This document shows positions 1 through 64,000 of a stretch of 64,000 bases of DNA, one piece after another. Origin of the DNA: Nitrososphaerales archaeon. GTDB lineage: Archaea > Thermoproteota > Nitrososphaeria > Nitrososphaerales > UBA213. Both the position numbers and the translations under genes were made by a program. The stretch spans positions 32,001-96,000 of the forward strand of contig CBDAOC010000016.1 in the NCBI GenBank assembly GCA_965197925.1, in the 5' to 3' direction. The notes under the pieces are model-generated. The model did no database searches, was not told the origin of the DNA, and saw only the letters and a program-made list of their open reading frames with translations. The stretch's first letter is position 1. Each line of letters starts with the position of its first letter.

Positions 1-311
1 TGGAGTAAACGATGTATAACATGTACGCAGTCAAAATTCTGTACCACTTGTGAAACCTACAAACCTAAACAAATGGTACCATACAAAACATGCCACACAT
101 GTTACAACAGTAAAGTATGTGCACTTTGTAACGAACGTAAAATAAAAGCTAGTTTTGCAGTAATCGCTCCCGCTACTCTATTCCAAAATGGAATATTGTA
201 TGAACCATCCAAATGCTCTGCAAATAATATAGAGTACCGATACTGCTATGAATGTAGAACTAACATAGACAACACAACTAAAAATCAACCTATTGAGGAG
301 ACCACCACCTA

Positions 312-788
312 ATGATTCCAGCTCTCATGCCTATTGGCATTATTGAAACCCATGAACAAGAAGGAAGCTACACTTTTCTACGCTTGCCCGTAGATCACGA
401 TAAGCTCGATCTCGATAGCGAAGTTGTTGTATGGAACATGCAAAACGATACCCTCGCTAAGTGTCGCGGCGTAGTAACTGAACTGACTGGTGACGTTGGT
501 TCTGTAAAAATCACTGAACAGAACATCGGTAGCACCTGGCCCGAAGGCGTAGATCCCTTCGGTTATGCAAACCCTGTATATATTGCAGGCAAACCTGAAG
601 ACTACGAAGAAGATGTTTACCAGCCCTTGCAGACCGTTGAAATGATGGTTCCCGACAAGGCTCGAATGGAGTTGCTCACCAATCTCAGTGCAGAGCACAA
701 GGACACCGCAAACATAGATCCTGCCTACGCAGCTATCATGCCGAAAGGGGCTCTGCTTGAGGAAGGGTTCTTCGAAGAGGAGCACTAG
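312..788 (+). CDS. hypothetical acidic protein
   Basis: 158-aa ORF with GAGGAG upstream; no recognised motif. Confidence 0.6.
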   Translation: MIPALMPIGIIETHEQEGSYTFLRLPVDHDKLDLDSEVVVWNMQNDTLAKCRGVVTELTGDVGSVKITEQNIGSTWPEGVDPFGYANPVYIAGKPEDYEEDVYQPLQTVEMMVPDKARMELLTNLSAEHKDTANIDPAYAAIMPKGALLEEGFFEEEH

Positions 789-922
789 TAAACAGGTGTG
801 CAGGTCTACTTAGGAGTACATCTGTTCTAGGGGTTCCTTATAAAGCGGAGTAGCTGCGGATATTTGATCTATGCTACTCCGTTACTACTTCATCTCCACT
901 CACCACCCCCAACGAGTACACT

Positions 923-1108
923 ATGGACGAGCAAGAATACACCCACAAGCATGATCACAAACACAACAATGATGTAAATGTAGATCATGCACATCATCAT
1001 AGTCACAACTACACGCCGGAAGCAGCGGACGTTGTATACACGAATAACCACACTCGAAACCCTGAATCAGAAGTAAAAGCTTCAAAAAATCACGGACATA
1101 GACACTAA
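923..1108 (+). CDS. small His-rich protein
   Basis: 61 aa with HKHDHKH and HAHHHSH tracts. Confidence 0.45.
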   Translation: MDEQEYTHKHDHKHNNDVNVDHAHHHSHNYTPEAADVVYTNNHTRNPESEVKASKNHGHRH

Positions 1109-1207
1109 CTAGCCCACCCAAATCACCTACATCAACAAATAGGGCTTAAATCACGCACTCAACAACAATTTACTAGTACTACTACAATCTAAGGAGAACA
1201 AACAACA

Positions 1208-1843
1208 ATGGAAAAGATCTTTATCACCGGCAACCTCGGCAACGACGCTACGATTGATACGTACGGTCAAGACACCGTAATCCGCTTCCGTGTAGCTTGC
1301 AACCGCCGTTATATGAACCGCGCTGGCGAACAGACCAACGAAACCACCTGGTACTCCTGCTCCTATTGGAATGTGCGCCCAGAATTGGCCGGAATCCTTC
1401 TCTCGGGCCGCCGCATCATGGTAGAAGGCACCCCTAGCACCCGTGCATATCAGAACAAGCAAGACATGCAGTGGTATGTCTCGAATGATGTGCGCGTCAT
1501 TTACCATGAAATGCAGGATGGACACCCCAGCAACCGCCAAGGCGCAGCACTCAACATCCCACAGGATGCTGTCGTACACCAAGCCACCACCGTCGCCCCA
1601 TCTGAATACCACATGACTCAGCAACAGCAAACCGCTGGCGTCACTGCTCCCGCAACCATTCAGATGCCTGATCGCGTAACTGAGCCTGCCACTGTTGCCG
1701 CAGCTCCTACTCCCGTACAGGAGCCCATGTTCCCCAATGCAGCCCCTCAGCTCCCTGAAACCCCGCTGAACGCATCCAGCCCTGAAACCCAAGGAATCGC
1801 CATGGAAGAAGTCAAGGTGATCGTCACCGATCTGCCTTACTAA
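1208..1843 (+). CDS. ssb: single-stranded DNA-binding protein
   Basis: SSB OB-fold motifs (ITGNLGND, FRVACNRRY, TTWY, GRRIMVEG); acidic/hydrophobic C-terminus DLPY; AAGGAG RBS. Confidence 0.9.
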   Translation: MEKIFITGNLGNDATIDTYGQDTVIRFRVACNRRYMNRAGEQTNETTWYSCSYWNVRPELAGILLSGRRIMVEGTPSTRAYQNKQDMQWYVSNDVRVIYHEMQDGHPSNRQGAALNIPQDAVVHQATTVAPSEYHMTQQQQTAGVTAPATIQMPDRVTEPATVAAAPTPVQEPMFPNAAPQLPETPLNASSPETQGIAMEEVKVIVTDLPY

Positions 1844-1850
1844 TCCACAA

Positions 1851-1883
1851 AACCCTAGTCTCTGTATATTAGAGACTAGGGTT
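1851..1883 (+). terminator. hairpin terminator after ssb
   Basis: AACCCTAGTCTCT/AGAGACTAGGGTT inverted repeat followed by an AT-rich tract. Confidence 0.7.
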
Positions 1884-1903
1884 AATTTATTTATAAGGAA
1901 AAT

Positions 1904-2503
1904 ATGACTCTACTAAATAACGAAAATGAAGACAACCTAAATAAAGCCGAAATAAATTGGGATAATCTCCTAAACGACATTCAGCAAGAATTAGGCCCTT
2001 CCGAAATTACCAATAATATAAACCCGAATCAATTAGAAAATATACCAGCACACACTGAAAAAACCCAAGAAGGTACTTGCATCTATTGCCTAAAATGTAC
2101 CGATGTAAAACTATGGTACCCACAATTCCCCATAGATAGCTATCATATCCCAATTGTACATTGGATCCGTGTAATGATAGCACCCAGAATGCAGCATTAT
2201 CGCAGATGCTTTATATGTATCATGCTTTACGTCATGCACAACCCAATGGAATTCAACCTTGTAGATCAAATATTAGCAGAAAAGCTACTACACGCAGTAC
2301 CCGATATGCTAAATAACATGCCACATTTATGCATACACGAAAATATCGCTGAACCTGCTCCTGAAACCCCCGCTTTGGCCGAAGGTCAGATACAAGAAAC
2401 TGAAGAACCTTCTACCAACGAAGAGACTCCTCGAACACCCAAAGATATTCGGCAAATCATAGCTGATTTCAACGATAACAAAGAAAAAGAGAATAATGGG
2501 TAA
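1904..2503 (+). CDS. hypothetical protein with two CxxC pairs
   Basis: CIYC...CFIC; AAGGA RBS. Confidence 0.55.
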   Translation: MTLLNNENEDNLNKAEINWDNLLNDIQQELGPSEITNNINPNQLENIPAHTEKTQEGTCIYCLKCTDVKLWYPQFPIDSYHIPIVHWIRVMIAPRMQHYRRCFICIMLYVMHNPMEFNLVDQILAEKLLHAVPDMLNNMPHLCIHENIAEPAPETPALAEGQIQETEEPSTNEETPRTPKDIRQIIADFNDNKEKENNG

Positions 2504-2536
2504 CGCGTTATTCCCTTACACACGAGGACATTAAAA
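2499..2536 (+). promoter_or_regulatory. bipartite motif GGTAACGCGTTATTCC-N16-TTAAAA, copy 1 (putative phage promoter)
   Basis: Same 16-mer and same 16-nt spacer to TTAAAA in three copies. Confidence 0.7.
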
Positions 2537-3551
2537 TGGCCGATACAAAAGAACTTGAAAATTCCGCATACGACAACTCAGTATTATCGCCAGCCGAGGG
2601 AATCAAGCGTCTAATAACTAAACTTATAACCGCGCTTAAAGAACAGAGCATAGAAGAGGCAAATGATATAGATCAAATATTATATTGTTTCCGACAACAT
2701 ATGAACACTAAACAACTGCATGCAATAAATGATGTAGCTGTAAAAATGAACAAAGCACTGAAAGACAGCGTTGAACAACTAGAAGAAGCAAACACTACTA
2801 TCAACTAGTACAGAAATAAGCCCTGCTCTCACAAGAACAGGGCTAACACCATGCACAGAAACGTACAAATAGCGAAATTAACAGAACACTTAAAAATACG
2901 TCTAGCAGAAGATAGACACGTATTTAAATCTGTTTTTCACCGAGTAGCACATACCCCTAGAACATTACTAAGATTACAAGATTATATCTATATAATCAAC
3001 AAATACCCATGTAAAAAAGTATCTATAAACCAAGATACAGTACATATGCGTTTCTCTACACCGAAACGCTCATTTTGCACAATACGCATACGAATGACAA
3101 AAACTAGATACCTAGAATATGGAGACTTCTCCACCGTCACATATGAAAAAGATTATCACACGTATAGATACACACATAGCTCTTCTACACTAATAAGAAT
3201 TTTAAACGTGGACTGGACAGAAATATTCCGCCATGCTAAAAAACATAAAGCCCACTATATGGAGCAGTATCTACATAGTATAGAATGCCTCTACTAACAC
3301 CACCCGACGAACTACAAGAAAACAACATAGATATACACCGACGATATATCACACTTAAAGACATACACGCAAAATCCCACGTAAATCTACAACATGCTAA
3401 TTTACTACTAACAAGAAAAGATGGAATATTACACCCATTAATAGCTTATCTTCTTCAAATGGGTAGATTAAACGGATGGTTCACTTACACATACTCAATA
3501 CCTATAACAAGATCCCATCCTATAAATGTACAAGCCTTAAGAGTCCTATAA

Positions 3552-3589
3552 GGTAACGCGTTATTCCTTAGCCCTAAGAACATTTAAAA
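3552..3589 (+). promoter_or_regulatory. bipartite motif, copy 2
   Basis: GGTAACGCGTTATTCC 3552-3567, TTAAAA 3584-3589; precedes the ncRNA cluster. Confidence 0.7.
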
Positions 3590-3592
3590 CAG

Positions 3593-3858
3593 CCGTTCCA
3601 GATAACTGAGAGACTAACTAGGGTCTAAAAGAAAGGAGAACGGTGTGGGCTGAGTAAAGTCTAAGAGGGCTAAGTACTAAGAACAGGATTCCTTCCAAAA
3701 AGGTAAAGCTGTGGAATAGTGACTTCCGATTTACTCAGCACAGTGAATCCAGATACCTAGCATCTACGATCATTGGATACATGATCTATGCTTATTACAG
3801 AACCAAACAGTGAGTGATATTTTACATTGAGTGTAAAATACGTATACCCATTCACTAG
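3593..3858 (+). ncRNA. candidate structured ncRNA with pseudoknot
   Basis: No long ORF; helices CCGTTC/GAACGG, GCTGAGTAAA/TTTACTCAGC, crossing GGATTC/GAATCC, plus two downstream hairpins. Confidence 0.5.
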
Positions 3859-3862
3859 TATA

Positions 3863-3927
3863 TACGGAGCGAAGAATTTTGGGTTATTTTCTATACAATA
3901 CCTCCCATAATCACCAACTACTCCGTA
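3863..3927 (+). ncRNA. Y-RNA-like gene Y1 (minimal)
   Basis: TACGGAG-CGAAG...GGGTTATT...CAACTA-CTCCGTA; ends pair. Confidence 0.6.
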
Positions 3928-3940
3928 GATTTACTCCTAC

Positions 3941-4072
3941 TATTGTGGGTCGAATGATAATTAGTTACTTAAAAATGCTGCCACCATTACTCTCTCCCCA
4001 AAAAGAATAATACTTTTTATCAAATAAGAAGTATTAGAGACCAACCTAATTACCACTTACTTACCTACAATA
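3941..4072 (+). ncRNA. Y-RNA-like gene Y2
   Basis: TATTGTGGGT-CGAA...AGTTACT...CTT-ACCTACAATA; 10-bp terminal stem. Confidence 0.65.
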
Positions 4073-4246
4073 AAATGAATAATCCACTAATAGAAACACT
4101 CATGTACTTCCAAGACTTAATGTATAATCGCAACTACGAATTCTATGCAACAAATGGGTATTATGTGAGACTTCATATAAATGCAAACCCTACTCTAAAA
4201 AGAGAGGCGGCTAAAACATGGGTTGATATCAACGTAGAAAACAACA

Positions 4247-4323
4247 GAAGACGAGTCGAACGAGTATAGGTTATTATTACCATTTCAAATAAACACCCCT
4301 ATCTCATCAATTTATTCGTCTTC
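4247..4323 (+). ncRNA. Y-RNA-like gene Y3 (minimal)
   Basis: GAAGACGAGT-CGAA...GGTTATT...TTT-ATTCGTCTTC. Confidence 0.65.
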
Positions 4324-4349
4324 ATATACTAACATACTATTAAAAAGCT

Positions 4350-4424
4350 GCAGAGCCGAATGAAATGGGTTATTCTTACCATTTATAAGAGCCAACTCTA
4401 CCCCATCTCAAACACTTGTTCTGC
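4350..4424 (+). ncRNA. Y-RNA-like gene Y4 (minimal)
   Basis: GCAGAGC-CGAA...GGGTTATT...CTT-GTTCTGC. Confidence 0.65.
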
Positions 4425-4905
4425 CATCTAAGTATCACATTATACTCTGCGACACTAGCAGCCAAGCTAAGATAATGTCCACACGACATTGAGCACCGTT
4501 GAGCTAATGGTATTCATATAATCGCTTCGTCGCAGAACATAACGTGACACACATACACTTTGCATAAAACCCTACTAAAAATTCATCGTGAAAGAAACAT
4601 AGATCAAATAAAACACGAAATACAACGACTAATAAATCTTCAACATGCACTTCACCTGCACAACATCATACCACCATTAAAACGTAGACAAGATCGTATA
4701 ATGTCAAATATAGATTGATAACTCTTACAGATTATCACCACTTACTATGGGAATTTAGTAGAATAACATACAGCACACACTATGCTATTATTAGACACCC
4801 AATAAGTTGGTATCTACTAGATCTACATATTTTAATAGCAAAAGAACATAGAAAAATACACTGCAATATTTACCGATAATATGCAACAACAACAATAAAG
4901 GAGAC

Positions 4906-5289
4906 ATGACACAAAAATCCACAAGTCCTAATTTAGATCCAACGTATCAGGAGACAACACTACTTGCAGAAGTAACTTCAGATCCTATCCAAATAGTGGA
5001 CAAAAACAACAATGAAATTACATATTACCGCGTAGCGGTTAATCATTACTACACACACCCAACAACAAAAGAAAACAGAGTTTTCGTTAACAAATTTACT
5101 TGTGAAGTAAGAGGAGATGTTGCTAGCGACATGGCTGATAAGTATGTTCGCATAGGTGACATAGTATTAGTAGTAGGCAACATAGGTATTGATACAGGAA
5201 ATCGTAATAACAACGATAATGTAACAACTCCACAACTATTACTAAAAGTCCGTATACAAAAAATAATTCAAACATCCGACGCAGATTAA
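4906..5289 (+). CDS. second SSB-like OB-fold protein
   Basis: YRVAVNHYY...VRIGDIVLVVG pattern of the SSB family; no acidic tail. Confidence 0.65.
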   Translation: MTQKSTSPNLDPTYQETTLLAEVTSDPIQIVDKNNNEITYYRVAVNHYYTHPTTKENRVFVNKFTCEVRGDVASDMADKYVRIGDIVLVVGNIGIDTGNRNNNDNVTTPQLLLKVRIQKIIQTSDAD

Positions 5290-5321
5290 TTAACTAAATT
5301 ACAACATTACAAAGGAACAAA

Positions 5322-6014
5322 ATGCCAGTATCAGAAGTAAATATCACGGTCGACACTCGAGATTTCCTCGACTACAATCTAGTTGCTGGAGCCTATAGAG
5401 TCGCCCTTGAAAGAAATCAAGGACAAATAGGAATCTTTAACCTTGACCGCAAAACGTACGACGAATATGACGCCGCCGCCGCCGCAATAGGGTACGCATT
5501 GGAATCAATCCATGAACCCTTGGCAAACGAGAACATTTTCAATTACAACATCACTATCCATAGTGAGTACGGCCACGGCTTGTGGGCAACGCTCATGGAA
5601 AAGAAAGTACAGGCTTACGAGCATCTGTACCGAAAAATGAATGCCAATCCCAACGTAACCGTACGTACGGGACTTACCCGTCCAGGTAACAACCCATTGC
5701 GCAATCACACTTACATCGCAGCCATCAAGGGTTTGACCGATGTAGAACTTCCTGCAACCCTCGCTGACACCAACCCACATCAATGGTTCACCTTGCAAAA
5801 GGTATTCTCCGAATGTTATGGGCCTATCACCAGCATTGGCACCCCTGCAACCGACAACCTAGTAACCAACACGATGGAATTCGATCGCATCAAGCAGGAA
5901 ACTCCCGACGTTCACTATGCTCTTCGCCGGGCTGTTGAACATCTACAAAGCCGTCAGGGCGTAGGTAACTCTGAACAAAAGCAAGAGCTTAGTCTCACCG
6001 CTGCGGTTCAGTAA
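5322..6014 (+). CDS. hypothetical protein, possibly a degenerate RNase H-like N-terminal fold
   Basis: ITVD...AIGYALE...ITIHSE spacing resembles RNase HI; catalytic set incomplete. Confidence 0.35.
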   Translation: MPVSEVNITVDTRDFLDYNLVAGAYRVALERNQGQIGIFNLDRKTYDEYDAAAAAIGYALESIHEPLANENIFNYNITIHSEYGHGLWATLMEKKVQAYEHLYRKMNANPNVTVRTGLTRPGNNPLRNHTYIAAIKGLTDVELPATLADTNPHQWFTLQKVFSECYGPITSIGTPATDNLVTNTMEFDRIKQETPDVHYALRRAVEHLQSRQGVGNSEQKQELSLTAAVQ

Positions 6015-6063
6015 TAACCTACGAGCTGGGACACGTCCTAGTGTATACAGGAATACAAATCCG

Positions 6064-6072
6064 TGGTATACT
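6064..6072 (+). promoter_or_regulatory. extended -10 element (TGGTATACT) upstream of the tRNA array
   Basis: Matches TGnTAnnnT; 8 nt before tRNA-Tyr. Confidence 0.55.
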
Positions 6073-6080
6073 ATACAAAT

Positions 6081-6167
6081 GAGAGGGTCAGATAGCGGCA
6101 ATTCTAGTGGGCTGTAACCCCACCGACCGAGAGGTCTACGTTGGTTCGAGTCCAACTCCTTTCACCA
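6081..6167 (+). tRNA. tRNA-Tyr(GTA)
   Basis: GTGGG-CTGTAAC-CCCAC anticodon arm, long variable arm, TTCGAGT loop, ACCA. Confidence 0.9.
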
Positions 6168-6168
6168 T

Positions 6169-6242
6169 GGGCTAGTAGTCGAACAGAAAGACGCCGGGCG
6201 TGGAGTCCGGAGAAGGTAGTGCAATTCTATCCTAACCCACCA
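6169..6242 (+). tRNA. atypical tRNA-like RNA (anticodon TGG)
   Basis: Cloverleaf with CCGGG-CGTGGAG-TCCGG arm (G33), TGCAATT T-loop, ACCA. Confidence 0.6.
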
Positions 6243-6243
6243 C

Positions 6244-6278
6244 GGGCAAGAGACAGGGAAACCTTCTCTTGCCCACCA
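6244..6278 (+). ncRNA. ACCA-ended minihelix 1
   Basis: GGGCAAGAGA-C-AGG-GAAA-CCT-TCTCTTGCCC-ACCA. Confidence 0.65.
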
Positions 6279-6282
6279 ATCA

Positions 6283-6360
6283 TACCGGATAAGACTCAAA
6301 ATTAGAGCTATGAACCTGATACGTTCGTGCGTACTAGTTGAAATACTAGTTCCGGTGCCA
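6283..6360 (+). tRNA. atypical tRNA-like RNA (anticodon GAT), copy A
   Basis: ACCGGA/TCCGGT acceptor, extended TATGAAC-CTGATAC-GTTCGTG arm, TGAAAT T-loop, GCCA end. Confidence 0.6.
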
Positions 6361-6361
6361 T

Positions 6362-6395
6362 GGGAGAGTTCGGTTAACTCTGAGTTCTCCCACCA
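6362..6395 (+). ncRNA. ACCA-ended minihelix 2
   Basis: 12-bp stem GGGAGAGTTCGG/CTGAGTTCTCCC, loop TTAACT, then ACCA. Confidence 0.65.
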
Positions 6396-6400
6396 TTTAT

Positions 6401-6479
6401 GTGAGGTAAGTCTCAACATTAGAGCTATGAACCTGATACGTTCATGTGTGAGAGGTGAAAGTCCTCTACCCTCACCCCA
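6401..6479 (+). tRNA. atypical tRNA-like RNA (anticodon GAT), copy B
   Basis: GTGAGG/CCTCAC acceptor; shares ATTAGAGCTATGAACCTGATACGTTC with copy A; AGAGG-TGAAAGT-CCTCT; CCCA end. Confidence 0.6.
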
Positions 6480-6633
6480 TTTACTGACAGAACCCTATAC
6501 GCCTCTTCATCATGCGCACCAAATAGGGTCATATCGTACCTAAGTATTGTGCACAAATATTTAGGTGACACAAAAACCCTGTCCTGGCCTCTGAGTATTC
6601 GGAGACCAGGACATTAATTATACCCACTATAAG

Positions 6634-6671
6634 GGTAACGCGTTATTCCACCGTGATATACCCTTTTAAAA
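6634..6671 (+). promoter_or_regulatory. bipartite motif, copy 3
   Basis: GGTAACGCGTTATTCC 6634-6649, TTAAAA 6666-6671. Confidence 0.7.
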
Positions 6672-7363
6672 CACAGACTACCCCGCTCGTCACATTGTTC
6701 TCATAGACACCCTGAATTAACATGTAGCCTAGAACTACGACTGATTCCGGTTCATACCTCTGTATATTTAGAGAATGTAGAGATAAACCTCCTACTCGTG
6801 ACATTCAATGAGATAGCTGAGCTACTTCGTAAGTAACTTAGAGCGTGTGGGAGAGTGCCTCCACTCCGCGACACGCAACGCATACATTATCTAATAACAT
6901 AACATGCTATACTAAAAGAAAGGAGAAACTATGTTAGACTATTATTTAGAAAAAAACCACAACCACACCGATACACATGTAGTACAAGCATATCACGACA
7001 CAATTAACGAAGAGTTAGAACACCCACACACGTCGACCATCATTCTTCAACCTGAAGAGGCAAAAAAGTCTATGCCAGATAACGACGTAATAAATGATAT
7101 TTTAGAACACAGTATGCATCCAAAATTTGAAATGTATTAAATGTGACAACAAACCTAATACCAACGATTGCAGAGCAATACACAGTACTAGATTTCAAAA
7201 ACAGAAAAAGATTAAACAAGATATTAACAGGCTATAAAATTTTACAATATAGTGGCTACTTACGAACACAAATCACTGTACTAAAATTCAAAGACAACTC
7301 TGAACTAACTCATTGCAAAGGAAAATACTACATAACCTAGCGCACACAACAAGGATGTGCAAC

Positions 7364-7936
7364 ATGGCAACCGCAAAGAAGAAACAAAATCAACCTATAC
7401 CAACGGTAATGATTTACACTGATGGATCGTGTTCACCTAACCCAGGCATAGGTGGATGGGCTGGTATAATCACACACCAAAACTATCAGCGTGAATTGTT
7501 TGGCGGATTCCAGCATACTAGCAGCAATAGAATGGAGATGATGGCATTTCTCAAATGCCTAGAATCTTTAACACGAAAACACGTTGTTTATCTATACTCT
7601 GATAGCAGATATCTAGTAACACCAATTCAACAGGGAAAAATTAAACAGTGGCTAAAAGCTAGCAACTCTGGTAAATTTGTGAAGAACATTGATCTATGGC
7701 GCAAACTGCTATATTATAGCAGAGAGCATATTATACATGCTACATGGGTTAAAGGACACAATAAAAACACCAACAACGAACGATGTGACAAACTAGCCAA
7801 GATGATACGTACCACACAGGATAAATCGCTCCTAGAAATAGACACGGAGTATGTAAAGTCAATACAAACAGCCAATTACCCGAAGTCAAATGTACCGCCT
7901 GTAGTGCAACAGGAATCTCTGTTACAACATGCTTAA
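7364..7936 (+). CDS. rnhA: ribonuclease HI
   Basis: IYTDGSC.PNPG.GGW, NRME, SDSRY, WVKGH, NERCD motifs; start inferred from AAGGA RBS. Confidence 0.93.
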   Translation: MATAKKKQNQPIPTVMIYTDGSCSPNPGIGGWAGIITHQNYQRELFGGFQHTSSNRMEMMAFLKCLESLTRKHVVYLYSDSRYLVTPIQQGKIKQWLKASNSGKFVKNIDLWRKLLYYSREHIIHATWVKGHNKNTNNERCDKLAKMIRTTQDKSLLEIDTEYVKSIQTANYPKSNVPPVVQQESLLQHA

Positions 7937-7981
7937 AATGTAGAACACGTGGCATATGTAACAAATGCTACAGGAAAGAAC

Positions 7982-8878
7982 ATGGCATCTCATGCACAAA
8001 AGAAAGAACTTAATTTAGGCGTAGGCCTGAGATATCCGGTCTTCGTGGGGTCAGGAGTAGTTTTATTTACTAGAGATATAACTTCAACTGACCCCGAGTT
8101 TCAAGTAATCCTACACGCCACAGCAACTGCTACACAGATGGCAGGCCCAAAAATACTCAGCAAAGAACCACCCAAAGCATCAGTAGGATACGACAAGAAA
8201 ACAAATAGAGTTATAACCTACTACAGTTATCCACAGGCGTGTATAACAACAGAAGAATGTATAGACATAGTAAACAGAATCAAAACACTACCGTATCCAG
8301 AACATATGTTAGACAGAACCAAACAACGAAATATTATTCTGAACTATGACTTCAATAACACATTAATAGATGATAAATGTTTAGTTCAACTACTTAACGC
8401 ACCTCACTTATTCTATGCAATAGAACTAACATGCAATAAAGTACCAGATAACTTAATAGATGTAAACACAAAAATACGCAAAATAAAAAAGTACCTACCC
8501 ACTACCAAAGTATGGTTAAAATTACCGCATCCAACAGACGTACAAGACACAACATATCTAACACAATTAACAGCACCAGATGCAATCGTACTAGGACAAG
8601 GACGCCCGGCCGTTAACGAAAATATAGAGACATTCAATCCTACAAAGCCCACCTTGGAAGCGGGAACACACTTATACCAGAGTACCTGTGCAACAGTAAT
8701 CTCTTGTCGAGAAAACATGCAAGTACCAATGATCGTAGGTGGCGGAATCCATACAGACGCACAAGTTATGGAACTATTAAAATACGGAGCATCAGGAGTA
8801 CAAGTAACTAGTGCTATATGTAAAAATTGGATGAACACTATATCTTTATACAAGAAACTACGCAAATCCTACCGATAA
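7982..8878 (+). CDS. divergent dihydroorotate dehydrogenase-like flavoprotein
   Basis: PVFVGSG, IELTC, VWLKLP, IVGGGIHT, GASGVQVTSA. Confidence 0.6.
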   Translation: MASHAQKKELNLGVGLRYPVFVGSGVVLFTRDITSTDPEFQVILHATATATQMAGPKILSKEPPKASVGYDKKTNRVITYYSYPQACITTEECIDIVNRIKTLPYPEHMLDRTKQRNIILNYDFNNTLIDDKCLVQLLNAPHLFYAIELTCNKVPDNLIDVNTKIRKIKKYLPTTKVWLKLPHPTDVQDTTYLTQLTAPDAIVLGQGRPAVNENIETFNPTKPTLEAGTHLYQSTCATVISCRENMQVPMIVGGGIHTDAQVMELLKYGASGVQVTSAICKNWMNTISLYKKLRKSYR

Positions 8879-8905
8879 ATAATAACAACAAAGAGGTGAT
8901 GTTAC

Positions 8906-10072
8906 ATGCCACTACGATACGTAACCGGAAACCTACTAAAAAGTGACGCCCAAGCTCTCATCAACACTGTAAACTGTATGGGTGTAATGGGGAAAGGTAT
9001 AGCAAAACAATTTAAAGACATGTACCCTGACAATTACAAGCGATACAAATACGCCTGTGATAAAAATCTAGTACAAACGGGTGCACTCTTTATAACACTA
9101 GATCACACATCTAACAAAACAATAATCAACCTGCCTACAAAACAAGATTGGAAAAATCCCAGCGAAATCGAATGGATTATCGAAGGACTTCGCGCATTGC
9201 GTGAATTTCTACAGAATATGAACATGTCCGTAGCACTCCCACCATTAGGATGTGGAAACGGCGGTCTCGATTGGGAAGCACAAGTACATCCACTCGTCAT
9301 AGAGATATTAGGAGATTTAACAATGGACATTCAAGTATACGCACCTCAACCAGTAGAACCTACTTCCGCCCCAAAAAATATCCAAGGACTTCGCGTACAA
9401 GTAACCGGTGGAAGAGAGTATAACGTTGTTTCTGCAATCAGACTTGCACTAGCAACCCTTAGCCCCGTTGAAATTATACATGGAGCTGCTCGCGGTGCCG
9501 ATACTCTCGCAGGACAGTACGGAGAAGCTATAGGAATCAAAGTTTCAAAGTTCCCTGCTGATTGGGACAAGCACGGCAAAGCTGCTGGAGCCATACGCAA
9601 CGAACAAATGTTGCTTGAATCTAAACCAGACGTAGTACTTGCATTCAACGGCAACAGTGGCACCGACCACATGAAAACCACTGCACATAAACACGGTTAC
9701 CCAGTAATACTATCAGATGACTATGGAAACCTACAGTTTGATACCCGAGTACATAACATGCGAAACACGAACAACCAATGTCCGACAGGTTTCGTACGTG
9801 TAGACAGAGGTACTAAGTGGGGCAATCCTAATAAAATCACCCTTGATACTCCAGAAGAACACGGACGAGTATTAGCACTATACGAAGATCGTATTAGAAG
9901 CATGATTGATTTCCATACAAACACTACCAATGAACTAGCAAAACTGGCCGGACGAACGCTAGCTTGCTGGTGCTATCCCAATTCATGCCATGCAAACATC
10001 ATCGCATACTACGCAAACTACTATGGCATGGCCGCACTACCAACTCCTGCAAGAATTCTAGGACTAGAATAA
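8906..10072 (+). CDS. DarG-type macrodomain + SLOG (DUF2493-like) + DUF4326-like fusion
   Basis: NTVNCMGVMGKGIA/PTKQDW/LGCGNGGLDW; VTGGR/HGAARGAD/AGAIRNEQM; RGTKWGNP/LACWCYP..CH. Confidence 0.85.
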   Translation: MPLRYVTGNLLKSDAQALINTVNCMGVMGKGIAKQFKDMYPDNYKRYKYACDKNLVQTGALFITLDHTSNKTIINLPTKQDWKNPSEIEWIIEGLRALREFLQNMNMSVALPPLGCGNGGLDWEAQVHPLVIEILGDLTMDIQVYAPQPVEPTSAPKNIQGLRVQVTGGREYNVVSAIRLALATLSPVEIIHGAARGADTLAGQYGEAIGIKVSKFPADWDKHGKAAGAIRNEQMLLESKPDVVLAFNGNSGTDHMKTTAHKHGYPVILSDDYGNLQFDTRVHNMRNTNNQCPTGFVRVDRGTKWGNPNKITLDTPEEHGRVLALYEDRIRSMIDFHTNTTNELAKLAGRTLACWCYPNSCHANIIAYYANYYGMAALPTPARILGLE

Positions 10073-10334
10073 ATGGCAAAAGTTACCTATGGTATAAGTG
10101 GGTACAAAGTACCAACGAAACCATACACACGACACACATGGCCTACCATACTTAACCCACACCATAAAGGTAGAGGTAAAATGGGAGACGGCCTATCTCA
10201 CAGCAAAATACACAGTAATTGTGTAGTACGAGCAGAACTGCTGCAAGCCCAAATAAACAGACTTGAAGATAGAATAGCTAAGATGGAAGCGCACTTAGCA
10301 TTGTACACACCATTACGATAAACAACCAAGGAGC

Positions 10335-13187
10335 ATGATGAACCAGTTCAATGCACCCGCATCGAATTACCCCGTCAAAGAATCGCTTGGCCCTTTTAAC
10401 GAAGCACAGCTTAAGCAACAATTCATTGACAACACCTCCCTCTCCTCAATCATTGAACCAACGGGCATCTACTCCTCCAGTGGATACGTTGAGTGGAAAA
10501 GATCTCCACTCAACTCCCTAACCTTTCTCGTAGGAAACGAATTTGGATTCAATGACTCAGCAATTGTCCATTGGGAACTAGGAACCGACGAACGTGGTAA
10601 CATCTCCATTGATCACACGATGGAAATGATCGCCCGATTTAATCGTACCTTCGACTATAAAAGCTACGCATTCCGTTGGCCCAACAGTGGCATAACTGAA
10701 TGTTTATTCCGAGGCAACACCCACTCTCTTAGAGAGCCATTACACGAAGCTTTGGGACTTAAATTTGACTACCGTAAAAAGGTTGGCAAAGGTAAGAAAA
10801 GGATGCACATCTTTGGACTATCTCAAGGTGCGTTCCTAAACAACCAACCAAGTAGTGGAAGAGAAGTACATCTCAGTCCCGATTGCACGCTCACATGGGC
10901 ACTCGAACCCGCAGCCCTCAATGATACCAACGACGGCGGTGGTTCTTGCACCAAGAGTGGACTGAAGAAGATACTGGACAACAGCAACATTCCTTACACG
11001 AATGAAAGCTTCAAGAAAATAGACAGCGTACAACTAGTAATTGTTACTGCTGAACATATCATCAAAGGAATCTTTGTCGTAGTAGATGACAATGTCATCC
11101 CAAACAACATTGATCTACTGGTACCTGAACCTTCGCTAGTATATGAACTAGTTAGTGACAAGTATACTATGGGAAAGGTCAACCTAATCAACCGTAAGAA
11201 GAACAAGAACTGGGTAACGATGGAACCACTCCAAGTAGTACCTAACTTCCTGAACTTCACCGATCACAATGAAGTTGCACATGAAATACATCGGGCATCC
11301 TTACAAGCTGAGACCGATATATACAATGAAATCATAGCTGGAAAATCTCTGTTGGAGCATTATGATCAAATCGTAGACGACAGAACTGTACTTCCATACG
11401 CCTTCGAACTAGATGAACTCCACAATCTGGAAGACATGGAGTTATCCGAAGAGATGAGAGCATTTGTAAAAGCCTCTGCACAGGCTGGCAACAACTCACC
11501 ATATGCCAACACCGTGTTGATGGAACAAACAATGTCTGGCACCTATAGGCACATCCAGAAGCTGATCAAGCATTGGAAAGGTTTGCCTGGAATTATTATC
11601 AGTGGTGGTAGACACTACATAACGTACGCACCGCACGCCGGTGTAGCAGACCCACCTTTGGGCTATCTAGGAATCATATACTGGGACGACAAATGTGACA
11701 CATGTGGAAGCAAAACGTGTCACAACCACTTTGAGAGAGATATACGCCGTATATCAATCAACCCAGAAGACTGCGATGCCCACACTCGTGACCTACTAGA
11801 CGGATTTGACATGGATGATTCGTGCTTCTGGGCACTACTACGCAGGCCCGACGGTCAGCTAGTAGCTTGGATTGGACGCAACCCTATGTCTCCCGACAGA
11901 GGACTCATACTTACTATCATGCAACAGGATGAAAACATCCTAATGCGCAGAGGATACAAAGCCCTAACCCAGACAGGTGAATGGAAAATACCTGATCTCT
12001 GGAAGATAGAAGAAACCTTAAAACTTGGTGAATTGAAAGATATTCCCGAGTGGACTTGGGACGACAAAGCCGACCTCGAAACTTGCTTCACTTTGTCCAG
12101 TAAAACAGGTGGCCTCGGCCAACTGGCACTGTACACTAGTGCATTTCAATACACCGGACAGTGGGATGTAAATAGACACCACATTCTTAACTCCAATGTA
12201 GTAGATGCACAAGTAAATGCTGATGCAGACGTAGAATGGACTGTTCAAGTAATGCACAAAGACTTCATAACCACTTTCGTAGAGGAAAAGAAGTTAATGA
12301 GCAAGTATATTGCTACCCGTATGGAACGCATGTTTGCGGCCACCGGTATAAGCAAGGATGCCTTCGTCTACGGCAACTCCCCTCGCTTGGATGCAATGGC
12401 TGCCAGTTTACAGATTACAGACACTGATCTGTATAATCGTGACGAAATCCGTAAACTGCTATCCAATGGCACAGCCTCACGATTGACCATGCAATTGAAC
12501 GAGAACATAGTCACGATAGTTCTCACGCTTGCGAAACAAGTGCGCCACCTATGGACTACACACTTCGCACTCATCAATGAGTACGATGCAGCCCTTGCAT
12601 GTGGTGACATTGACGAAGAACTGCACGATACCTTCGTCACCAACTCAAGAAAAGAAGTAGCCAGAGTAGTAAAGGTACTAATACAGACTACTTACACCCG
12701 TGCCCTCGAACTCCCTGACTATAATGTTGGTGAATTCGCCGCAGCTTGGATGCAGATTCAAGCTAGTAAAGCAACTCGCTTCCGTGTCTTCGAAGACCAG
12801 AAGTTTGCTAGGCCTATATCTGCAACCCCACTAATCAATCTACCAGTAGAAGAGATCTTAACCTGCTTTTACAGCACGTACACTCAACCTACTTGGATCA
12901 CTAGGATGGTCGGAAACGATTTCCTTATCCCAGGTGGTGTATATAGTGTAGAACAAGATGAAACAGGTATCATATACCTACTCGATGGTGACAAAAACAT
13001 CGCTGGAACTTTGCTTCCAGAATCCGATCCCATAGTTGGTCAAGTAGTACAATACGTAGCCAACATACCTCGTCATCACAACTGGACTGATGGTAGCACT
13101 GAAAACTGGGACGCCAGAGAGAACTGTGGTGTATTTAACATAAACCACACCATCTGGCAAGAAAAGAATACAGAAATAGCGGGGTAA
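10335..13187 (+). CDS. 950-aa protein, candidate divergent single-chain two-barrel (YonO/RdRP-like) RNA polymerase
   Basis: DGGG, Q...IKG, LDGFDMDD and GRNP motifs; AAGGAG RBS. The ORF is secure; the function is inferred. Confidence 0.5.
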   Translation: MMNQFNAPASNYPVKESLGPFNEAQLKQQFIDNTSLSSIIEPTGIYSSSGYVEWKRSPLNSLTFLVGNEFGFNDSAIVHWELGTDERGNISIDHTMEMIARFNRTFDYKSYAFRWPNSGITECLFRGNTHSLREPLHEALGLKFDYRKKVGKGKKRMHIFGLSQGAFLNNQPSSGREVHLSPDCTLTWALEPAALNDTNDGGGSCTKSGLKKILDNSNIPYTNESFKKIDSVQLVIVTAEHIIKGIFVVVDDNVIPNNIDLLVPEPSLVYELVSDKYTMGKVNLINRKKNKNWVTMEPLQVVPNFLNFTDHNEVAHEIHRASLQAETDIYNEIIAGKSLLEHYDQIVDDRTVLPYAFELDELHNLEDMELSEEMRAFVKASAQAGNNSPYANTVLMEQTMSGTYRHIQKLIKHWKGLPGIIISGGRHYITYAPHAGVADPPLGYLGIIYWDDKCDTCGSKTCHNHFERDIRRISINPEDCDAHTRDLLDGFDMDDSCFWALLRRPDGQLVAWIGRNPMSPDRGLILTIMQQDENILMRRGYKALTQTGEWKIPDLWKIEETLKLGELKDIPEWTWDDKADLETCFTLSSKTGGLGQLALYTSAFQYTGQWDVNRHHILNSNVVDAQVNADADVEWTVQVMHKDFITTFVEEKKLMSKYIATRMERMFAATGISKDAFVYGNSPRLDAMAASLQITDTDLYNRDEIRKLLSNGTASRLTMQLNENIVTIVLTLAKQVRHLWTTHFALINEYDAALACGDIDEELHDTFVTNSRKEVARVVKVLIQTTYTRALELPDYNVGEFAAAWMQIQASKATRFRVFEDQKFARPISATPLINLPVEEILTCFYSTYTQPTWITRMVGNDFLIPGGVYSVEQDETGIIYLLDGDKNIAGTLLPESDPIVGQVVQYVANIPRHHNWTDGSTENWDARENCGVFNINHTIWQEKNTEIAG

Positions 13188-13211
13188 CAACCCCGCTATT
13201 GGACAATACAA

Positions 13212-13709
13212 ATGCCTTCAAAATTACCACAATCAATTGTACCTACAACGCCAAACGATACAAACATATTCAGAACAGAACTGCTTAATGCAGATCTATC
13301 TAAAAAGCAAAAGTCAACTCTAATCCACTTGATTGACATACACCCACAAATATTCCCTAGTACCTTACAGAAGTGTTTAAGTATACGACTAAACGTAGAC
13401 ACACTAAAACCTTATGCTCAATATAGACTACACAACAAACATAGAAAGTCATTAAGCACACACTATGACTCTGTTGAAATCATTGTACCATTGGACACAC
13501 CACCTAAGAGTACTGTAACATTAATCGGTGTACAACGGCCATACCATACGCCTAACACTCTAATACAAGATGTGGACAACGTTGACATGGCTTTCAATGC
13601 TACAAAAATAGAATCATGGCACACAATAATGGACAAACTACGTCCTATGCTTGTACATAATATAGACACACATAGAATGTATACACAGTACTACGATGCC
13701 TTCAGATAA
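13212..13709 (+). CDS. hypothetical protein
   Basis: 165-aa ORF within the operon. Confidence 0.6.
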   Translation: MPSKLPQSIVPTTPNDTNIFRTELLNADLSKKQKSTLIHLIDIHPQIFPSTLQKCLSIRLNVDTLKPYAQYRLHNKHRKSLSTHYDSVEIIVPLDTPPKSTVTLIGVQRPYHTPNTLIQDVDNVDMAFNATKIESWHTIMDKLRPMLVHNIDTHRMYTQYYDAFR

Positions 13710-14799
13710 TAGTGAACACTACAACAGACCACCAATAATTGTCGACAAAGAACAAAATAGACTTATAATACGCGCATCACAAGCCACATCTTGCCGAAGA
13801 CAACTGGCATACTATGCTCGCAACGAACCCATAACAAACCCACCAGATAACATCGCCATAAATAGAATGTTAGCTGGCACATACCTTGAAGCAGTTGCAG
13901 TAGACTACTTAAAACGCACAGAGTGGACAGATGTTAACTCATTCACAGACGATTACGCCTTTCCACCTAGACTTAATATAAAGTTAACCGATAACATATT
14001 TATCACCGGCACCCCAGACGCACACGGTTCGCACGAAATGATCACAGATGGCAAACTAAGTGTCCTTGAAATAAAAACACGAGGTAACGCTGCTTGGTCA
14101 CAAATGCAAAAGCTCGGTACAATGGGCGCATTCCCATCAGCCGTAGCACAACTAGCCTTATATCGCAAAGGCCTACTAGACTATCAAACAAAGAAAAATG
14201 AGTACTTAATAGATACAGATTCAACAGGTGTCATTGTAACTATGAATACAGACACCAAAGAAGTACGAATGTTCACAGCATCTGATATGAATCTAGAAAA
14301 TTCTCTAGCTGATATAACTGCTAAACTAACTCCACTATCTCTTCTACTACTAAACAATGAGACAAAAGGAACCCTTCCAGCGAAAGATTACGCTCCTACG
14401 TCATGGCAGTGTAGGTACTGCCCATTTTTTACAGTATGCACAGACACAAAAACCACAGACGACACAGATAAAGACACACCTAAAAAACCTAAGAAAGTAG
14501 GTAAACTAGAAGCACTGAACGCACTCCACAACTATGAAACTGCAAACGCAACAGTAGTAGATAATAAAGGCGCTGAAGCTGATAAAAAGGAAGCTCGTGG
14601 AGCATTACTTGACTACTTAAAAGGAGAGGAGACTAAACAAACCGAATTAATAGGTAAATCAGGTCTTAGTCGTAACATTAAAATCACTACACGTGAAACC
14701 ACACAGGTCGATCTGGAGCAGCTCGGCCAAATACTTTCCATGGAACAATACAAAAACATAGTAACCAAGAAAGTAACAGAAAGCGTATCCATACGCTAA
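13696..14799 (+). CDS. Cas4-like / PD-(D/E)xK exonuclease
   Basis: SCRRQ, GTPD, LEIKT, QLALY, CRYCPFFTVC (Fe-S-type Cys pattern). Confidence 0.85.
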   Translation: MPSDNSEHYNRPPIIVDKEQNRLIIRASQATSCRRQLAYYARNEPITNPPDNIAINRMLAGTYLEAVAVDYLKRTEWTDVNSFTDDYAFPPRLNIKLTDNIFITGTPDAHGSHEMITDGKLSVLEIKTRGNAAWSQMQKLGTMGAFPSAVAQLALYRKGLLDYQTKKNEYLIDTDSTGVIVTMNTDTKEVRMFTASDMNLENSLADITAKLTPLSLLLLNNETKGTLPAKDYAPTSWQCRYCPFFTVCTDTKTTDDTDKDTPKKPKKVGKLEALNALHNYETANATVVDNKGAEADKKEARGALLDYLKGEETKQTELIGKSGLSRNIKITTRETTQVDLEQLGQILSMEQYKNIVTKKVTESVSIR

Positions 14800-14852
14800 G
14801 TAGATTAAAAGAAACATAGACACAAAATAGCAAAGAACAGGAGTTCAAATAT

Positions 14853-16208
14853 ATGTCAATGCAACCCTACCAGCAAAACGCACAGGCCACCCCAGAACAA
14901 CAGGCCTATGCTCTATCCTTGAATACCGCACCCGTTACGCCTCTGCCTGTACCGGACCAACTCATGACGCTTGTAGATCCGCCTACGGCCTTCCCCGTAT
15001 CAGTAGATCAGGAATTAACGCAACAGCTCAAGAGGTATGCCGACCCCAACATGTTCCAAAGGCTGCTCAACAACCTCGGCCCCGACAACACTGGAGTTAA
15101 CTTCATTCGACGTTTGTCTGTAGTTGCAGGTGGTGCCCCTATGTTCCAGGAACCTCGCACATCCAGTGGTCAGCAAGGTGCAATGCACCAAGAAATCATT
15201 GCTGTCATGCCTCTCATTCAGCAGACCCGTCGTCGCTTTACCGCACAGTTTGGTACTCAGGGTGCCGACCGCATTCCCGACTGTACTGCTGTAAATGTAA
15301 CGCCCAACCGAGTCAATAACGTTGGCTTCGGTAATCCCGGTGGACTCTGTGCAGTATGCCCCCATGATGCTTTCGTAGAAGGTATCGGAAGAGGATGCCG
15401 TGAACGCCACGCCGTCTTCGCCCTCGCTAAGGGCAATCCGTTCCCATACTACCTAGACCTAAGTGTCTATAGCAACAGGCCCATCATGGAAATGCTCACC
15501 AACCTATCTATTGCCTCCAACGTTGACTACTGGCAGGTCGTCATGAGGATTACCCTTGGAAGCACGCCCACTCGTGCCGGACAGCCTGTATCAATCTTCA
15601 AGGCTGAACCTATCGGAGTCATTGACAGCTCAGACCCCGAAGTGTGCGCTGGCATTGAAAACCTTCGTAAAATCTGCCATATGGTACTCGCAGACTTTGC
15701 CAAGCTAGTATCTGCTAGCAAGACTATCAGATTGCACGAGATCACCGACCCCAATGTGATCGACAGCACGCTTGTCAACTCTAGCCAGAACATGCCTCTC
15801 CCGCCTAGCATGGCAGACCAGGCTCCCACACAGCAGGAAGACATGGCACGCTTAGGCATGCCCGCTCCGCCTCAGCCTGGCGCCAACGCACAGGTTCAAG
15901 TGCAGCAACCGCAACAAATATTCCATCAGCAGAACCCCGCTGCTCCCGTTCCGTGGGCTCCTGATGCACAGCCACCGCAACAGATGCCTCCACAAATGGT
16001 ACAGCAGCAGCCCGCTGCACCCCAGCCACCCCAAATGCCTGCTCCCATGACCACTACTGCTCCCCAGCCGTATTTCGACTTCCAGCAGGCAGCACCCGAC
16101 ACTCAGTACGACCCGGACACCGATGAGTTCATACATATGATCAATGATCTACCCGTAGACAACACCCAACCTATTCCCGGCGTAACTGAGCAAAACGGCG
16201 AATTTTAA
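14853..16208 (+). CDS. Cys-motif phage protein with P/Q-rich tail; possible ssDNA-binding/annealing protein
   Basis: PDC...CAVCPH...GRGCRE; follows the exonuclease; acidic C-terminus ending in F. Confidence 0.5.
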   Translation: MSMQPYQQNAQATPEQQAYALSLNTAPVTPLPVPDQLMTLVDPPTAFPVSVDQELTQQLKRYADPNMFQRLLNNLGPDNTGVNFIRRLSVVAGGAPMFQEPRTSSGQQGAMHQEIIAVMPLIQQTRRRFTAQFGTQGADRIPDCTAVNVTPNRVNNVGFGNPGGLCAVCPHDAFVEGIGRGCRERHAVFALAKGNPFPYYLDLSVYSNRPIMEMLTNLSIASNVDYWQVVMRITLGSTPTRAGQPVSIFKAEPIGVIDSSDPEVCAGIENLRKICHMVLADFAKLVSASKTIRLHEITDPNVIDSTLVNSSQNMPLPPSMADQAPTQQEDMARLGMPAPPQPGANAQVQVQQPQQIFHQQNPAAPVPWAPDAQPPQQMPPQMVQQQPAAPQPPQMPAPMTTTAPQPYFDFQQAAPDTQYDPDTDEFIHMINDLPVDNTQPIPGVTEQNGEF

Positions 16209-16216
16209 CCAACGAT

Positions 16217-16250
16217 AGATATGCAGAGGTGACTCCGCCTCTGCATATCT
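16217..16250 (+). terminator. hairpin terminator
   Basis: AGATATGCAGAGG/CCTCTGCATATCT. Confidence 0.7.
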
Positions 16251-16650
16251 TACACCACAGATAAAGGAGCACCAATGAAAGGATTATTAGGATTACTTTA
16301 CAAACTAAAGTATCAGACAAAAGAATTCATACCTAATTCACTACACTCTTGCACAGATGAGCAACGTGACATAATACTACACTCCATCAGTGAGATAAAC
16401 GTCGCAATAAATGATCTAGACTTCTACATACACAACAGATTAGCCCTAGTATTAGAAACTGAACCCATCATTACTCAAATCGAAGTATTGCGTCAAAAAT
16501 TAATAGAAAACGGTATGAATCCACAACGAGTTGAAATGAACGAGACAGACTTCAATAGAATAATAAATCTATTCACTCAACAACTCGAACAACCACACAA
16601 TGCCGAGTATTTTCTACAAATACTACACTACACTATAAATCTATGGATAC

Positions 16651-17139
16651 ATGAGCAGGATATTCAACGAGACTCTTTGGCAACTAGCTAAAGATGTACT
16701 ACTAGACAGAGAATACTATGAGATGCATCTTCTAAAACAAGATGACCTACTAGTATACGAATGCTCTGACTGCGGGTACATACACAAACGAGAATCAAAA
16801 GAGACTGCACTCCCTAAAGTATGTACAGCATGCTTAGGTTTGACAAACGAACTAGGCACCACAGAGAAAGAAGATAAAGTTTGGTATCTACTAAACAACT
16901 TTGCAGCAATGAAATCAGAAATAATGTCTGATTACTCACTCGAATTAGATCTCCTTCATCCTATATGTGACTGCCCCGAAGTTAACGAAGAGATAGATGA
17001 CTCCAATGCAGTATATTACACAGGCTGTGCTTACACAATTGAAGACTTTGAAGAAGTAGTACCATTGTGCCCCGTATGTAACGGATGCATATTTTGTCGA
17101 TACGATGCCGAGAGCGCAGATGCCTATTACACAGACTAA
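16651..17139 (+). CDS. multi-CxxC zinc-ribbon protein
   Basis: CSDC, CTAC, CPVCNGCIFC. Confidence 0.6.
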   Translation: MSRIFNETLWQLAKDVLLDREYYEMHLLKQDDLLVYECSDCGYIHKRESKETALPKVCTACLGLTNELGTTEKEDKVWYLLNNFAAMKSEIMSDYSLELDLLHPICDCPEVNEEIDDSNAVYYTGCAYTIEDFEEVVPLCPVCNGCIFCRYDAESADAYYTD

Positions 17140-18799
17140 GCCAACATTATCACCAGCCAACAAAAAAATACTAAAACAAGTAGAACAAATAGCTGATCAA
17201 ACAATAACAACAACACTACAAGCAAAATTTAACAAAGCTCAAGAAAGTAAAAGTCACACCTACTTGTACTTTTACAAGTCACCAAAAGTGACAGCAAGAT
17301 CAGTACTATTTAAGAAGAATCAATCTCTAGACGATTTACTACTAGCATTACATGTAGACGGAACTGTTGTATACAAGAACACCACCGCTATAAAAAATGC
17401 ACACAATCAAATTATACAAGCCATAAAAGATGAACTGATAGAACAGATACCCACAACAGTTCACAATGAAATACGTGGCGGACTAACACTTCTACAAGCT
17501 ATAAATACTCTCCTAGAGTCCAAAGCTATAGAAATGATAGGTACAGTAAAAGAGATGACAACATACATAAATAAATATTACGAAGACAATAGTGACCTAG
17601 AGCTACTAAAAACTCTTCGTAAAATACACGCTTCTAACCTAAAGGGACAACAATATATAGTCGCTGCGGTTACAAAGCCTGTAATAGTTGAAATGTCACA
17701 GAAACCTTCCAACAAGATACCACTATTAGCGTATCTAACTGGACGATTGACAACAATCCAACCGTCGTTGTTAAAAAAAGACACTATCATAAAACACCCC
17801 GGCCAAATAATTCAGGCTGTAAAAAGTGAGTATGTCATAGAAAACAAACATTGGAAAAACTTCCTAAGCATGACACCCTCAGTCTTAAACTACGACAATA
17901 GCTACATCTCCGTACTATTACACATAGGGCAGAACAAACCCTCATCTAGTGTCACAAAGTTACTACAAAACACTGTACTACCAAGTCTAATGGGCAGCGT
18001 ACGTACTGCAATACATAACTCAAATACCAATGACACACTAACTCCCGACGAGAAAAAACAAGACTTACTTAGACTTCAGAAGAACTACGAAGCACTATGC
18101 GCTTTACCATCTGTTGTACACAGTACCAAAAGCACGGATTTCCACAACTTCCAATATGAATTACAGGATACCATAGACTACCTTCGTGCACGACACAGAG
18201 AAACCGGAACATACCCACGCCACTACACTTGGAACTCATATATCAAGCATACAAGAGAATGGCACCACGCTGTACGAAGAGAACAGGCCATCCGTAGCGC
18301 GGGTAACAAACTATACAATTGGAACACTCTTATACCTTCATGTGACATAGATGACTACAACGTAAAGGCACTTATAGACAGTGCTGCACTTGTAGCTGAA
18401 GGCGGAACAATGCACCATTGTGTAGGTGGATACTGGCGCAGTGCTATAGATAGTGACTACAGACTATTCCACATTGAACATAAGGAAAACCCTAAAGATG
18501 TAGGAACACTTTGCCTAGCACCAAACAGACGTGGTAACGATAGTATATCCATGAATCAACTACGCGGCCCTTACAACTCCAACGTATCAGAAGAACTACA
18601 AAAAGTAGCTAACAAAGTACTGAGACGTTACCAAAGTATGTACAGACGCACAGAGGATCGACTACGCGTATGGAACCAGACAGTAGATTACCTAACAGAT
18701 GAGATAATAAAGACCACAGGTTTTCCGGATGAAGATGTAACTAAGCAAGAGGAAGAGATAGACCTAGAAGCCCTAGACCAAGAAGAAAACGAACTATAA
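17105..18799 (+). CDS. PcfJ-like domain protein
   Basis: WH...LVAEGGTMHHCVGGY...QLRGPYN. Confidence 0.75.
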   Translation: MPRAQMPITQTKPTLSPANKKILKQVEQIADQTITTTLQAKFNKAQESKSHTYLYFYKSPKVTARSVLFKKNQSLDDLLLALHVDGTVVYKNTTAIKNAHNQIIQAIKDELIEQIPTTVHNEIRGGLTLLQAINTLLESKAIEMIGTVKEMTTYINKYYEDNSDLELLKTLRKIHASNLKGQQYIVAAVTKPVIVEMSQKPSNKIPLLAYLTGRLTTIQPSLLKKDTIIKHPGQIIQAVKSEYVIENKHWKNFLSMTPSVLNYDNSYISVLLHIGQNKPSSSVTKLLQNTVLPSLMGSVRTAIHNSNTNDTLTPDEKKQDLLRLQKNYEALCALPSVVHSTKSTDFHNFQYELQDTIDYLRARHRETGTYPRHYTWNSYIKHTREWHHAVRREQAIRSAGNKLYNWNTLIPSCDIDDYNVKALIDSAALVAEGGTMHHCVGGYWRSAIDSDYRLFHIEHKENPKDVGTLCLAPNRRGNDSISMNQLRGPYNSNVSEELQKVANKVLRRYQSMYRRTEDRLRVWNQTVDYLTDEIIKTTGFPDEDVTKQEEEIDLEALDQEENEL

Positions 18800-19998
18800 T
18801 GACAACACCTACGACAGCAGAAGCTACTACCGTAGCCACTGAAACACAATATCAATACTTTAAAGCAGTGACCCCCGAATCAGTAGTCAATACAAAAACC
18901 AGGTTTGACAAGAACAAGATCGAGTGGGTAGAAGACATAACCTATAGAAATACAGGTAATCACGCATTCTTCTTAAAGATACCAATAGAACAAACTACAA
19001 AACCTGCCGGATGCAAACGTATGTATTTCGTAAAACATTACCCAGGCCCTCAAGAAGAATTTATTGCTGATACTGACGCTGCCATGTTCTACACTATGGT
19101 ATACCCTAGATATGAACATATAGCACATAAAATTACACAAGACAAGACTTCTATATTACCCTGGAATAGACTTGACGAAACAGCTAAACAGAACTTCACC
19201 CGCATATGGGGTAAAATAATTCTGAGCAACATATATACCGTAGCTCAGTGGAAGTTCAACAGTAACGACCGACGCAAAATAAACGATCTATATACACGTC
19301 CTTCGATAACTTCTATAGGCACTCAAGAGCAAGAGAATATAGCACAGTTTATGTGCCAAGAAGATAAGGACACACCTAGTAGAGCAACTATAATAATAAG
19401 TTGTGATACAAGAGATGTGCAAGCAATAACCTCTGCCCTATCATTTGAATCACCCACCATATATACTTTAGACGAAAATAATAATGTTCAATAATCTAAC
19501 ACCAGAAACGGCCCAAAAAATAGTTACAGGTATCAAAGGTAATCTAACAGCCACAGATATTGATAGAGTTCTACATAACCCAATGAACACTTCCCGTAAC
19601 GCCTCATTATTCGGCTTTCATCCCGAAGCTCCAGCACATGTACGCGATCTAGCATATGAGATAGAACTAGTACGACAAAAGCGTGAAGAATCTATACAAA
19701 AGTTAGAGCAAATCCCTAGCACCGTCCCTCCAAAAGGTACCCTTGGACTTACCAAACCTAGCAAAGCTATAAATAGAAACAACGTACAATTAGTTGTAGA
19801 TGCAATTGAATCAGGTGTACAATTTATACGTATAAATTATGCTCTAGATTTAAATCAAACTAATGGCATAACACGACTAGGTAAAGAAGGTAAGCATCCC
19901 AACGCTAGTATGGTTTTGAAACAAATTGCAAGAGCAATGGACAACAGACAAGACAAGAAAGCGTCTACCAAAAAATTGCTAGCCGTAGTAACAACATA

Positions 19999-20514
19999 AT
20001 GAATGCAACACTAACCAGATGGATAGATGCACTTCATAAACAAGAACTATTTTCTTCCGATTGGTTATGTGTAATAGAAAACGGTACATCTACATTTTGC
20101 CCACTAGGAGTACTTTGTGACATAAGCAACCTAGGACGATGGGTAAAAGTAGATAAACCTATGATAACAGGACTCACAGCATCTGATGCTGCGTATCCAT
20201 GGACATATATACCAACAGATATAATAGACATAGACACAAAGACGCTGTATGGAACAACCCTACTGCCAAAAGAAGTTCAACAATTAGTACAGTTCAGTAC
20301 AGCAACAGGTATATTTAAAGTAAGTGAAATCAGTGCACCAACAAGAACCTTATTGGTTTCCAAACTTAAAAGAGTACCTGAATTTCTATCTATAGTTGAA
20401 ATATCCTCACTATGCACACGGCTAGAAATACCCATAGTGATAGAAAGCATACTAAACACCGATCCACCATCACTACACAATCCATTCCCTTCTCATGCCA
20501 CTACAACAGAATAG
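19999..20514 (+). CDS. phage hypothetical protein (C.LGV.C family)
   Basis: WIDAL...FCPLGVLC; paralogs at 20495, 29967 and 31257. Confidence 0.6.
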   Translation: MNATLTRWIDALHKQELFSSDWLCVIENGTSTFCPLGVLCDISNLGRWVKVDKPMITGLTASDAAYPWTYIPTDIIDIDTKTLYGTTLLPKEVQQLVQFSTATGIFKVSEISAPTRTLLVSKLKRVPEFLSIVEISSLCTRLEIPIVIESILNTDPPSLHNPFPSHATTTE

Positions 20515-21063
20515 CCTATCTCCAAAAGAAATACGGAACAAATGGTATATTGCATTAGAAAGTGGATTTTTTATACCAACTGAACACCATCTACGTGTAC
20601 TTGTACTAGGAACCAAATACGAATACAGACACTCCGCAATAGGAGTACTCTGCGCCGTAAGTAAATTAGGTGAATTCTTACCAGAACCTACAGAACACAC
20701 AAACGGTAGACAGAAAGACAGTATAAAGCACATATTTCACCTATTCAACGGCAGAGATTTAAAAGCAGCTAACACAAAGTATAAAGAATACGAATTCAGA
20801 AATGCCCCTGCAAGTTTATTACGAGACTTAGGAATAGCTAAATACAGATGGGAAATAAACCATGTATCATCACAACATATATTTGCATATAGTAACATAC
20901 CTATAGAAATAAAAAATGAAATAGATTTGATCCAAACATATGGAAGATACAACTTCTCTATAGACAATATAATGACCAACACAGCTATACCACAGAGCAG
21001 AAAATTTCCTATACTAGGACAACTACTAAGAACAGTAGAAAAGAAATTTGCTGATTAATAAAC

Positions 21064-21537
21064 TTGCCTCAAAGAAAGAGAAGACGACCTTACAAGAAAC
21101 GCAATACAGTAGAGAAACAATTTCAAGAAGAAGTTATAGCCATAGGTAGAAATTACCAATGGCTAATGTATAGCGTACCAGATAGCCGATTAGCAACCGC
21201 TAAAGGCTACATAGATTTAACAATGCTGCATCCAGAGAAACAACTACTCATGGGTGCAGAGTTAAAAGCTCCTAAAGGTAAACTAACCAAAGAGCAAATA
21301 GTATGGATGACAGTATTATCACAATACTATCCAGTACACTTATGGAAACCGGAACACCTAGACACTATACAATATATGCTAAGACATGGTATAGTAACAG
21401 GTGATACACAGTATCCACCAAGCCGGTGTGGCGAAACGGCAGACGCGCTAGCCTTAGAAGCTAGTCTCGAAAGGGGTGTAGGTTCGACTCCTATCACCGG
21501 CACCAATTTTTCCCCCAAATTATTCTTCCTATCGTAA
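21064..21537 (+). CDS. VRR-NUC-like nuclease
   Basis: EKQFQ, GYIDL, AELKAPKGKLTKEQ; reading frame runs through tRNA-Leu. Confidence 0.75.
   Translation: MPQRKRRRPYKKRNTVEKQFQEEVIAIGRNYQWLMYSVPDSRLATAKGYIDLTMLHPEKQLLMGAELKAPKGKLTKEQIVWMTVLSQYYPVHLWKPEHLDTIQYMLRHGIVTGDTQYPPSRCGETADALALEASLERGVGSTPITGTNFSPKLFFLS
21422..21505 (+). tRNA. tRNA-Leu(TAG)
   Basis: CTAGC-CTTAGAA-GCTAG, long variable arm, ACCA. Confidence 0.93.
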
Positions 21538-21583
21538 ACTACGGTGGTCAATATAGGATATACAATAAACTTAGTAAAGAAAC

Positions 21584-22078
21584 ATGAAAGCACTAAAACT
21601 TATAAGAAACATAGGAATGTCAGTTGTAGGCGTAGCGGCAATTGCAGGTATCATAACCTTCAGTGCTGTACACAGTAACAATACTGTAAACGCACACGGC
21701 CCTGATCCTACTACTCCTCCAGTAATGGCCGGAGATCTAGCTCCTGACACACCAGTAGTACCAGTTGCACCTAAAGTAATGCCTGCCCCCGCCGCAGAAC
21801 TTACTATGGAACAGCAACTAGAAAATGACATGCGCGAAATATTTAATTCCAAGGGATTTAATAACAATTCTGTAATGTGTGAATATTCAGAAGGTAACGC
21901 ATCAGCTTCAATGGCTGCAATGTTACTAGCAACTGGTGAATCTTCATATAACGGACTAGACAATACAGCAGATCGCTGGACAGATGCTATGTCCGCAGAA
22001 CTATCATCACACGCTGAAGTAGCTATATGTGCAGGCTCAGCCAGCAAGCATAGCGTTTCAGGCATGTCTTTTAATTAA
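21584..22078 (+). CDS. secreted or membrane-anchored hypothetical protein
   Basis: N-terminal hydrophobic segment followed by a Pro-rich linker. Confidence 0.6.
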   Translation: MKALKLIRNIGMSVVGVAAIAGIITFSAVHSNNTVNAHGPDPTTPPVMAGDLAPDTPVVPVAPKVMPAPAAELTMEQQLENDMREIFNSKGFNNNSVMCEYSEGNASASMAAMLLATGESSYNGLDNTADRWTDAMSAELSSHAEVAICAGSASKHSVSGMSFN

Positions 22079-22087
22079 AAGCAAAAC

Positions 22088-22172
22088 ATAAGGGTCGAAT
22101 GAGAATACATTATTGAATACAGAAGAGAATTTTGTTCCGCAAAACCTTGTATTTTCCTTGACTTACCCTTAT
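22088..22172 (+). ncRNA. Y-RNA-like gene Y5
   Basis: ATAAGGGT-CGAA...CATTATT...ACTT-ACCCTTAT. Confidence 0.65.
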
Positions 22173-22186
22173 AATAGATCACACAT

Positions 22187-22262
22187 GGTGTTCGTAGTGT
22201 AATGGTTAACACGCTTGGCTGTGACCCAGGTAGTACGGGTTCAAATCCCGCCGATCACCCCA
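22187..22262 (+). tRNA. tRNA-His(GTG)
   Basis: G-1, CTGTGAC loop, CCCA end. Confidence 0.93.
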
Positions 22263-22336
22263 GGGGGCTTGGTATAATGAGATTACTTTGCTCTTGCACA
22301 GCAACAATATGGGTTTGACTCCCATAGCCTCCACCA
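22263..22336 (+). tRNA. tRNA-Ala(TGC)
   Basis: G3:U70, CTTGCAC loop, ACCA. Confidence 0.88.
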
Positions 22337-22557
22337 ATATTTAAAATGGAATTAACAGAAACACTTAAAAATAAAATAGATAAATCATCATATGAAACTC
22401 TTCTAAGACAATGGAGAATGTCTCCAATAGGATCCAGCCTATTTCAAGGAGAATCCGGAGAATACTTTAGAGAAACTATGATAGAAAAGAAAAACGAACT
22501 CCCTGACAATGGTGTTGCGGCTAGCAAAGCAATTGGATGGGAACGATAACACACCGT

Positions 22558-22631
22558 CTGGGTGTCGTATAACGGTAGTATATTTGCTTTGGAAGCATAA
22601 GGCGAGAGTTCAATTCTCTCTTCCCAGACCA
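22558..22631 (+). tRNA. tRNA-Pro(TGG)
   Basis: C1:G72, TTTGGAA loop, ACCA. Confidence 0.85.
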
Positions 22632-22718
22632 CAATGAGTCGAAGATTTTGGGTTATTTACTTAATCACCAACTCTTGAATTTGATACATTCAACCCATTA
22701 TCAATCCTTACTCATTGT
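22631..22718 (+). ncRNA. Y-RNA-like gene Y6
   Basis: ACAATGAGT-CGAAG...GGGTTATT...CTT-ACTCATTGT; starts at the CCA of tRNA-Pro. Confidence 0.7.
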
Positions 22719-23034
22719 GACTACTAAAAGAGAGCACTCATGGCTTGGACACGACAATTACTTTTCGTTACAGTAGGTGAAGAAGTACAATCTTCATTTA
22801 TAAATAAAATAATAGGTAACATAAATGAAGATGATGTTGCCAAAGTATCTGCTGCTGGAGATTTAATAGTCGCTACAGGACTAAACACAGGTGAAAAACT
22901 AGAAATAGGAGACGAAGGTGATCTACTAAAAAGTACAACATCATCTCCAAAAATAGAATGGGCTTCACCCACTCTATCAGGATCATTTGTAACTTGGTCA
23001 GATTTAAAAACTCACTTAGGAATTTAATATACAT

Positions 23035-23109
23035 GCATCAGTAACTCAGTGGAAGAGTATCGCTCTGATATAGCGAAGGCCGCTGGTTCGAGTCCAGCCT
23101 GATGTACCA
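23035..23109 (+). tRNA. tRNA-Ile(GAT)
   Basis: TCGCT-CTGATAT-AGCGA, ACCA. Confidence 0.93.
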
Positions 23110-23252
23110 TTACGAGTCGAAGATAATTGGTTAATTAAGGAATATTGTAAGAGTGTCTACGGGCATTGACAATTACTCTATACAAATGGTGTTGCACCTA
23201 TCACCTGTATAGTGACATTATAGGGCTTCTCAATTTCACAACTTACTCGCAA
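23110..23252 (+). ncRNA. Y-RNA-like gene Y7
   Basis: TTACGAGT-CGAAG...GGTTAATT...ACTT-ACTCGCAA; directly after tRNA-Ile. Confidence 0.65.
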
Positions 23253-23263
23253 TGAATTATTGC

Positions 23264-23339
23264 CCGTCGCTAGCTTAACAGGCAGAGCACAAGCCTCATA
23301 AGCTTGAGGGTCCCGGTTCAAATCCGGGGCGGCGCACCA
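23264..23339 (+). tRNA. tRNA-Met(CAT), possibly initiator-like
   Basis: CTCATAA loop, C1/C72 mismatch, ACCA; anticodon stem lacks the three consecutive G:C pairs. Confidence 0.85.
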
Positions 23340-23490
23340 AAGCCTTTTAGGACGTAGAAATTCGAGTGCGCACTTTAATTTCTATAAGAGAGTAAACGAA
23401 AGTATAACGCTAACACGAACTCTTAAATCATCATATGATGGCATGGATATACCATGCACTTGAGATGGACAAGTAATATTCCATCTTCAT

Positions 23491-23566
23491 GCAGGAATAA
23501 CTCAGCGGTTAGAGTTCCACTTTTACACAGTGGGGGCCGGGGGTTCGAATCCCTCTTCCTGTACCA
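23491..23566 (+). tRNA. tRNA-Val(TAC)
   Basis: CCACT-TTTACAC-AGTGG, ACCA. Confidence 0.93.
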
Positions 23567-23692
23567 TGTAGAGTCGATAGATATAGATTACTGCTTTCAA
23601 CAGAGAGGAGTGGGTTCGAGTCCCACTGCATCGTAAGATGTACAGTGTACAGGATGCACGCTTAAACCCTATGTCACCACTTACTCTACATG
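23565..23692 (+). ncRNA. YrlA-type Y RNA Y8 with tRNA-like domain
   Basis: CATGTAGAGT-CGA...CTT-ACTCTACATG; inside are a T arm GTGGG-TTCGAGT-CCCAC, a loop-closed acceptor TGCATC-GTAA-GATGTA and a D-like hairpin. Confidence 0.8.
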
Positions 23693-23696
23693 AATT

Positions 23697-23833
23697 GCTC
23701 CCCGTCTGATTTATTCAGACGGGTGTTTTAGGCGACACCCGAATGTGCTGGTATTCGGGTGGAGACGGCGATAGAGGGCAACCTCCGTCGCGCCGCCCAT
23801 CCAAGCTCGATGATGTGAAACTCTGGAGCACCA
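23697..23833 (+). ncRNA. GC-rich structured RNA candidate ending in ACCA
   Basis: Hairpins CCCGTCTGA/TCAGACGGG, CACCCGAAT/ATTCGGGTG, GAGG-GCAA-CCTC; GCTCC/GGAGC-ACCA ends. Confidence 0.45.
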
Positions 23834-23834
23834 T

Positions 23835-23911
23835 GCTAGGATAGCTCAGCCTGGTAGAGCATTACGCTGAAAACGTAGGTGTCGTTGGTCCAAATCCAAC
23901 TCCTAGCACCA
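23835..23911 (+). tRNA. tRNA-Phe(GAA)
   Basis: CTGAAAA loop, ACCA. Confidence 0.9.
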
Positions 23912-24380
23912 GACTTTTAAGATACTTACATCGTAACACTCGAGTATTATGTAAGTAGAGGAATACTCGTCGACTGCATTAAAATATAGCGCGAGTATAT
24001 TCTAAACAATACAGGGTGCCAACAATATAGTTGAGCACCCTGTAAGTGTAGAACGATAATAAAACTAATATGTAAATTACTAGGGCATAAATGGAAATCA
24101 TATCCCTACACTCACGCATACCCACCAACCCCAGGCCCTAGACGGCCTCTAAACAGGTATTGCGTTAGATGTGGAATAAATATAAAACATAAACAGCCCA
24201 AAACCCCAACATCACCACCATATACATTATAGTAGCCTAGCTTATAATATCTGCGCAGCTCTGTTATAAGTGAGTAAGAAGGGTCTCAAAAACTCCGTGA
24301 TCTCCCGTGAACTAGGGAAGTGAGGTAATAGAGAGACTGGTACGAGGATGCATAGCTACAATTGATCATCCTCACCTTGT

Positions 24381-24455
24381 GCGCCCGTAATTCAGTGGAA
24401 GAATAGTGGTCTTATATACCACCAGCCGTTGGTTCGAGTCCAACCGGGCGTACCA
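24381..24455 (+). tRNA. tRNA-Ile(TAT)
   Basis: GTGGT-CTTATAT-ACCAC, ACCA. Confidence 0.9.
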
Positions 24456-24937
24456 TTTAATTTAAACAGGAATTATGTTAAACACAATAAAAGATTTTCA
24501 AGACTTTTTAAAACAATTTGAAGACACTACACAAGTACGAATATACGTAGAAGTAGAAAATAGCTTATTCATGAGTAACTTATCAATTACCAATGGTACA
24601 ATAAAAGATAGAAACTCAGACGTACCATTCATAGTAGTATCTTTACCAGATTCTGCCATAAATTACATACACGAAAACATGTAACTAATGTTTACAGTAG
24701 AAGAAATGCGCGTATCAAATGCATTTATACAAATGATGCGGGATAAAAAAGTAACCCTTGAACTTGATCTAGAAACTGAAGACACTAATTATATCGAATT
24801 AGGTATAGTTTTTATATTTGATGACCCGAATGGCCCAGAAGAGTATAAAGTTGTAACAAAATATGATCATCATCAAGCTAAAGTAATAAGAGATACTTTA
24901 ACAGACTGGTTGTCTGACAACACAAAGTAAACAAACT

Positions 24938-25075
24938 AACTAGAGTCGACAGATTTAGGTTATTCGACTTGTAATCGGGCGGCCGTGGGTTCGAATCCCA
25001 CCCCTAGCTCCATATGCTAGGGTAGCTCAGCGGTAGAGCACCAAAACTACCCTATTTCACCAACTTACTCTAGTT
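24938..25075 (+). ncRNA. YrlA-type Y RNA Y9 containing a circularly permuted tRNA-Thr-like domain
   Basis: AACTAGAGT-CGAC...CTT-ACTCTAGTT; internal order is anticodon arm (TGT), T arm, CCCTAGC-TCCATAT-GCTAGGG, D arm. Confidence 0.85.
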
Positions 25076-25489
25076 CTTATTCATAAACATCAAAATGAGA
25101 TATTACATAGCGCATCTACATTGTGCATGTTTAAATCTAGCATACAGTGTAGACAGAAAAAATATATCAACTCTTCTACTTGATTTTCAACACTACATAA
25201 TACATCCAACAACATCAAGACAACATATAGAGGAACAGATAGATTATTACATAGAAAGAAAACATAGAATAGAGGTACTTTACCTATGATAGACTCTAGA
25301 TTAAATAACTTTATATCAAACATAAGTTTTATATGTAACAATATCTATAAAAGCTTACCATACAACTATAATGTACATGCAACGATGAGAATACTACTTC
25401 AAGCACAAGATTATATAATGCATCACTCAACAAACTACGTAAGTATATACGACACTATAGACGCCAGATACAACTAGTGTTACAATATA

Positions 25490-25588
25490 AAAATAGGACC
25501 GAAGCGTAAGGGTTATTGGTTTAATTAGGTTCGATCCCTAGCTGCTCACACGAGCATGGTTTCCCCTTAGCACACCTAGTCCTATTTT
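25490..25588 (+). ncRNA. Y-RNA-like gene Y10 with T-arm remnant
   Basis: AAAATAGGAC-CGAAG...GGTTATT...TAGG-TTCGATC-CCTA...CTA-GTCCTATTTT; TGTTACAAT extended -10 just upstream. Confidence 0.75.
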
Positions 25589-25720
25589 ATCTAGAGCCGA
25601 CGTTACTACATTATTGGATAAAAGTTCACATCGGTACATAAATGTATGTATCCACCTGAACAGAGAGGCTTCGAAACCTCCGCTCGAAAGAGTTTATGTA
25701 CAACAATACTAGTTCTAGAT
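25589..25720 (+). ncRNA. Y-RNA-like gene Y11 with T-arm remnant
   Basis: ATCTAGAGC-CGAC...CATTATT...GAGG-CTTCGAAA-CCTC...CTA-GTTCTAGAT. Confidence 0.7.
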
Positions 25721-25730
25721 ACAAAGATAC

Positions 25731-25806
25731 GGATGCGTAGTGTAGCGGCCAACATACTGCCCTGTCAAGGCATAGATCGCGGGTTCGAGTCCCGTCGCAA
25801 CCGCCA
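25731..25806 (+). tRNA. tRNA-Asp(GTC)
   Basis: CTGTCAA loop, GCCA. Confidence 0.9.
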
Positions 25807-26480
25807 TTAATATAGGAACATAAAACGAAGATACTAATACTTATATCTCTATTATTACTATTAGTAATAATATCTTGTGGAGAGACGCAACCAGTTAAAA
25901 ACCCAGACTATATATGGAACTCCAGTGATTCTATAAACAAATCTAAATTTGCATTCAACCTAGGATTTCGAGATTTAATAGTTAAATGTAAAAATAGACA
26001 TCAAACTATGTATATCGAACCTTATGGAATAGGACATACTTATACAATAGGTGGCCCAGGTATAGTTATAAAAACAAAAGGAGACTTTTGGTTAGGACTA
26101 GATCTATGGAAAACCTTCTGTGAAAAACAATAAACCACAATTATTTATATATAACCTAGAAAAAGTATCAAATAGAAACACGTGTCCCACATGTTATCAA
26201 GCAGATATAGCTATATATAAAATAGAACTACAAAATATGTCAACTAGCATTGACAATATGTGTGCTAAATGCACGGCACTATCTATCACAAATCTATTAA
26301 ACAAAAATAATCACTTCATACTTACACAGATCCATGAATAATTGCAACAGATACGAATGTCACATAAAAGGGTACTGTAACCACAAAAAATTAAATAACA
26401 AGTGGAAACGAATAGGTAATATGAACTTCGGACATAGAAAAACAATCGGAGACATGAGACCTACAGGAAAAGAATAATAT

Positions 26481-26555
26481 GCCGCCTTCGTATAACGGTT
26501 AGTACACAGCTCTTTCAAAGCTGCAACGCGGGTTCGACTCCCACAGGCGGTACCA
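26481..26555 (+). tRNA. tRNA-Glu(TTC)
   Basis: CAGCT-CTTTCAA-AGCTG, ACCA. Confidence 0.9.
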
Positions 26556-26952
26556 TTTAATGATACAACAACAAATGTTTCCTTTTAAATACAGCACAAA
26601 ATCCACACACACCTTCTGACAATCTACTCATAAATATTACATAGTAGTAGAGCAGCAACAAACACGGATAAGAAATCAATTAAAAGTACAAACATATAGA
26701 AACATTAGTCTTCTACTCGTACACACACAAATAGTAATAGAATCCTATTGCAGAAATTAACCGACATATATATATATTGATACACAGAGCACACTACCTA
26801 TATATAGACGATTGCTGCAAAGGAAACCTAACTTACAAGAAAAGCATAACTATATCAGAACTATTAATAAATATGTTTAAGTACGTCCCACATTTACCAC
26901 TAGCACAAAATGCTGCAATAACACCTAACGTTATATACACATAAGGAATCAA

Positions 26953-27432
26953 ATGACACCACAATTAAAGACTAAACTACAGACTCAGATAGGTAACGAA
27001 TTCGAAGCCGCAAATATGTACCTAGCTATGTCAAACTGGGCAGGTGTAGAAGGACTACCAGGATTTCAACATTGGCTAAGAAAACAGTACGAAGAAGAAC
27101 TAAGTCACGGACTTAAGCTTAATGATCACCTAGTAGACAGAGACATTAATCCAGTAATACCTAGCCACTACCCTATACATAACAAGTGGACAAGTGCATT
27201 AGACATAGCCGTCGCAGGCCTAACCGCAGAACGCGCTATGACTGTAGCACTAGAAGATTTATTTGCAGATGCATGGCTTACACGAGACTTTAAATCAGCA
27301 GTTATGCTACAATGGTTCATACAAGAACAGGTAGAAGAAGAAAAACTATTTACTGATCTTGTATACGCACTAGAAAATTGCGACAGCGGCAGCTTAATTC
27401 TATATGATATAGAGTTAGGTAAACGCAGTTAA
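26953..27432 (+). CDS. ftnA: ferritin
   Basis: EFEAANMYLAM, EELSH, LQWFIQEQVEEE ferroxidase motifs. Confidence 0.9.
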   Translation: MTPQLKTKLQTQIGNEFEAANMYLAMSNWAGVEGLPGFQHWLRKQYEEELSHGLKLNDHLVDRDINPVIPSHYPIHNKWTSALDIAVAGLTAERAMTVALEDLFADAWLTRDFKSAVMLQWFIQEQVEEEKLFTDLVYALENCDSGSLILYDIELGKRS

Positions 27433-27438
27433 CATCAA

Positions 27439-27513
27439 GCCGGTGTAGCTCAAAGGCAGAGCAAGTCCTTTGTAATGACTAGGTTGAGGGTTCGACTCCT
27501 TTCACCGGCTCCA
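27439..27513 (+). tRNA. tRNA-Thr(TGT)
   Basis: Anticodon TGT, G1-C72/C2-G71, U73-CCA. Confidence 0.9.
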
Positions 27514-28239
27514 TATAACATATGATATACAAACTTTTAATGACCACCTTATAAGGTGGTCATTCATCATTCTAGATACAAAGAACTTCAATGGCACGTA
27601 TATTTTATTTTACGTAGCACTTTAACCGCACCACCTAGTTTACTAGAAGTTAGTAAGGCACTACACTTTGAACGTATTGAAATAGAACGCCGCGTAGCAA
27701 GAGGCAACAAACTAATTTACATACAATAGCATATCATTGACAATTTAAAATACCAAACACTTGTACTACATACACGTTTTATATTACATACACATAGACT
27801 AACCCTTGCACCTTCTTTACTATTAATAAGCAAAGAAATACACATACAACATAATAGAAACAATAACCAAATAACGACAAAATGGCAGACCAATTTACCT
27901 CCAATGAAAAATGGCGTCAACTAGGCGACGACCCACAGATAACAGACTATATAAAGAATTTCGGTATACAGGCATACGAAACCAAATACTTGCCAGGCCG
28001 AATAACATATGGTCACGATTTAGTAGGAGACCCGTTAAAAAATCTAGCCGAAGAGACCAGCGATACCGTAGCATATATAGCTATGGCAATGGCTCAACAG
28101 CAAGAACTAATTACACAATGTAATGACAGTCGAAGCGTATTGAGTAGCATACTTACTATGCTAGACAGAATGACACCAAACAATTACCGTTTAACTAAAC
28201 TCAACATAAAAGAACTAATAGCTATACACTTAAATAATC

Positions 28240-28863
28240 ATGTCGACCTTACAGACACTTACCCAACAAATAAACGCATGTACTAAATGCCCCTTACACA
28301 CCACACGTACACATGCCGTACCTGGATACGGATCTAACCAACCGCATATACTGTTGATAGGAGAAGCTCCAGGCGCAGAAGAAGACGCTAGTGGATTGCC
28401 TTTCGTAGGTAGATCAGGGCAAGTACTGCAAGACATGTTCAGAAGATCGGGACTAACTAGAGAAATGGTTTACATAGCAAACACTGTAAAATGTAGACCA
28501 CCTGGAAACCGAGATCCTTTACCCGAAGAGAAGACAACCTGCGCTCCATATTTAGCGCAGCAAATAGAACTCTTAGATCCCACATTAATAGTTACTCTAG
28601 GCAGAGTATCCATGGAAAGATTCATAGTGGGAGAATCTATAACAAAGATACATGGAAAACTATATCGTAGTTTAATGCCAGATGAATTGATAACAAAAAC
28701 TGACAATAAAGTTACAAGACATGTATATCCTGTCTACCACCCATCTTACGCACTAAGACGCACTGAAAGCTACGAAGCCCTAGTAACAGATTTCACAGTA
28801 ATACCAGATATAATCAAACATCTAATAAGAGAAAACAATGCCCGCAGAGAAATTAGTAATTGA
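28240..28863 (+). CDS. udg: uracil-DNA glycosylase, family 4
   Basis: CTKCPL, IGEAPG, KCRPPGNR, YHPS. Confidence 0.93.
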   Translation: MSTLQTLTQQINACTKCPLHTTRTHAVPGYGSNQPHILLIGEAPGAEEDASGLPFVGRSGQVLQDMFRRSGLTREMVYIANTVKCRPPGNRDPLPEEKTTCAPYLAQQIELLDPTLIVTLGRVSMERFIVGESITKIHGKLYRSLMPDELITKTDNKVTRHVYPVYHPSYALRRTESYEALVTDFTVIPDIIKHLIRENNARREISN

Positions 28864-29030
28864 AATGATACAAGATAAAGAAACCGATAACAAGATGAGA
28901 TTCAAGGAACCTAATGCCTTACCCGGCAAGAACCTTCACAAGTCTCCAATTGGTACGCTTTATCTACCCAAGGATCCTTGGGGTAAGAAAACAAGAATAA
29001 GACTAACAGTCGAAGACATAAGTGAAGAAA

Positions 29031-29603
29031 ATGGTACTGAGTAATAGTAGCATGCAGCCCGCACTGCAACCATCTTCATCAAAACATATAGGAATGGACT
29101 ACCTAACAATTGAGCCTCTACTACCCCGCAGCATACAACCTGCAAGTGTAGACTTACACCTAGATAATAAAATTCTAGTAGAATTTGATAGATCTCAATT
29201 AATAACACCTGGCGTCACAACCCCAAACTACAGACATGTAGACATAACAGTACAACCATATATACTAGAACCAGGAGAATTTATACTAGGTAGCACTCTT
29301 GAAAAAGTAGGATTGAATAATTTAATAGCCGGAATAGTAGCAGGCAAAAGCTCTCTAGCAAGAGTAGGACTAACTGTTGCACCCGGATTTATTGATCCAG
29401 GTTTCCAAGGGAACATAACACTAGAAATATTTAACGCCTCTAACAATAGAATACGCTTGACGCATAAGATGGGTATCACCCAACTTGTAACATATATTCT
29501 AGCTGACCCAGCAACCAAAATATATGGCGACGAAGAACTTGGATCTAAATACCAGAACCAAGATGGCGTTACCATCTCCAGGAAGGATTTACCACCAACA
29601 TAA
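29031..29603 (+). CDS. dcd: dCTP deaminase
   Basis: IQPASVDL, GKSSLARVGL, IDPGFQGNITLE, KYQNQ. Confidence 0.92.
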   Translation: MVLSNSSMQPALQPSSSKHIGMDYLTIEPLLPRSIQPASVDLHLDNKILVEFDRSQLITPGVTTPNYRHVDITVQPYILEPGEFILGSTLEKVGLNNLIAGIVAGKSSLARVGLTVAPGFIDPGFQGNITLEIFNASNNRIRLTHKMGITQLVTYILADPATKIYGDEELGSKYQNQDGVTISRKDLPPT

Positions 29604-30469
29604 GATGACAACAATTATTTTTTGGGGTGCTAGTGATGACCTCGTAGAAGTAGAAGGCTGCTCATACGCAATCGACTACACAAACGAAGATGAACAAGTA
29701 TCTGGCCCAAACAACACCGCAGAATTCTCAGTATATAAAGATGCACTGTTTATGGTAAACGCAGGTACTGCTGGACAAATATTTGTAACCGCAACCTATA
29801 ACAACTTGGGATTATGGATATTTGCAGCACATCACATGCAAGACGAGTCCCCATACCCGACAGATTGGATAACCACGTTAACACAAGCTCCTAACAGCAT
29901 GCATTCAATGCAACTATCAATAGACGTACCTACTAGCAATGCCATACAAGTGCACAGAATAAAATAATGTTAACAGAACTATACACAACTTGGACAGATA
30001 GATTAACAGAGTTTACACCAACCTCTAAGCTATTAAGTACTATAAAAAATGAAGAACGCAAATATTGCTGTCTAGGTGTAGCTTGTGAACTATCTAAAAT
30101 GGGTACATGGTCATCTCGCGGCTATGTAATAAATAACAGATCACATATAACAGTACTACCACACCAAGTAAAAGAAGCACTAAACCTAGCTACAGATAGC
30201 GGTATGTTTAATATGAATGATTTATCAAAGTCTTTAAAAAAGAAACTAAATAAAGCTCTAACAGATCAAAACCATTATGACATATCCGACTACGAAACAA
30301 TCAGCTTAGCAAATATAAATGACTGCCTAGAAAACGATCCAACAGTATTTACACTCATACAAGCTATATTAAAAGAAGCTCCAGTTAGCTTATTCAAACG
30401 AGAAATAAACGAAAATCAAACCGAGCTATCTCTACCTTAAATATGGTAGAATAGATATATTACTACTGT

Positions 30470-30551
30470 CCCAGTGTGGCGAAATGGCAGACGCGAACGG
30501 CTTAAACCCGTTTCCGAAAGGGTGTGGGTTCGACTCCCACCATTGGGACCA
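30470..30551 (+). tRNA. tRNA-Leu(TAA)
   Basis: AACGG-CTTAAAC-CCGTT; extended -10 TGGTAGAAT upstream. Confidence 0.92.
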
Positions 30552-30720
30552 TTTCTATGTTAAAAAGATTAAATACTAAACTTGATTGTCTATTTGGATG
30601 CCATAGATGGATATATACAGATAGATATGACCCCGATTCTAGAAGAATATTTACAGAAAATAAAATGTGTATCAACTGTGGAAAAACAAAGATTTCATGG
30701 TAGTAACTATATAACAATAC

Positions 30721-30804
30721 GCCGGTGTGGCGAAATGGCAGACGCACATGTTTCAAAAACATGTCTCGAAAGGGGTGTGGGTTCGACTCCCTCCACCGGT
30801 ACCA
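30721..30804 (+). tRNA. tRNA-Leu(CAA)
   Basis: CATGT-TTCAAAA-ACATG, ACCA. Confidence 0.92.
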
Positions 30805-30819
30805 ATAACAAAGGAATAC

Positions 30820-31302
30820 ATGACAACTAACAACGAAAGACACTCTGCTCCACTAGCGGTATTAACCGTACTATTGTCAGCTGACAAAAACGAAGTATTA
30901 ATAATGCGACGAGGCCCAAAAGAATCCTTAGCTGGTATGTACACTATACCAGGTGGACACATGGAGTCTGGAGAAAATGTAATAGAAGCTGCTATACGTG
31001 AACTTTACGAAGAAGCAGGTGTAATTACATCACCTAGAGATTGTGAAGTAGTAGGTGTAATACACGCTACCGCTTCAACAAAAGAATATGTACAATTCAT
31101 AGTTCGCGTTCGCACATGGATAGGCATACCCTATATAGCAGAACCAAATAATTGTGATGACATGTATTGGTGCAATGTAAGACACTTACCACATAACATG
31201 TTAGGATGGCCTATAACAGGTATAGAAATGACATTAGACAGTGACGTATCGCACGATTGTCACCAATTCTTTGTAACCAATATAGGACAATGCGCAAAGT
31301 AA
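30820..31302 (+). CDS. Nudix hydrolase
   Basis: Nudix box GGHMESGENVIEAAIRELYEEAG; start placed downstream of the tRNA. Confidence 0.9.
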   Translation: MTTNNERHSAPLAVLTVLLSADKNEVLIMRRGPKESLAGMYTIPGGHMESGENVIEAAIRELYEEAGVITSPRDCEVVGVIHATASTKEYVQFIVRVRTWIGIPYIAEPNNCDDMYWCNVRHLPHNMLGWPITGIEMTLDSDVSHDCHQFFVTNIGQCAK

Positions 31303-32224
31303 CTCCGAAACAAAAACAACGACTTCGTAAACTAATCAACGCCCTAACGAATAACAAATATAAGCAGGGCGTTGAACTACTTTATAACACGACAACAACT
31401 GAATGGTGTTGGGGTGGTGTAGCAATTGACATATACTTCAACGATACTCATCAAGGATATTGGGAAGCCAAAGAAAACTCCAAATACGGAGTAGCTACAA
31501 TCACTCAAACCGGAGAGAAATATAAAGTCCACGTACCAATAGATGTACTAAATTGGTATGGACTAACCTTAGAAGAGCATAATATGCTTACCGATATGAA
31601 TGACACCGAACATACTTTCAAACAGATAGCTACTGCTATCACAAAAGAAAAACTAAAAGATACTCTTGTTACCACTACCACCGCCAAGGCTAAATAATGG
31701 TAATGGACGCAAACACAGTACAAGAATTAGCAAATGCCATATCACCAGAATATTTTATAAATGATAGATATGGTGGTCGCTCTTCTGTAGCATACCAAAG
31801 AGCCAAAGCACTAACAAGCGGTTATAACGCTAGAAAAGTAACAAGTACAAAACGAAAACTACAACACATAATAGGTACACTAGCTCTAACAGAAGGATGG
31901 CTAGCTAGTACATGGCATGACACCGGCCATGGTATAAGAGGACAAAGTCCTGTAGACTATTATTTCGACATGACACTCGCTAAACACGAGTGTATGTTTT
32001 TTGTATACCTACACAATGGTAGAGTAATAACTCTAAATGCACAACAAAGACAATGGTGTGCATATGCTCAGAATGTAGGAATAACTACACAACACTGGAC
32101 TCTAGATAACATAGAGGCCATATACCGTCTACTACGAACACCGTACCCTACTATGAACATAGTAGATGCAATTATCCCACCTCCAAACATACACTAACAA
32201 ATAAACACAGGAGAAACACAACTT

Positions 32225-33889
32225 ATGTCATATTTGACACAAGCATTCAACACACCAGCTCCCCAGCGTGAGCCAGAGATGGGGCGTGAACAAGACCAAG
32301 TAAAGAACAATGCAGGCGGATACGTATTCCCTGTAACCCCAGAAATACAGCTAGATCGCTTCCTAATCCTAGGTAGCGAAGGTGGTAGTTATTACGCTAG
32401 CGAAAGAGCCTTAACCCTAGAGAACGCTAAGAACGCTCTCAACATGGTAAAAGGTGAAAAAGGTATACAAGTAGTCAAGAGAGTTGTAGAACTCGCTCAT
32501 GGCCGTGCCCCAAAGATAGGCCCACCCCTATTCGTATTGGCTATGGCTGCTTCCTATGGCAACACTGACACCAGAACTGTAGCATTCGAAGTTCTTCCAC
32601 AGGTAGCTCGCACAGCAAGCCATCTGTTCCAGTTCATCGAATATGTAGACAGCATGCGTGGTTGGGGCAGAGCCTTGAAGAATGGTATCAACAACTGGTA
32701 CACATCCAAGACTCCAGAAAACCTAGCCTACCAGGTTGTAAAGTACCGCACCAGAAACTCTTGGAGCCACCGAGACGTACTACGAAAGACCCACCCAATG
32801 AGCTATGATCACAACAACCTATTCGCCTACTTGACCAACAAGGCATGGACCGAAGAGGATTCGTTGAGCATCGTAAAGGCATATGAAGCAGCGAAAACCA
32901 TGGATAGCAAGGAACTTGTTGAACACATCACCAAGCATAGCCTAACCTGGGAAATGCTTCCTACTGAATCCCTACGCGACATGGAGGTATGGCGTGCCAT
33001 GTTACCCGACATGCCTGCCACTGCACTACTTAGAAACTTAGGACGTTTGACCCGCCTAGAACTGCTCAAGCCCCTAAGCGATGAAGCTAGCCAAGTCGCC
33101 GCGAAGTTCTCTAGCGCAGAGTGGGTAAAATACGGTCGTCTGCACCCCTTCAACATCCTTTTGGCGTATTACACATACATCAGAGGACAAGGATACCAGA
33201 GTCGTAACAGTGGCAGAGGCAGAAGTGCCTTCAGTGACCCTTACGGCACTCACAAGCCAGACTGGGAACCAGTACAGTCTGTAGTAGATGCACTTGAAAC
33301 TGCATTCAACCATTCTTTCCAAAATGTAGCACCTACAGGACAAAAGATCTATGTAGGACTGGACGTGTCCGGCTCTATGAGAGCAGAGATCATGGGAACT
33401 CCTATCTCTGCACGTGAAGGTGCCGCCGCACTGGCTTTGTACGTTGCAAAGACAGAGCCTAACTTCCACGTCGCTGCATTCTCAGCTGGTACTCAGTTTA
33501 GTACAAGAAGATTTGTTTCCAGAGGTACTGCAATGGTACCAATGGACTTCTCTTCAAAGGACTCTCTCCAGGACATACTCAGAAAGACAGAAAGACTACC
33601 ATTCGGTGGTACAGACTGTGCTCTTCCAATGATGGATGCTCTTGAAAAGAAGATCGAAGTAGATTGCTTCCTAGTACTAACTGACAGTGAGACATGGGCA
33701 GGCCCCATCCACCCATTCAGAGCCCTAGAAAAGTATCGTGCCGAAATGAATCGTCCAGCTAAGCTGGTGGTTGTAGGCATGACCTCAAACGAGTTTAGTA
33801 TTGCTGATCCTAGTGATGCAGGTATGCTAGACATAGTTGGATTCGACGCTGCAATGCCTAGGCTGATCAGTGATTTCATAACCAACTAA
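32225..33889 (+). CDS. rsr: Ro60 / TROVE-domain RNA-binding protein (Rsr)
   Basis: NNAGGYVF, RFLILGSEGGSYY, KYRTRNSWSHRDVLR, vWA motifs DVSGSM, GGTDC, TDSETW, GMLDIVGFD. Confidence 0.96.
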   Translation: MSYLTQAFNTPAPQREPEMGREQDQVKNNAGGYVFPVTPEIQLDRFLILGSEGGSYYASERALTLENAKNALNMVKGEKGIQVVKRVVELAHGRAPKIGPPLFVLAMAASYGNTDTRTVAFEVLPQVARTASHLFQFIEYVDSMRGWGRALKNGINNWYTSKTPENLAYQVVKYRTRNSWSHRDVLRKTHPMSYDHNNLFAYLTNKAWTEEDSLSIVKAYEAAKTMDSKELVEHITKHSLTWEMLPTESLRDMEVWRAMLPDMPATALLRNLGRLTRLELLKPLSDEASQVAAKFSSAEWVKYGRLHPFNILLAYYTYIRGQGYQSRNSGRGRSAFSDPYGTHKPDWEPVQSVVDALETAFNHSFQNVAPTGQKIYVGLDVSGSMRAEIMGTPISAREGAAALALYVAKTEPNFHVAAFSAGTQFSTRRFVSRGTAMVPMDFSSKDSLQDILRKTERLPFGGTDCALPMMDALEKKIEVDCFLVLTDSETWAGPIHPFRALEKYRAEMNRPAKLVVVGMTSNEFSIADPSDAGMLDIVGFDAAMPRLISDFITN

Positions 33890-33901
33890 TGAAACAAGTA
33901 C

Positions 33902-33933
33902 AGAACGCCCTAGTTACTAAAATTAGGGCGTTC
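33902..33933 (+). terminator. hairpin terminator after Ro60
   Basis: AGAACGCCCTAGTT/AATTAGGGCGTTCT. Confidence 0.7.
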
Positions 33934-33958
33934 TTGAATAAACGAGCGAAAATAAGAA

Positions 33959-35788
33959 ATGAACGATGTATCTTCCATATCATGGAGCAAGCTAATAGAG
34001 AGCCCTCCATCATTAGTACCTACAGATAGCCTTCCACATTATAAAGAAGCCATACGAGACACAGACCAAGCAATAATAGCACATAAAAATGACACAATAA
34101 TAGGCCTAGACATAGAAACCACAGGATTAAGACATTGGGATGATGAGATACGCGTAGTACAAATGTATGGCTATCCTTCTAACAAACTATCCATACTACA
34201 CTTTCCAGACGGAGAGTTACCTACGCAGCTCATCAACTGGATGAACAGTATGAAGTCCACAATATGGTTAGGCCATAGAATATTATCTTTCGATGCTAGA
34301 TTCTTCCATGCATACGGAGTAAATGTAGGTCAATTACATTTTTGGGATACACTACTAGTTGAAGGAATAGTAAATGCACAACATCGTAAAGAAGTATTCA
34401 GAACAACGAATGATCTACCAGCACTAGCACAACGATACTTAAACATACACTTACCTAAGATCATTGATCATAGTAGCTGGCAAAGTACCTTATTCCCATA
34501 TCTAAACGATGAGCAATTAAAGTATGCAGCCGACGATGTTATACATCTAACCAATATATTAGCTAAACAAATAGAACTATTACAGGAAGATAATTCCAAA
34601 CGTACCACAAGTTTTGAGCTATATACAGCCGTACCAGTATTATACATGGCAACCCGAGGTCTACCAATTGACCGCTCTAGATTTGCCGACTTCACTAAAG
34701 ACAATAGCACACGTCTACTAAAAGCCAGAAGAAATGTACAAGAACATTGGAGAGGCAATCCAGATTCACCACCTCAAGTACTAAAATTCCTAAAGTCATT
34801 AGGAATAAAAGTAGAATCAACTGGTGCACAGATACTCAAAGATGAATATGGTAAAACTCTACACCCATTTCTACGTGCCTTACTAGATCATAGAAAAGCA
34901 TCTAGTTTACACAAGTATAACTCTAAATGGTTACAGACATGGATGACCAGAGACGGAACAATACAGTCTAGTTATAACACAACTGGAACAGATACATATA
35001 GATTATCTAGTAGAGAACCCAACGCGCAAAACTACCCACACGAAATACGACAAATATTCGGCCATCCAACTGAATGGATGGTAGTAGTAGACTACAGTAC
35101 TGTAGAGATGCGCATAGCTGCTGCCCATACACAAGACAAACTAATGTTACGAAGGTTTGATGAAGGCATAGACATTCATAAAACCACAGCAGCAGCCCTA
35201 TTCAATAAACATGAAGACAACGTAACAAAAGACGAAAGACAAGCGGCTAAAGCTGCCAACTTTGCCATGATATTCGGTGGTGGCCCAGGTGCCATTATAA
35301 GACAGGCACAAAAGATGGAACTAGATCCTATAAATGAAGAAGAAGCCGCTAGAATGCGTGATAGATTTTTCACATTGTACGAGGATATGAGAGAGTTCCA
35401 CGGGGATTTAAACTCTAAAATAAAGAGTCTACCTTCAACAGGAATAGACTATTTAGAACTTCCTATAGGCCCGTTTGGTCACAGTAGACAACTACGTGAT
35501 GAGAACCTAAAAATAACAACAGCTTTAAACACTCCTATCCAAGGACAAGCTGCTATAGGTATGAAAATGACATTCATACTTGTAGCCAAGCAATACCCTG
35601 AACTACTACCATACCTTGCTGCCAATGTTCACGACGAAATCATATTAACTGGTTTAACAAGTGAAACACACGCAGATGAATACAGAATAAAATTACAAGA
35701 TGCAATGATACGTGGTATGGCAGAAGTACGCCCCGGAGTAAAATACGAAGCCGAAGGTAAAGTTATACATTACTGGAACGAAAAATAA
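33959..35788 (+). CDS. polA: family A DNA polymerase with 3'-5' exonuclease
   Basis: DIETTG, YAADD; motif A DYSTVEMR, motif B RQAAKAANF, motif C VHDEI; no 5' nuclease domain. Confidence 0.93.
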   Translation: MNDVSSISWSKLIESPPSLVPTDSLPHYKEAIRDTDQAIIAHKNDTIIGLDIETTGLRHWDDEIRVVQMYGYPSNKLSILHFPDGELPTQLINWMNSMKSTIWLGHRILSFDARFFHAYGVNVGQLHFWDTLLVEGIVNAQHRKEVFRTTNDLPALAQRYLNIHLPKIIDHSSWQSTLFPYLNDEQLKYAADDVIHLTNILAKQIELLQEDNSKRTTSFELYTAVPVLYMATRGLPIDRSRFADFTKDNSTRLLKARRNVQEHWRGNPDSPPQVLKFLKSLGIKVESTGAQILKDEYGKTLHPFLRALLDHRKASSLHKYNSKWLQTWMTRDGTIQSSYNTTGTDTYRLSSREPNAQNYPHEIRQIFGHPTEWMVVVDYSTVEMRIAAAHTQDKLMLRRFDEGIDIHKTTAAALFNKHEDNVTKDERQAAKAANFAMIFGGGPGAIIRQAQKMELDPINEEEAARMRDRFFTLYEDMREFHGDLNSKIKSLPSTGIDYLELPIGPFGHSRQLRDENLKITTALNTPIQGQAAIGMKMTFILVAKQYPELLPYLAANVHDEIILTGLTSETHADEYRIKLQDAMIRGMAEVRPGVKYEAEGKVIHYWNEK

Positions 35789-36418
35789 ATGCCCTACGAA
35801 CTACAAATTAGATCAACGAATATACTTCCAAACCTAACAGACTCATTAAGAAATAAAATGTCTCCTTACTTAAATTCCACGGTTAGAGTAAGCCAATATT
35901 ACAGAGGAGATAAAATACCCGCTAACGAAGGTATAAAGTACCCCTACTTCCTATCAGAAAACTTATGTCTAGTTTTACCTAAATATATATCTGCACAAAA
36001 AAGTACAATGATATGCACCGCACTAGCTGAAAATTATAGAAACAAAATACTACAATACTTTCTAGACTTATGTGAACAAAACTTAAGACCAAAAGATATA
36101 AACGTAGGAAAACTAGAGGAAATACAAAAAAATATACAATACAAAACAAATCAGAATAGAATATATGCCTTAACTCATACTCCTGCCCTAATACATCCTA
36201 GTATTATATCGAGCCAGTTACCAGATGAAGTTACCTCCAAAAGTCACATATTCACTACAAACAGCCTTAGAAATACCGCTCCATTAATAATATCATATAC
36301 ACCAACACTATATGAAGAGACAGAGGAACCTCATATGTTAGCTGTAAAATCTACATTAACATTTGAAGTAGTCACAGACTTTACTGATACAGTATACATA
36401 AGAGCACCAATAAACTAA
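35789..36418 (+). CDS. hypothetical protein
   Basis: 209-aa ORF coupled to polA. Confidence 0.6.
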   Translation: MPYELQIRSTNILPNLTDSLRNKMSPYLNSTVRVSQYYRGDKIPANEGIKYPYFLSENLCLVLPKYISAQKSTMICTALAENYRNKILQYFLDLCEQNLRPKDINVGKLEEIQKNIQYKTNQNRIYALTHTPALIHPSIISSQLPDEVTSKSHIFTTNSLRNTAPLIISYTPTLYEETEEPHMLAVKSTLTFEVVTDFTDTVYIRAPIN

Positions 36419-37326
36419 TGCCACCTACCTCACTAAACCTAGGCGTAATGATCGCCGCTGGAATCCTAGGAACAGATGGACTAGGAACCGGATTATCACA
36501 TACTATAAAAAATGAACTCGATAATTTCAAGTACATCGTAACTAAATCACTAACGAATTATCCAACCAGCGGAACCCCACAACCCAATCATACAGGTAGA
36601 AACCGATATCAACTAGAAGGAGTTACATTAAATAATGTAAACCTCCGTAATATGGGATCTTGGATAAGCACTGATAGAATAAATTCACTTGCAAAACAAC
36701 TAAATTCAGCAAGACTAGTTGCAAGTATAGCCGTACAGAGTCCGACTGATATAACGAGATACGGATTCACCACATTAATGAGCACACTACTAAACCATGC
36801 AGCCGTAGACACAATAGAAATTAATCTAGGCTGCCATCTACTGTATAACGCCTTTACAATTCCGAACAACCATGCAGAACGTATGGCTGAACACTTACGT
36901 ATATTTTTAAAAGAGACAATAACTAAACGAGAAACTATAAAACCCATATGGTTGAAACTGCCGCCAGACCCACACTTTACTCGTAGCATAGTAGAAGATG
37001 CAGAACTATTAGACCTATGCTCGTTAGTAATATCCAACAGTTACGCAGGAAAGATATACGACAACAACATCGAGCATAAAACTAATGTACTTCAAAGTGG
37101 AATCGGAGTAAGTGTGAACGCTATGAAATACATGAACTACAAATTAATAGAAGATATGCGTAAACAGATAAAAGATAGTATAAACATTATAGGATGTGGT
37201 GGAATTTCAGCTACACAAGATGTTCAAGACTACATGACTGCTGGAGTAAATGGTGTACAAATAGGTAGTCTATTCTTACATCAACCTGAAACAGCAATAG
37301 CAATAGCACGAGCATTCACACAATAA
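36418..37326 (+). CDS. dihydroorotate dehydrogenase-like flavoprotein
   Basis: IAAG, VTKS, EINLGC, WLKLPP, ISNS, IIGCGGI, AGVNGVQIGS. Confidence 0.75.
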   Translation: MPPTSLNLGVMIAAGILGTDGLGTGLSHTIKNELDNFKYIVTKSLTNYPTSGTPQPNHTGRNRYQLEGVTLNNVNLRNMGSWISTDRINSLAKQLNSARLVASIAVQSPTDITRYGFTTLMSTLLNHAAVDTIEINLGCHLLYNAFTIPNNHAERMAEHLRIFLKETITKRETIKPIWLKLPPDPHFTRSIVEDAELLDLCSLVISNSYAGKIYDNNIEHKTNVLQSGIGVSVNAMKYMNYKLIEDMRKQIKDSINIIGCGGISATQDVQDYMTAGVNGVQIGSLFLHQPETAIAIARAFTQ

Positions 37327-37519
37327 CACACCATGTATACACGACCACCTAAACCACCTTGGACTATACGTGATGCGTGTTTACAAACATGGCAAATAAC
37401 CCACAATGCACACAAAGTCTATGTATGGAGCACTTCTACTAACTTCAGAGTAATGAAGACGCCTACATCATTTGACGCTATAAGCATATGCGAATCAATA
37501 GAAGCAGCGTTTCAAGCAG

Positions 37520-37792
37520 CTATGTTTTATCTAGCCCATTATGCGTTAGAAGATACACCTTAGCTCTTTGCAACACACTAGGCTTTTCTCTAGCCATACC
37601 TAATAGTTTATTACAGGATGAGCATAGCAACCCACGAACCTCACCGGTATCGTGATTATGATCGACAACTAGACCATACGAAGATTCTTGGCATACGGCA
37701 CACGCGTAGTCCTGAGCCTGCAACAATGCCAAGAACTCCTCCTGGCTCAATCCATACCTGCTCTTTATCTTATACCAATCACGCTTTATCAT
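37520..37792 (-). CDS. endonuclease VII-like protein
   Basis: YGLS...CAVC...VDHNHDTGEVRGLLCSSCN. Confidence 0.85.
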   Translation of the reverse strand: MIKRDWYKIKSRYGLSQEEFLALLQAQDYACAVCQESSYGLVVDHNHDTGEVRGLLCSSCNKLLGMAREKPSVLQRAKVYLLTHNGLDKT

Positions 37793-38281
37793 TTAAATTC
37801 CTTATGTGTATGTAATGACTACTAGAATACCATAAAAATAAAGGACATGCAAAACATATGAAATGGATACTACCAACAATAGTAGGCCTAGCATTAGCAG
37901 CAATAATTATTGGAGCGGTTGCAGTAATCACACTATCTATACACGACTGGAACGACACTCACAACGAAACCCTTACAAATAATGTAGACACTGCTGCATA
38001 TATGGATGCACAAACCATACTAAATGCAGTATCGTATAACCTAGATGAACGAAACACGTTTTGCAATACGTGGAACACATTAAAATTAAATGCTAAAAGT
38101 TACACAAAAGCCGCAGGTACTCTACATAGAATATTTGCAGAACGTGACAGAGTAAAACAGCATGGACTAATACTAAACTCTACAAGTGGCAAAGCTATGA
38201 ACAGATTAGGTACACAACTAGATGAGCACTGTGCAACCATACAATTAGAAAAATATAGTGTACAATAGATATACAACACAC

Positions 38282-38356
38282 GCTTCGATAGTGTAATGGC
38301 TAACACATTGGTCTCCAAAACCAACGATCTGGGTTCGAATCCTAGTCGGAGTGCCA
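38282..38356 (+). tRNA. tRNA-Trp(CCA)
   Basis: TTGGT-CTCCAAA-ACCAA, GCCA. Confidence 0.92.
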
Positions 38357-38357
38357 C

Positions 38358-38433
38358 TGTCCCGTAGCATAATTGGTAGTGCACCTTGCTGTTAACAAGA
38401 TGATTGCAGGTTCGAATCCTGCCGGGACAGCCA
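38358..38433 (+). tRNA. tRNA-Asn(GTT)
   Basis: CTGTTAA loop, G73. Confidence 0.92.
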
Positions 38434-38643
38434 TATTTTTAAAAGGATAACACATGCCTGTACAAAATTTAAGAAAAGAAGTAGAGACCGCACTATTAGA
38501 TTTATTGAAAGACCCATTTGCAAGATACGTAGATGACAAACCCTTTACAAACTTATTTGGCCTATTTAAAACCCATTCCAATGAAATAAAAAGTATACTC
38601 CTAGAAAATAAATACATAGATAAAAATGGTGCTCTAACAAAAG

Positions 38644-39165
38644 ATGGCAGAGAATACGCAAAAATGGTCAAATCAGAACAAAGTACTTCAATGTAGTAAA
38701 TGTAAAAAATATAAATCACTCAATTCATTTCATACAACAAACGCAGTAAGCCACAAAAACAGAAATTTCAAACACTACCTTTGTAAAACGTGTGTTTTAG
38801 CTAAAATAAAAACTATAAGAAAAATAAATCAACAAAATAATTTATGCAGTTGTAAAAGTGGAGATAGTCGATTATATATAAATAAAGAAATAAGTTCCAC
38901 CTACTGTTCCAAATGTTACATATATAACCGAGTACGAAATTGGAAAAGAGTTGGCATACAACTATCTTTTGATACATATTACAACATGATAGAATGTCAA
39001 GGATACATCTGCCTAATATGCTTACAGAACATACCTATAACCGCAGCACACGTAGATCACAACCATAAAACAAATATAATACGTGGTATACTTTGTAATA
39101 GATGCAACACGCATTTAGAATTCGTAGAAACACATTACGAAAAAATAGTAAAATACTTAACCTAA
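38644..39165 (+). CDS. endonuclease VII-like protein (homing-type)
   Basis: Zn ribbons plus VDHNHKTNIIRGILCNRCN. Confidence 0.85.
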   Translation: MAENTQKWSNQNKVLQCSKCKKYKSLNSFHTTNAVSHKNRNFKHYLCKTCVLAKIKTIRKINQQNNLCSCKSGDSRLYINKEISSTYCSKCYIYNRVRNWKRVGIQLSFDTYYNMIECQGYICLICLQNIPITAAHVDHNHKTNIIRGILCNRCNTHLEFVETHYEKIVKYLT

Positions 39166-39166
39166 T

Positions 39167-39243
39167 GCCTGGGTTGCTTAAAGGTAAAGCTTAAAGTACC
39201 TCACGAAAACTTGTTGCGGGTTCGAGTCCTGTCCCAGGCACCA
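39167..39243 (+). tRNA. aberrant tRNA with distorted anticodon arm (possibly Val-CAC or a pseudo-tRNA)
   Basis: Perfect acceptor GCCTGGG/CCCAGGC, T arm and ACCA; anticodon arm AAGT-ACCTCACGAAA-ACTT. Confidence 0.6.
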
Positions 39244-39395
39244 TTAACAATGAAACATATGATGAACGGTATACTAACTACAAAAAGACAATGGTCTACT
39301 TACAATCAATTGATACTACATCTACAACACAGTATGTGGGATCACCATAGACCAATAAATAGATATCTTCTAAGACTACACAACAAATTAGCAAT

Positions 39396-39471
39396 GGATC
39401 GGTAGCTCCAATGGTAGAGCATTCGGCTGTTAACTGAAAGTGTGTGGGTTCGACCCCCACCCGATCCTCCA
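39396..39471 (+). tRNA. tRNA with GTT anticodon (Asn) and U73
   Basis: TTCGG-CTGTTAA-CTGAA; GGATCGG/CCGATCC-T-CCA. Confidence 0.85.
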
Positions 39472-40841
39472 TTATATTGAATACACCAAACTACACTTTT
39501 AAAGTAAAACAAATTCAACAGTATCTTAATAGTAGTGCAAACCCAAACGTTGCAAACTTCAGCTTAGCATATATACTACTGTGGATCCATACAACATTAG
39601 CACATGACAACAACACGAAAAATTAATGGAACATATGCAATCAAATCAACACGCAACTGGTGGCTCGACGAAGATTTATACCAAGCAAAGCAACGTATTC
39701 ATTACTATCTAACACGTAGAAATGTTGTATGGAATCTATCAACAAGACTACTAGAAATACACACAGTATATATGAGACTATAATTAATAATCACGATCAC
39801 AACGAACACAAACCCATACCAGTAGGAGACCTATTATTATGCGCATGTGGAAAAAGCAACACTGAATGCCATCCATGTAGGCACCCAAATGAAAACTGCT
39901 ACTACAAAGATGTAGGTTGTCAACATCCTAAACGATGTGAGGCTATCGCTGGACCATACCTAAATGACAACAACAAGAATAACCGCTTACACACTACTTA
40001 ATATCAATAAATTTACATTTATGGTACTACGAAAGAGCAACACACCTTTTGCAACGCGAGCTTTAGAAACTTCAATAGCATACTGTCCATGTAATCCTAT
40101 AAACAGTTACTACGAAACTCCTAACAATGACAACAACACATTATAAACAACCATCAACAACCACCCCATATAGATCTGACCTATTTGGTGTACTTACAGA
40201 TAATATGTTAAAAAGATTACGAGCAAACTCCTCAATATTTGCAAACCTAGCATTAAAAACATCAAAAGTACACTGTCCATGTAGAGCAACAAAACTACAA
40301 GATGATTGGACACAAAGACACCTATATTTACGCTTATGAAACCTCCATACCTATACGCACACTATTCATCAGAAGAATGGTACCAACTAACATATCTATA
40401 CCAAACACTGGCTAGATCTAAAACCCATTTAAGTGCAATATCAGCATATCTTCTATACCTAAGAAGACGTATACACTAAACTTATTAATGCCACCAAGAT
40501 TTAACACAGAAGCATTGACCTTCTATCTAGAAACACTACCTTGCGGATACACAATTTACAAAGATACAATGTTACAAAATAAGAATGCAATACATACTCC
40601 GTCTACATGTACAAACTGTAAAAAGGGACAATTCCCAATAATACTACATGCCTATACAGGCTTCTGCAACCGGGATAAATGTACATATGAAACAAAACCT
40701 AATCAGTTCCATATAGTAACGGAAGAAATGAAAGAACACGCTACTACCATACACAAACCTATGAAAGGTAGACCGCGTACCACCACCAAAAAGAAAGACG
40801 CTCCCTAAACAGAGAGCGTCTACATATTAGATGTGAGCAAT

Positions 40842-42614
40842 TTATACACGTAACTGCGCAGATCTTGCCGTCACTTTAGCAACTTCTGCACTCCACCAAA
40901 CATCAGGATAAGCATGATGTGTATTAGCTTTAAGATCCTCTTCTTCCTCTTCACACGTTTTGTAACCATAGGACTCTGTTTCAAAAGAACTTATTTCATC
41001 AGGAACTTGTCCTGGAGCACACACCTCGTCTCCACACTTAGTAAGAACTTGCTTCTCTCTGCATCCGTCACGGAAGATAGATACAGCTTTGCAACCCTCT
41101 TCCCAAGCCATCAACATAATATTACGAATGTCGTCCACAGTAGCATTGTTAGGAAGATTAACCGTCTTAGAGATACCATTATCAATATGAGGCTGAACAG
41201 CACTGACCATTAGAACATGGTCTTCTGGAGCGATAGCATCAGCAACCTTTGGCATATCCTTACCTTGAGAATTTAGCCAGTCCACACTCCATGGACACTC
41301 CATTAACACATCACCATCAGCAGTTACTCTAGTATTTTCCAAGGCAAACAAAGGCTCAATACCAGTAGATACACCAAGCAAAATAGCGGTAGTACCAGTA
41401 GGCTGAATGCTCGTAACTATAGCATTACGACGCATGATACCCGTACCTTCAAAGCAAGGTGCTGGCCCGTCAACAGTAGCAAGATACCGTGTAGTACGTT
41501 CACACTGCAAACGAATAGCCTGAGCAATGTTAGCAGCAAATGTACGTGATACAGAACGGTCATAATCTAGCCCCATAACAGCTAGTAAGTCACCCAAGCC
41601 CATAAAACCCACACCAATGCGACGAGAGCGTAGAGAAGCCTCTCTGATGCCTTCTGTGGGGTATATATTCTCATCTAGGATTTGGTTTAAGTAACGAACC
41701 ATTAATGCTACAGTAAATTTCATACCTTCCCAATCAAAGACTTGCGTATCAACATTATAGAAAGCCATAAGGTTCAAAGAAGCAAGGTTACATGACTCAT
41801 TGTGCTTCAAGAACTGCTCTGAACATGGATTACAGCCTAGGATAGCCCCTTCATCAGGAGTAGGATTATCTTGATTTACTCTATCACGGTAAATTATGCC
41901 TGGATCACCTGTTGTCCAGCAACTCTCAGCCATACGGTCTAGAACAAAGTTAGCATGACTATCTCCATTATATACACGCTCCATAAAGTCGTCTCCAACT
42001 GATACTGAAATGTTAAAAGTACTAAGATCATTAGGGTCTGCATTTTTACATGTGATAAATTCTAGAATATCAGCATGCTCTACAGGCATCACACCCATCT
42101 GAGCCGCCGCTCTCTTACCTGACTGAGTAATCATACGCCCTACCGCATGTAAATACCGCATTACTTCCACAGGGCCACATGCCTTACCATGAGTTGAGTT
42201 GACAGAAGAACCTTTGGCACGGAGATTACCAAAGTAGTAGCCTACACCACCACCGAATTTTGTTATAGCGGCCGCGTCCCGGCCAATTGACATAATACCA
42301 TCGTCTTCCAACATATTATCTTCAATTTCCAATACGAAACATGCACTTAATGTTCCGTTATTCAAACCACGATTGAACAAGGTGGGACTATTAGGAAGAA
42401 ACTTACCTTCCTCTATATGAGTACGGATATCCGTACCTCTAGGGCCTGCTACTCTAGTTAAGAACTCCTCATGTGTCTCATGCGCACCGTTGCAGTAGTC
42501 ACATGTAGAAAGATTATCACCTATCTTAGAGTAGTATCTCTTGCATAGCAAAATCTGTGCATTATGCGTTATTCCGCCTTCTTTAAGTGTAGGTAGTTGA
42601 TTTACTGTGTTCAT
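40842..42614 (-). CDS. nrdJ: class II (B12-dependent) ribonucleotide reductase
   Basis: PNSPTLFN, LSACFV, NPCSEQ, SCNLASLNL, QPTGT, ISKTVN; no small subunit nearby. Confidence 0.92.
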   Translation of the reverse strand: MNTVNQLPTLKEGGITHNAQILLCKRYYSKIGDNLSTCDYCNGAHETHEEFLTRVAGPRGTDIRTHIEEGKFLPNSPTLFNRGLNNGTLSACFVLEIEDNMLEDDGIMSIGRDAAAITKFGGGVGYYFGNLRAKGSSVNSTHGKACGPVEVMRYLHAVGRMITQSGKRAAAQMGVMPVEHADILEFITCKNADPNDLSTFNISVSVGDDFMERVYNGDSHANFVLDRMAESCWTTGDPGIIYRDRVNQDNPTPDEGAILGCNPCSEQFLKHNESCNLASLNLMAFYNVDTQVFDWEGMKFTVALMVRYLNQILDENIYPTEGIREASLRSRRIGVGFMGLGDLLAVMGLDYDRSVSRTFAANIAQAIRLQCERTTRYLATVDGPAPCFEGTGIMRRNAIVTSIQPTGTTAILLGVSTGIEPLFALENTRVTADGDVLMECPWSVDWLNSQGKDMPKVADAIAPEDHVLMVSAVQPHIDNGISKTVNLPNNATVDDIRNIMLMAWEEGCKAVSIFRDGCREKQVLTKCGDEVCAPGQVPDEISSFETESYGYKTCEEEEEDLKANTHHAYPDVWWSAEVAKVTARSAQLRV

Positions 42615-42746
42615 TATTGTTATATCTCCTTAAGATACAAAGAGCCGCAACCTTCGCGGTGCGGCGGTGTTTTGTTTTAGTCTTTATGTTCGTATCACTA
42701 TATTACTACACCCACCAACCCATGTCAACAAATATTAGGAGCAATT

Positions 42747-43343
42747 TTGACCCAACATTATCCCATAGATAGTGCCGCAGCTTTTAGATTCTCCAAAGCA
42801 CAATTTGGAGAGTTATCCAACATGAATAACAGGTTTCCAGTAGTATTAAACGGTTTACAATTCCAATCATCGGAAGGCCTATATCAAGCCATGAAGTTCC
42901 CTACTAGCTCTAACAGGCAATTATACATAGCCCACGCACAAACTGGATATGATGCTAAAAAGAGGGCTTATTCAGCCACTAACGAGCCTCTATATGAGAA
43001 CTGGAACAACGCAAGAATAGACGCGATGCGCCTAACACTAGCCGTAAAGCTACTACAGCACCCTGCAACAATATACGACGTACTAAGATCCACAGGTAAC
43101 AAAAGCATAGTAGAATTTAGCCAAAAAGACCGATTTTGGGGTGCAAGCTATAATTATCATAACGATCAAAAAGTATACACAGGATATAACATATTAGGCA
43201 GACTATGGTCACGCTTACGAGACCTAGCCAAGAGCACAGATTGGGTTGAAGTAGAAGCACCTATCATTGCTTTTCTAGACCCTGTTCAGTATGCCTTCAC
43301 AATAAACAACGTACAATTTACCAAGGAATCAGTATTGTACTGA
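42747..43343 (+). CDS. NADAR family protein
   Basis: LSNM, SSEGLYQAMKF, IVEFSQKDRFWG, GYNILGRL. Confidence 0.88.
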   Translation: MTQHYPIDSAAAFRFSKAQFGELSNMNNRFPVVLNGLQFQSSEGLYQAMKFPTSSNRQLYIAHAQTGYDAKKRAYSATNEPLYENWNNARIDAMRLTLAVKLLQHPATIYDVLRSTGNKSIVEFSQKDRFWGASYNYHNDQKVYTGYNILGRLWSRLRDLAKSTDWVEVEAPIIAFLDPVQYAFTINNVQFTKESVLY

Positions 43344-43426
43344 GAACAATGTCTTAATATTTAAGACACAAGGAGTGACACAATAGATACAAACCCAACC
43401 ATAAACTTAAAGGAAATAACAACCAC

Positions 43427-44017
43427 ATGGTAACATTAAACCTAAATACTCTGGATCTAGGTGACGCCCGTCGTCGTGCAGCTCCCGTAGCACAAAAGTT
43501 GCTTATGACAGATGTTCAGATGGATGAACTGCTTAACCCCGTTCGCCATCACGCTAGCGGACGTGGAGACAGACGTGCACGGCAGTTGCTTGATGCATAT
43601 AATCACTTCCGTGAGGGCACAGTTGACCAGATCGTAGGATCTGCTGCAATCCCCCAGGAACATATGGCTTCATTTGAACGCGATATTATCCAGCGAGCAG
43701 AGCAGGTGAACCGTTCTTTCGGTTTGCTAGCATGCTATGCACTAGCAGAACTTACGGATCCTAGCCCACCTGACGCACCTGTAATGGTACGTTCTGGCAA
43801 CCGTATGGCTCCTGGCGTAAATCAACACTTCGGTGGTGAAACGGCTTGGGGCGTAGCAGACTTCACAGTAAATGAAATTAATAGCAAGGCTAACCATTTC
43901 TGGAACTCTGTACTAAGACGTGTAGAACTGGCTGAACGTGAAGATGGTCGCTGCGATCGCAATGGATGCAACGATGACTGTACCGACGGTAACGAAGAGT
44001 ACCCAGACCTATATTAA
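43427..44017 (+). CDS. hypothetical protein
   Basis: 196-aa ORF with AAGGA RBS, followed by a hairpin at about 44025-44057. Confidence 0.6.
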   Translation: MVTLNLNTLDLGDARRRAAPVAQKLLMTDVQMDELLNPVRHHASGRGDRRARQLLDAYNHFREGTVDQIVGSAAIPQEHMASFERDIIQRAEQVNRSFGLLACYALAELTDPSPPDAPVMVRSGNRMAPGVNQHFGGETAWGVADFTVNEINSKANHFWNSVLRRVELAEREDGRCDRNGCNDDCTDGNEEYPDLY

Positions 44018-44664
44018 CCCTTAATAGAACGACCTCAATTAAAAGAGGTCGTTCTACAGGATAACAATGACCCTATTAGAAAGAAAATTAGGCAGAGAAC
44101 TAGCCTACACACACCTACACAGAGTACAACGATACCTAAAGACAGAGAATACTTTCTTAGGTTCCATAGACATAATTCTATTTGAATTAGACGAACTAAA
44201 CACCATTCTATTCTCTCTAAGCGATAGGTATCCAAGTGCACCTTATTGGATAGACTCTGAAAAGGAACTATCTGAGAAACTAATGCCAAGAGCTGCTGGA
44301 TACTCACTGAATGTGAACCAGTTTGGACACGCTAAGATAATACTTAACCACCTAACAAGTAGCATCCAAACCGTAATAGCTAATGAACTATTAGAATATG
44401 CATTTATACCTGTATCACTGAACATATCAGAGCAGTTGAAATTTATAATCGAATACAACTCCGTTCTACTAACCATGAAAGACTACTTCAGAAGTGCACA
44501 GCTAACATTAGATCTAACCAAAGATGCTATAGAAAATACAATACAGCGTAATGAGCCTTATCTAATGACAAAACTTGCACAACTACCAGCCATGCGTGTA
44601 AAGTCCGTAGTAGACCTTCATACTATAACAAAAGAGAGCCTTGTACCGCAGGTAACGCGTTAGA

Positions 44665-44809
44665 GGGATCCGGGAATTTCCTATAGTGAGGGGTGAAAAC
44701 TAAGACAATTAAGACAAATAAAATGTTGAAAACTGTTTCCTCACCCTATATAGGTATTGTCTCATTTGTCTTAGTTTACACCCCTCCCCTTAGAAAAATC
44801 CCGGATCCC
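44665..44809. repeat. long imperfect inverted repeat (candidate origin or MITE-like element)
   Basis: GGGATCCGGGA/TCCCGGATCCC outer arms; inner 30-nt arms match at 27/30; tandem AAGACAA units. Confidence 0.8.
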
Positions 44810-44834
44810 CCCCCCTACAGATAAAATAAGACAC

Positions 44835-46046
44835 ATGGACATAAAAATAACCCAACCCAACCTAATGCAAGCACTGCAGATCACCGCCCCTGCCGCCTTG
44901 CCCAATCCTGACTTCCCGGTAGGCAAATATGTATTAATAAATGTAGCAACTGGGCAAACCACACTAAATACCAACGATAGAAATATTTTTATCAACCAAG
45001 TGGCTCCAGTAGAAGAAGTTACAAAACCCGGACAAGTGCTTGTAGAACATAAACTACTATACAATTGGGCAGCACGTACGAAATCCGATAAAATGATCAG
45101 ACTATCTATAGAGAAAGAAAAAGACGACATAGAACAACTACACTGTCGCGCAGCTAGATCGCACGTACGCCTAGGAATAGCAGATACTAAGGACTTCCCA
45201 CCCAATCCCTTCAAACCCCATACAAGATGGACAATTCCAAGCAAACTGATAAAGGAAGGTCTATCAACAACAAGCAACTCACGGATAGGATTACCCGAGA
45301 AATCTGATGGCGAGACTACAAGAGCTATACATGGCACACATTTCCGCCTAACACCGACATACATCACCATAGAGGCTGTATCGTACAGTTACGGGGCATT
45401 CTATGCAGATACACATGGTATAGAGAATGTAAAGACAGAATTAGATGTACTACTAACCCCTAAAATCACCGGCATATTACAAACAACACTTCCAAACGAT
45501 GACACACTGATATTTCTAGAATTAAACGAACAAAAGTCGCTACTGAAAATAAAGTACAACACAACAGAGTGGTACGCCATTCTACTAAACGGAACATTTC
45601 CCGATACAAGCCCATTCTATGCAACAAGTAATCCTGTAGTGTATGAACTCGACGTGGACAGTACAGACTTACGCAATGCCATACAAACAGCTGAAATGTT
45701 CATGCAGCAAGCCTCCGATCCTATACTATTATGGTCAATGCCCGACGAAAATAACAACCAAACATTAGCTATAAAGAGTCTAGGTAATGAGAAAGGAAGT
45801 TACGAAGGACAGATAGATCTTATAAACATAGTAGAAGAAGACAAGGATAAGAAACCACTAAGAATAGCAGGATCTATACAACAATTAAGTAAAATTTCTG
45901 CAATATTGCGAGCCAGCAAAAGTATAAATTTGAAAGTAAAAGGAAAAGAAAATCCAGGTATGCACATATCCGGAGACTCCGCTGAACGAACATTCTACGT
46001 GACGATGCCAATCAAAATAAAGGATGAATTATGGCAGATAAAATAA
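44835..46046 (+). CDS. dnaN: DNA polymerase III beta-clamp-like protein
   Basis: About 400 aa; DFP, LLNGTFPD and YVTMPI motifs of DnaN. Confidence 0.8.
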   Translation: MDIKITQPNLMQALQITAPAALPNPDFPVGKYVLINVATGQTTLNTNDRNIFINQVAPVEEVTKPGQVLVEHKLLYNWAARTKSDKMIRLSIEKEKDDIEQLHCRAARSHVRLGIADTKDFPPNPFKPHTRWTIPSKLIKEGLSTTSNSRIGLPEKSDGETTRAIHGTHFRLTPTYITIEAVSYSYGAFYADTHGIENVKTELDVLLTPKITGILQTTLPNDDTLIFLELNEQKSLLKIKYNTTEWYAILLNGTFPDTSPFYATSNPVVYELDVDSTDLRNAIQTAEMFMQQASDPILLWSMPDENNNQTLAIKSLGNEKGSYEGQIDLINIVEEDKDKKPLRIAGSIQQLSKISAILRASKSINLKVKGKENPGMHISGDSAERTFYVTMPIKIKDELWQIK

Positions 46047-46791
46047 AACTACACGAACTATTATGGGTCGAAGTAAGTCACCCAAATGGAGTAGTATTTA
46101 AGGCTGACACACCAATTGCAATAGTACAAATACGAGTAGAAAAACAGTATGATATACCCATAGTAAAGATGTACATAGGTATAAAGCGTGGAAATGCAAT
46201 AATAAATCACAATAGAAACGCCGTGTATAATGATACAGAACGTACTCTACTTGCCAGATATGAAGATCTACAGAATGGATTAGACAACATTAGACCAATA
46301 ACTTTATACGAAACCAAAGTAGAAGAAATACGAAAGCTACTTCAACAAAACATATGAACGTAGAATTAAATAGTAACGATCTATACATAAAAGATGGGCT
46401 TCTAGCACTACAAGAGGCTGTAGAAACCACACAAGAAATTACACTACATCTTACTCCACATACTGAAACCTCTAAAAAAATTCTAACAAAGCTTAAGAAT
46501 AAAAAATTAGATCTAAAAATAACAGTGGATAAACTTGATACAATAGGAAAGACAATGCATAAAATACAAATTATGGACGACAAAAATGAGTGGATAGAAA
46601 GAAAAGAATATAGAGTAATTAATAATAACTACGCTATCACAGAGAAATACCATATACAAGAATTCATTGATAGAAGTCAAGAATGGGTAGATAAAACAAA
46701 CAGAACAAAAACAATAGGCGAAAGCCTAGATCAACTAGCAACTAAATTGCGTATAAATAAACAACATATACGCATAGAGCCCTTACAATAA

Positions 46792-47436
46792 ATGGCACTA
46801 GTAGAATACGTAAACCACATGGGCGATGATAACATGGTTGTTGACGCCGCCCGTGTGTCCTTCAATAAAACAAGTGACAATTATACAGATAGACAAAATG
46901 CTCGCCTCATTAAGTTCCTTCGTACACACAATCACTGGTCACCTTTCAGCCATTGCGTCGTACAGTTTAGAATTACTGCTCCCATATACGTTGCTAGACA
47001 GCTCTTCAAACACCAAATTGGCTTCTCTCTTAATGAAATATCCAGACGATACGTTGATTATGAGCCTACTTTTGACTGTCCAGAAGTTTGGAGAGCAAGA
47101 CCAGGAAAAAATAAGAAACAAGGAAGCGGAAGTAACCTAGAAAATCACTATCAGTTGTACATAAATAGTCTTGTACGAGACCACATAGAACGGTCTAAAA
47201 CACTGTATAATCAACTGATTGATATGGATGTTGCTCCCGAACAAGCCCGTGTAATACTACCACTATGCACTGAAACTCAGTGGATATGGACAGCCACACT
47301 CGAAGGCTGGTTAAGAGTATGTTCTCTACGCATAGCAGAGGATGCTCAATCAGAGACCCGAGCTGTAGCAGAAGAAATAGCTACACATATACAGAAGTTA
47401 TTCCCTATATGTTGGGAAGCTTCACAAGCAGGATAA
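46792..47436 (+). CDS. thyX: flavin-dependent thymidylate synthase
   Basis: AARVS, HWSPF, RQLFKH, NEISRRY, EQARVILP, AQSETR. Confidence 0.95.
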   Translation: MALVEYVNHMGDDNMVVDAARVSFNKTSDNYTDRQNARLIKFLRTHNHWSPFSHCVVQFRITAPIYVARQLFKHQIGFSLNEISRRYVDYEPTFDCPEVWRARPGKNKKQGSGSNLENHYQLYINSLVRDHIERSKTLYNQLIDMDVAPEQARVILPLCTETQWIWTATLEGWLRVCSLRIAEDAQSETRAVAEEIATHIQKLFPICWEASQAG

Positions 47437-47838
47437 ATAAGATGAATAAAAAAGTACAAATAAACAACAGAACTTTTACCTTAGAATTAATAACTATAAA
47501 TGAAAATGAATTCATATTAATAGATGATATATTAATAATGGGTGCAGCAACAGCAGATTTAACTAAATTCAGATGGACATATAATCCTAAATCTATAGGT
47601 ATGCCAGAAACAGTAGTAAGTATAAACACAGGACTACCTGCATTCATGCATTATTATAGCCAAAGAGAAGAAGATAGACATATTTATACAACTCTAACTG
47701 AAACATTATTAATGGCTTGCAATTTTATAGTAAAAGAAGAAAAAAGAGAACAAGAAAGACAAAAAGCACTTGCAGAAAAAGCAAAGCAAAAATACCCAAA
47801 TGAAGAAATAGAACTATTTTGGAAAACACTACCTAACG

Positions 47839-48216
47839 ATGACTAAAATACTCCCAGCAATAGTACCAACACTACTAATAACTGCTTTAATATTTAACTA
47901 CCTATTCTTCATTATAAATCCCAACGTATCACAAACAATCTGGAATATAATAGATCCAGTCCTACTAGCATACTTAGGACTATTCATACTGATATCAATA
48001 GTAGTAATGTACATTAAATCGACATACACCACATTTACATTGCTATATCTAACAGCAGCATCCATAGTAACCGTACTTTATGCTCACAACTATATACTCA
48101 AAGTAGCACTAGGCACGACCGCCGCCAACCCTTGGATCTGGCACTTCCTTGTACCAGCAGTAGTAGCTTTACTTATTATATACCTAATTAAGTACGCAAA
48201 AGGTGGACAAACATAA
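47839..48216 (+). CDS. membrane protein
   Basis: Four hydrophobic segments. Confidence 0.65.
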   Translation: MTKILPAIVPTLLITALIFNYLFFIINPNVSQTIWNIIDPVLLAYLGLFILISIVVMYIKSTYTTFTLLYLTAASIVTVLYAHNYILKVALGTTAANPWIWHFLVPAVVALLIIYLIKYAKGGQT

Positions 48217-48497
48217 AAGCCAAGATCTACGTGCATCGCATAATAGCAGCACGCAACAAGAAAAACAATAAAGATGATCCATGCATAAGCATACGCACCC
48301 ATAAGAACACAGAAAGAGCACATGAAGTAGTATTCACAGGCCCTGCTAAACTAGTTACCATAAAGAATAATAAAGGTGACCCTTCTGTATGGATCGAAGC
48401 GCAAAGAGAAACCCTACAACTGATAACCCGAGGTAAAACAGATGAAGAAATGGGCTATCTAGCGCCAATACCAGAAAATGGATGGCTATTATAAAGC

Positions 48498-48948
48498 ATG
48501 CCCTCTATCTTAAAACCTCAGAAGTACGTATCATCAAGTAGTAAGAAATATAAAAAAGCTAGATATGCAATACGAAGACTAATAAAAGTAACATACTGGG
48601 ACAGAAAACGTCCAAACGTCTACGCCATAGTGACAAGGCTACTGCTAAGAACACATAGAGAATTCCATTTGAACTATCCAAACAATTTCCTAAGAGAAAA
48701 TAGAACGGATCAAAATGCCCGCGTCCATATTGAAACCCCAAAAATACGTATCATCGAGCAGTAAGAAATATAAAATATGTAAACGCACTATAGCAGCCAT
48801 GATACTTGTAGCACGGTGGCAAAGACGGTATCCACAATACACAATATTACTAGTTTCTCACCTTCTAGCAGTACACAGAGAATTTCATTTAAACTATCCG
48901 AATAACTTTTTAAGAGAGAATATTACTGAACAATGGTATCAACACTAA
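48498..48948 (+). repeat. tandem paralogous small basic ORFs (48498-48764 and 48715-48948)
   Basis: Both contain SILKPQKYVSSSSKKYK and HREFHLNYPNNFLREN. Confidence 0.8.
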
Positions 48949-49291
48949 CCACACAACAAAAAATTGCAGTATTAACACAAAAATTAGCTATTATAGTACA
49001 AAGTGCCAATAAAGTACTAGAAAACATAGCAGTTAAAGAAAATGGCATTACATACATGCCAATAACTGAAAACGAACTAGTCACAATACAGCAATTAATG
49101 AACGACGGGTTAATAGATAAACTACCAGACATGAATGACCAATATAATCGTGTATACGTAACAGTAAAAGGTTATTCTAGATTACTGGATATGCTAGAAA
49201 GCATGCAGAAAGATGAAACAAGAGAGTATCAACGTACACACGCCCGTCCAAATGCGTTTGATATACAACATCAACAACAAAAGTAACAACT

Positions 49292-50050
49292 ATGAAAATA
49301 CTTTTAACAATAATATTTTTACTAGTACTAAGTATCACATGTACTAACATCAAACATATAGAAATCCCTACTATTAAAATCAGTACCACCACACCCCCAT
49401 ACAAGCAAGCAACAATACCAGCAACAATACCAGCACCTACACCCACAATGCCACTAGCACCTACATCACCGCCACCGACTAAAAGAGTAACAAAATACAT
49501 ACAAGTACCTCCCACACCCTCACCCACGTCTATACCTAAACGTCACACTCCAGTTACAACAATATACAGACAAATAACTCAACAACCACCACCACCTACT
49601 GTAGAACCTCCAAACGAATACATCAGAACACCTACTAATCTATTCGCTAATGCATTCGTACAACCTACAAATACACCACGACCAACTAGACAACCTACAC
49701 CCGAACCCACATTAGCTTATAATATAGACGCCATAACAAAATACTACAGTGCTCCAAGCTTTAACGTGCACGACATACAAGTACAATTCATCACCCATAT
49801 TTTGCACAGTAACAAAGTAACATATCCTCAAGATACTTGCTACAGAGTAAAATACATAAATCGTCAAGGAAAGTCGAAATCAATTAAGCTAAAGTTCAGC
49901 CTATTCAACTACAATCAACAAGATGAATACATACAACTATACGAAATATCCAGTCCTGGTGCATTCGATGACGCTAATACACAAGATATACAACAAGCTC
50001 TAAAAAACCTAAAAAACAACAAAGAAACGCACAAATACTCCTGCAACTAA
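49292..50050 (+). CDS. exported Pro/Thr-rich protein (possible lipoprotein)
   Basis: Signal peptide ending SITC; PT repeats. Confidence 0.65.
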   Translation: MKILLTIIFLLVLSITCTNIKHIEIPTIKISTTTPPYKQATIPATIPAPTPTMPLAPTSPPPTKRVTKYIQVPPTPSPTSIPKRHTPVTTIYRQITQQPPPPTVEPPNEYIRTPTNLFANAFVQPTNTPRPTRQPTPEPTLAYNIDAITKYYSAPSFNVHDIQVQFITHILHSNKVTYPQDTCYRVKYINRQGKSKSIKLKFSLFNYNQQDEYIQLYEISSPGAFDDANTQDIQQALKNLKNNKETHKYSCN

Positions 50051-50108
50051 ACAAGTATGGTATACTAAATTCGAACTAAGCGTAAACTAAGGATATAACA
50101 TAGATTAA

Positions 50109-50603
50109 ATGAATAAAGAATACCAAAAATTTATTAAACAACTACCTGATCTAAGCCAAACAACAGTGCCCGATCTTGTAGCACACTGCCGCAGGATAAT
50201 AGAACCTGCGGCACACAATATATACATAGCATGTGCATACAAAGACTCTAAAGTAAGCGTAATGGAAGCACGAAAACTCCTATGTATTGCCGTAAGCAAC
50301 GAACTAAGAGGCGCACATATAAAACACTACAATCCCATAGGAGACACTACCAAAAATACAACAGAGCTAGAACCTAAATCACCTGAATATACCAACTGGT
50401 ATGATATAGATCTAAGTCTATTAGATAACGCAACACATCTATTAATACTAGATATACCAGGTATACAGAATAGCTTAGGCGTAGCAGTAGAAATAGGATT
50501 TGCAAAAGCTAAACGAATTCCTATATATACAATTCCAGAAAGTCTCTGGAGTCCATTGGTAGGCCCTATAACACGGAGCAACATATACAATGGTGACTAC
50601 TAA
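50109..50603 (+). CDS. nucleoside deoxyribosyltransferase-like (DUF1937-like) protein
   Basis: IYIACAY, YNPI, SLGVAVEIGFAKAKRIPI. Confidence 0.7.
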   Translation: MNKEYQKFIKQLPDLSQTTVPDLVAHCRRIIEPAAHNIYIACAYKDSKVSVMEARKLLCIAVSNELRGAHIKHYNPIGDTTKNTTELEPKSPEYTNWYDIDLSLLDNATHLLILDIPGIQNSLGVAVEIGFAKAKRIPIYTIPESLWSPLVGPITRSNIYNGDY

Positions 50604-53139
50604 TAAACTACACACACAAATAGGACAGATAGAAGTATCTGTATATAATAATGGATTCGATGCAAAAAGCCGAAGATATATACGTTTACAAGAAATTGCG
50701 GACATTATTATCACTGGCCGTCCAATGTTATCGAATCCATCAAGATCAATAAAAGACCTACAAATAGAAGCCAGATTCAAAAAAGAAGAACTACCTCACA
50801 GCGAATACCAAGAATGGAAGGCTACCAACCTTCCTATGTTCCTAGTTACCGGATGCTTTTCAGAGCGTAAGACAAACGCACTAATCGGTCCACATACATC
50901 TCTTATAAATGTAGATATTGATCATGTAACTGATGTAGTTACAATGAAAAACAACATAATAGCCAATGAACCATCATTAGTAATGGCTGGTATATCACCT
51001 AGTGGTGATGGTATAAAATTAGTATTCCATGTTGCCCCAACACCCACAGACGCAACAGAACACAGACAGATAGCAACACAGTTACATAAATATCTATCTG
51101 AAAAGTACAACATACCTCTAACAACAGACAACGAAGATAAAATGGGAATAGATACAGCAGGTAACAGACTTGTCTTTACTTGTTTCTTTTTCCATGACGT
51201 AGACTTATACCTAAACACCCAAGTTCCTTCTAGATTCCAAGGAAATATCCAAAAAATACTTCCACAAGCAGAAGAACCTTTAGAGAATTTCGATTGGTAT
51301 AAATTAGACAATGCACTGAAATTCTACACACCAGACTGTTCGTATGAAGACTGGAAAGACATAGGTATGGCCCTTAAACATGAAGGGTATAAGCGTCATC
51401 AAGAAGAGTTATTCTTTGATAAATGGGATGAATGGAGTAAAGGCTCGGAAACACAGTATGATGCCTCAAAAATGCAAGGAAAATGGGACACATTTAACCA
51501 AGATAATGATAGACAGATAACACTAGGTAGCATATATGCCAGAGCCAAAGACAATGGATGGGCACCACCACTAAGTGCCATAACTTCTACAAAAACCGAT
51601 CAAAATAGACAGTCAGCAGAACAGCAAGAACTAGATCGGTATGCCCAAGAACAGAACCTACCTATGTATCTACGTCCAACTCCCGCAGAAGACACAGATA
51701 TGGCTAGAATATTACAATATATGAAAGACCATATAGTTATTGTAAATAACAAAGATGTATACATAAGAACAATGCAAGGAGCTTGGGATAAAATTGAGGT
51801 AGAAAGAGCTAACGGATTCCTAGATAACATAATAGAAATAGTACGTAAAAAAGCTGTAGATGAATCAGAGGAACATGAATATGGTGGCACAGAATACAAG
51901 ATACGCCTAGCTCGTTCCTTCCGTTCAACAAATAACCACATAAAGGCTATAACAGGCCGTCTACTAAGCCTAGCTGCACGTTCTGATCACGGTATAACCA
52001 CAATAAAGTTAAATGATTTCAATAATAGAATCGTACATAATCCAACACTACCTTTACAATATGGTGCAATAGACTTAACATCAGGGGCCATACTTACTCC
52101 TGATGAGTATGCACCTTTCCATGCTCTTGATACAGAGTTTTGGGCCACAGATTACGAACCTGAGATACTAAGTAAAAAGTCACCAGGTTGCCAAGTAGCG
52201 AAGCATCTAATAGAGACACATTATGGCATAGAACTAATATCTAGAATAGCCTATCACCTAGTAAACTCAAATAAATCAGTTGACATAATAAATATACCTG
52301 AAAGTTCCGCAGGTAAAACAGCCCTAGCAGAATGGCTTAAGTTAACCATAGGTAATGTAGGGATCGACTCTAGATCACGAAGCTTAACTGCTAAAGGTGA
52401 TGCGTACACTCAAGCAACAGCCCCACTAACGGAGCATTTAATCTATTTCTACGATGAAGTAGACAAACTAGATAATGACATACCAGCCGGTATATTGAAC
52501 GAAATGACCTCTGAGGGGCTTACAATCACAAAGAAGTACCAAAACCCCACTCCGCTCTCACGCATCGGCGTAGGGGTCTTAATGGGCGCGGATTGGCCCC
52601 CTATAGATACAACCGCGCAGGGGCTAGATACTCGTATAACATATGTGTACTATAAAAACCTACCACCCATGCCTGATTCCACAAAGAAACTACTTCAAAG
52701 TGATACTGATACACATAAGTACCTACTAGCACGTATAGTAGAACTATGTATCAAATGGGCCAGTAATCCAGAAGCCGAATGGAAAAATTCACCAGAGGCT
52801 AACAAAGCTAGAGAACGATTCTTCAGAGAAAGAACACCCGAGGCTAAACAAGTATTAATAGATAACTACACCTACACAGGCAATGAAGCCGACTATATAA
52901 CACTTGATCACATAAAAGAGCTACTATCAGGTATAACAGATAACAAACAAAACATACCCAAACTGCTATTAAGTGTATTCCCAAAGGCAAAGAAAAAACA
53001 AAAACGTGTAAAAATAGATGGTGTAGAACAGAGACTCTACGTATATATCAACATAAAGATAAAACCCGAAGAAGATCAAACAGTAGAATCAAAGGATATA
53101 GAAGAGATCTCTTCAAAAGTAATTGAAGAAATCGGATGA
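50590..53139 (+). CDS. primase-helicase (BT4734/VirE-N-like + PriCT-2 + SF3-like helicase)
   Basis: VDIDH, SPSGDGIK; YEDWKDIGMALK...WDEWS...KW.TF; SAGKT, FYDE. Confidence 0.85.
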   Translation: MVTTNKLHTQIGQIEVSVYNNGFDAKSRRYIRLQEIADIIITGRPMLSNPSRSIKDLQIEARFKKEELPHSEYQEWKATNLPMFLVTGCFSERKTNALIGPHTSLINVDIDHVTDVVTMKNNIIANEPSLVMAGISPSGDGIKLVFHVAPTPTDATEHRQIATQLHKYLSEKYNIPLTTDNEDKMGIDTAGNRLVFTCFFFHDVDLYLNTQVPSRFQGNIQKILPQAEEPLENFDWYKLDNALKFYTPDCSYEDWKDIGMALKHEGYKRHQEELFFDKWDEWSKGSETQYDASKMQGKWDTFNQDNDRQITLGSIYARAKDNGWAPPLSAITSTKTDQNRQSAEQQELDRYAQEQNLPMYLRPTPAEDTDMARILQYMKDHIVIVNNKDVYIRTMQGAWDKIEVERANGFLDNIIEIVRKKAVDESEEHEYGGTEYKIRLARSFRSTNNHIKAITGRLLSLAARSDHGITTIKLNDFNNRIVHNPTLPLQYGAIDLTSGAILTPDEYAPFHALDTEFWATDYEPEILSKKSPGCQVAKHLIETHYGIELISRIAYHLVNSNKSVDIINIPESSAGKTALAEWLKLTIGNVGIDSRSRSLTAKGDAYTQATAPLTEHLIYFYDEVDKLDNDIPAGILNEMTSEGLTITKKYQNPTPLSRIGVGVLMGADWPPIDTTAQGLDTRITYVYYKNLPPMPDSTKKLLQSDTDTHKYLLARIVELCIKWASNPEAEWKNSPEANKARERFFRERTPEAKQVLIDNYTYTGNEADYITLDHIKELLSGITDNKQNIPKLLLSVFPKAKKKQKRVKIDGVEQRLYVYINIKIKPEEDQTVESKDIEEISSKVIEEIG

Positions 53140-53915
53140 TAAAGAACACCACCACTAGTATATGCCCTAAATGTAGTGGCAGAATACATACAGAACAAGT
53201 ACCCTCGGGTATGGCAAAAGTGCGGACATTCCGCACTTACTGTATTATGTGTGCCAAAACAATAAAAGAGCTAGAAATACCAGACCCACCAATGATAAAA
53301 CCTGATATAAAAGAACCGCCACATGTCATTCAAGTAGCAGGAATAAGTCTGTATACTGATACATTCGCGTACTATAACAATTCCCTATACTTCCTATCCT
53401 GTGTAGGAGCTACACATGACCTAGCTAGAATAAAGCAGACCATACAGAACAACAATACCAAGTTCAGTAAAATAGCACATATAGTACCAAGAACCGCTTT
53501 AGAATATAAACAAAAACTAACTGCTTTCAATCTAGCTTTAACTCCTTTAATAAACGGCAAAGTCTGGCAGCAACAAATGCCTAAACTTGGACAGAATCAG
53601 CAACATATAATATTAAGAGCGCAGACTCCTATTAATAAAAGTGCTGACTATTCATTCCCAGTATTCTCAGTTAACGAAGAACAATTCTCTAGAAGCCTGT
53701 ACGAACAATTACAACGACACACTGAAATTATTGCAATACCACAGTGGGCAAAAGAGATACATCAAATATGTATAAACGAACAATGGCTTACAACAATGAC
53801 ATGCTATGGAAACATAGTAGCCAGAATGTGTAGACCTAATCCGTATATATTACAGCAATTAATCCAAGAAGCTGTTCAAGGGCAGCAATTACCACTATTT
53901 CTAGATGAATTTTAA
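53136..53915 (+). CDS. hypothetical protein with N-terminal Zn ribbon
   Basis: CPKC...CIMC. Confidence 0.6.
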   Translation: MIKNTTTSICPKCSGRIHTEQVPSGMAKVRTFRTYCIMCAKTIKELEIPDPPMIKPDIKEPPHVIQVAGISLYTDTFAYYNNSLYFLSCVGATHDLARIKQTIQNNNTKFSKIAHIVPRTALEYKQKLTAFNLALTPLINGKVWQQQMPKLGQNQQHIILRAQTPINKSADYSFPVFSVNEEQFSRSLYEQLQRHTEIIAIPQWAKEIHQICINEQWLTTMTCYGNIVARMCRPNPYILQQLIQEAVQGQQLPLFLDEF

Positions 53916-54483
53916 GACACTAAAAGAAGATGATCTACCTTGTCTAGAACAAATACCAATACAAAGTATAAGAGATATAATGGCAACACACCCATTTGAC
54001 CCAGACAAGTATAGACAAAATCGCGTAAAACCGACCACTGACACACAATACAATCCGCCTATCCGTGTACAACAAATGATTGACACCTCTCTAGAACCTA
54101 TAAAAACTAGACTAGATAATCTAGAGCAAGGAAAACCCATCGCTGTTAATGCAACTCCACAGTATTACAGACAAAAACGCAAAACAAATGACACTATTAA
54201 TAGAATATTCTTACTAGATAATGACAATATAGTGCACTTTATATTCAATGCTGTAGAAGACGTAGCAACTCCAACCTTACTAGGATGGAGATTGTGGCAA
54301 CCCCATGAACTGAAAAATTTAAGCGCATATGACATAACTGTTAGAGCAGATGGCAAAGTACTAATGCAAGATGTAATATATAAAACAGCAGATGAAGTAG
54401 AGGATGCGGCACTAGCTATAATAAATACAGGTAAAATAAATAGTGCCATGAACAATGCTCCCATGTTATAATGGAGACAAATA

Positions 54484-54579
54484 GGGATAGTGGCAGAGAG
54501 GCTTATTGCGCGTGCCTGCTAAGCGCGTGGATCAGGCATCCACTTGGTTCCATGGGTTCAAATCCCATCTATCCCGCCA
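54484..54579 (+). tRNA. tRNA-Ser(GCT)
   Basis: CTGCTAA loop, long variable arm, GCCA; TGTTATAAT upstream. Confidence 0.92.
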
Positions 54580-54606
54580 TTATTACATAAGGTATGTGAC
54601 ACATGA

Positions 54607-55053
54607 ATGGTACATTCAGCTAAGAAAGTAAACAAAAACACTACTAGTAGAACAGGCACTAGACCACCAGCAAAAAAGAAGAACCCAGTTCTTCGCCCCT
54701 CACTTAACAAGAACTCTAATAAAAAATCGGGAATATCAACTCGAGAAATGAAACAAGTACTAGTACGCAAGTTTGGATTGCAATGTTGGGGCTGTGATTT
54801 CATAGCACCAAGAGAACAGTACTTACAAATGGATCATATAGATCCAAAATCATTGGGTGGCTCCAATGGACTAGACAATAGAGCCCTGCTATGTGCTCCA
54901 TGTAATAGTCTTAAGTCTAATACAAAGACATTAATAGGCCTTAGATTAGAGAATCTACAAAGAGGGCACTCAAAAAGAGAAGAACATCCAATAGATGTAA
55001 TGAAAGCACGAGCATGGTGCCGCAAATACATTAGAGGAAAGGTAACTACATAA
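54607..55053 (+). CDS. HNH endonuclease
   Basis: CWGC...MDHIDPKSLGG...N...LCAPCN..K. Confidence 0.9.
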   Translation: MVHSAKKVNKNTTSRTGTRPPAKKKNPVLRPSLNKNSNKKSGISTREMKQVLVRKFGLQCWGCDFIAPREQYLQMDHIDPKSLGGSNGLDNRALLCAPCNSLKSNTKTLIGLRLENLQRGHSKREEHPIDVMKARAWCRKYIRGKVTT

Positions 55054-55217
55054 TGCCTGCCGTAGGAAATAAAGCCACACGTTTCGGACGTGAACGAAAA
55101 GAAAAGGTTAAAACCATGAGCCGTTCACGTAAGAACAGAGCTTCCAGAAAACGTATACGCTCTGCAAAAGACTGGCGCAGAGCATTAAGATTAAAAGGAT
55201 ACGTTGAAACTACCTAA
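55053..55217 (+). CDS. small, very basic protein (54 aa, not in the ORF track)
   Basis: TAATG-coupled to the HNH gene; MPAVGNKATRFGRERKEKVKTMSRSRKNRASRKRIRSAKDWRRALRLKGYVETT. Confidence 0.5.
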   Translation: MPAVGNKATRFGRERKEKVKTMSRSRKNRASRKRIRSAKDWRRALRLKGYVETT

Positions 55218-55408
55218 ATATGTATGGTTCTTCTTTAAATGGTTACGTCAGGAACATATACATAACAGAACAACGCTACTAATTAAAACTAGATGTATAC
55301 TGTGCATGCACTATTTTGTACTCGAAGAAGAAGACGAAGCAGCGTACAAGCAGGGAATGATACTCCCTAAATGTTTAAATTGCATAATATATACTTACAA
55401 CAAATCAA

Positions 55409-55500
55409 GGAGCGGTGGCAGAGTCCGGCTTATTGCACTTGTCTTGAAAACAAACAGGGCCTTAAAACCCTCGCGGGTTCGAATCCCGCCCGCTCTTCCA
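55409..55500 (+). tRNA. tRNA-Ser(TGA)
   Basis: CTTGAAA loop, long variable arm, CCA. Confidence 0.9.
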
Positions 55501-55872
55501 TATCAACCACAAAGGCACTAATAATGAAACAAACCATAAACAACTACAAAGGCTTACCTATAGACTTCGCCAGACTTGAATGGATTGAAGGTAACAATAG
55601 TTTTTACGCTAATCAAGGTTTATGGAACATAAATATAGATGTAACGAATGACCTAGACATAGTATACGTAAAAGTAAATATGAAAACAGAGCCAAATGCT
55701 CTAATAACATATGGATACAATGAACTATGTAACACCTTCACGATAGAGTATAAAATCCAAGAACTTGCTTTCAAAACACTATTAGCATATATGAAATACC
55801 AAGATCCAACTCTATCTATACGACAAACCACACAAAAGAAAATAACTAGAGACACCGTTAAAGGGCTATTAA

Positions 55873-57291
55873 ATGTCACATAACATAATCTTAGACACAG
55901 ACTCATACAAGCAAACCCATTGGAGAATGTCCCTACCAGGCATAAAGAAGATGGGTTCTTATTTTGAAAGCAGAGAAGGTGCAGAGTACAACGAAACATT
56001 ATTCTTTGGATTACAATATCTACTACTAAAGTATTTTGTAGGACAGCAAGTAACCCACGAAAAGATAGTAGAAGCTGAAAAATTCTGCCGAGAACACTTC
56101 GGCACCGCAGAAATATTCAACCGCGATGGATGGGCACATATACTAGTAGACCATGATGGTAAGTTACCCGTATCCATACGAGCTGTACCAGAAGGAACAC
56201 TAGTACCAGTAAGCAACGTCATGTTTACAATAGAGAATACATGTGACCAATGTTTCTGGCTAACCAATCACCTAGAAACATTACTAGTAGAACTATGGTA
56301 CTCCTGTACGGTAGCGACCATAAGTAGAGCAAACAAACTAGTACTATATGCAGGTCTACAACAAAGCGGTGACATAAACAATCTACCCTTCATGCTTCAT
56401 GATTTTGGATTCAGAGGATCTACATCTCGAGAATCAGCTAGTATAGGTGGAGCAGCACACTTAGTAAACTTCCGTGGCACAGATACCATAGCCGCAGTAC
56501 AATTATGTAAAGAATATTACGATGAAAACATGGCTGGCTATTCTGTACCAGCAGCAGAGCATAGTACAATAACCCCTTGGGGTAAAGACAACGAAACCAA
56601 AGCCTACAAACACATACTTGATACCCACAAAACTGGAATAGTATCTGTAGTATCTGACTCCTATGATATAGAGAACGCTTGTAAGAACATATGGGGTACA
56701 GAACTAAGAAAGTATGTAGAAGAACACCCTAATAGAAAGCTTGTTATACGTCCAGATTCAGGAGATCCTACTAAAGTAATACCTAAGATATTACTTATAC
56801 TAGCACAACAATTTGGTTGCAAGACTAACGAAAAAGGATACAGAGTCCTACCAGACTATGTAAGACTGATTCAAGGAGACGGGATTACCCGCAAGAGTCT
56901 ACCGATAATATGTAAATCTATTATAGATGCTAACTTCTCACTAGATAACATAGTATTTGGATCAGGTGGTGGTCTACTGCAGGATTGCAATAGAGACACA
57001 CAAAGATTCGCACTAAAATGCAGCTGGATACAAGATAAAGACGATAACATAATCCCTGTATACAAAGATCCAATAACCGATGCAGGTAAGAAGTCTAAGA
57101 GTGGAATACTAAAACTAGTAAACAACATAGATTTCAGAATCAATCGTATAACTGGTGCATATGATAATTGGAATCAACTAACCACTGTACCATACAGTGA
57201 CCCTAGACAAGATCTTATGAGAGAAGTCTTCAGAGATGGAGAACTACTAATAAGAGACAACTTAGCAGATATACGAAAGAGAGTTACATAG
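55873..57291 (+). CDS. nadV: nicotinamide phosphoribosyltransferase
   Basis: TDSYK, LHDFGFRG, PAAEHS, VSDSYD, IRPDSGDP, GSGGGLLQ. Confidence 0.95.
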   Translation: MSHNIILDTDSYKQTHWRMSLPGIKKMGSYFESREGAEYNETLFFGLQYLLLKYFVGQQVTHEKIVEAEKFCREHFGTAEIFNRDGWAHILVDHDGKLPVSIRAVPEGTLVPVSNVMFTIENTCDQCFWLTNHLETLLVELWYSCTVATISRANKLVLYAGLQQSGDINNLPFMLHDFGFRGSTSRESASIGGAAHLVNFRGTDTIAAVQLCKEYYDENMAGYSVPAAEHSTITPWGKDNETKAYKHILDTHKTGIVSVVSDSYDIENACKNIWGTELRKYVEEHPNRKLVIRPDSGDPTKVIPKILLILAQQFGCKTNEKGYRVLPDYVRLIQGDGITRKSLPIICKSIIDANFSLDNIVFGSGGGLLQDCNRDTQRFALKCSWIQDKDDNIIPVYKDPITDAGKKSKSGILKLVNNIDFRINRITGAYDNWNQLTTVPYSDPRQDLMREVFRDGELLIRDNLADIRKRVT

Positions 57292-57653
57292 TTGACGACA
57301 GAAAAACTAACAAACAAAGAGTTAGCGAACATACTAGATCGTACATGGAATAAAATTAACCAGAAATTTGGACGGAACCCGTACCTATTTCTCAACTTAA
57401 TCAACGATACAACAATAAGAATCTATCCATCTGAAAAACAAATAGGTGAATGCACAGTTCAAATAACAAATGTTAAACAAAAATACCTAATGTTTTCAAA
57501 GTCCACAACCATAAGCCGTGCTGCCATAAAGATAACAATATCCAATCTATATTCAAAACTCTTTAAAGAAGTACAGAAACAAACAACACCTATAGACAAA
57601 CAAAATATGGATAATTTACAATCCATATTTAATGTAGTAAAATAAACAAACGT

Positions 57654-57730
57654 GCCTCCGTAACTCAATTGGCTAGAGTGCTCGGCTTTTAACCGATAGG
57701 CTGTGGGTTCGAGTCCCACCGGGGGTACCA
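57654..57730 (+). tRNA. tRNA-Lys(TTT)
   Basis: CTTTTAA loop, ACCA. Confidence 0.92.
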
Positions 57731-57748
57731 ATTAATAAAGGAAACAAA

Positions 57749-58318
57749 ATGAATTACGCAATAATATGCATAGACGAAACCGCATCAATGAGAGGACAAC
57801 AGCAAAGAGTAGTATCCTCTCTAAACGAGTACGTGAGTGGCCTACCAGAACATACTCATATAAGTGTATTTACTTTCAATAGAGAAATTGAATGGAAAAC
57901 ATACTTCGACAACTATAAAAAGAACTGGGTTAACATGACTGAGGAAGACTATCGGCCACAATCTATGACACCGCTATTCGATTCTATAGCAAAGACAATA
58001 CATCATGGTGAAAAGGTATCATCTTTAGATGATAAAGTATTTGTCATGATAGACACAGACGGCCAAGAAAATTGTAGCAAAGAAGAAACCATAGATTCCG
58101 TAAAGGCCTTAATACAACAAAAGAAAAATATGGGATGGGAATTTTGGTTCATGGCTAACAGCATAGACCAAATGTCTGCTGAAAGAATAGGTAAAACAGG
58201 CTTTGACCTAGGTATGAACGTAGCATCAAATGTATACCGCGATAGAAGGGCTGTATACAGTGCACATGTTGGACAGACTATGAGTTACTTCAACGACGAC
58301 AAAGAAAATACACCTTAA
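57749..58318 (+). CDS. vWA domain protein
   Basis: IDETASM, TPLFDSI, TDGQEN, GWEF. Confidence 0.85.
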   Translation: MNYAIICIDETASMRGQQQRVVSSLNEYVSGLPEHTHISVFTFNREIEWKTYFDNYKKNWVNMTEEDYRPQSMTPLFDSIAKTIHHGEKVSSLDDKVFVMIDTDGQENCSKEETIDSVKALIQQKKNMGWEFWFMANSIDQMSAERIGKTGFDLGMNVASNVYRDRRAVYSAHVGQTMSYFNDDKENTP

Positions 58319-58961
58319 CCCTATGGAACGAATATTAATCATAGATAAATCCATATTTCATAACAGTCATATAGATTATCACACAACCATAGAGATAAAG
58401 TATAACGAATATTGGAAACCCATAAATCCAGTATTCGATACAATAACATTACATAGTCTACAATTAAAATTAGATAAACAACCGCTCACATGTATAGCTC
58501 AATTCTTCAACACGTTAGTTGCAAAAGTAGATATAAAACCATCATTACCGTTAACAGGCCCAGAAGCTCTAGTAGCGTTACCTAAAGATGCACTTAAAAT
58601 GATTCTAGAACAATGCATAGAACACAGCAACAATAGTAAATTGATTGACATACTCAGTGTAGATAAAACTGACACAAAAAGTAATGAGAAAATAGTATTA
58701 ATTTGGCAAAATAGTGTTAAGAACGAATGGTGGACAACAATAAACAAAACATTAATAGTAGTTACTTACAGACCTATAATGCAAACATTTAAATGGAAAG
58801 CCAACATTTACAATATAAAACGCGATCCATTTAAGAAACATTGGATTAATGAATACAAAACAAGCAGTAGGGAAGAACTTAAACAAAAAATTAAGGAAAA
58901 CCTTACCGACTCCTATAATACCCACAACGACACTACCTGGCCGTAGTGGTATAATATAAGT

Positions 58962-59036
58962 GCCCCCGTAGTACAATGGAAAGTGCATGTGGCTACGAAC
59001 CACAAAATACGGGTTCGACTCCTGTCGGGGGTACCA
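58962..59036 (+). tRNA. tRNA-Arg(ACG)
   Basis: CTACGAA loop; TGGTATAAT upstream. Confidence 0.9.
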
Positions 59037-59349
59037 TTAAATATAAAAATGCATTAAGACAACATGACCGTACTAGAATACACCCAAACACAATATAGAG
59101 CCTTAGAAAAGTTATATAGTTTAACTAAATCTCAACGAGACAACCTACAACATCGTTTAATCACTATGGAAAAGAAATACCATGAAGCCCATAGAACTAA
59201 CATAGAGAATAAAACTAAAGCAGGACTTGCAATACAGCGAGCTGTAGATGCTGAAGAAAGATTAAACGACGCAAAGAACGCATTACATTGTAACCACGAA
59301 TACGAACGTGGATCAGGCTTCTGCAATAAATGCGGATTATAAATAATGT

Positions 59350-59424
59350 GCCCCTGTAACTCAATGGTAGAGTACTCGGCTCTTAACCGATAAGCTGTGG
59401 GTTCGAGTCCCGCCAGGGGTACCA
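59350..59424 (+). tRNA. tRNA-Lys(CTT)
   Basis: CTCTTAA loop, ACCA. Confidence 0.92.
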
Positions 59425-59615
59425 TTTAATAAGGAACAAATGCCTACCACAGAAGAAAAATTAATATCCATTTTACAAAAAGTAGAATACGCAGCTATTG
59501 ATATAAGTGACTACGATGATGAAAGTAAGACACTTACTTATCATACAGGACAACTATATGAAGCAATAGACATGCTCAAAACCGTACTACAAACAGTTCA
59601 AGAAATACGCAAAGA

Positions 59616-60338
59616 GTGCCAATAACAATGCCAACTAAACCCTTCCTAGCTATAGACATAGAAACAAATAAACCATTTCCAGTAGGAGAAAACTGGCGAA
59701 ACGCTGCGCCACTAGGTATAGCTTGTGCAACAGCCTACACATCTAACAAGTATTGGGTATGGGCTGAAAAAGACAATGATGGAACCTACAAAGATCAACT
59801 AACTATAGAGACAGCACAGGCACTAGTGCATGATCTACAAGTATTAGCCCAAGAATACACCATAGTAACTTGGAACGGAGCAGGATTCGACTGGCCCATC
59901 ATAGCACAGGAATCCACTGAATTAGAAACCTGCAAAACACTGACACTAAATCACGTAGACATGATGCTACAGTTAATGTGTGTAAAAGGATACCCAGTAT
60001 CTCTAGCCTCTGCTTGCACAACAATGGGAATGCCCTCTAAAACAGAAGGAATACACGGTTCAATGGTTAACGAAATGTGGGCCAATGGACAACGTGAACA
60101 AATCGTACAATACTGTATACAGGACTCCTATATAACAGCTACGCTAGCTGACATGTGCCAACGTATGAACAATCTACAGTGGACAAGTAAGCGCGGCATA
60201 CTACAAACATTAATGCTTCCCAACGGCTGGTTATCAGTCAGAGATGCATTACAACTACCCCTACCAGACACCTCTTGGATGACTGAGCCACTAACACGCC
60301 AATCATTCGTAAATTGGTTACTACAACAAAATGAATAA
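59616..60338 (+). CDS. DEDDy-type 3'-5' exonuclease
   Basis: DIET, TWNGAGFD, YCIQD. Confidence 0.85.
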   Translation: MPITMPTKPFLAIDIETNKPFPVGENWRNAAPLGIACATAYTSNKYWVWAEKDNDGTYKDQLTIETAQALVHDLQVLAQEYTIVTWNGAGFDWPIIAQESTELETCKTLTLNHVDMMLQLMCVKGYPVSLASACTTMGMPSKTEGIHGSMVNEMWANGQREQIVQYCIQDSYITATLADMCQRMNNLQWTSKRGILQTLMLPNGWLSVRDALQLPLPDTSWMTEPLTRQSFVNWLLQQNE

Positions 60339-63300
60339 CTTAACAAGATTACTGGCAAACATACTACATGTCACTAAATTTAGATGTACATGTCCAAGCA
60401 GTATTGCACAGAAAACAGACAAAGGATCACATATAATTAGAGTATGTGATCCAAATTTTTATAATAGTGACATAGTAAATGCCGTAAATAGTGCATTACA
60501 AGCCGTTACACAAAATCACAGCTGCAAAGGCCCCTGGAACACAAAGCACTGGTGCATAATGCCGCCAAATAGAGTGCCTACTGCACATAACCAAACCACA
60601 GCTGACATTAAACCAATCATAGGAAATAAACCTCAACTATACCCAGCGTTCTTCGATATAACTGCTGTAACTGGACAGACAAATCAAGAAGTACTAGAAC
60701 ACTTGCAATACGCAGTACCCGCTACACACAAGCGTGGACTAGTAGTAGCAGTGATGCCTAATACGCCGAACATGAAAGTATTAGAGCCTATGATACGCCT
60801 ACTAAATCCAATGGAAGTATTTGTATTCGAAGAGAACAATGTAATAATAGGACAACCTACAGCAAATCGTTACGGTTCAGATAGACCACTATCAATATAT
60901 GAAACTACCAAACTTCAACAAATATTGAATACCCTAGAGTATGCATCCATACAAACTGTAGCCAGCTACGGATACAGTTGGGATATATTCGTAAAAACAA
61001 GCATAGATCCCAGAAGTGCTATTGAACCAGTAACAACGGATACATTTGATCCAATAGACCTGCCCGCACACTTAGTAAATGATAGTACATGGACTAATGA
61101 AGACTACTTCGATGACATATTCGACACAGTAGTACATAACAAACTAGAACCTATTGAACCGTTACTTGCTGGACATTTAGGATTGCTACTGCCTGTAGGA
61201 TATCTAAACAACAAAGTAATATACGATAAAACTTCTGACAAAGATCCAATTATAATCAAGGGATCTGTTGAAAAGTTTGAACAAATAGTAGAAGAACAAC
61301 CTAATAAAATAGTCACCGAAGAAACATATGAGATTAGAATAACCACAATGAATCTAAAAACCGGTGAAGTAAGCTACATAGGTCAACAAGACGATGTATC
61401 ATTACCAGACTTCTTACAAAACAACCAATCTGCTTTATATAATACAGCCAAGACTTTATTCCCACCATCAGTAGACTACACACATACAGATGTAGAAACC
61501 TTTATTGATAGAATGAAATCACTAAAACGTCAACCAGTAGGAAAGCAAGGAGCAACAATCATATCTTTAGCATCACATATACGTGATAATAAAAACGCTT
61601 TTTGCATAGGACAACAAGGATCAGGTAAAACCTTCATAGCACTAGGTATAACAACCGCACTTAACTACAACAAAGTATTAGTCATGTGCCCCACTCACGC
61701 AGTGGAAACATGGAGACGCGAGATCAAAGAAACTATACCTAATGCAGTTGTTCTAAAGCCTAGCGGTATCTCAGGTACTAAGCATACAAAAACGGAAATA
61801 CCACTAGACAAGATAAACGATCTACCTTGTGATAAACCTACCTTTATAATGTTACCCAAAGATATTAGCAAACTAGGATTCACTGAAAAGCTAGAACTTA
61901 GACAGTCTATTCTATACAGAAACCAGTACGGCAGGGTTAGATCTAGTAACGTAACTCACAAAGACCCCGAACGCCTACCAAAAGAATGCCCCCATTGTCA
62001 AGATGAACAAGTATTAACACCAATCAAAATAGGTGATAAATACACGGTACAGTGTCCACAATGTAAGTTCCCACAAGAAATAACATGCCCCACATGCTGG
62101 CAACCTATACAAGATGCAAGAAAACTTCTAGCAACGAAAAAGATAACAAAGAAGATATACTGTACCAATAACATAGCATATCATCACGAACCCACGAATA
62201 GAATACGCTTTAATAAATGCGATGCACTACTAACCGCACCCGACACAGATGCTAGATTCCATCACCGTCTAGCATATGGTGACTATATAGCCAAGTACCT
62301 ATCTCACTGGCATGACATATTCATAATAGATGAACTACACCAGTATAAAGGTAAAGGTAGTCTTCAGACAATGGTAGCCGGAAAAATAGCACAGAAGTCT
62401 AAGAAAACTCTAGGATTAACTGGCACATTTATGGGTGGATACGCGGCAAATTTATACTGGCTATTTGAACATTTCATACCTAGATTCCCCGCAAATGGAT
62501 TAGAGTGGAACCGAGAAACAAAATTCGTAGAACTATTTGGTAAGTATAGACACACCTACAAAATGAATCGAACACAGTTTAATAGAATGATGGTAGGACT
62601 AACACGAAGACAGACAGGCCAACGAACACAGATACCTGGATATCATCCAGAACTTCTAAAATTTATATTACCTACATCTGTATTCGTAAAGATATATGAT
62701 ATCAATAGAGATCTATTAGCTCCACAAATATACGCTAAGATAATTCCTCTAGATAAAAACAACACCTTTGCCAAAGGTGAAGCCACATTAAATCAACACG
62801 ACGCATACTTTAAACTAAAAGCAGCGATGGAAACAAATGCTGTCGATAGAGTATCACGTGGAGAGAACTATAACATACTAGCTATGATCCATGAGCTTGT
62901 GGCATACCCAGAGAATTGCTGGCAAGGCGTAGCCCCTAAAGATACTACAACTGACAAGACAATAATAACACTACCAGAGATTCAACTACGTGAAGGAAAA
63001 CTTTTCCCTAAAGAAGAAGAACTAGTAAAAATTATACAAGAAGAAGTTGTAAATCAGAAACGAAAGTGCCTAATCTACTGCACACACACCAACGAAAAGG
63101 CCACATGGACACGAATAGTACAAATACTAAATGATCACCCACTACTACCGAACGTTAAATGTGCATTCATGGCAAGCAAAGGTGCAGCAGACACCCGTCT
63201 AAGTAGACTAGAAGCACTTGCAGAAAAGAATGATGTAGTCATAATTCAACCACAAGCTGTAGAGACAGGATTAAATCTACAACAATTCCCAACTATAATA

Positions 63301-63888
63301 TGGTATGAACCTCATCTCTCCATTTATACCAGTGAACAGGCTTCTGCTCGCTCTCACAGAATTAATCAAGATAAAGAAGTCAGAATCTACTACTTGGCGT
63401 ATGCCGGTACCTATCAAGAAAGGCAACTTCGATTGCTCGCAGATAAACGCGATGTTAGTAGTACTATCACGGGAGTAATAAATGAAGACTCCCTAAGCAG
63501 TCTAAACGCTAAACAAATGAACTTAAGAGAGATACTAGCAAAAGAATTTCATACCAACTATAAGTTCACTGACGAAAGAAGCATAGACGAACGTGCTACC
63601 GAAATATCAGAATTATTTAATCAACAACGTGAAACTATAACCAAACAAATAGAACAAGATACAATGACACTTCTAGATGATGCAACAAGCTCACACTATG
63701 AAAATATAATGGAAACCTCTTCAATACAAACTGTCGTACAACCTACCGAAGAACTAATAGAAATAGATCTAATTGAATCAGTTATTGCTAATGAACCATT
63801 ACGATACATATCTATAGGAACAGATCTAAATAATACTACATATCAAACACTACTAAAGACAGCAGGAAAACAAGGATCACTATTCTAA
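60331..63888 (+). CDS. SNF2-like SF2 helicase with Zn-ribbon insertion
   Basis: GSGKT, DELH, LTGT, ETGLNL, QASARSHRINQ. Confidence 0.85.
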   Translation: MNNLTRLLANILHVTKFRCTCPSSIAQKTDKGSHIIRVCDPNFYNSDIVNAVNSALQAVTQNHSCKGPWNTKHWCIMPPNRVPTAHNQTTADIKPIIGNKPQLYPAFFDITAVTGQTNQEVLEHLQYAVPATHKRGLVVAVMPNTPNMKVLEPMIRLLNPMEVFVFEENNVIIGQPTANRYGSDRPLSIYETTKLQQILNTLEYASIQTVASYGYSWDIFVKTSIDPRSAIEPVTTDTFDPIDLPAHLVNDSTWTNEDYFDDIFDTVVHNKLEPIEPLLAGHLGLLLPVGYLNNKVIYDKTSDKDPIIIKGSVEKFEQIVEEQPNKIVTEETYEIRITTMNLKTGEVSYIGQQDDVSLPDFLQNNQSALYNTAKTLFPPSVDYTHTDVETFIDRMKSLKRQPVGKQGATIISLASHIRDNKNAFCIGQQGSGKTFIALGITTALNYNKVLVMCPTHAVETWRREIKETIPNAVVLKPSGISGTKHTKTEIPLDKINDLPCDKPTFIMLPKDISKLGFTEKLELRQSILYRNQYGRVRSSNVTHKDPERLPKECPHCQDEQVLTPIKIGDKYTVQCPQCKFPQEITCPTCWQPIQDARKLLATKKITKKIYCTNNIAYHHEPTNRIRFNKCDALLTAPDTDARFHHRLAYGDYIAKYLSHWHDIFIIDELHQYKGKGSLQTMVAGKIAQKSKKTLGLTGTFMGGYAANLYWLFEHFIPRFPANGLEWNRETKFVELFGKYRHTYKMNRTQFNRMMVGLTRRQTGQRTQIPGYHPELLKFILPTSVFVKIYDINRDLLAPQIYAKIIPLDKNNTFAKGEATLNQHDAYFKLKAAMETNAVDRVSRGENYNILAMIHELVAYPENCWQGVAPKDTTTDKTIITLPEIQLREGKLFPKEEELVKIIQEEVVNQKRKCLIYCTHTNEKATWTRIVQILNDHPLLPNVKCAFMASKGAADTRLSRLEALAEKNDVVIIQPQAVETGLNLQQFPTIIWYEPHLSIYTSEQASARSHRINQDKEVRIYYLAYAGTYQERQLRLLADKRDVSSTITGVINEDSLSSLNAKQMNLREILAKEFHTNYKFTDERSIDERATEISELFNQQRETITKQIEQDTMTLLDDATSSHYENIMETSSIQTVVQPTEELIEIDLIESVIANEPLRYISIGTDLNNTTYQTLLKTAGKQGSLF

Positions 63889-64000
63889 ATGTCACCATCA
63901 CCGCAATGGGTATCTCACACACTTAACAGACCAGAAAAGTATACACTATATGGCCCACCAGATAAACATAGTCCTGGATATTGCTACGTTGCAACTATAG

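Follow-up and report, generated by a model that had tools for sequence, protein, structure and literature searches.

This locus raises the question of what eleven intergenic elements of a single design are doing in a phage that also encodes a Ro60 protein, and whether they are RNA genes serving that protein. The elements lie in the 64-kb window (the whole stretch of DNA analysed here) of a 150-kb tailed-phage contig, and all eleven that an initial annotation singled out for their shared architecture are present on the + strand, which is also the strand of the Ro60 gene.

A scaffold common to eleven elements

Each element consists of an outer stem, a CGA/CUU internal loop and an inner stem ending in GUUAY, and these carry payloads that are unrelated among the eleven copies. 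The details given for this scaffold in the initial annotation stand up to measurement: the terminal stems are 7–10 bp long in every copy (with a single mismatch, in 23108), G(T/C)CGA is present in nine, the TTA motif follows the CGA at a spacing of 9 nt in seven copies and 10 nt in four, and before the 3′ strand stands CTT in seven copies, CTA in three and TTT in one. A descriptor taken from the wording of that annotation finds 11 matches in the window as compared with a mean of 0.14 and a maximum of 2 in 100 dinucleotide shuffles of it, none in the contig's remaining 86 kb and 5 across the other contigs (2.76 Mb), in what is a partly circular test. The inner stem provides a test that is not circular, as the detector never required it: pairing with a copy's own partner strand scores 5.41, whereas pairing with the partner from another copy scores 4.28 ± 0.30, with a maximum of 5.2 in 300 permutations. 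The best pairwise local score between copies is 42 versus self scores of 130–294, and thus the copies are not recent duplicates.

The covariation score is 0.77 against 0.25 for shuffled controls, calculated from 83 fitted matches in which the outer stem is circular and the alignment itself fitted. Folding z-scores are inflated because the element boundaries were set by the stems, and the lowest is 0.0, for element 23108. Sigma-70 promoter scans return chance levels of matches (45 vs 37.1; 12 vs 14.2). Over 22000–26000 the sequence is matched without a difference by a Logan contig that probably comes from the source sample, the contigs of runs X3 and X4 show no informative variants within the elements, and we see no short DNA match connecting the phage contig to the remainder of the bin.

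Probable identity as Y RNA genes and the Ro60 partner

The predicted protein partner is encoded at 32225–33889 (+) and is, as initially described, a full-length Ro60/Rsr of 554 aa with TROVE and vWA domains (Pfam TROVE 8e-45 and vWA_Ro60 1e-61; PF05731 at 154 bits and PF25045 at 208 bits). Its residues 23–551 align with the human, Xenopus and Deinococcus structures and it is canonical in type (E 5e-105 to human Ro60), while the NCBIfam Rsr equivalog scores 427.9 bits, under its cut-off of 900. Residue His190, invariant across eight clade members, aligns with His187, which is reported to contact Y RNA in Ro60 (PMC4030889). Seven relatives are found at 54–88% identity at the protein level; searching viral contigs with Ro60 and PolA as single proteins recovered no close relative's DNA, the loci found by alignment scans of viral, genome and metagenome contigs all lie at about 33–49% identity, and the Ro60 query has no match in 40 relatives of the bin.

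A long paired-end stem bearing the CGA motif is present in 11/11 elements, with the Ro60 gene in the same genome and on the same strand. YUAY follows the stem in ten (UUAU in eight and UUAC in two, with UUAA in the remaining copy), and GNCGAAN0–1G is exact in six, the other five deviating at one or two positions. Agreement with these two motifs of the described Yrl RNAs, together with agreement on both strands with the Rfam animal Y RNA consensus, points to RNAs of the Y RNA type that dock on Ro60, and from these sequence features we consider it highly probable that all eleven are genes for Y RNAs that serve the Ro60 of this phage.

Further insight comes from a covariance model (R1) trained on 49 modules, all from other genomes. 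On the window R1 places ten of the eleven elements within its top 11 matches, eight of them at E≤0.03; element 25588 is not recovered at E≤5, and the one other match, at 46061, ranks tenth. Over the 2.9-Mb assembly it gives five matches at E≤1, every one among the eleven elements. The module also tracks Ro60 in viral records, R1 at E≤0.01 matching 55/57 records that encode Ro60 and 0/22 without a canonical Ro60, and with a scaffold common to all eleven copies this supports the earlier description of Y-RNA-like modules carrying different payloads. Across 240 Ro60 loci the module occurs 228 times on the Ro60 strand and 9 times on the opposite strand, as counted with a descriptor tuned on the same, partly redundant loci; a first, loose descriptor had been tightened because it was too noisy in GC-rich loci. 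When the motif alone is scanned for, 22 of the stem-closed loci are 15 kb or longer, with Ro60 within 10 kb in 19 and elsewhere in the record in the remaining 3, and in the reversed-pattern control Ro60 is found at 0/38. A scan with the phage's own motif variant is mostly chance: 2/94 loci are stem-closed, one with Ro60 and the other (L513) in a record that lacks Ro60 and gives no R1 match. Most Ro60 phages have 0–4 motif matches, but the IMG/VR records G045 and G047 have 10 and 8 same-strand modules, so that the expansion seen here is not singular, contrary to the suggestion that it was larger than any known in one genome.

The YrlA model (RF02553) has a sole, sub-threshold match at 24955–25071 (35.3 bits, E 1.2e-4; gathering score 69 bits), and no element reaches the Rfam cut-off. 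The animal Y RNA and sbRNA models give 22.4, 15.2 and 29.6 bits in the 3840–4440 cluster (gathering score 38) and no match in 21000–34000. With the YrlA and YrlB RNAs of Salmonella Typhimurium, M. smegmatis and mycobacteriophages (RF02553; PMC4201824; 10.1101/312249) the elements share the GNCGA docking motif, YUAY, the closing stem, the Ro60 strand and co-location with tRNAs; element 24938 has the permuted T–acceptor–D order of YrlA, and the minimal copies resemble YrlB. They differ in number, as at most 3 Y RNAs per phage are given in Table S2 of Chen 2014 (PMC4201824), in the conservation of both docking-helix strands, and in a canonical anticodon arm at the site of the described variable loop. 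The YrlA-type tRNA domain (T, closed acceptor, D) is complete in one, partial in two and absent in eight, and whereas described YrlA lies within 4 kb of Ro60, these elements are 6.5–28 kb away, with none inside about 4 kb.

Thermus phage phiLo likewise encodes a Ro60 with CGAA-bearing RNAs. The phiLo Ro60 binds Yrl RNAs and dampens host PNPase in vitro (PMC12135203; PDB 9KOP, 9L5Y), and single CGAA changes lower binding 3–4-fold (PMC12135203). However, that protein is distantly related (E 4e-4) and has two RNAs (Yrl1, Yrl2) directly upstream, while the present phage has a canonical Ro60 and 11 dispersed RNAs. With animal Y RNAs (RF00019) and nematode sbRNAs (RF01656) the CCGAA, the inner stem ending in GGGUUAU and the 3′-side CCCA...ACUUG align, and these also form families of several members with varied loops, notwithstanding the sub-threshold scores, lack of a U-rich Pol III end and tRNA-derived payloads of the phage RNAs. 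The D. radiodurans Rsr system (Yrn1, Yrn2, RNAs a, b and d; RYPER) similarly has multiple RNAs per Ro60, polycistronic with tRNA, although it is cellular, its two bona fide Y RNAs adjoin rsr, the T and D arms are in reversed order, and PNPase is activated.

Payloads, tRNA genes and anticodon arms

As the initial annotation proposed, the payloads differ widely, some being next to nothing and one a full mimic of a tRNA, with five minimal copies, three non-tRNA hairpin sets and three that are tRNA-derived. The leftmost cluster comprises Y RNA 1 (3863–3927), a minimal copy of 65 nt with the variant AGCGA and the RF01656 match of 29.6 bits; Y RNA 2 (3941–4072; 132 nt), with a long A-U hairpin lacking tRNA likeness; Y RNA 3 (4247–4323), minimal at 77 nt and the top R1 match at 37.3 bits; and Y RNA 4 (4350–4424), minimal at 75 nt, with the RF00019 match of 22.4 bits. 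Six others are interleaved in a + strand tRNA array at 22188–25806 (His, Ala, Pro-like, Ile, Met, Val, Phe, Ile, Asp), and a seventh, the short Y RNA 5 (22088–22172; 85 nt), opens the array with its 3′ end 15 nt upstream of tRNA-His. Y RNA 6 (22630–22719), also short at 90 nt, begins at the CCA of a tRNA-Pro(UGG)-like gene (22558–22631) and its stem reaches over the CA. Y RNA 7 (23108–23254; 147 nt), a weak R1 match with a payload of two hairpins, begins at the CCA of tRNA-Ile(GAU) and has tRNA-Met 9 nt downstream. Y RNA 11 (25588–25721; 134 nt), the element missed by R1, carries three hairpins, adjoins Y RNA 10 and is followed after 9 nt by tRNA-Asp.

In the tRNA-derived class, Y RNA 8 (23565–23692; 128 nt) begins at the CCA of tRNA-Val and has a UUC anticodon arm (23589–23605), a T arm (23609–23627) and a short closed acceptor-like hairpin, with the D arm not clear. 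Y RNA 9 (24938–25075; 138 nt) makes up an entire tRNA-Thr(UGU) in circularly permuted form, with its anticodon arm at 24963–24979, T arm 24985–25001, a 7-bp acceptor stem with a CCA-containing closing loop (25002–25022) and D arm 25025–25039; no single phage tRNA is evident as its parent. Y RNA 10 (25490–25588; 99 nt) has a T arm (25526–25540) and a closed acceptor-like hairpin, without an anticodon arm or a D arm. Payloads were also considered as antisense guides, and this was rejected, the longest matches to the phage genome being no longer than in shuffles apart from tRNA T-arm matches.

The canonical anticodon arms of 24938 and 23565 differ from described YrlA RNAs, which are without an anticodon loop. 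Among 55 T-arm modules 21 have such an arm, against a shuffle mean of 1.6 and a maximum of 8, and judged by these counts the anticodon arms are real; in other genomes' modules the anticodons are diverse and extend beyond known nuclease targets. The anticodon-bearing class is at odds with the published statement on YrlA, and it supports an origin of Y RNAs from tandem tRNAs. In the naked-RNA ensemble of 24938 the anticodon arm is disfavoured (pair probability 0.07), the cloverleaf having −37.9 vs −43.2 kcal/mol.

Both Y RNA anticodons, Thr UGU and Glu UUC, are already served by ordinary phage tRNAs, and the Glu loop is identical in the Y RNA and the working phage tRNA. For threonine, the ordinary tRNA-Thr(UGU) (27439–27513, +) has U32, a C31-U39 mismatch and UAAUG, whereas the Y RNA copy in 24938 keeps UAAUC. 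tRNA-Thr(UGU) is a prime target of AriB (UAAUC site) and of P2-OLD, AriB also requires distal tRNA contacts, and resistant phage tRNAs-Thr have a changed motif and a shorter stem. The working tRNA-Thr here shows changes of this resistance type, in a single case read against E. coli enzymes.

Possible roles of the eleven RNAs

The explanation that we find best overall, with a probability of about one half, is that the Ro60-docked Y RNAs would act as counter-defence decoys and tethers, this job of the particles being its least certain part. In this model the Y RNAs would be co-transcribed with tRNAs and released mostly by host tRNA processing, as suggested by the three elements that begin at an upstream tRNA CCA and the three that end 9–15 nt before a tRNA. 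Ro60 would bind the scaffolds singly and protect each of them, giving a population of different particles; the earlier picture of one ring loaded with about a dozen RNAs is not sustained, as phiLo cryo-EM shows 1 RNA per Ro60 protomer (PMC12135203). The minimal and hairpin payloads may sequester host PNPase or other RNases, like phiLo Ro60–Yrl in vitro, and the tRNA-derived payloads, with their elbows and with anticodon arms of the host type (Thr UGU, Glu UUC), may be bait for defence nucleases while the phage's altered tRNAs sustain translation. The attenuation of PNPase by phiLo Ro60–Yrl favours decoys, as does the contrast between the altered working tRNA-Thr and the Y RNA copy with UAAUC, and the Ro60-like gp130 of Bas63 counters the ppl defence. 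Against decoys are the 8/11 payloads with neither a tRNA feature nor an assigned target, the exact docking motif in only six elements, the position of all eleven beyond the YrlA range, the disfavoured anticodon arm of naked 24938, the wide range of anticodons elsewhere, the restriction of the tRNA contrast to threonine, the Glu loop being unchanged, and the distal contacts that AriB requires. A broader proposal is put forward tentatively and as a whole: Ro60 would be a chassis for an interchangeable Y-RNA anti-defence arsenal, showing mimics of any target of the host's defences and including permuted tRNAs whose cleavable host-type anticodon arms bait anticodon nucleases while the altered phage tRNAs escape, in many YrlA RNAs the 'variable loop' would be an anticodon arm that was kept, and Ro60 phages would carry a Y scaffold of the animal type as standard.

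The same scaffold identity could serve housekeeping instead of decoys, with Y RNAs gating Ro60 and tethering exonucleases or a ligase/phosphatase pair for phage tRNA maturation or repair, as in the analogous proposals for rsr-yrlBA-rtcBA and RYPER. We regard such a quality-control platform as somewhat unlikely, notwithstanding the established bacterial role of Ro60 and Y RNAs, the 7/11 elements in or directly before the tRNA array, and a PNK-type phosphatase adjoining an ATP-dependent ligase on the contig. The phage contig has no RtcB (the sole match is on another contig), the ligase scores 147.8 bits as a DNA ligase versus 26.2, below cut-off, as an RNA ligase (a T4-type RNA ligase search matched no control and is uninformative), and described systems manage with one or two RNAs, which leaves 11 unrelated payloads unexplained. 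A redundant, drifting family, with few working copies and the rest captured between tRNA genes with neutral payloads, is unlikely: motif variants in 5/11, the R1 failure at 25588 and weakness at 23108, and the low counts in most Ro60 phages are in its favour, but every copy keeps both stems in different sequence and the copies cannot be aligned, which implies long selection on each, and the payloads of 24938 and 23565 retain precise tRNA geometry.

Cis-acting spacers, in which precursor structures mask tRNA CCA ends until release by Ro60 or a nuclease and so control tRNA maturation, would account for a UG that lengthens the outer stem opposite the CA of the tRNA's CCA in 3/3 tRNA-abutting elements (UG frequency 0.047), and for the 17 of 277 unique modules that begin ≤25 nt from an ARAGORN tRNA end and the 27 that end ≤20 nt before a tRNA start. 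This role is nonetheless quite improbable, as four elements (3863–4424) have no tRNA within 1.6 kb, none of the 15 modules that abut a tRNA in other genomes shows the full CA overlap (in one it is 1 nt), and the anticodon-bearing payloads are not accounted for. Element 24938 might alternatively be a working permuted tRNA-Thr, its acceptor loop opened by RNase P, the exposed CCA charged by ThrRS and ACA decoded while the Y stem holds the halves together. It has the 7-bp acceptor stem, CCA in the loop, and G1-C72, C2-G71 and U73, which we take to be Thr identity elements; ARAGORN calls its re-ordered halves tRNA-Thr(UGU), RNase P cleaves the YrlA of M. smegmatis, which has a 7-bp stem and gains CCA, and ACA is the commonest Thr codon (246/549 in 12 phage genes). 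Yet the phage already has its ordinary tRNA-Thr(UGU), the ribosome would be expected to have no room for a long stem with Ro60 on it at the D/anticodon junction, and processing and charging are possible without decoding; we consider this very improbable, and it concerns 1/11 elements. That the elements are not Ro60 ligands at all, and are intergenic hairpins or decayed tRNA genes with a chance motif, is hardly credible: no element is at any Rfam Y RNA gathering score and 23108 has a folding z of 0.0, but none of the controls (shuffle, strand, reversed-pattern, no-Ro60) yields the module.

For bacterial and phage Y RNAs, effectors and functions are for the most part still to be established, the YrlA effector being called unknown by Wang et al., and a genome in which a single Ro60 is accompanied by eleven payloads that differ naturally offers a ready-made set for testing them. 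Nearly all the Ro60 phages examined have a partner RNA according to R1, and most of these RNAs fall below current Rfam cut-offs in the cases checked. The anticodon-bearing class connects Y RNAs with the arms race over tRNA cleavage (PARIS, OLD), and if the decoy reading is true, the family would constitute a modular, RNA-based counter-defence.

The phage contig and its Y RNA-like elements

The contig that carries the elements (C16; 150,385 nt, of which the window is bases 32001-96000) belongs to an assembly of 2.9 Mb, and its predicted terminase, portal and head protease genes mark it as a tailed phage. It also encodes bacterial-type PolA, DnaN, SSB and TyrRS, and ARAGORN finds 28 tRNAs on it. 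Since no short DNA matches link C16 to the remaining contigs of the assembly, it may be mis-binned. Seven related Ro60 proteins (54-88% identity) and eight related terminases (66-86%) reveal a small phage clade, known from its proteins alone. Genes for Macro, NADAR, NAMPT and NUDIX proteins, which are frequently linked to conflict, are also on C16, and RtcB is absent from it. Outside the window C16 carries the phage tyrosyl-tRNA synthetase (L580:1836-2957) and a PNK-type phosphatase adjoining an ATP-dependent ligase (L581:1605-3221). A class II ribonucleotide reductase gene, matched in three stretches, lies among plus-strand genes at 40842-42614 (minus strand), and there are two dihydroorotate-dehydrogenase-like TIM-barrel genes (7949-8878 and 36418-37326).

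All eleven elements of the initial annotation, with their stems and motifs, are present in the sequence, four in one cluster (3863-4424) and seven in another (22088-25721) inside or just ahead of the tRNA array; none was found elsewhere on C16. The anatomy they share extends beyond that first description, and runs in each element from the outer stem through CGA facing CUU/CUA, a second stem ending in G, UUAY and the payload to the return strands. The second stem, which the detector did not require, covaries with its own partner both in the window elements (5.41 vs 4.28 +/- 0.30) and in modules with this scaffold from other genomes (5.97 vs 3.94, for those of at least 60 nt among 266). Both strands of the scaffold can be aligned with Rfam's consensus for the Y RNAs of animals and the sbRNAs of nematodes, although the scores are below the cut-off; for the Salmonella and M. 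smegmatis RNAs, Chen et al. (PMC4201824) describe the 5' strand alone as recognisable. The elements are predicted to work like Yrl RNAs, but most copies fall short of strict YrlA criteria. Directly 3' of the fourth element, at 4432-4550, a long stem encloses a three-hairpin junction (z -4.2) without a Y motif.

tRNA-derived payloads and tRNA neighbours

The payloads do range, as initially proposed, from almost nothing to a tRNA mimic: five are minimal (65-90 nt) and resemble YrlB, three fold into several hairpins with no tRNA features, and three are tRNA-derived. Element 24938 comprises an anticodon arm, a variable loop, a T arm, a 7-bp acceptor stem whose closing loop contains U73-CCA, and a D arm, and is called as tRNA-Thr(UGU) by ARAGORN once its halves are re-ordered by script. 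Element 23565 has a T arm and a UUC anticodon arm. YrlA as described by Wang et al. (10.1101/312249), who take long loops at this place as class II variable arms, is without an anticodon loop, whereas 24938 and 23565 carry anticodon arms.

Y RNAs with a permuted tRNA domain and an anticodon arm also occur in other genomes (L040:12646-12939, L035:5186-5313, L061:690-826 and L168:9542-9672, the last again with CCA in the acceptor loop), and four modules contain an internal tRNA in normal order by ARAGORN (L028:9529, L076:9174, L094:11678 and L129:11960). A T arm is present in 96 of 277 unique modules. Where T-arm modules have room before the T arm, 21 of 55 have a canonical anticodon arm (mean 1.6 and maximum 8 in 1000 shuffles), and U33 together with purine 37 is found in 22 of 33 seven-base loops. 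This frequency fits the putative dimeric-tRNA origin cited in Wang et al. (10.1101/312249).

Three elements start at the CCA of an upstream tRNA, with the stem reaching over the CA, and three stop 9-15 nt ahead of a tRNA. From this gene layout we suggest that the Y RNAs would be released by processing at tRNA junctions, for which Yrn2-tRNA-Yrn1 of D. radiodurans, as described in Chen et al. (PMC4201824), is a precedent.

A tRNA-Pro(UGG)-like gene at 6169-6242 (G33, aberrant T loop, CCA end; Rfam tRNA 40.8 bits) was missed by ARAGORN, and Rfam alone found another at 22558-22631 (53.9 bits) and a tRNA-like gene without a canonical anticodon arm at 39167-39243 (38.6 bits). Two degenerate tRNA-Ile(GAU)-like genes (6283-6359 and 6400-6478) have a 26-nt core in common, non-canonical T loops, cloverleaf-like folds and no Rfam match. 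Between element 23565 and tRNA-Phe, 23696-23833 is a GC-rich, multi-branched element of 140 nt with a CCA end, closed by a 6-bp stem (z -4.0; no Rfam match), and between tRNA-Met and tRNA-Val, 23354-23490 forms five hairpins in series (z -3.7).

Association with Ro60 and size of the family

The phage Ro60 (32225-33889, plus strand) is canonical, its His190 sitting at the position of His187, which contacts Y RNA (PMC4030889), and by homology it would bind the Y RNA scaffolds. Residues about 325-345 form a basic Gly-rich insertion relative to solved structures, of variable length within the clade.

Around Ro60 homologues (240 loci, some of them duplicates, scanned with a descriptor tightened after inspection of those same loci) the Ro60 strand bears 228 copies of the module and the opposite strand 9, where shuffled sequence yields about 11 for either strand. 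Scanning IMG/VR by DNA pattern alone returned 123 loci, of which 43 have a closed stem; 22 of these stem-closed loci measure 15 kb or more, and among them Ro60 is within 10 kb in 19 and elsewhere in the record in the remaining 3, in one of these about 30 kb from the module, similar to the distance here. With the reversed-pattern control Ro60 was found in 0 of 38, and in 1 of 120 at any length. A covariance model (R1) trained on 49 short modules, all from other genomes, recovers 10 of the 11 window elements. Of 57 viral records with canonical Ro60 it detects 55 when the threshold is E<=0.01 (33 of 35 after removal of 17 training records and 5 motif-found records), compared with 0 of 22 arbitrary viral records, not relatives, that have no Ro60 match or a weak one. 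The Ro60/Y RNA feature is real and well supported.

The initial annotation proposed a system larger than any it knew of within one genome, a singular standing that does not survive wider counting. In 50 records taken from 80 viral Ro60 loci and counted over their whole length there are 128 motif matches vs 46 for the backward control, and in 20 records without Ro60, 13 vs 21. Counts per record are mostly 0-4, but two records have 10 and 8 (G045 and G047, each on one strand) and two have 6 (G046 and G071), with stems checked; these are lower bounds, because the C-ending counting pattern misses the T-ending variant of this phage. Eleven is the highest number among the records examined, yet part of a continuum. 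In Table S2 of Chen 2014 (PMC4201824) phages have one YrlA each, but three in CcrColossus, compared with eleven elements here. Phage Ro60 with Y RNAs is already known (phiLo, PMC12135203). Among the publications that a literature search covered, none deals with enlarged Y RNA families of phages or with Y RNAs bearing an anticodon; a family this large, its dispersed layout and the class with anticodon arms were likewise absent from them.

A possible role in counter-defence

By analogy we favour counter-defence as the function of the Ro60/Y RNA set. Ro60-Yrl of phiLo dampens host PNPase (PMC12135203), the Ro60-like gp130 of Bas63 counters ppl, the tRNA-cutting defence nucleases AriB and P2-OLD count tRNA-Thr(UGU) among their main targets, and nuclease-resistant phage versions of this tRNA have an altered motif and a shortened anticodon stem. 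The ordinary phage tRNA-Thr (27439-27513) has UAAUG and a C31-U39 mismatch, and the Y RNA copy in 24938 keeps UAAUC, here within a 5-bp stem that includes two G-U pairs. The copy would then be bait and the ordinary tRNA the escape variant; the contrast is the pattern expected of such a pair, in a single case and with the E. coli enzymes as reference. Against this, the anticodon arm of 24938 is disfavoured in the naked-RNA fold, the Glu pair has no such contrast between Y RNA and tRNA, and 8 of the 11 payloads have no assigned partner. We regard a decoy arsenal of Ro60 Y RNAs as a tentative proposal, with a probability of about 0.3.

Follow-up and report, generated by a model that had tools for sequence, protein, structure and literature searches.

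The stretch of DNA analysed here, referred to as the window, is 64,000 nucleotides long and represents positions 32001-96000 of the 150,385-bp contig CBDAOC010000016.1, deposited as part of an archaeal assembly. Pfam and PHROG scans of its ORFs identify the contig as a tailed-phage genome with terminase, portal, head protease and tail genes. It also encodes a bacterial-type TyrRS, DNA polymerase A (Pol A), a beta clamp, NAMPT, macro, NADAR, PNKP phosphatase and Ro60 genes, together with 28 tRNAs along its 150 kb (ARAGORN, default settings). The phage contig is probably mis-binned, because other contigs of the assembly have intron-containing tRNAs, whereas its own tRNAs, TyrRS, Pol A and beta clamp are all of bacterial type, and an archaeal host was rejected on the same grounds. 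A truncated, anticodon-blind phage TyrRS was also considered and rejected, as the protein aligns to residues 44-406 of a 410-amino acid TyrRS; it is near full length and therefore not anticodon-blind.

Early in the window lies an array of small RNA units, with the following features:

6064..6072, + strand: extended -10 promoter element TGGTATACT, a consensus match 8 nt before tRNA-Tyr
6081..6167, + strand: tRNA-Tyr(GTA) of bacterial type (G1-C72, A73, long variable arm), the first operon unit; called by ARAGORN, Rfam 41.4 bits
6169..6242, + strand: U1, a non-canonical UGG tRNA; Rfam 40.8 bits, with the 5' part of a probable orthologue in read contig X3
6244..6278, + strand: MH1, a 35-nt minihelix; fold -23.1 kcal/mol, z -6.3
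6284..6360, + strand: GAT1, a tRNA-like RNA, from its fold and alignment with GAT2; no Rfam tRNA match
6362..6395, + strand: MH2, a 34-nt minihelix; fold -17.2 kcal/mol, z -4.2
6401..6479, + strand: GAT2, a paralogue of GAT1, from alignment and fold
6493..6529, + strand: weak abiF-RNA-like hairpin, 13 nt after GAT2; 30.8 bits, below the family cut-off
6538..6613, + strand: two further hairpins, 6538-6566 and 6580-6613; z -2.9 and -5.9 for the folded stretches

The order is promoter, tRNA-Tyr and U1, followed twice by a module of minihelix, 5 nt and GAU unit (GAT1, then GAT2), with spacers from tRNA-Tyr onward of 1, 1, 5, 1 and 5 nt and an encoded CCA at the 3' end of all units. An earlier note on this DNA had claimed five closely spaced CCA-ended units after tRNA-Tyr, and all five are in place with the coordinates and spacers given here. 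A chain of five abutting stem plus NCCA units occurred in 0 of 2000 dinucleotide shuffles, the best of which reached three. Five of the six units have U at position -1 and five of six end in RCCA, and a U at -1 is frequent in the phage's tRNA calls as a whole (15 of 32). Taken alone, the extended -10 consensus is not above chance (2 found against 1.9 expected); a similar TG-TATACT precedes tRNA-Tyr in a read contig whose upstream end differs. The two hairpins between 6538 and 6613 are probably the 3' end of the RNA operon, and no U-tract terminator was called at 6538-6613. A terminator call on MH2 was rejected, as it corresponds to the minihelix itself plus the AU spacer. A 77-aa ORF overlying the array has no Pfam match.

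The hairpin that follows GAT2 falls short of the gathering score of the abiF RNA family (RF03085; 30.8 against 37 bits, E 0.0024 in 1 kb). No other match was reported across the 2.9-Mb assembly (E 0.0016 for this one, with 150 of 1205 candidates scored), and the fold of the hairpin is not stronger than those of shuffles (z -0.66). As a single, sub-threshold copy it falls outside the family, in which the motif is repeated upstream of an Abi_2/AbiF gene, and a search of the assembly for PF07751 (Abi_2) gave no match. An abiF copy lacking its toxin would fit a mimic without amounting to membership. In C. difficile, the abiF RNA is reported to neutralise the toxin in trans and to require two motifs (bioRxiv 2025.04.15.648962).

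Structure of the cloverleaf units

U1 scores above the RF00005 gathering threshold of 29 bits and nevertheless departs from canonical tRNAs in having G33, A18 and a TGC T loop. Its anticodon loop is CGTGGAG, with G33 and A37, its D loop lacks GG (A18 G19), its T loop is UGCAAUU and its acceptor comprises G1-C72, G2-C71 and G3-C70 followed by a C4.A69 mismatch, with A73 as discriminator. This bears out the earlier description of an odd TGG tRNA with G33 and a TGCAATT T loop. GAT1 has a 6-bp acceptor and a 6-bp T stem with a UGAAA T loop, a 6-bp anticodon stem with a CUGAUAC loop, and a G73-CCA end. GAT2 shares its D/anticodon core and has different, though paired, acceptor and T stems and a C73-CCA end, the acceptor/T partition being 6/6 in GAT1 and 6/5 plus 2 nt in GAT2; the variable loops of both are 4 nt. 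From the canonical form (7-bp acceptor, 5-bp anticodon stem, U33, G18G19 and a TTC T loop) the GAU units depart in their acceptor and anticodon stems (both 6 bp), in A18 U19 and in TGA in the T loop, in line with the earlier account of 6-bp acceptors, extended anticodon stems and TGAAA T loops. By eye, a bulged 8/4 reading is possible for GAT2 and not for GAT1. At E<=10, neither GAU unit nor MH2 gave an Rfam tRNA match, and MH1 gave no match in the Rfam scan. The lowest-energy fold of GAT2 is the cloverleaf, whereas that of GAT1 (-20.0 kcal) is not, its cloverleaf (-18.6) lying 1.4 kcal above.

The three cloverleaves have a rebuilt elbow. In our own numbering, U1 has A18-G19/G55-C56 and the GAU units A18-U19/G55-A56, so that in all three the 19-56 pair is complementary and G18-U55 has become A-G; G55 occurs in 0 of 31 other tRNA calls of the phage. 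CCA-ended units with a TG[AC]AA T loop number three on the + strand of the 150 kb, all in the array, with two weak examples on the other strand. By eye, the GAU units keep C13-G22 with G46 and A15 with U48 (the core triple and the Levitt pair), and they retain U33, GAU and A37. The 51-63 pair is A/U in all three odd units and in 6 of 30 canonical tRNAs (p 0.015), which together with the TGC T loop of U1 corresponds to the marks of non-proteogenic tRNAs (a TGC or TGT T loop and weak EF-Tu pairs).

We also compared the units with known charging identities. For bacterial tRNA-Ile these are given as A73, C4-G69, U12-A23, C29-G41, GAU, A37 and A38, and for bacterial tRNA-Pro as A73, G72, G35, G36 and G37 (PMC9976931, Table 1). 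The GAU units possess GAU, A37 and U12-A23 and lack A73 and A38 (G73 or C73, and C38, instead). U1 differs from the bacterial Pro set in having C72 and A37 instead of G72 and G37, and matches the archaeal Pro set of A73, G1-C72, G2-C71, G3-C70, G35 and G36. As judged from these residues, the charging identities of the mimics are incoherent, and the paralogues GAT1 and GAT2 keep no single identity. Canonical tRNAs for Ile(GAT) at 23035 and Pro(TGG) at 22558 (C1-G72), whose presence in the window had been noted before, lie elsewhere in it, and the units of the array are not needed for decoding, which the earlier note had taken as probable. They are probably non-decoding.

Structure of the minihelices

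MH1 has 13 bp, arranged as 10+3 with one bulged C, a GAAA tetraloop and the acceptor GGGCAAG/CTTGCCC, and MH2 has 12 bp with a 6-nt UUAACU loop and the acceptor GGGAGAG/TTCTCCC; both end in A73-CCA. The two hairpin+ACCA units of 35 and 34 nt described earlier are therefore real, with fold z-scores that support them, although the 12-bp geometry attributed to them holds for MH2, and MH1 is not a plain 12-bp helix. Both have G2-C71, not C2-G71; of the Ile identity set, MH1 has A73 and C4-G69 and MH2 only A73. Under a strict rule (33-37 nt, the first 9 pairs intact, at least 12 pairs and -14 kcal or lower), the 150-kb contig holds two minihelices on the + strand, both in the array, and none on the - strand; ten shuffles gave none, and the remaining assembly gave 2 in 5.5 Mb over both strands. 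A looser hairpin rule gives 83 background matches in 2.3 Mb, and for this reason the case rests on position and strength and not on the hairpin alone. In terms of RNase P substrates, which have a helix of about 12 bp, a single-stranded RCCA and a 5' leader, MH1 (13 bp and a bulge) and MH2 (12 bp) both end in ACCA, and their leaders consist of 1 nt plus the upstream CCA. The claim that this geometry is that of known model substrates agrees with the minihelices described for RNase P and for toxSAS FaRel2 (PMC11143913; bioRxiv 2024.07.05.602228).

Selection on the array

GAT1 and GAT2 are identical at 39 of 43 positions from the acceptor-D link to the variable loop and at only 6 of the 24 acceptor and T-stem positions (Fisher p 6e-8, with segments set by hand). 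The shared core that the earlier note had put at 26 nt does exist, its exact run being 25 nt within this 43-nt core. Of the 12 top-half pairs, 8 differ in both partners, 3 are unchanged and 1 is broken, meaning that 11 of 12 hold, and the UGAAA T loop is identical in both. As far as such comparisons can tell, selection keeps the units folded and the array is not decay, a conclusion that upholds the earlier view of genetically encoded minihelices and tRNA mimics and, through the two-sided changes in 8 of 12 pairs, rules against its stated counter-case of unconserved decay of duplicated tRNAs. The array is real and selected, its function being a matter of interpretation, and the five units are very probably selected RNAs. 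Top halves that vary in sequence and not in shape, a GAU bottom half of fixed sequence and weak translation signals therefore suggest processing and stability above and a reader below.

A relative of U1 may provide further support. One contig of run X3 (depth 2) contains a tRNA-Tyr that differs at four positions, which make up two compensated pairs of the variable arm, and the 30 letters after its CCA comprise one spacer base and a U1-like start, with a different acceptor strand beginning GG. Its D stem is GTAT/ATAC compared with GTCG/AGAC in U1, and its D loop AATAGAA compared with AACAGAA. This is probably the 5' part of a covarying U1 orthologue with a compensated D stem, placed after a diverged tRNA-Tyr. 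Three contigs of an RNA run whose label is sponge metagenome agree fully with the region. Run X5 holds an identical copy of the array between 6085 and 6369, linked to a different upstream end with TGATATACT, which may be an assembly join inside tRNA-Tyr. The X5 contig, the only one from an RNA run (depth about 4), extends without a break from tRNA-Tyr across GAT1 and into MH2, and it includes promoter sequence; contigs of this kind do not display RNA ends and may be DNA.

Similar units in other phages

The earlier note had suggested searching other phages for minihelix units, and similar hairpins were indeed found after odd tRNA-like units at two loci, L052 and L147. A first pattern (tRNA-CCA followed by GGG...CCCACCA) gave three viral loci, of which one is real: L052, where a 34-nt GNRA minihelix is flanked by two tRNAs whose anticodon loops are distorted and precedes a weakly PTH2-like ORF. 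A second pattern gave at least 119 loci with 7 good hairpins, and among the matches listed only L147 lies in a same-strand tRNA array. The 35-nt hairpin of L147 has a 7-bp acceptor identical to that of MH1 (4 of the 7 pairs being fixed by the search pattern), comes after a unit that has a TGAAAT loop and no anticodon, and is followed 1 nt later by tRNA-Val. Within this 16-kb array a hairpin scan gave three matches per strand, and only the L147 hairpin abuts a tRNA. By a script count, 1 of 33 tRNA calls in the L147 phage has an encoded CCA, yet the hairpin has one. Four further loci were dropped as chance, two as their tRNAs are on the opposite strand (L130, L076) and two as no tRNA is nearby (L051, L053). 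On the evidence of these two loci, the minihelix class recurs in unrelated phages. Covariation across the four hairpins (MH1, MH2, L052 and L147) was left uncounted, because they were picked for pairing.

Homologues of the GAU unit were also sought. An exact 23-mer and a strict pattern gave 0 matches in viral contigs. With looser patterns, 10 loci came from metagenome collections, 6 from genome collections and 12 from viral ones, with no homologue among them; these 28 loci are attributed to chance because none has a 6-bp anticodon stem or a tRNA call. BLAST against cultured phages returned only chance matches or matches at the level of tRNA-Tyr. A protein search with the upstream 230-aa protein gave 10 relatives of 58-89% identity, of which 0 loci were found in 100 related genomes, and RNase H and terminase searches for related phages gave distant viruses only.

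A decoy hypothesis

Our best guess, which we put forward tentatively and as somewhat less than an even bet, is that the array encodes non-decoding mimics, released by RNase P, that act as decoys for tRNA-targeting defences. Of the uses named in the earlier note, that of decoys is thus the one that we consider plausible. The locus would be a dedicated phage RNA operon, with an extended -10 promoter, tRNA-Tyr, U1, two modules of minihelix and GAU mimic, and an abiF-like hairpin. Host RNase P would cut each 5' end, and trimming to the encoded CCA would leave free RNAs of 74, 35, 77, 34 and 79 nt; that the units are released as free RNAs seems likely. These RNAs would be excluded from ribosomes and translation and would occupy tRNA-attacking host enzymes, either as decoys or as competitive ligands. 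The minihelices would expose only the acceptor/CCA face, as read by toxSAS, MenT and GNAT-type toxins, and the GAU mimics would present an L-shaped body in which the elbow is rebuilt and the D/anticodon face is fixed.

There is published background for the separate steps. RNase P is reported to cut hairpin substrates with RCCA (PMC11143913), and toxSAS FaRel2 to modify a minihelix efficiently, reading CCA and pairs 1-5 and needing C2-G71 (bioRxiv 2024.07.05.602228). Phage T5 is described as overexpressing tRNA-Tyr from a strong promoter against retron Eco7, although this counter-defence is translational rescue, an anticodon mutation having abolished the effect, and the word 'decoy' is absent from the available text of that source (PMC11555353). 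In favour of decoys we count: 1) selection on shape, the rebuilt elbow, the weak EF-Tu 51-63 pair and the varying charging identity; 2) the U at -1 and RCCA ends that suit RNase P, the U1 orthologue of X3 and the hairpins of L052 and L147; and, 3) the use of a minihelix by FaRel2, the T5 tRNA-Tyr case, the NAMPT, macro, NADAR, Ro60 and PNKP-type genes and the weak abiF-like hairpin. Against decoys we count: 1) that published rescue is translational, that the minihelices have G2-C71 where FaRel2 needs C2-G71 and that C38 is not the A38 of tRNA-Ile; 2) that U at -1 is common in the tRNAs of this phage, that the abiF match is single and below cut-off, that the collections searched gave no homologue of the GAU unit and that GAT1 does not fold best as a cloverleaf; and, 3) that the X5 contig is unbroken from tRNA-Tyr to MH2.

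A bolder form of the hypothesis, which we think unlikely but worth stating, is that phages encode the tRNA split into its faces, with natural minihelices as the acceptor/CCA end and a new class of 6/6 cloverleaf, its elbow re-coded as A18.G55/U19-A56, as a translation-invisible anticodon arm. Together with tRNA-Tyr and a look-alike of the abiF antitoxin, these would form, on one transcript, an RNA-only counter-defence cassette against several toxins that target tRNA.

Alternative explanations

The main rival, a possibility that the earlier note had left out, is that the minihelices are mere processing marks, and we regard this too as unlikely. RNase P would cut at the 5' end of each minihelix and free the odd upstream RNA 1-2 nt past its CCA; the hairpin would be a by-product and only the cloverleaf mimics would have a further job. 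In four of four cases (U1, GAT1, L052 and L147) the start of the hairpin does lie 1-2 nt beyond the CCA of a non-canonical unit, although this count is partly by construction, because both collection patterns demanded an upstream CCA. G+1, 12-13 bp and RCCA are features of RNase P model substrates (PMC11143913), and the hairpin of the L147 phage has a CCA where only 1 of 33 of its tRNA calls does. However, the next cloverleaf could itself be the cut site, no hairpin follows GAT2, and the identical 7-bp acceptor of MH1 and L147 in unrelated phages exceeds what RNase P needs.

It is more doubtful that the GAU units are permanently uncharged signals or inhibitors, which would switch on an Ile T-box, trigger or dampen RelA, or bind IleRS and so tune the host amino-acid supply. 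The anticodon arm, U12-A23 and CCA end are conserved in the GAU pair as charging identity varies, and Ile codons are abundant in the long ORFs of the phage (ATA 892, ATT 705, ATC 329). T-boxes pair with N73 of the tRNA, though, and N73 differs between the two units (G and C), the elbow is altered, and U1 and the minihelices would be left unexplained.

Slightly less probable again is that the units are private aminoacyl donors for a non-ribosomal transferase, in the way that staphylococcal tRNA-Gly serves FemXAB. Consistent with this, the UGC T loop of U1 and the A/U 51-63 pairs fit a non-proteogenic signature, U1 carries the archaeal Pro set and the phage encodes a TyrRS. However, Pfam and PHROG scans of the contig ORFs, most of which are of unknown function, gave no Fem, GNAT, CDPS, MprF or L/F-transferase family, MH2 is without C4-G69, the TyrRS is not anticodon-blind and the paralogues keep no single identity; the donor use proposed in the earlier note thus has no recognisable transferase on the contig to serve. 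A two-piece donor is thinkable, in which the acceptor identity for Ile (A73, C4-G69) would come from MH1 and the anticodon for Ile from GAT1.

We consider it very improbable that the units are ligands or cargo of the phage Ro60 (TROVE+vWA, window 32225-33889), another use that had been proposed. U1 does contain GTCGAA, part of the GNCGAAN0-1G motif, but this is a D-stem strand, incomplete and without a 3' partner, and the minihelices and GAU units have no such motif. Five separate Y-RNA-like elements elsewhere bear the motif with a 3' partner strand, and the array has no bulged Ro60 helix.

Equally improbable is that the units function as decoding or mis-sense tRNAs despite their irregularity, as some allo-tRNAs do. 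The GAU units keep U33, GAU, A37, the core triple and the Levitt pair, and 8/4 and 9/3 allo-tRNAs are reported to translate in E. coli (PMC5389517). The 6-bp acceptors, non-TTC T loops, weak EF-Tu pairs, G33 of U1 and canonical copies elsewhere argue otherwise, and the idea is inapplicable to minihelices.

Least probable of all is neutral decay of duplicated tRNA genes, for although the minihelix and GAU module is duplicated, the MH2 loop resembles a T loop minus one base and no GAU homologue was found in the collections searched, only 1 of 12 pairs is broken against 8 changed on both sides, the CCA ends are intact in all five units and a compensated U1 relative exists in X3.

Comparison with known systems

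Non-decoding tRNA-like RNAs in phage tRNA operons are a known kind, and the form taken by this array is undescribed in print within the reach of our search. T4 species 1 and 2 RNAs (rnaC and rnaD), of 120-140 nt, are stable non-tRNA RNAs of unknown function co-transcribed in the phage tRNA cluster. They are neither bare minihelices nor 6/6 cloverleaves, unlike the units of the array. The literature searched, which included few subscription papers, contains no description of a genome-encoded minihelix or a phage tRNA decoy, and the supplementary list of 10,006 candidate viral RNAs of PMC10690425 could include such motifs unnamed.

The nearest published case is that of the irregular-tRNA polycistrons of Mukai (tRNA0/1/2) and allo-tRNAs near toxin-antitoxin genes (PMC5389517; PMC7609411). 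Like the units of the array, the Mukai tRNAs are irregular and have an altered acceptor/T partition; they are reported to be co-transcribed, as the array probably is, and in some cases to be charged but unused in translation (PMC5389517). They have 8/4, 9/3 or 7/5 partitions, long variable arms, and G-1 or an extra loop, whereas the array has a 6/6 GAT1, short variable loops and UGAAA, and the word 'minihelix' is absent from the main and supplementary text available for that source (PMC5389517). Judged as allo-tRNAs, GAT1 (6/6) and GAT2 (6/5 plus 2 nt), with their 4-nt variable loops and T at -1, fall outside the group.

The staphylococcal non-proteogenic tRNA-Gly has TGC for TTC in the T loop and A/U at 51-63 and is reported to bind EF-Tu poorly, marks on two of which U1 appears to resemble it (PMC7826273). 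It keeps Gly identity and serves FmhB, FemA and FemB (PMC7826273), whereas U1 has UGG, G33 and A73 and no phage transferase was found in our scans. Y RNAs (YrlA, RF02553) are likewise tRNA-mimic RNAs in a Ro60-encoding phage, and M. smegmatis YrlA is described as being cut by RNase P and receiving CCA (PMC4201824; PMC12135203). However, in Y RNAs the Ro60 helix closes the molecule around an internal tRNA module, whereas the array units are closed by acceptor stems without a Ro60 helix; the partial motif lies in the U1 D stem, and the assembly has one YrlA match only, at 24955-25071. Phage tRNAs directed against Eco7, PrrC and PARIS share with the array a tRNA-Tyr behind its own strong-looking promoter, but they replace a lost tRNA in translation (PMC11555353; PMC11464382), which the array units seem unable to do. 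If the units are decoys, phages would have a second, non-translational route against tRNA-targeting immunity, one that tRNA scanners miss.

The GAU units indicate that an RNA of tRNA shape can exchange its entire top half and acquire a re-coded elbow with the anticodon half fixed, which points to a sequence-reading partner other than a synthetase. Synthetic acceptor/T-arm minihelices share with MH1 and MH2 a 12-13-bp helix, G+1, a discriminator, CCA and a length of 34-35 nt; they are made in vitro from real tRNAs and have a 7-nt T loop (PMC11143913; bioRxiv 2024.07.05.602228), whereas MH1, with its GAAA loop, and MH2, with its 6-nt loop, are encoded in a genome. The minihelix is the standard in-vitro model of the ancient half of tRNA, and in the array two occur as operon units under structural selection. 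If the face-splitting reading were true, this would be a natural use of the minihelix, which in print we have found only as a test-tube model.

tRNA genes elsewhere in the phage

Unusual tRNAs are also present outside the array, and are listed here by window position, or by whole-contig position where prefixed G000:C16.

39167-39243, tRNA with a CAC anticodon (Rfam, 38.6 bits)
22263-22336, tRNA-Ala(TGC), elbow G18-A19 / U55-U56
G000:C16:96671-96744, tRNA-Gly(TCC), elbow G18-A19 / U55-U56

The CAC tRNA, which is not called by ARAGORN at defaults, has a short D stem and the anticodon loop CTCACGA (G37). In tRNA-Ala(TGC) and tRNA-Gly(TCC), the predicted A19-U56 pair is a further compensated D-loop/T-loop contact. 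Both Ile tRNAs, GAT (window 23035) and TAT (window 24381), carry U38 in place of A38. Among the phage's long ORFs, Ile is encoded most often by ATA.

Small RNA elements and Ro60

The phage encodes Ro60, and five Y-RNA-like elements lie between tRNA genes:

32225-33889, Ro60 gene
22636-22715, Y-RNA-like element 1
23114-23250, Y-RNA-like element 2
23571-23690, Y-RNA-like element 3
24943-25072, Y-RNA-like element 4
25594-25720, Y-RNA-like element 5

All five carry a GAG[C/T]CGA motif at the 5' side with a matching 3' strand, and the element at 24943, which scores as YrlA (35.3 bits, E 6e-6), contains a tRNA module with a CCA end.

A hairpin at window 6493-6529 resembles abiF RNA, with a score under the family cut-off, and no Abi_2 gene to accompany it was found; it is possibly an antitoxin mimic.

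Related minihelix loci

Similar minihelices occur in two unrelated phages or viruses:

L052:375-650, - strand, small operon of another virus
L147:337-387, - strand, 51-nt unit without an anticodon

In the L052 operon a GNRA minihelix is flanked by two tRNAs with distorted anticodon loops, and a PTH2-like ORF (Pfam E 0.011) comes next after these units. The L147 unit combines an acceptor-like stem and a T arm, the latter with a TTGAAAT loop; it ends in GCCA and is immediately followed by the minihelix.

Genome context and protein genes

The contig is a complete-looking bacterial phage genome of 150 kb, placed in a bin that appears archaeal, and contributes 28 of the 45 tRNA calls (default settings) of the assembly. 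Its protein genes include:

G000:C16:20835-21956 (L005:2835-3953), bacterial-type TyrRS, near full-length
7949-8878, dihydroorotate-dehydrogenase-like TIM-barrel gene 1
36418-37326, dihydroorotate-dehydrogenase-like TIM-barrel gene 2
10335-13187, 950-aa protein

The phage that encodes this TyrRS also has tRNA-Tyr behind its own putative promoter, and the TIM-barrel genes are two within a single phage. Pfam and PHROG searches with the 950-aa protein gave no match; its DGFDMDD stretch may resemble the catalytic-site motif known from double-psi-barrel RNA polymerases.
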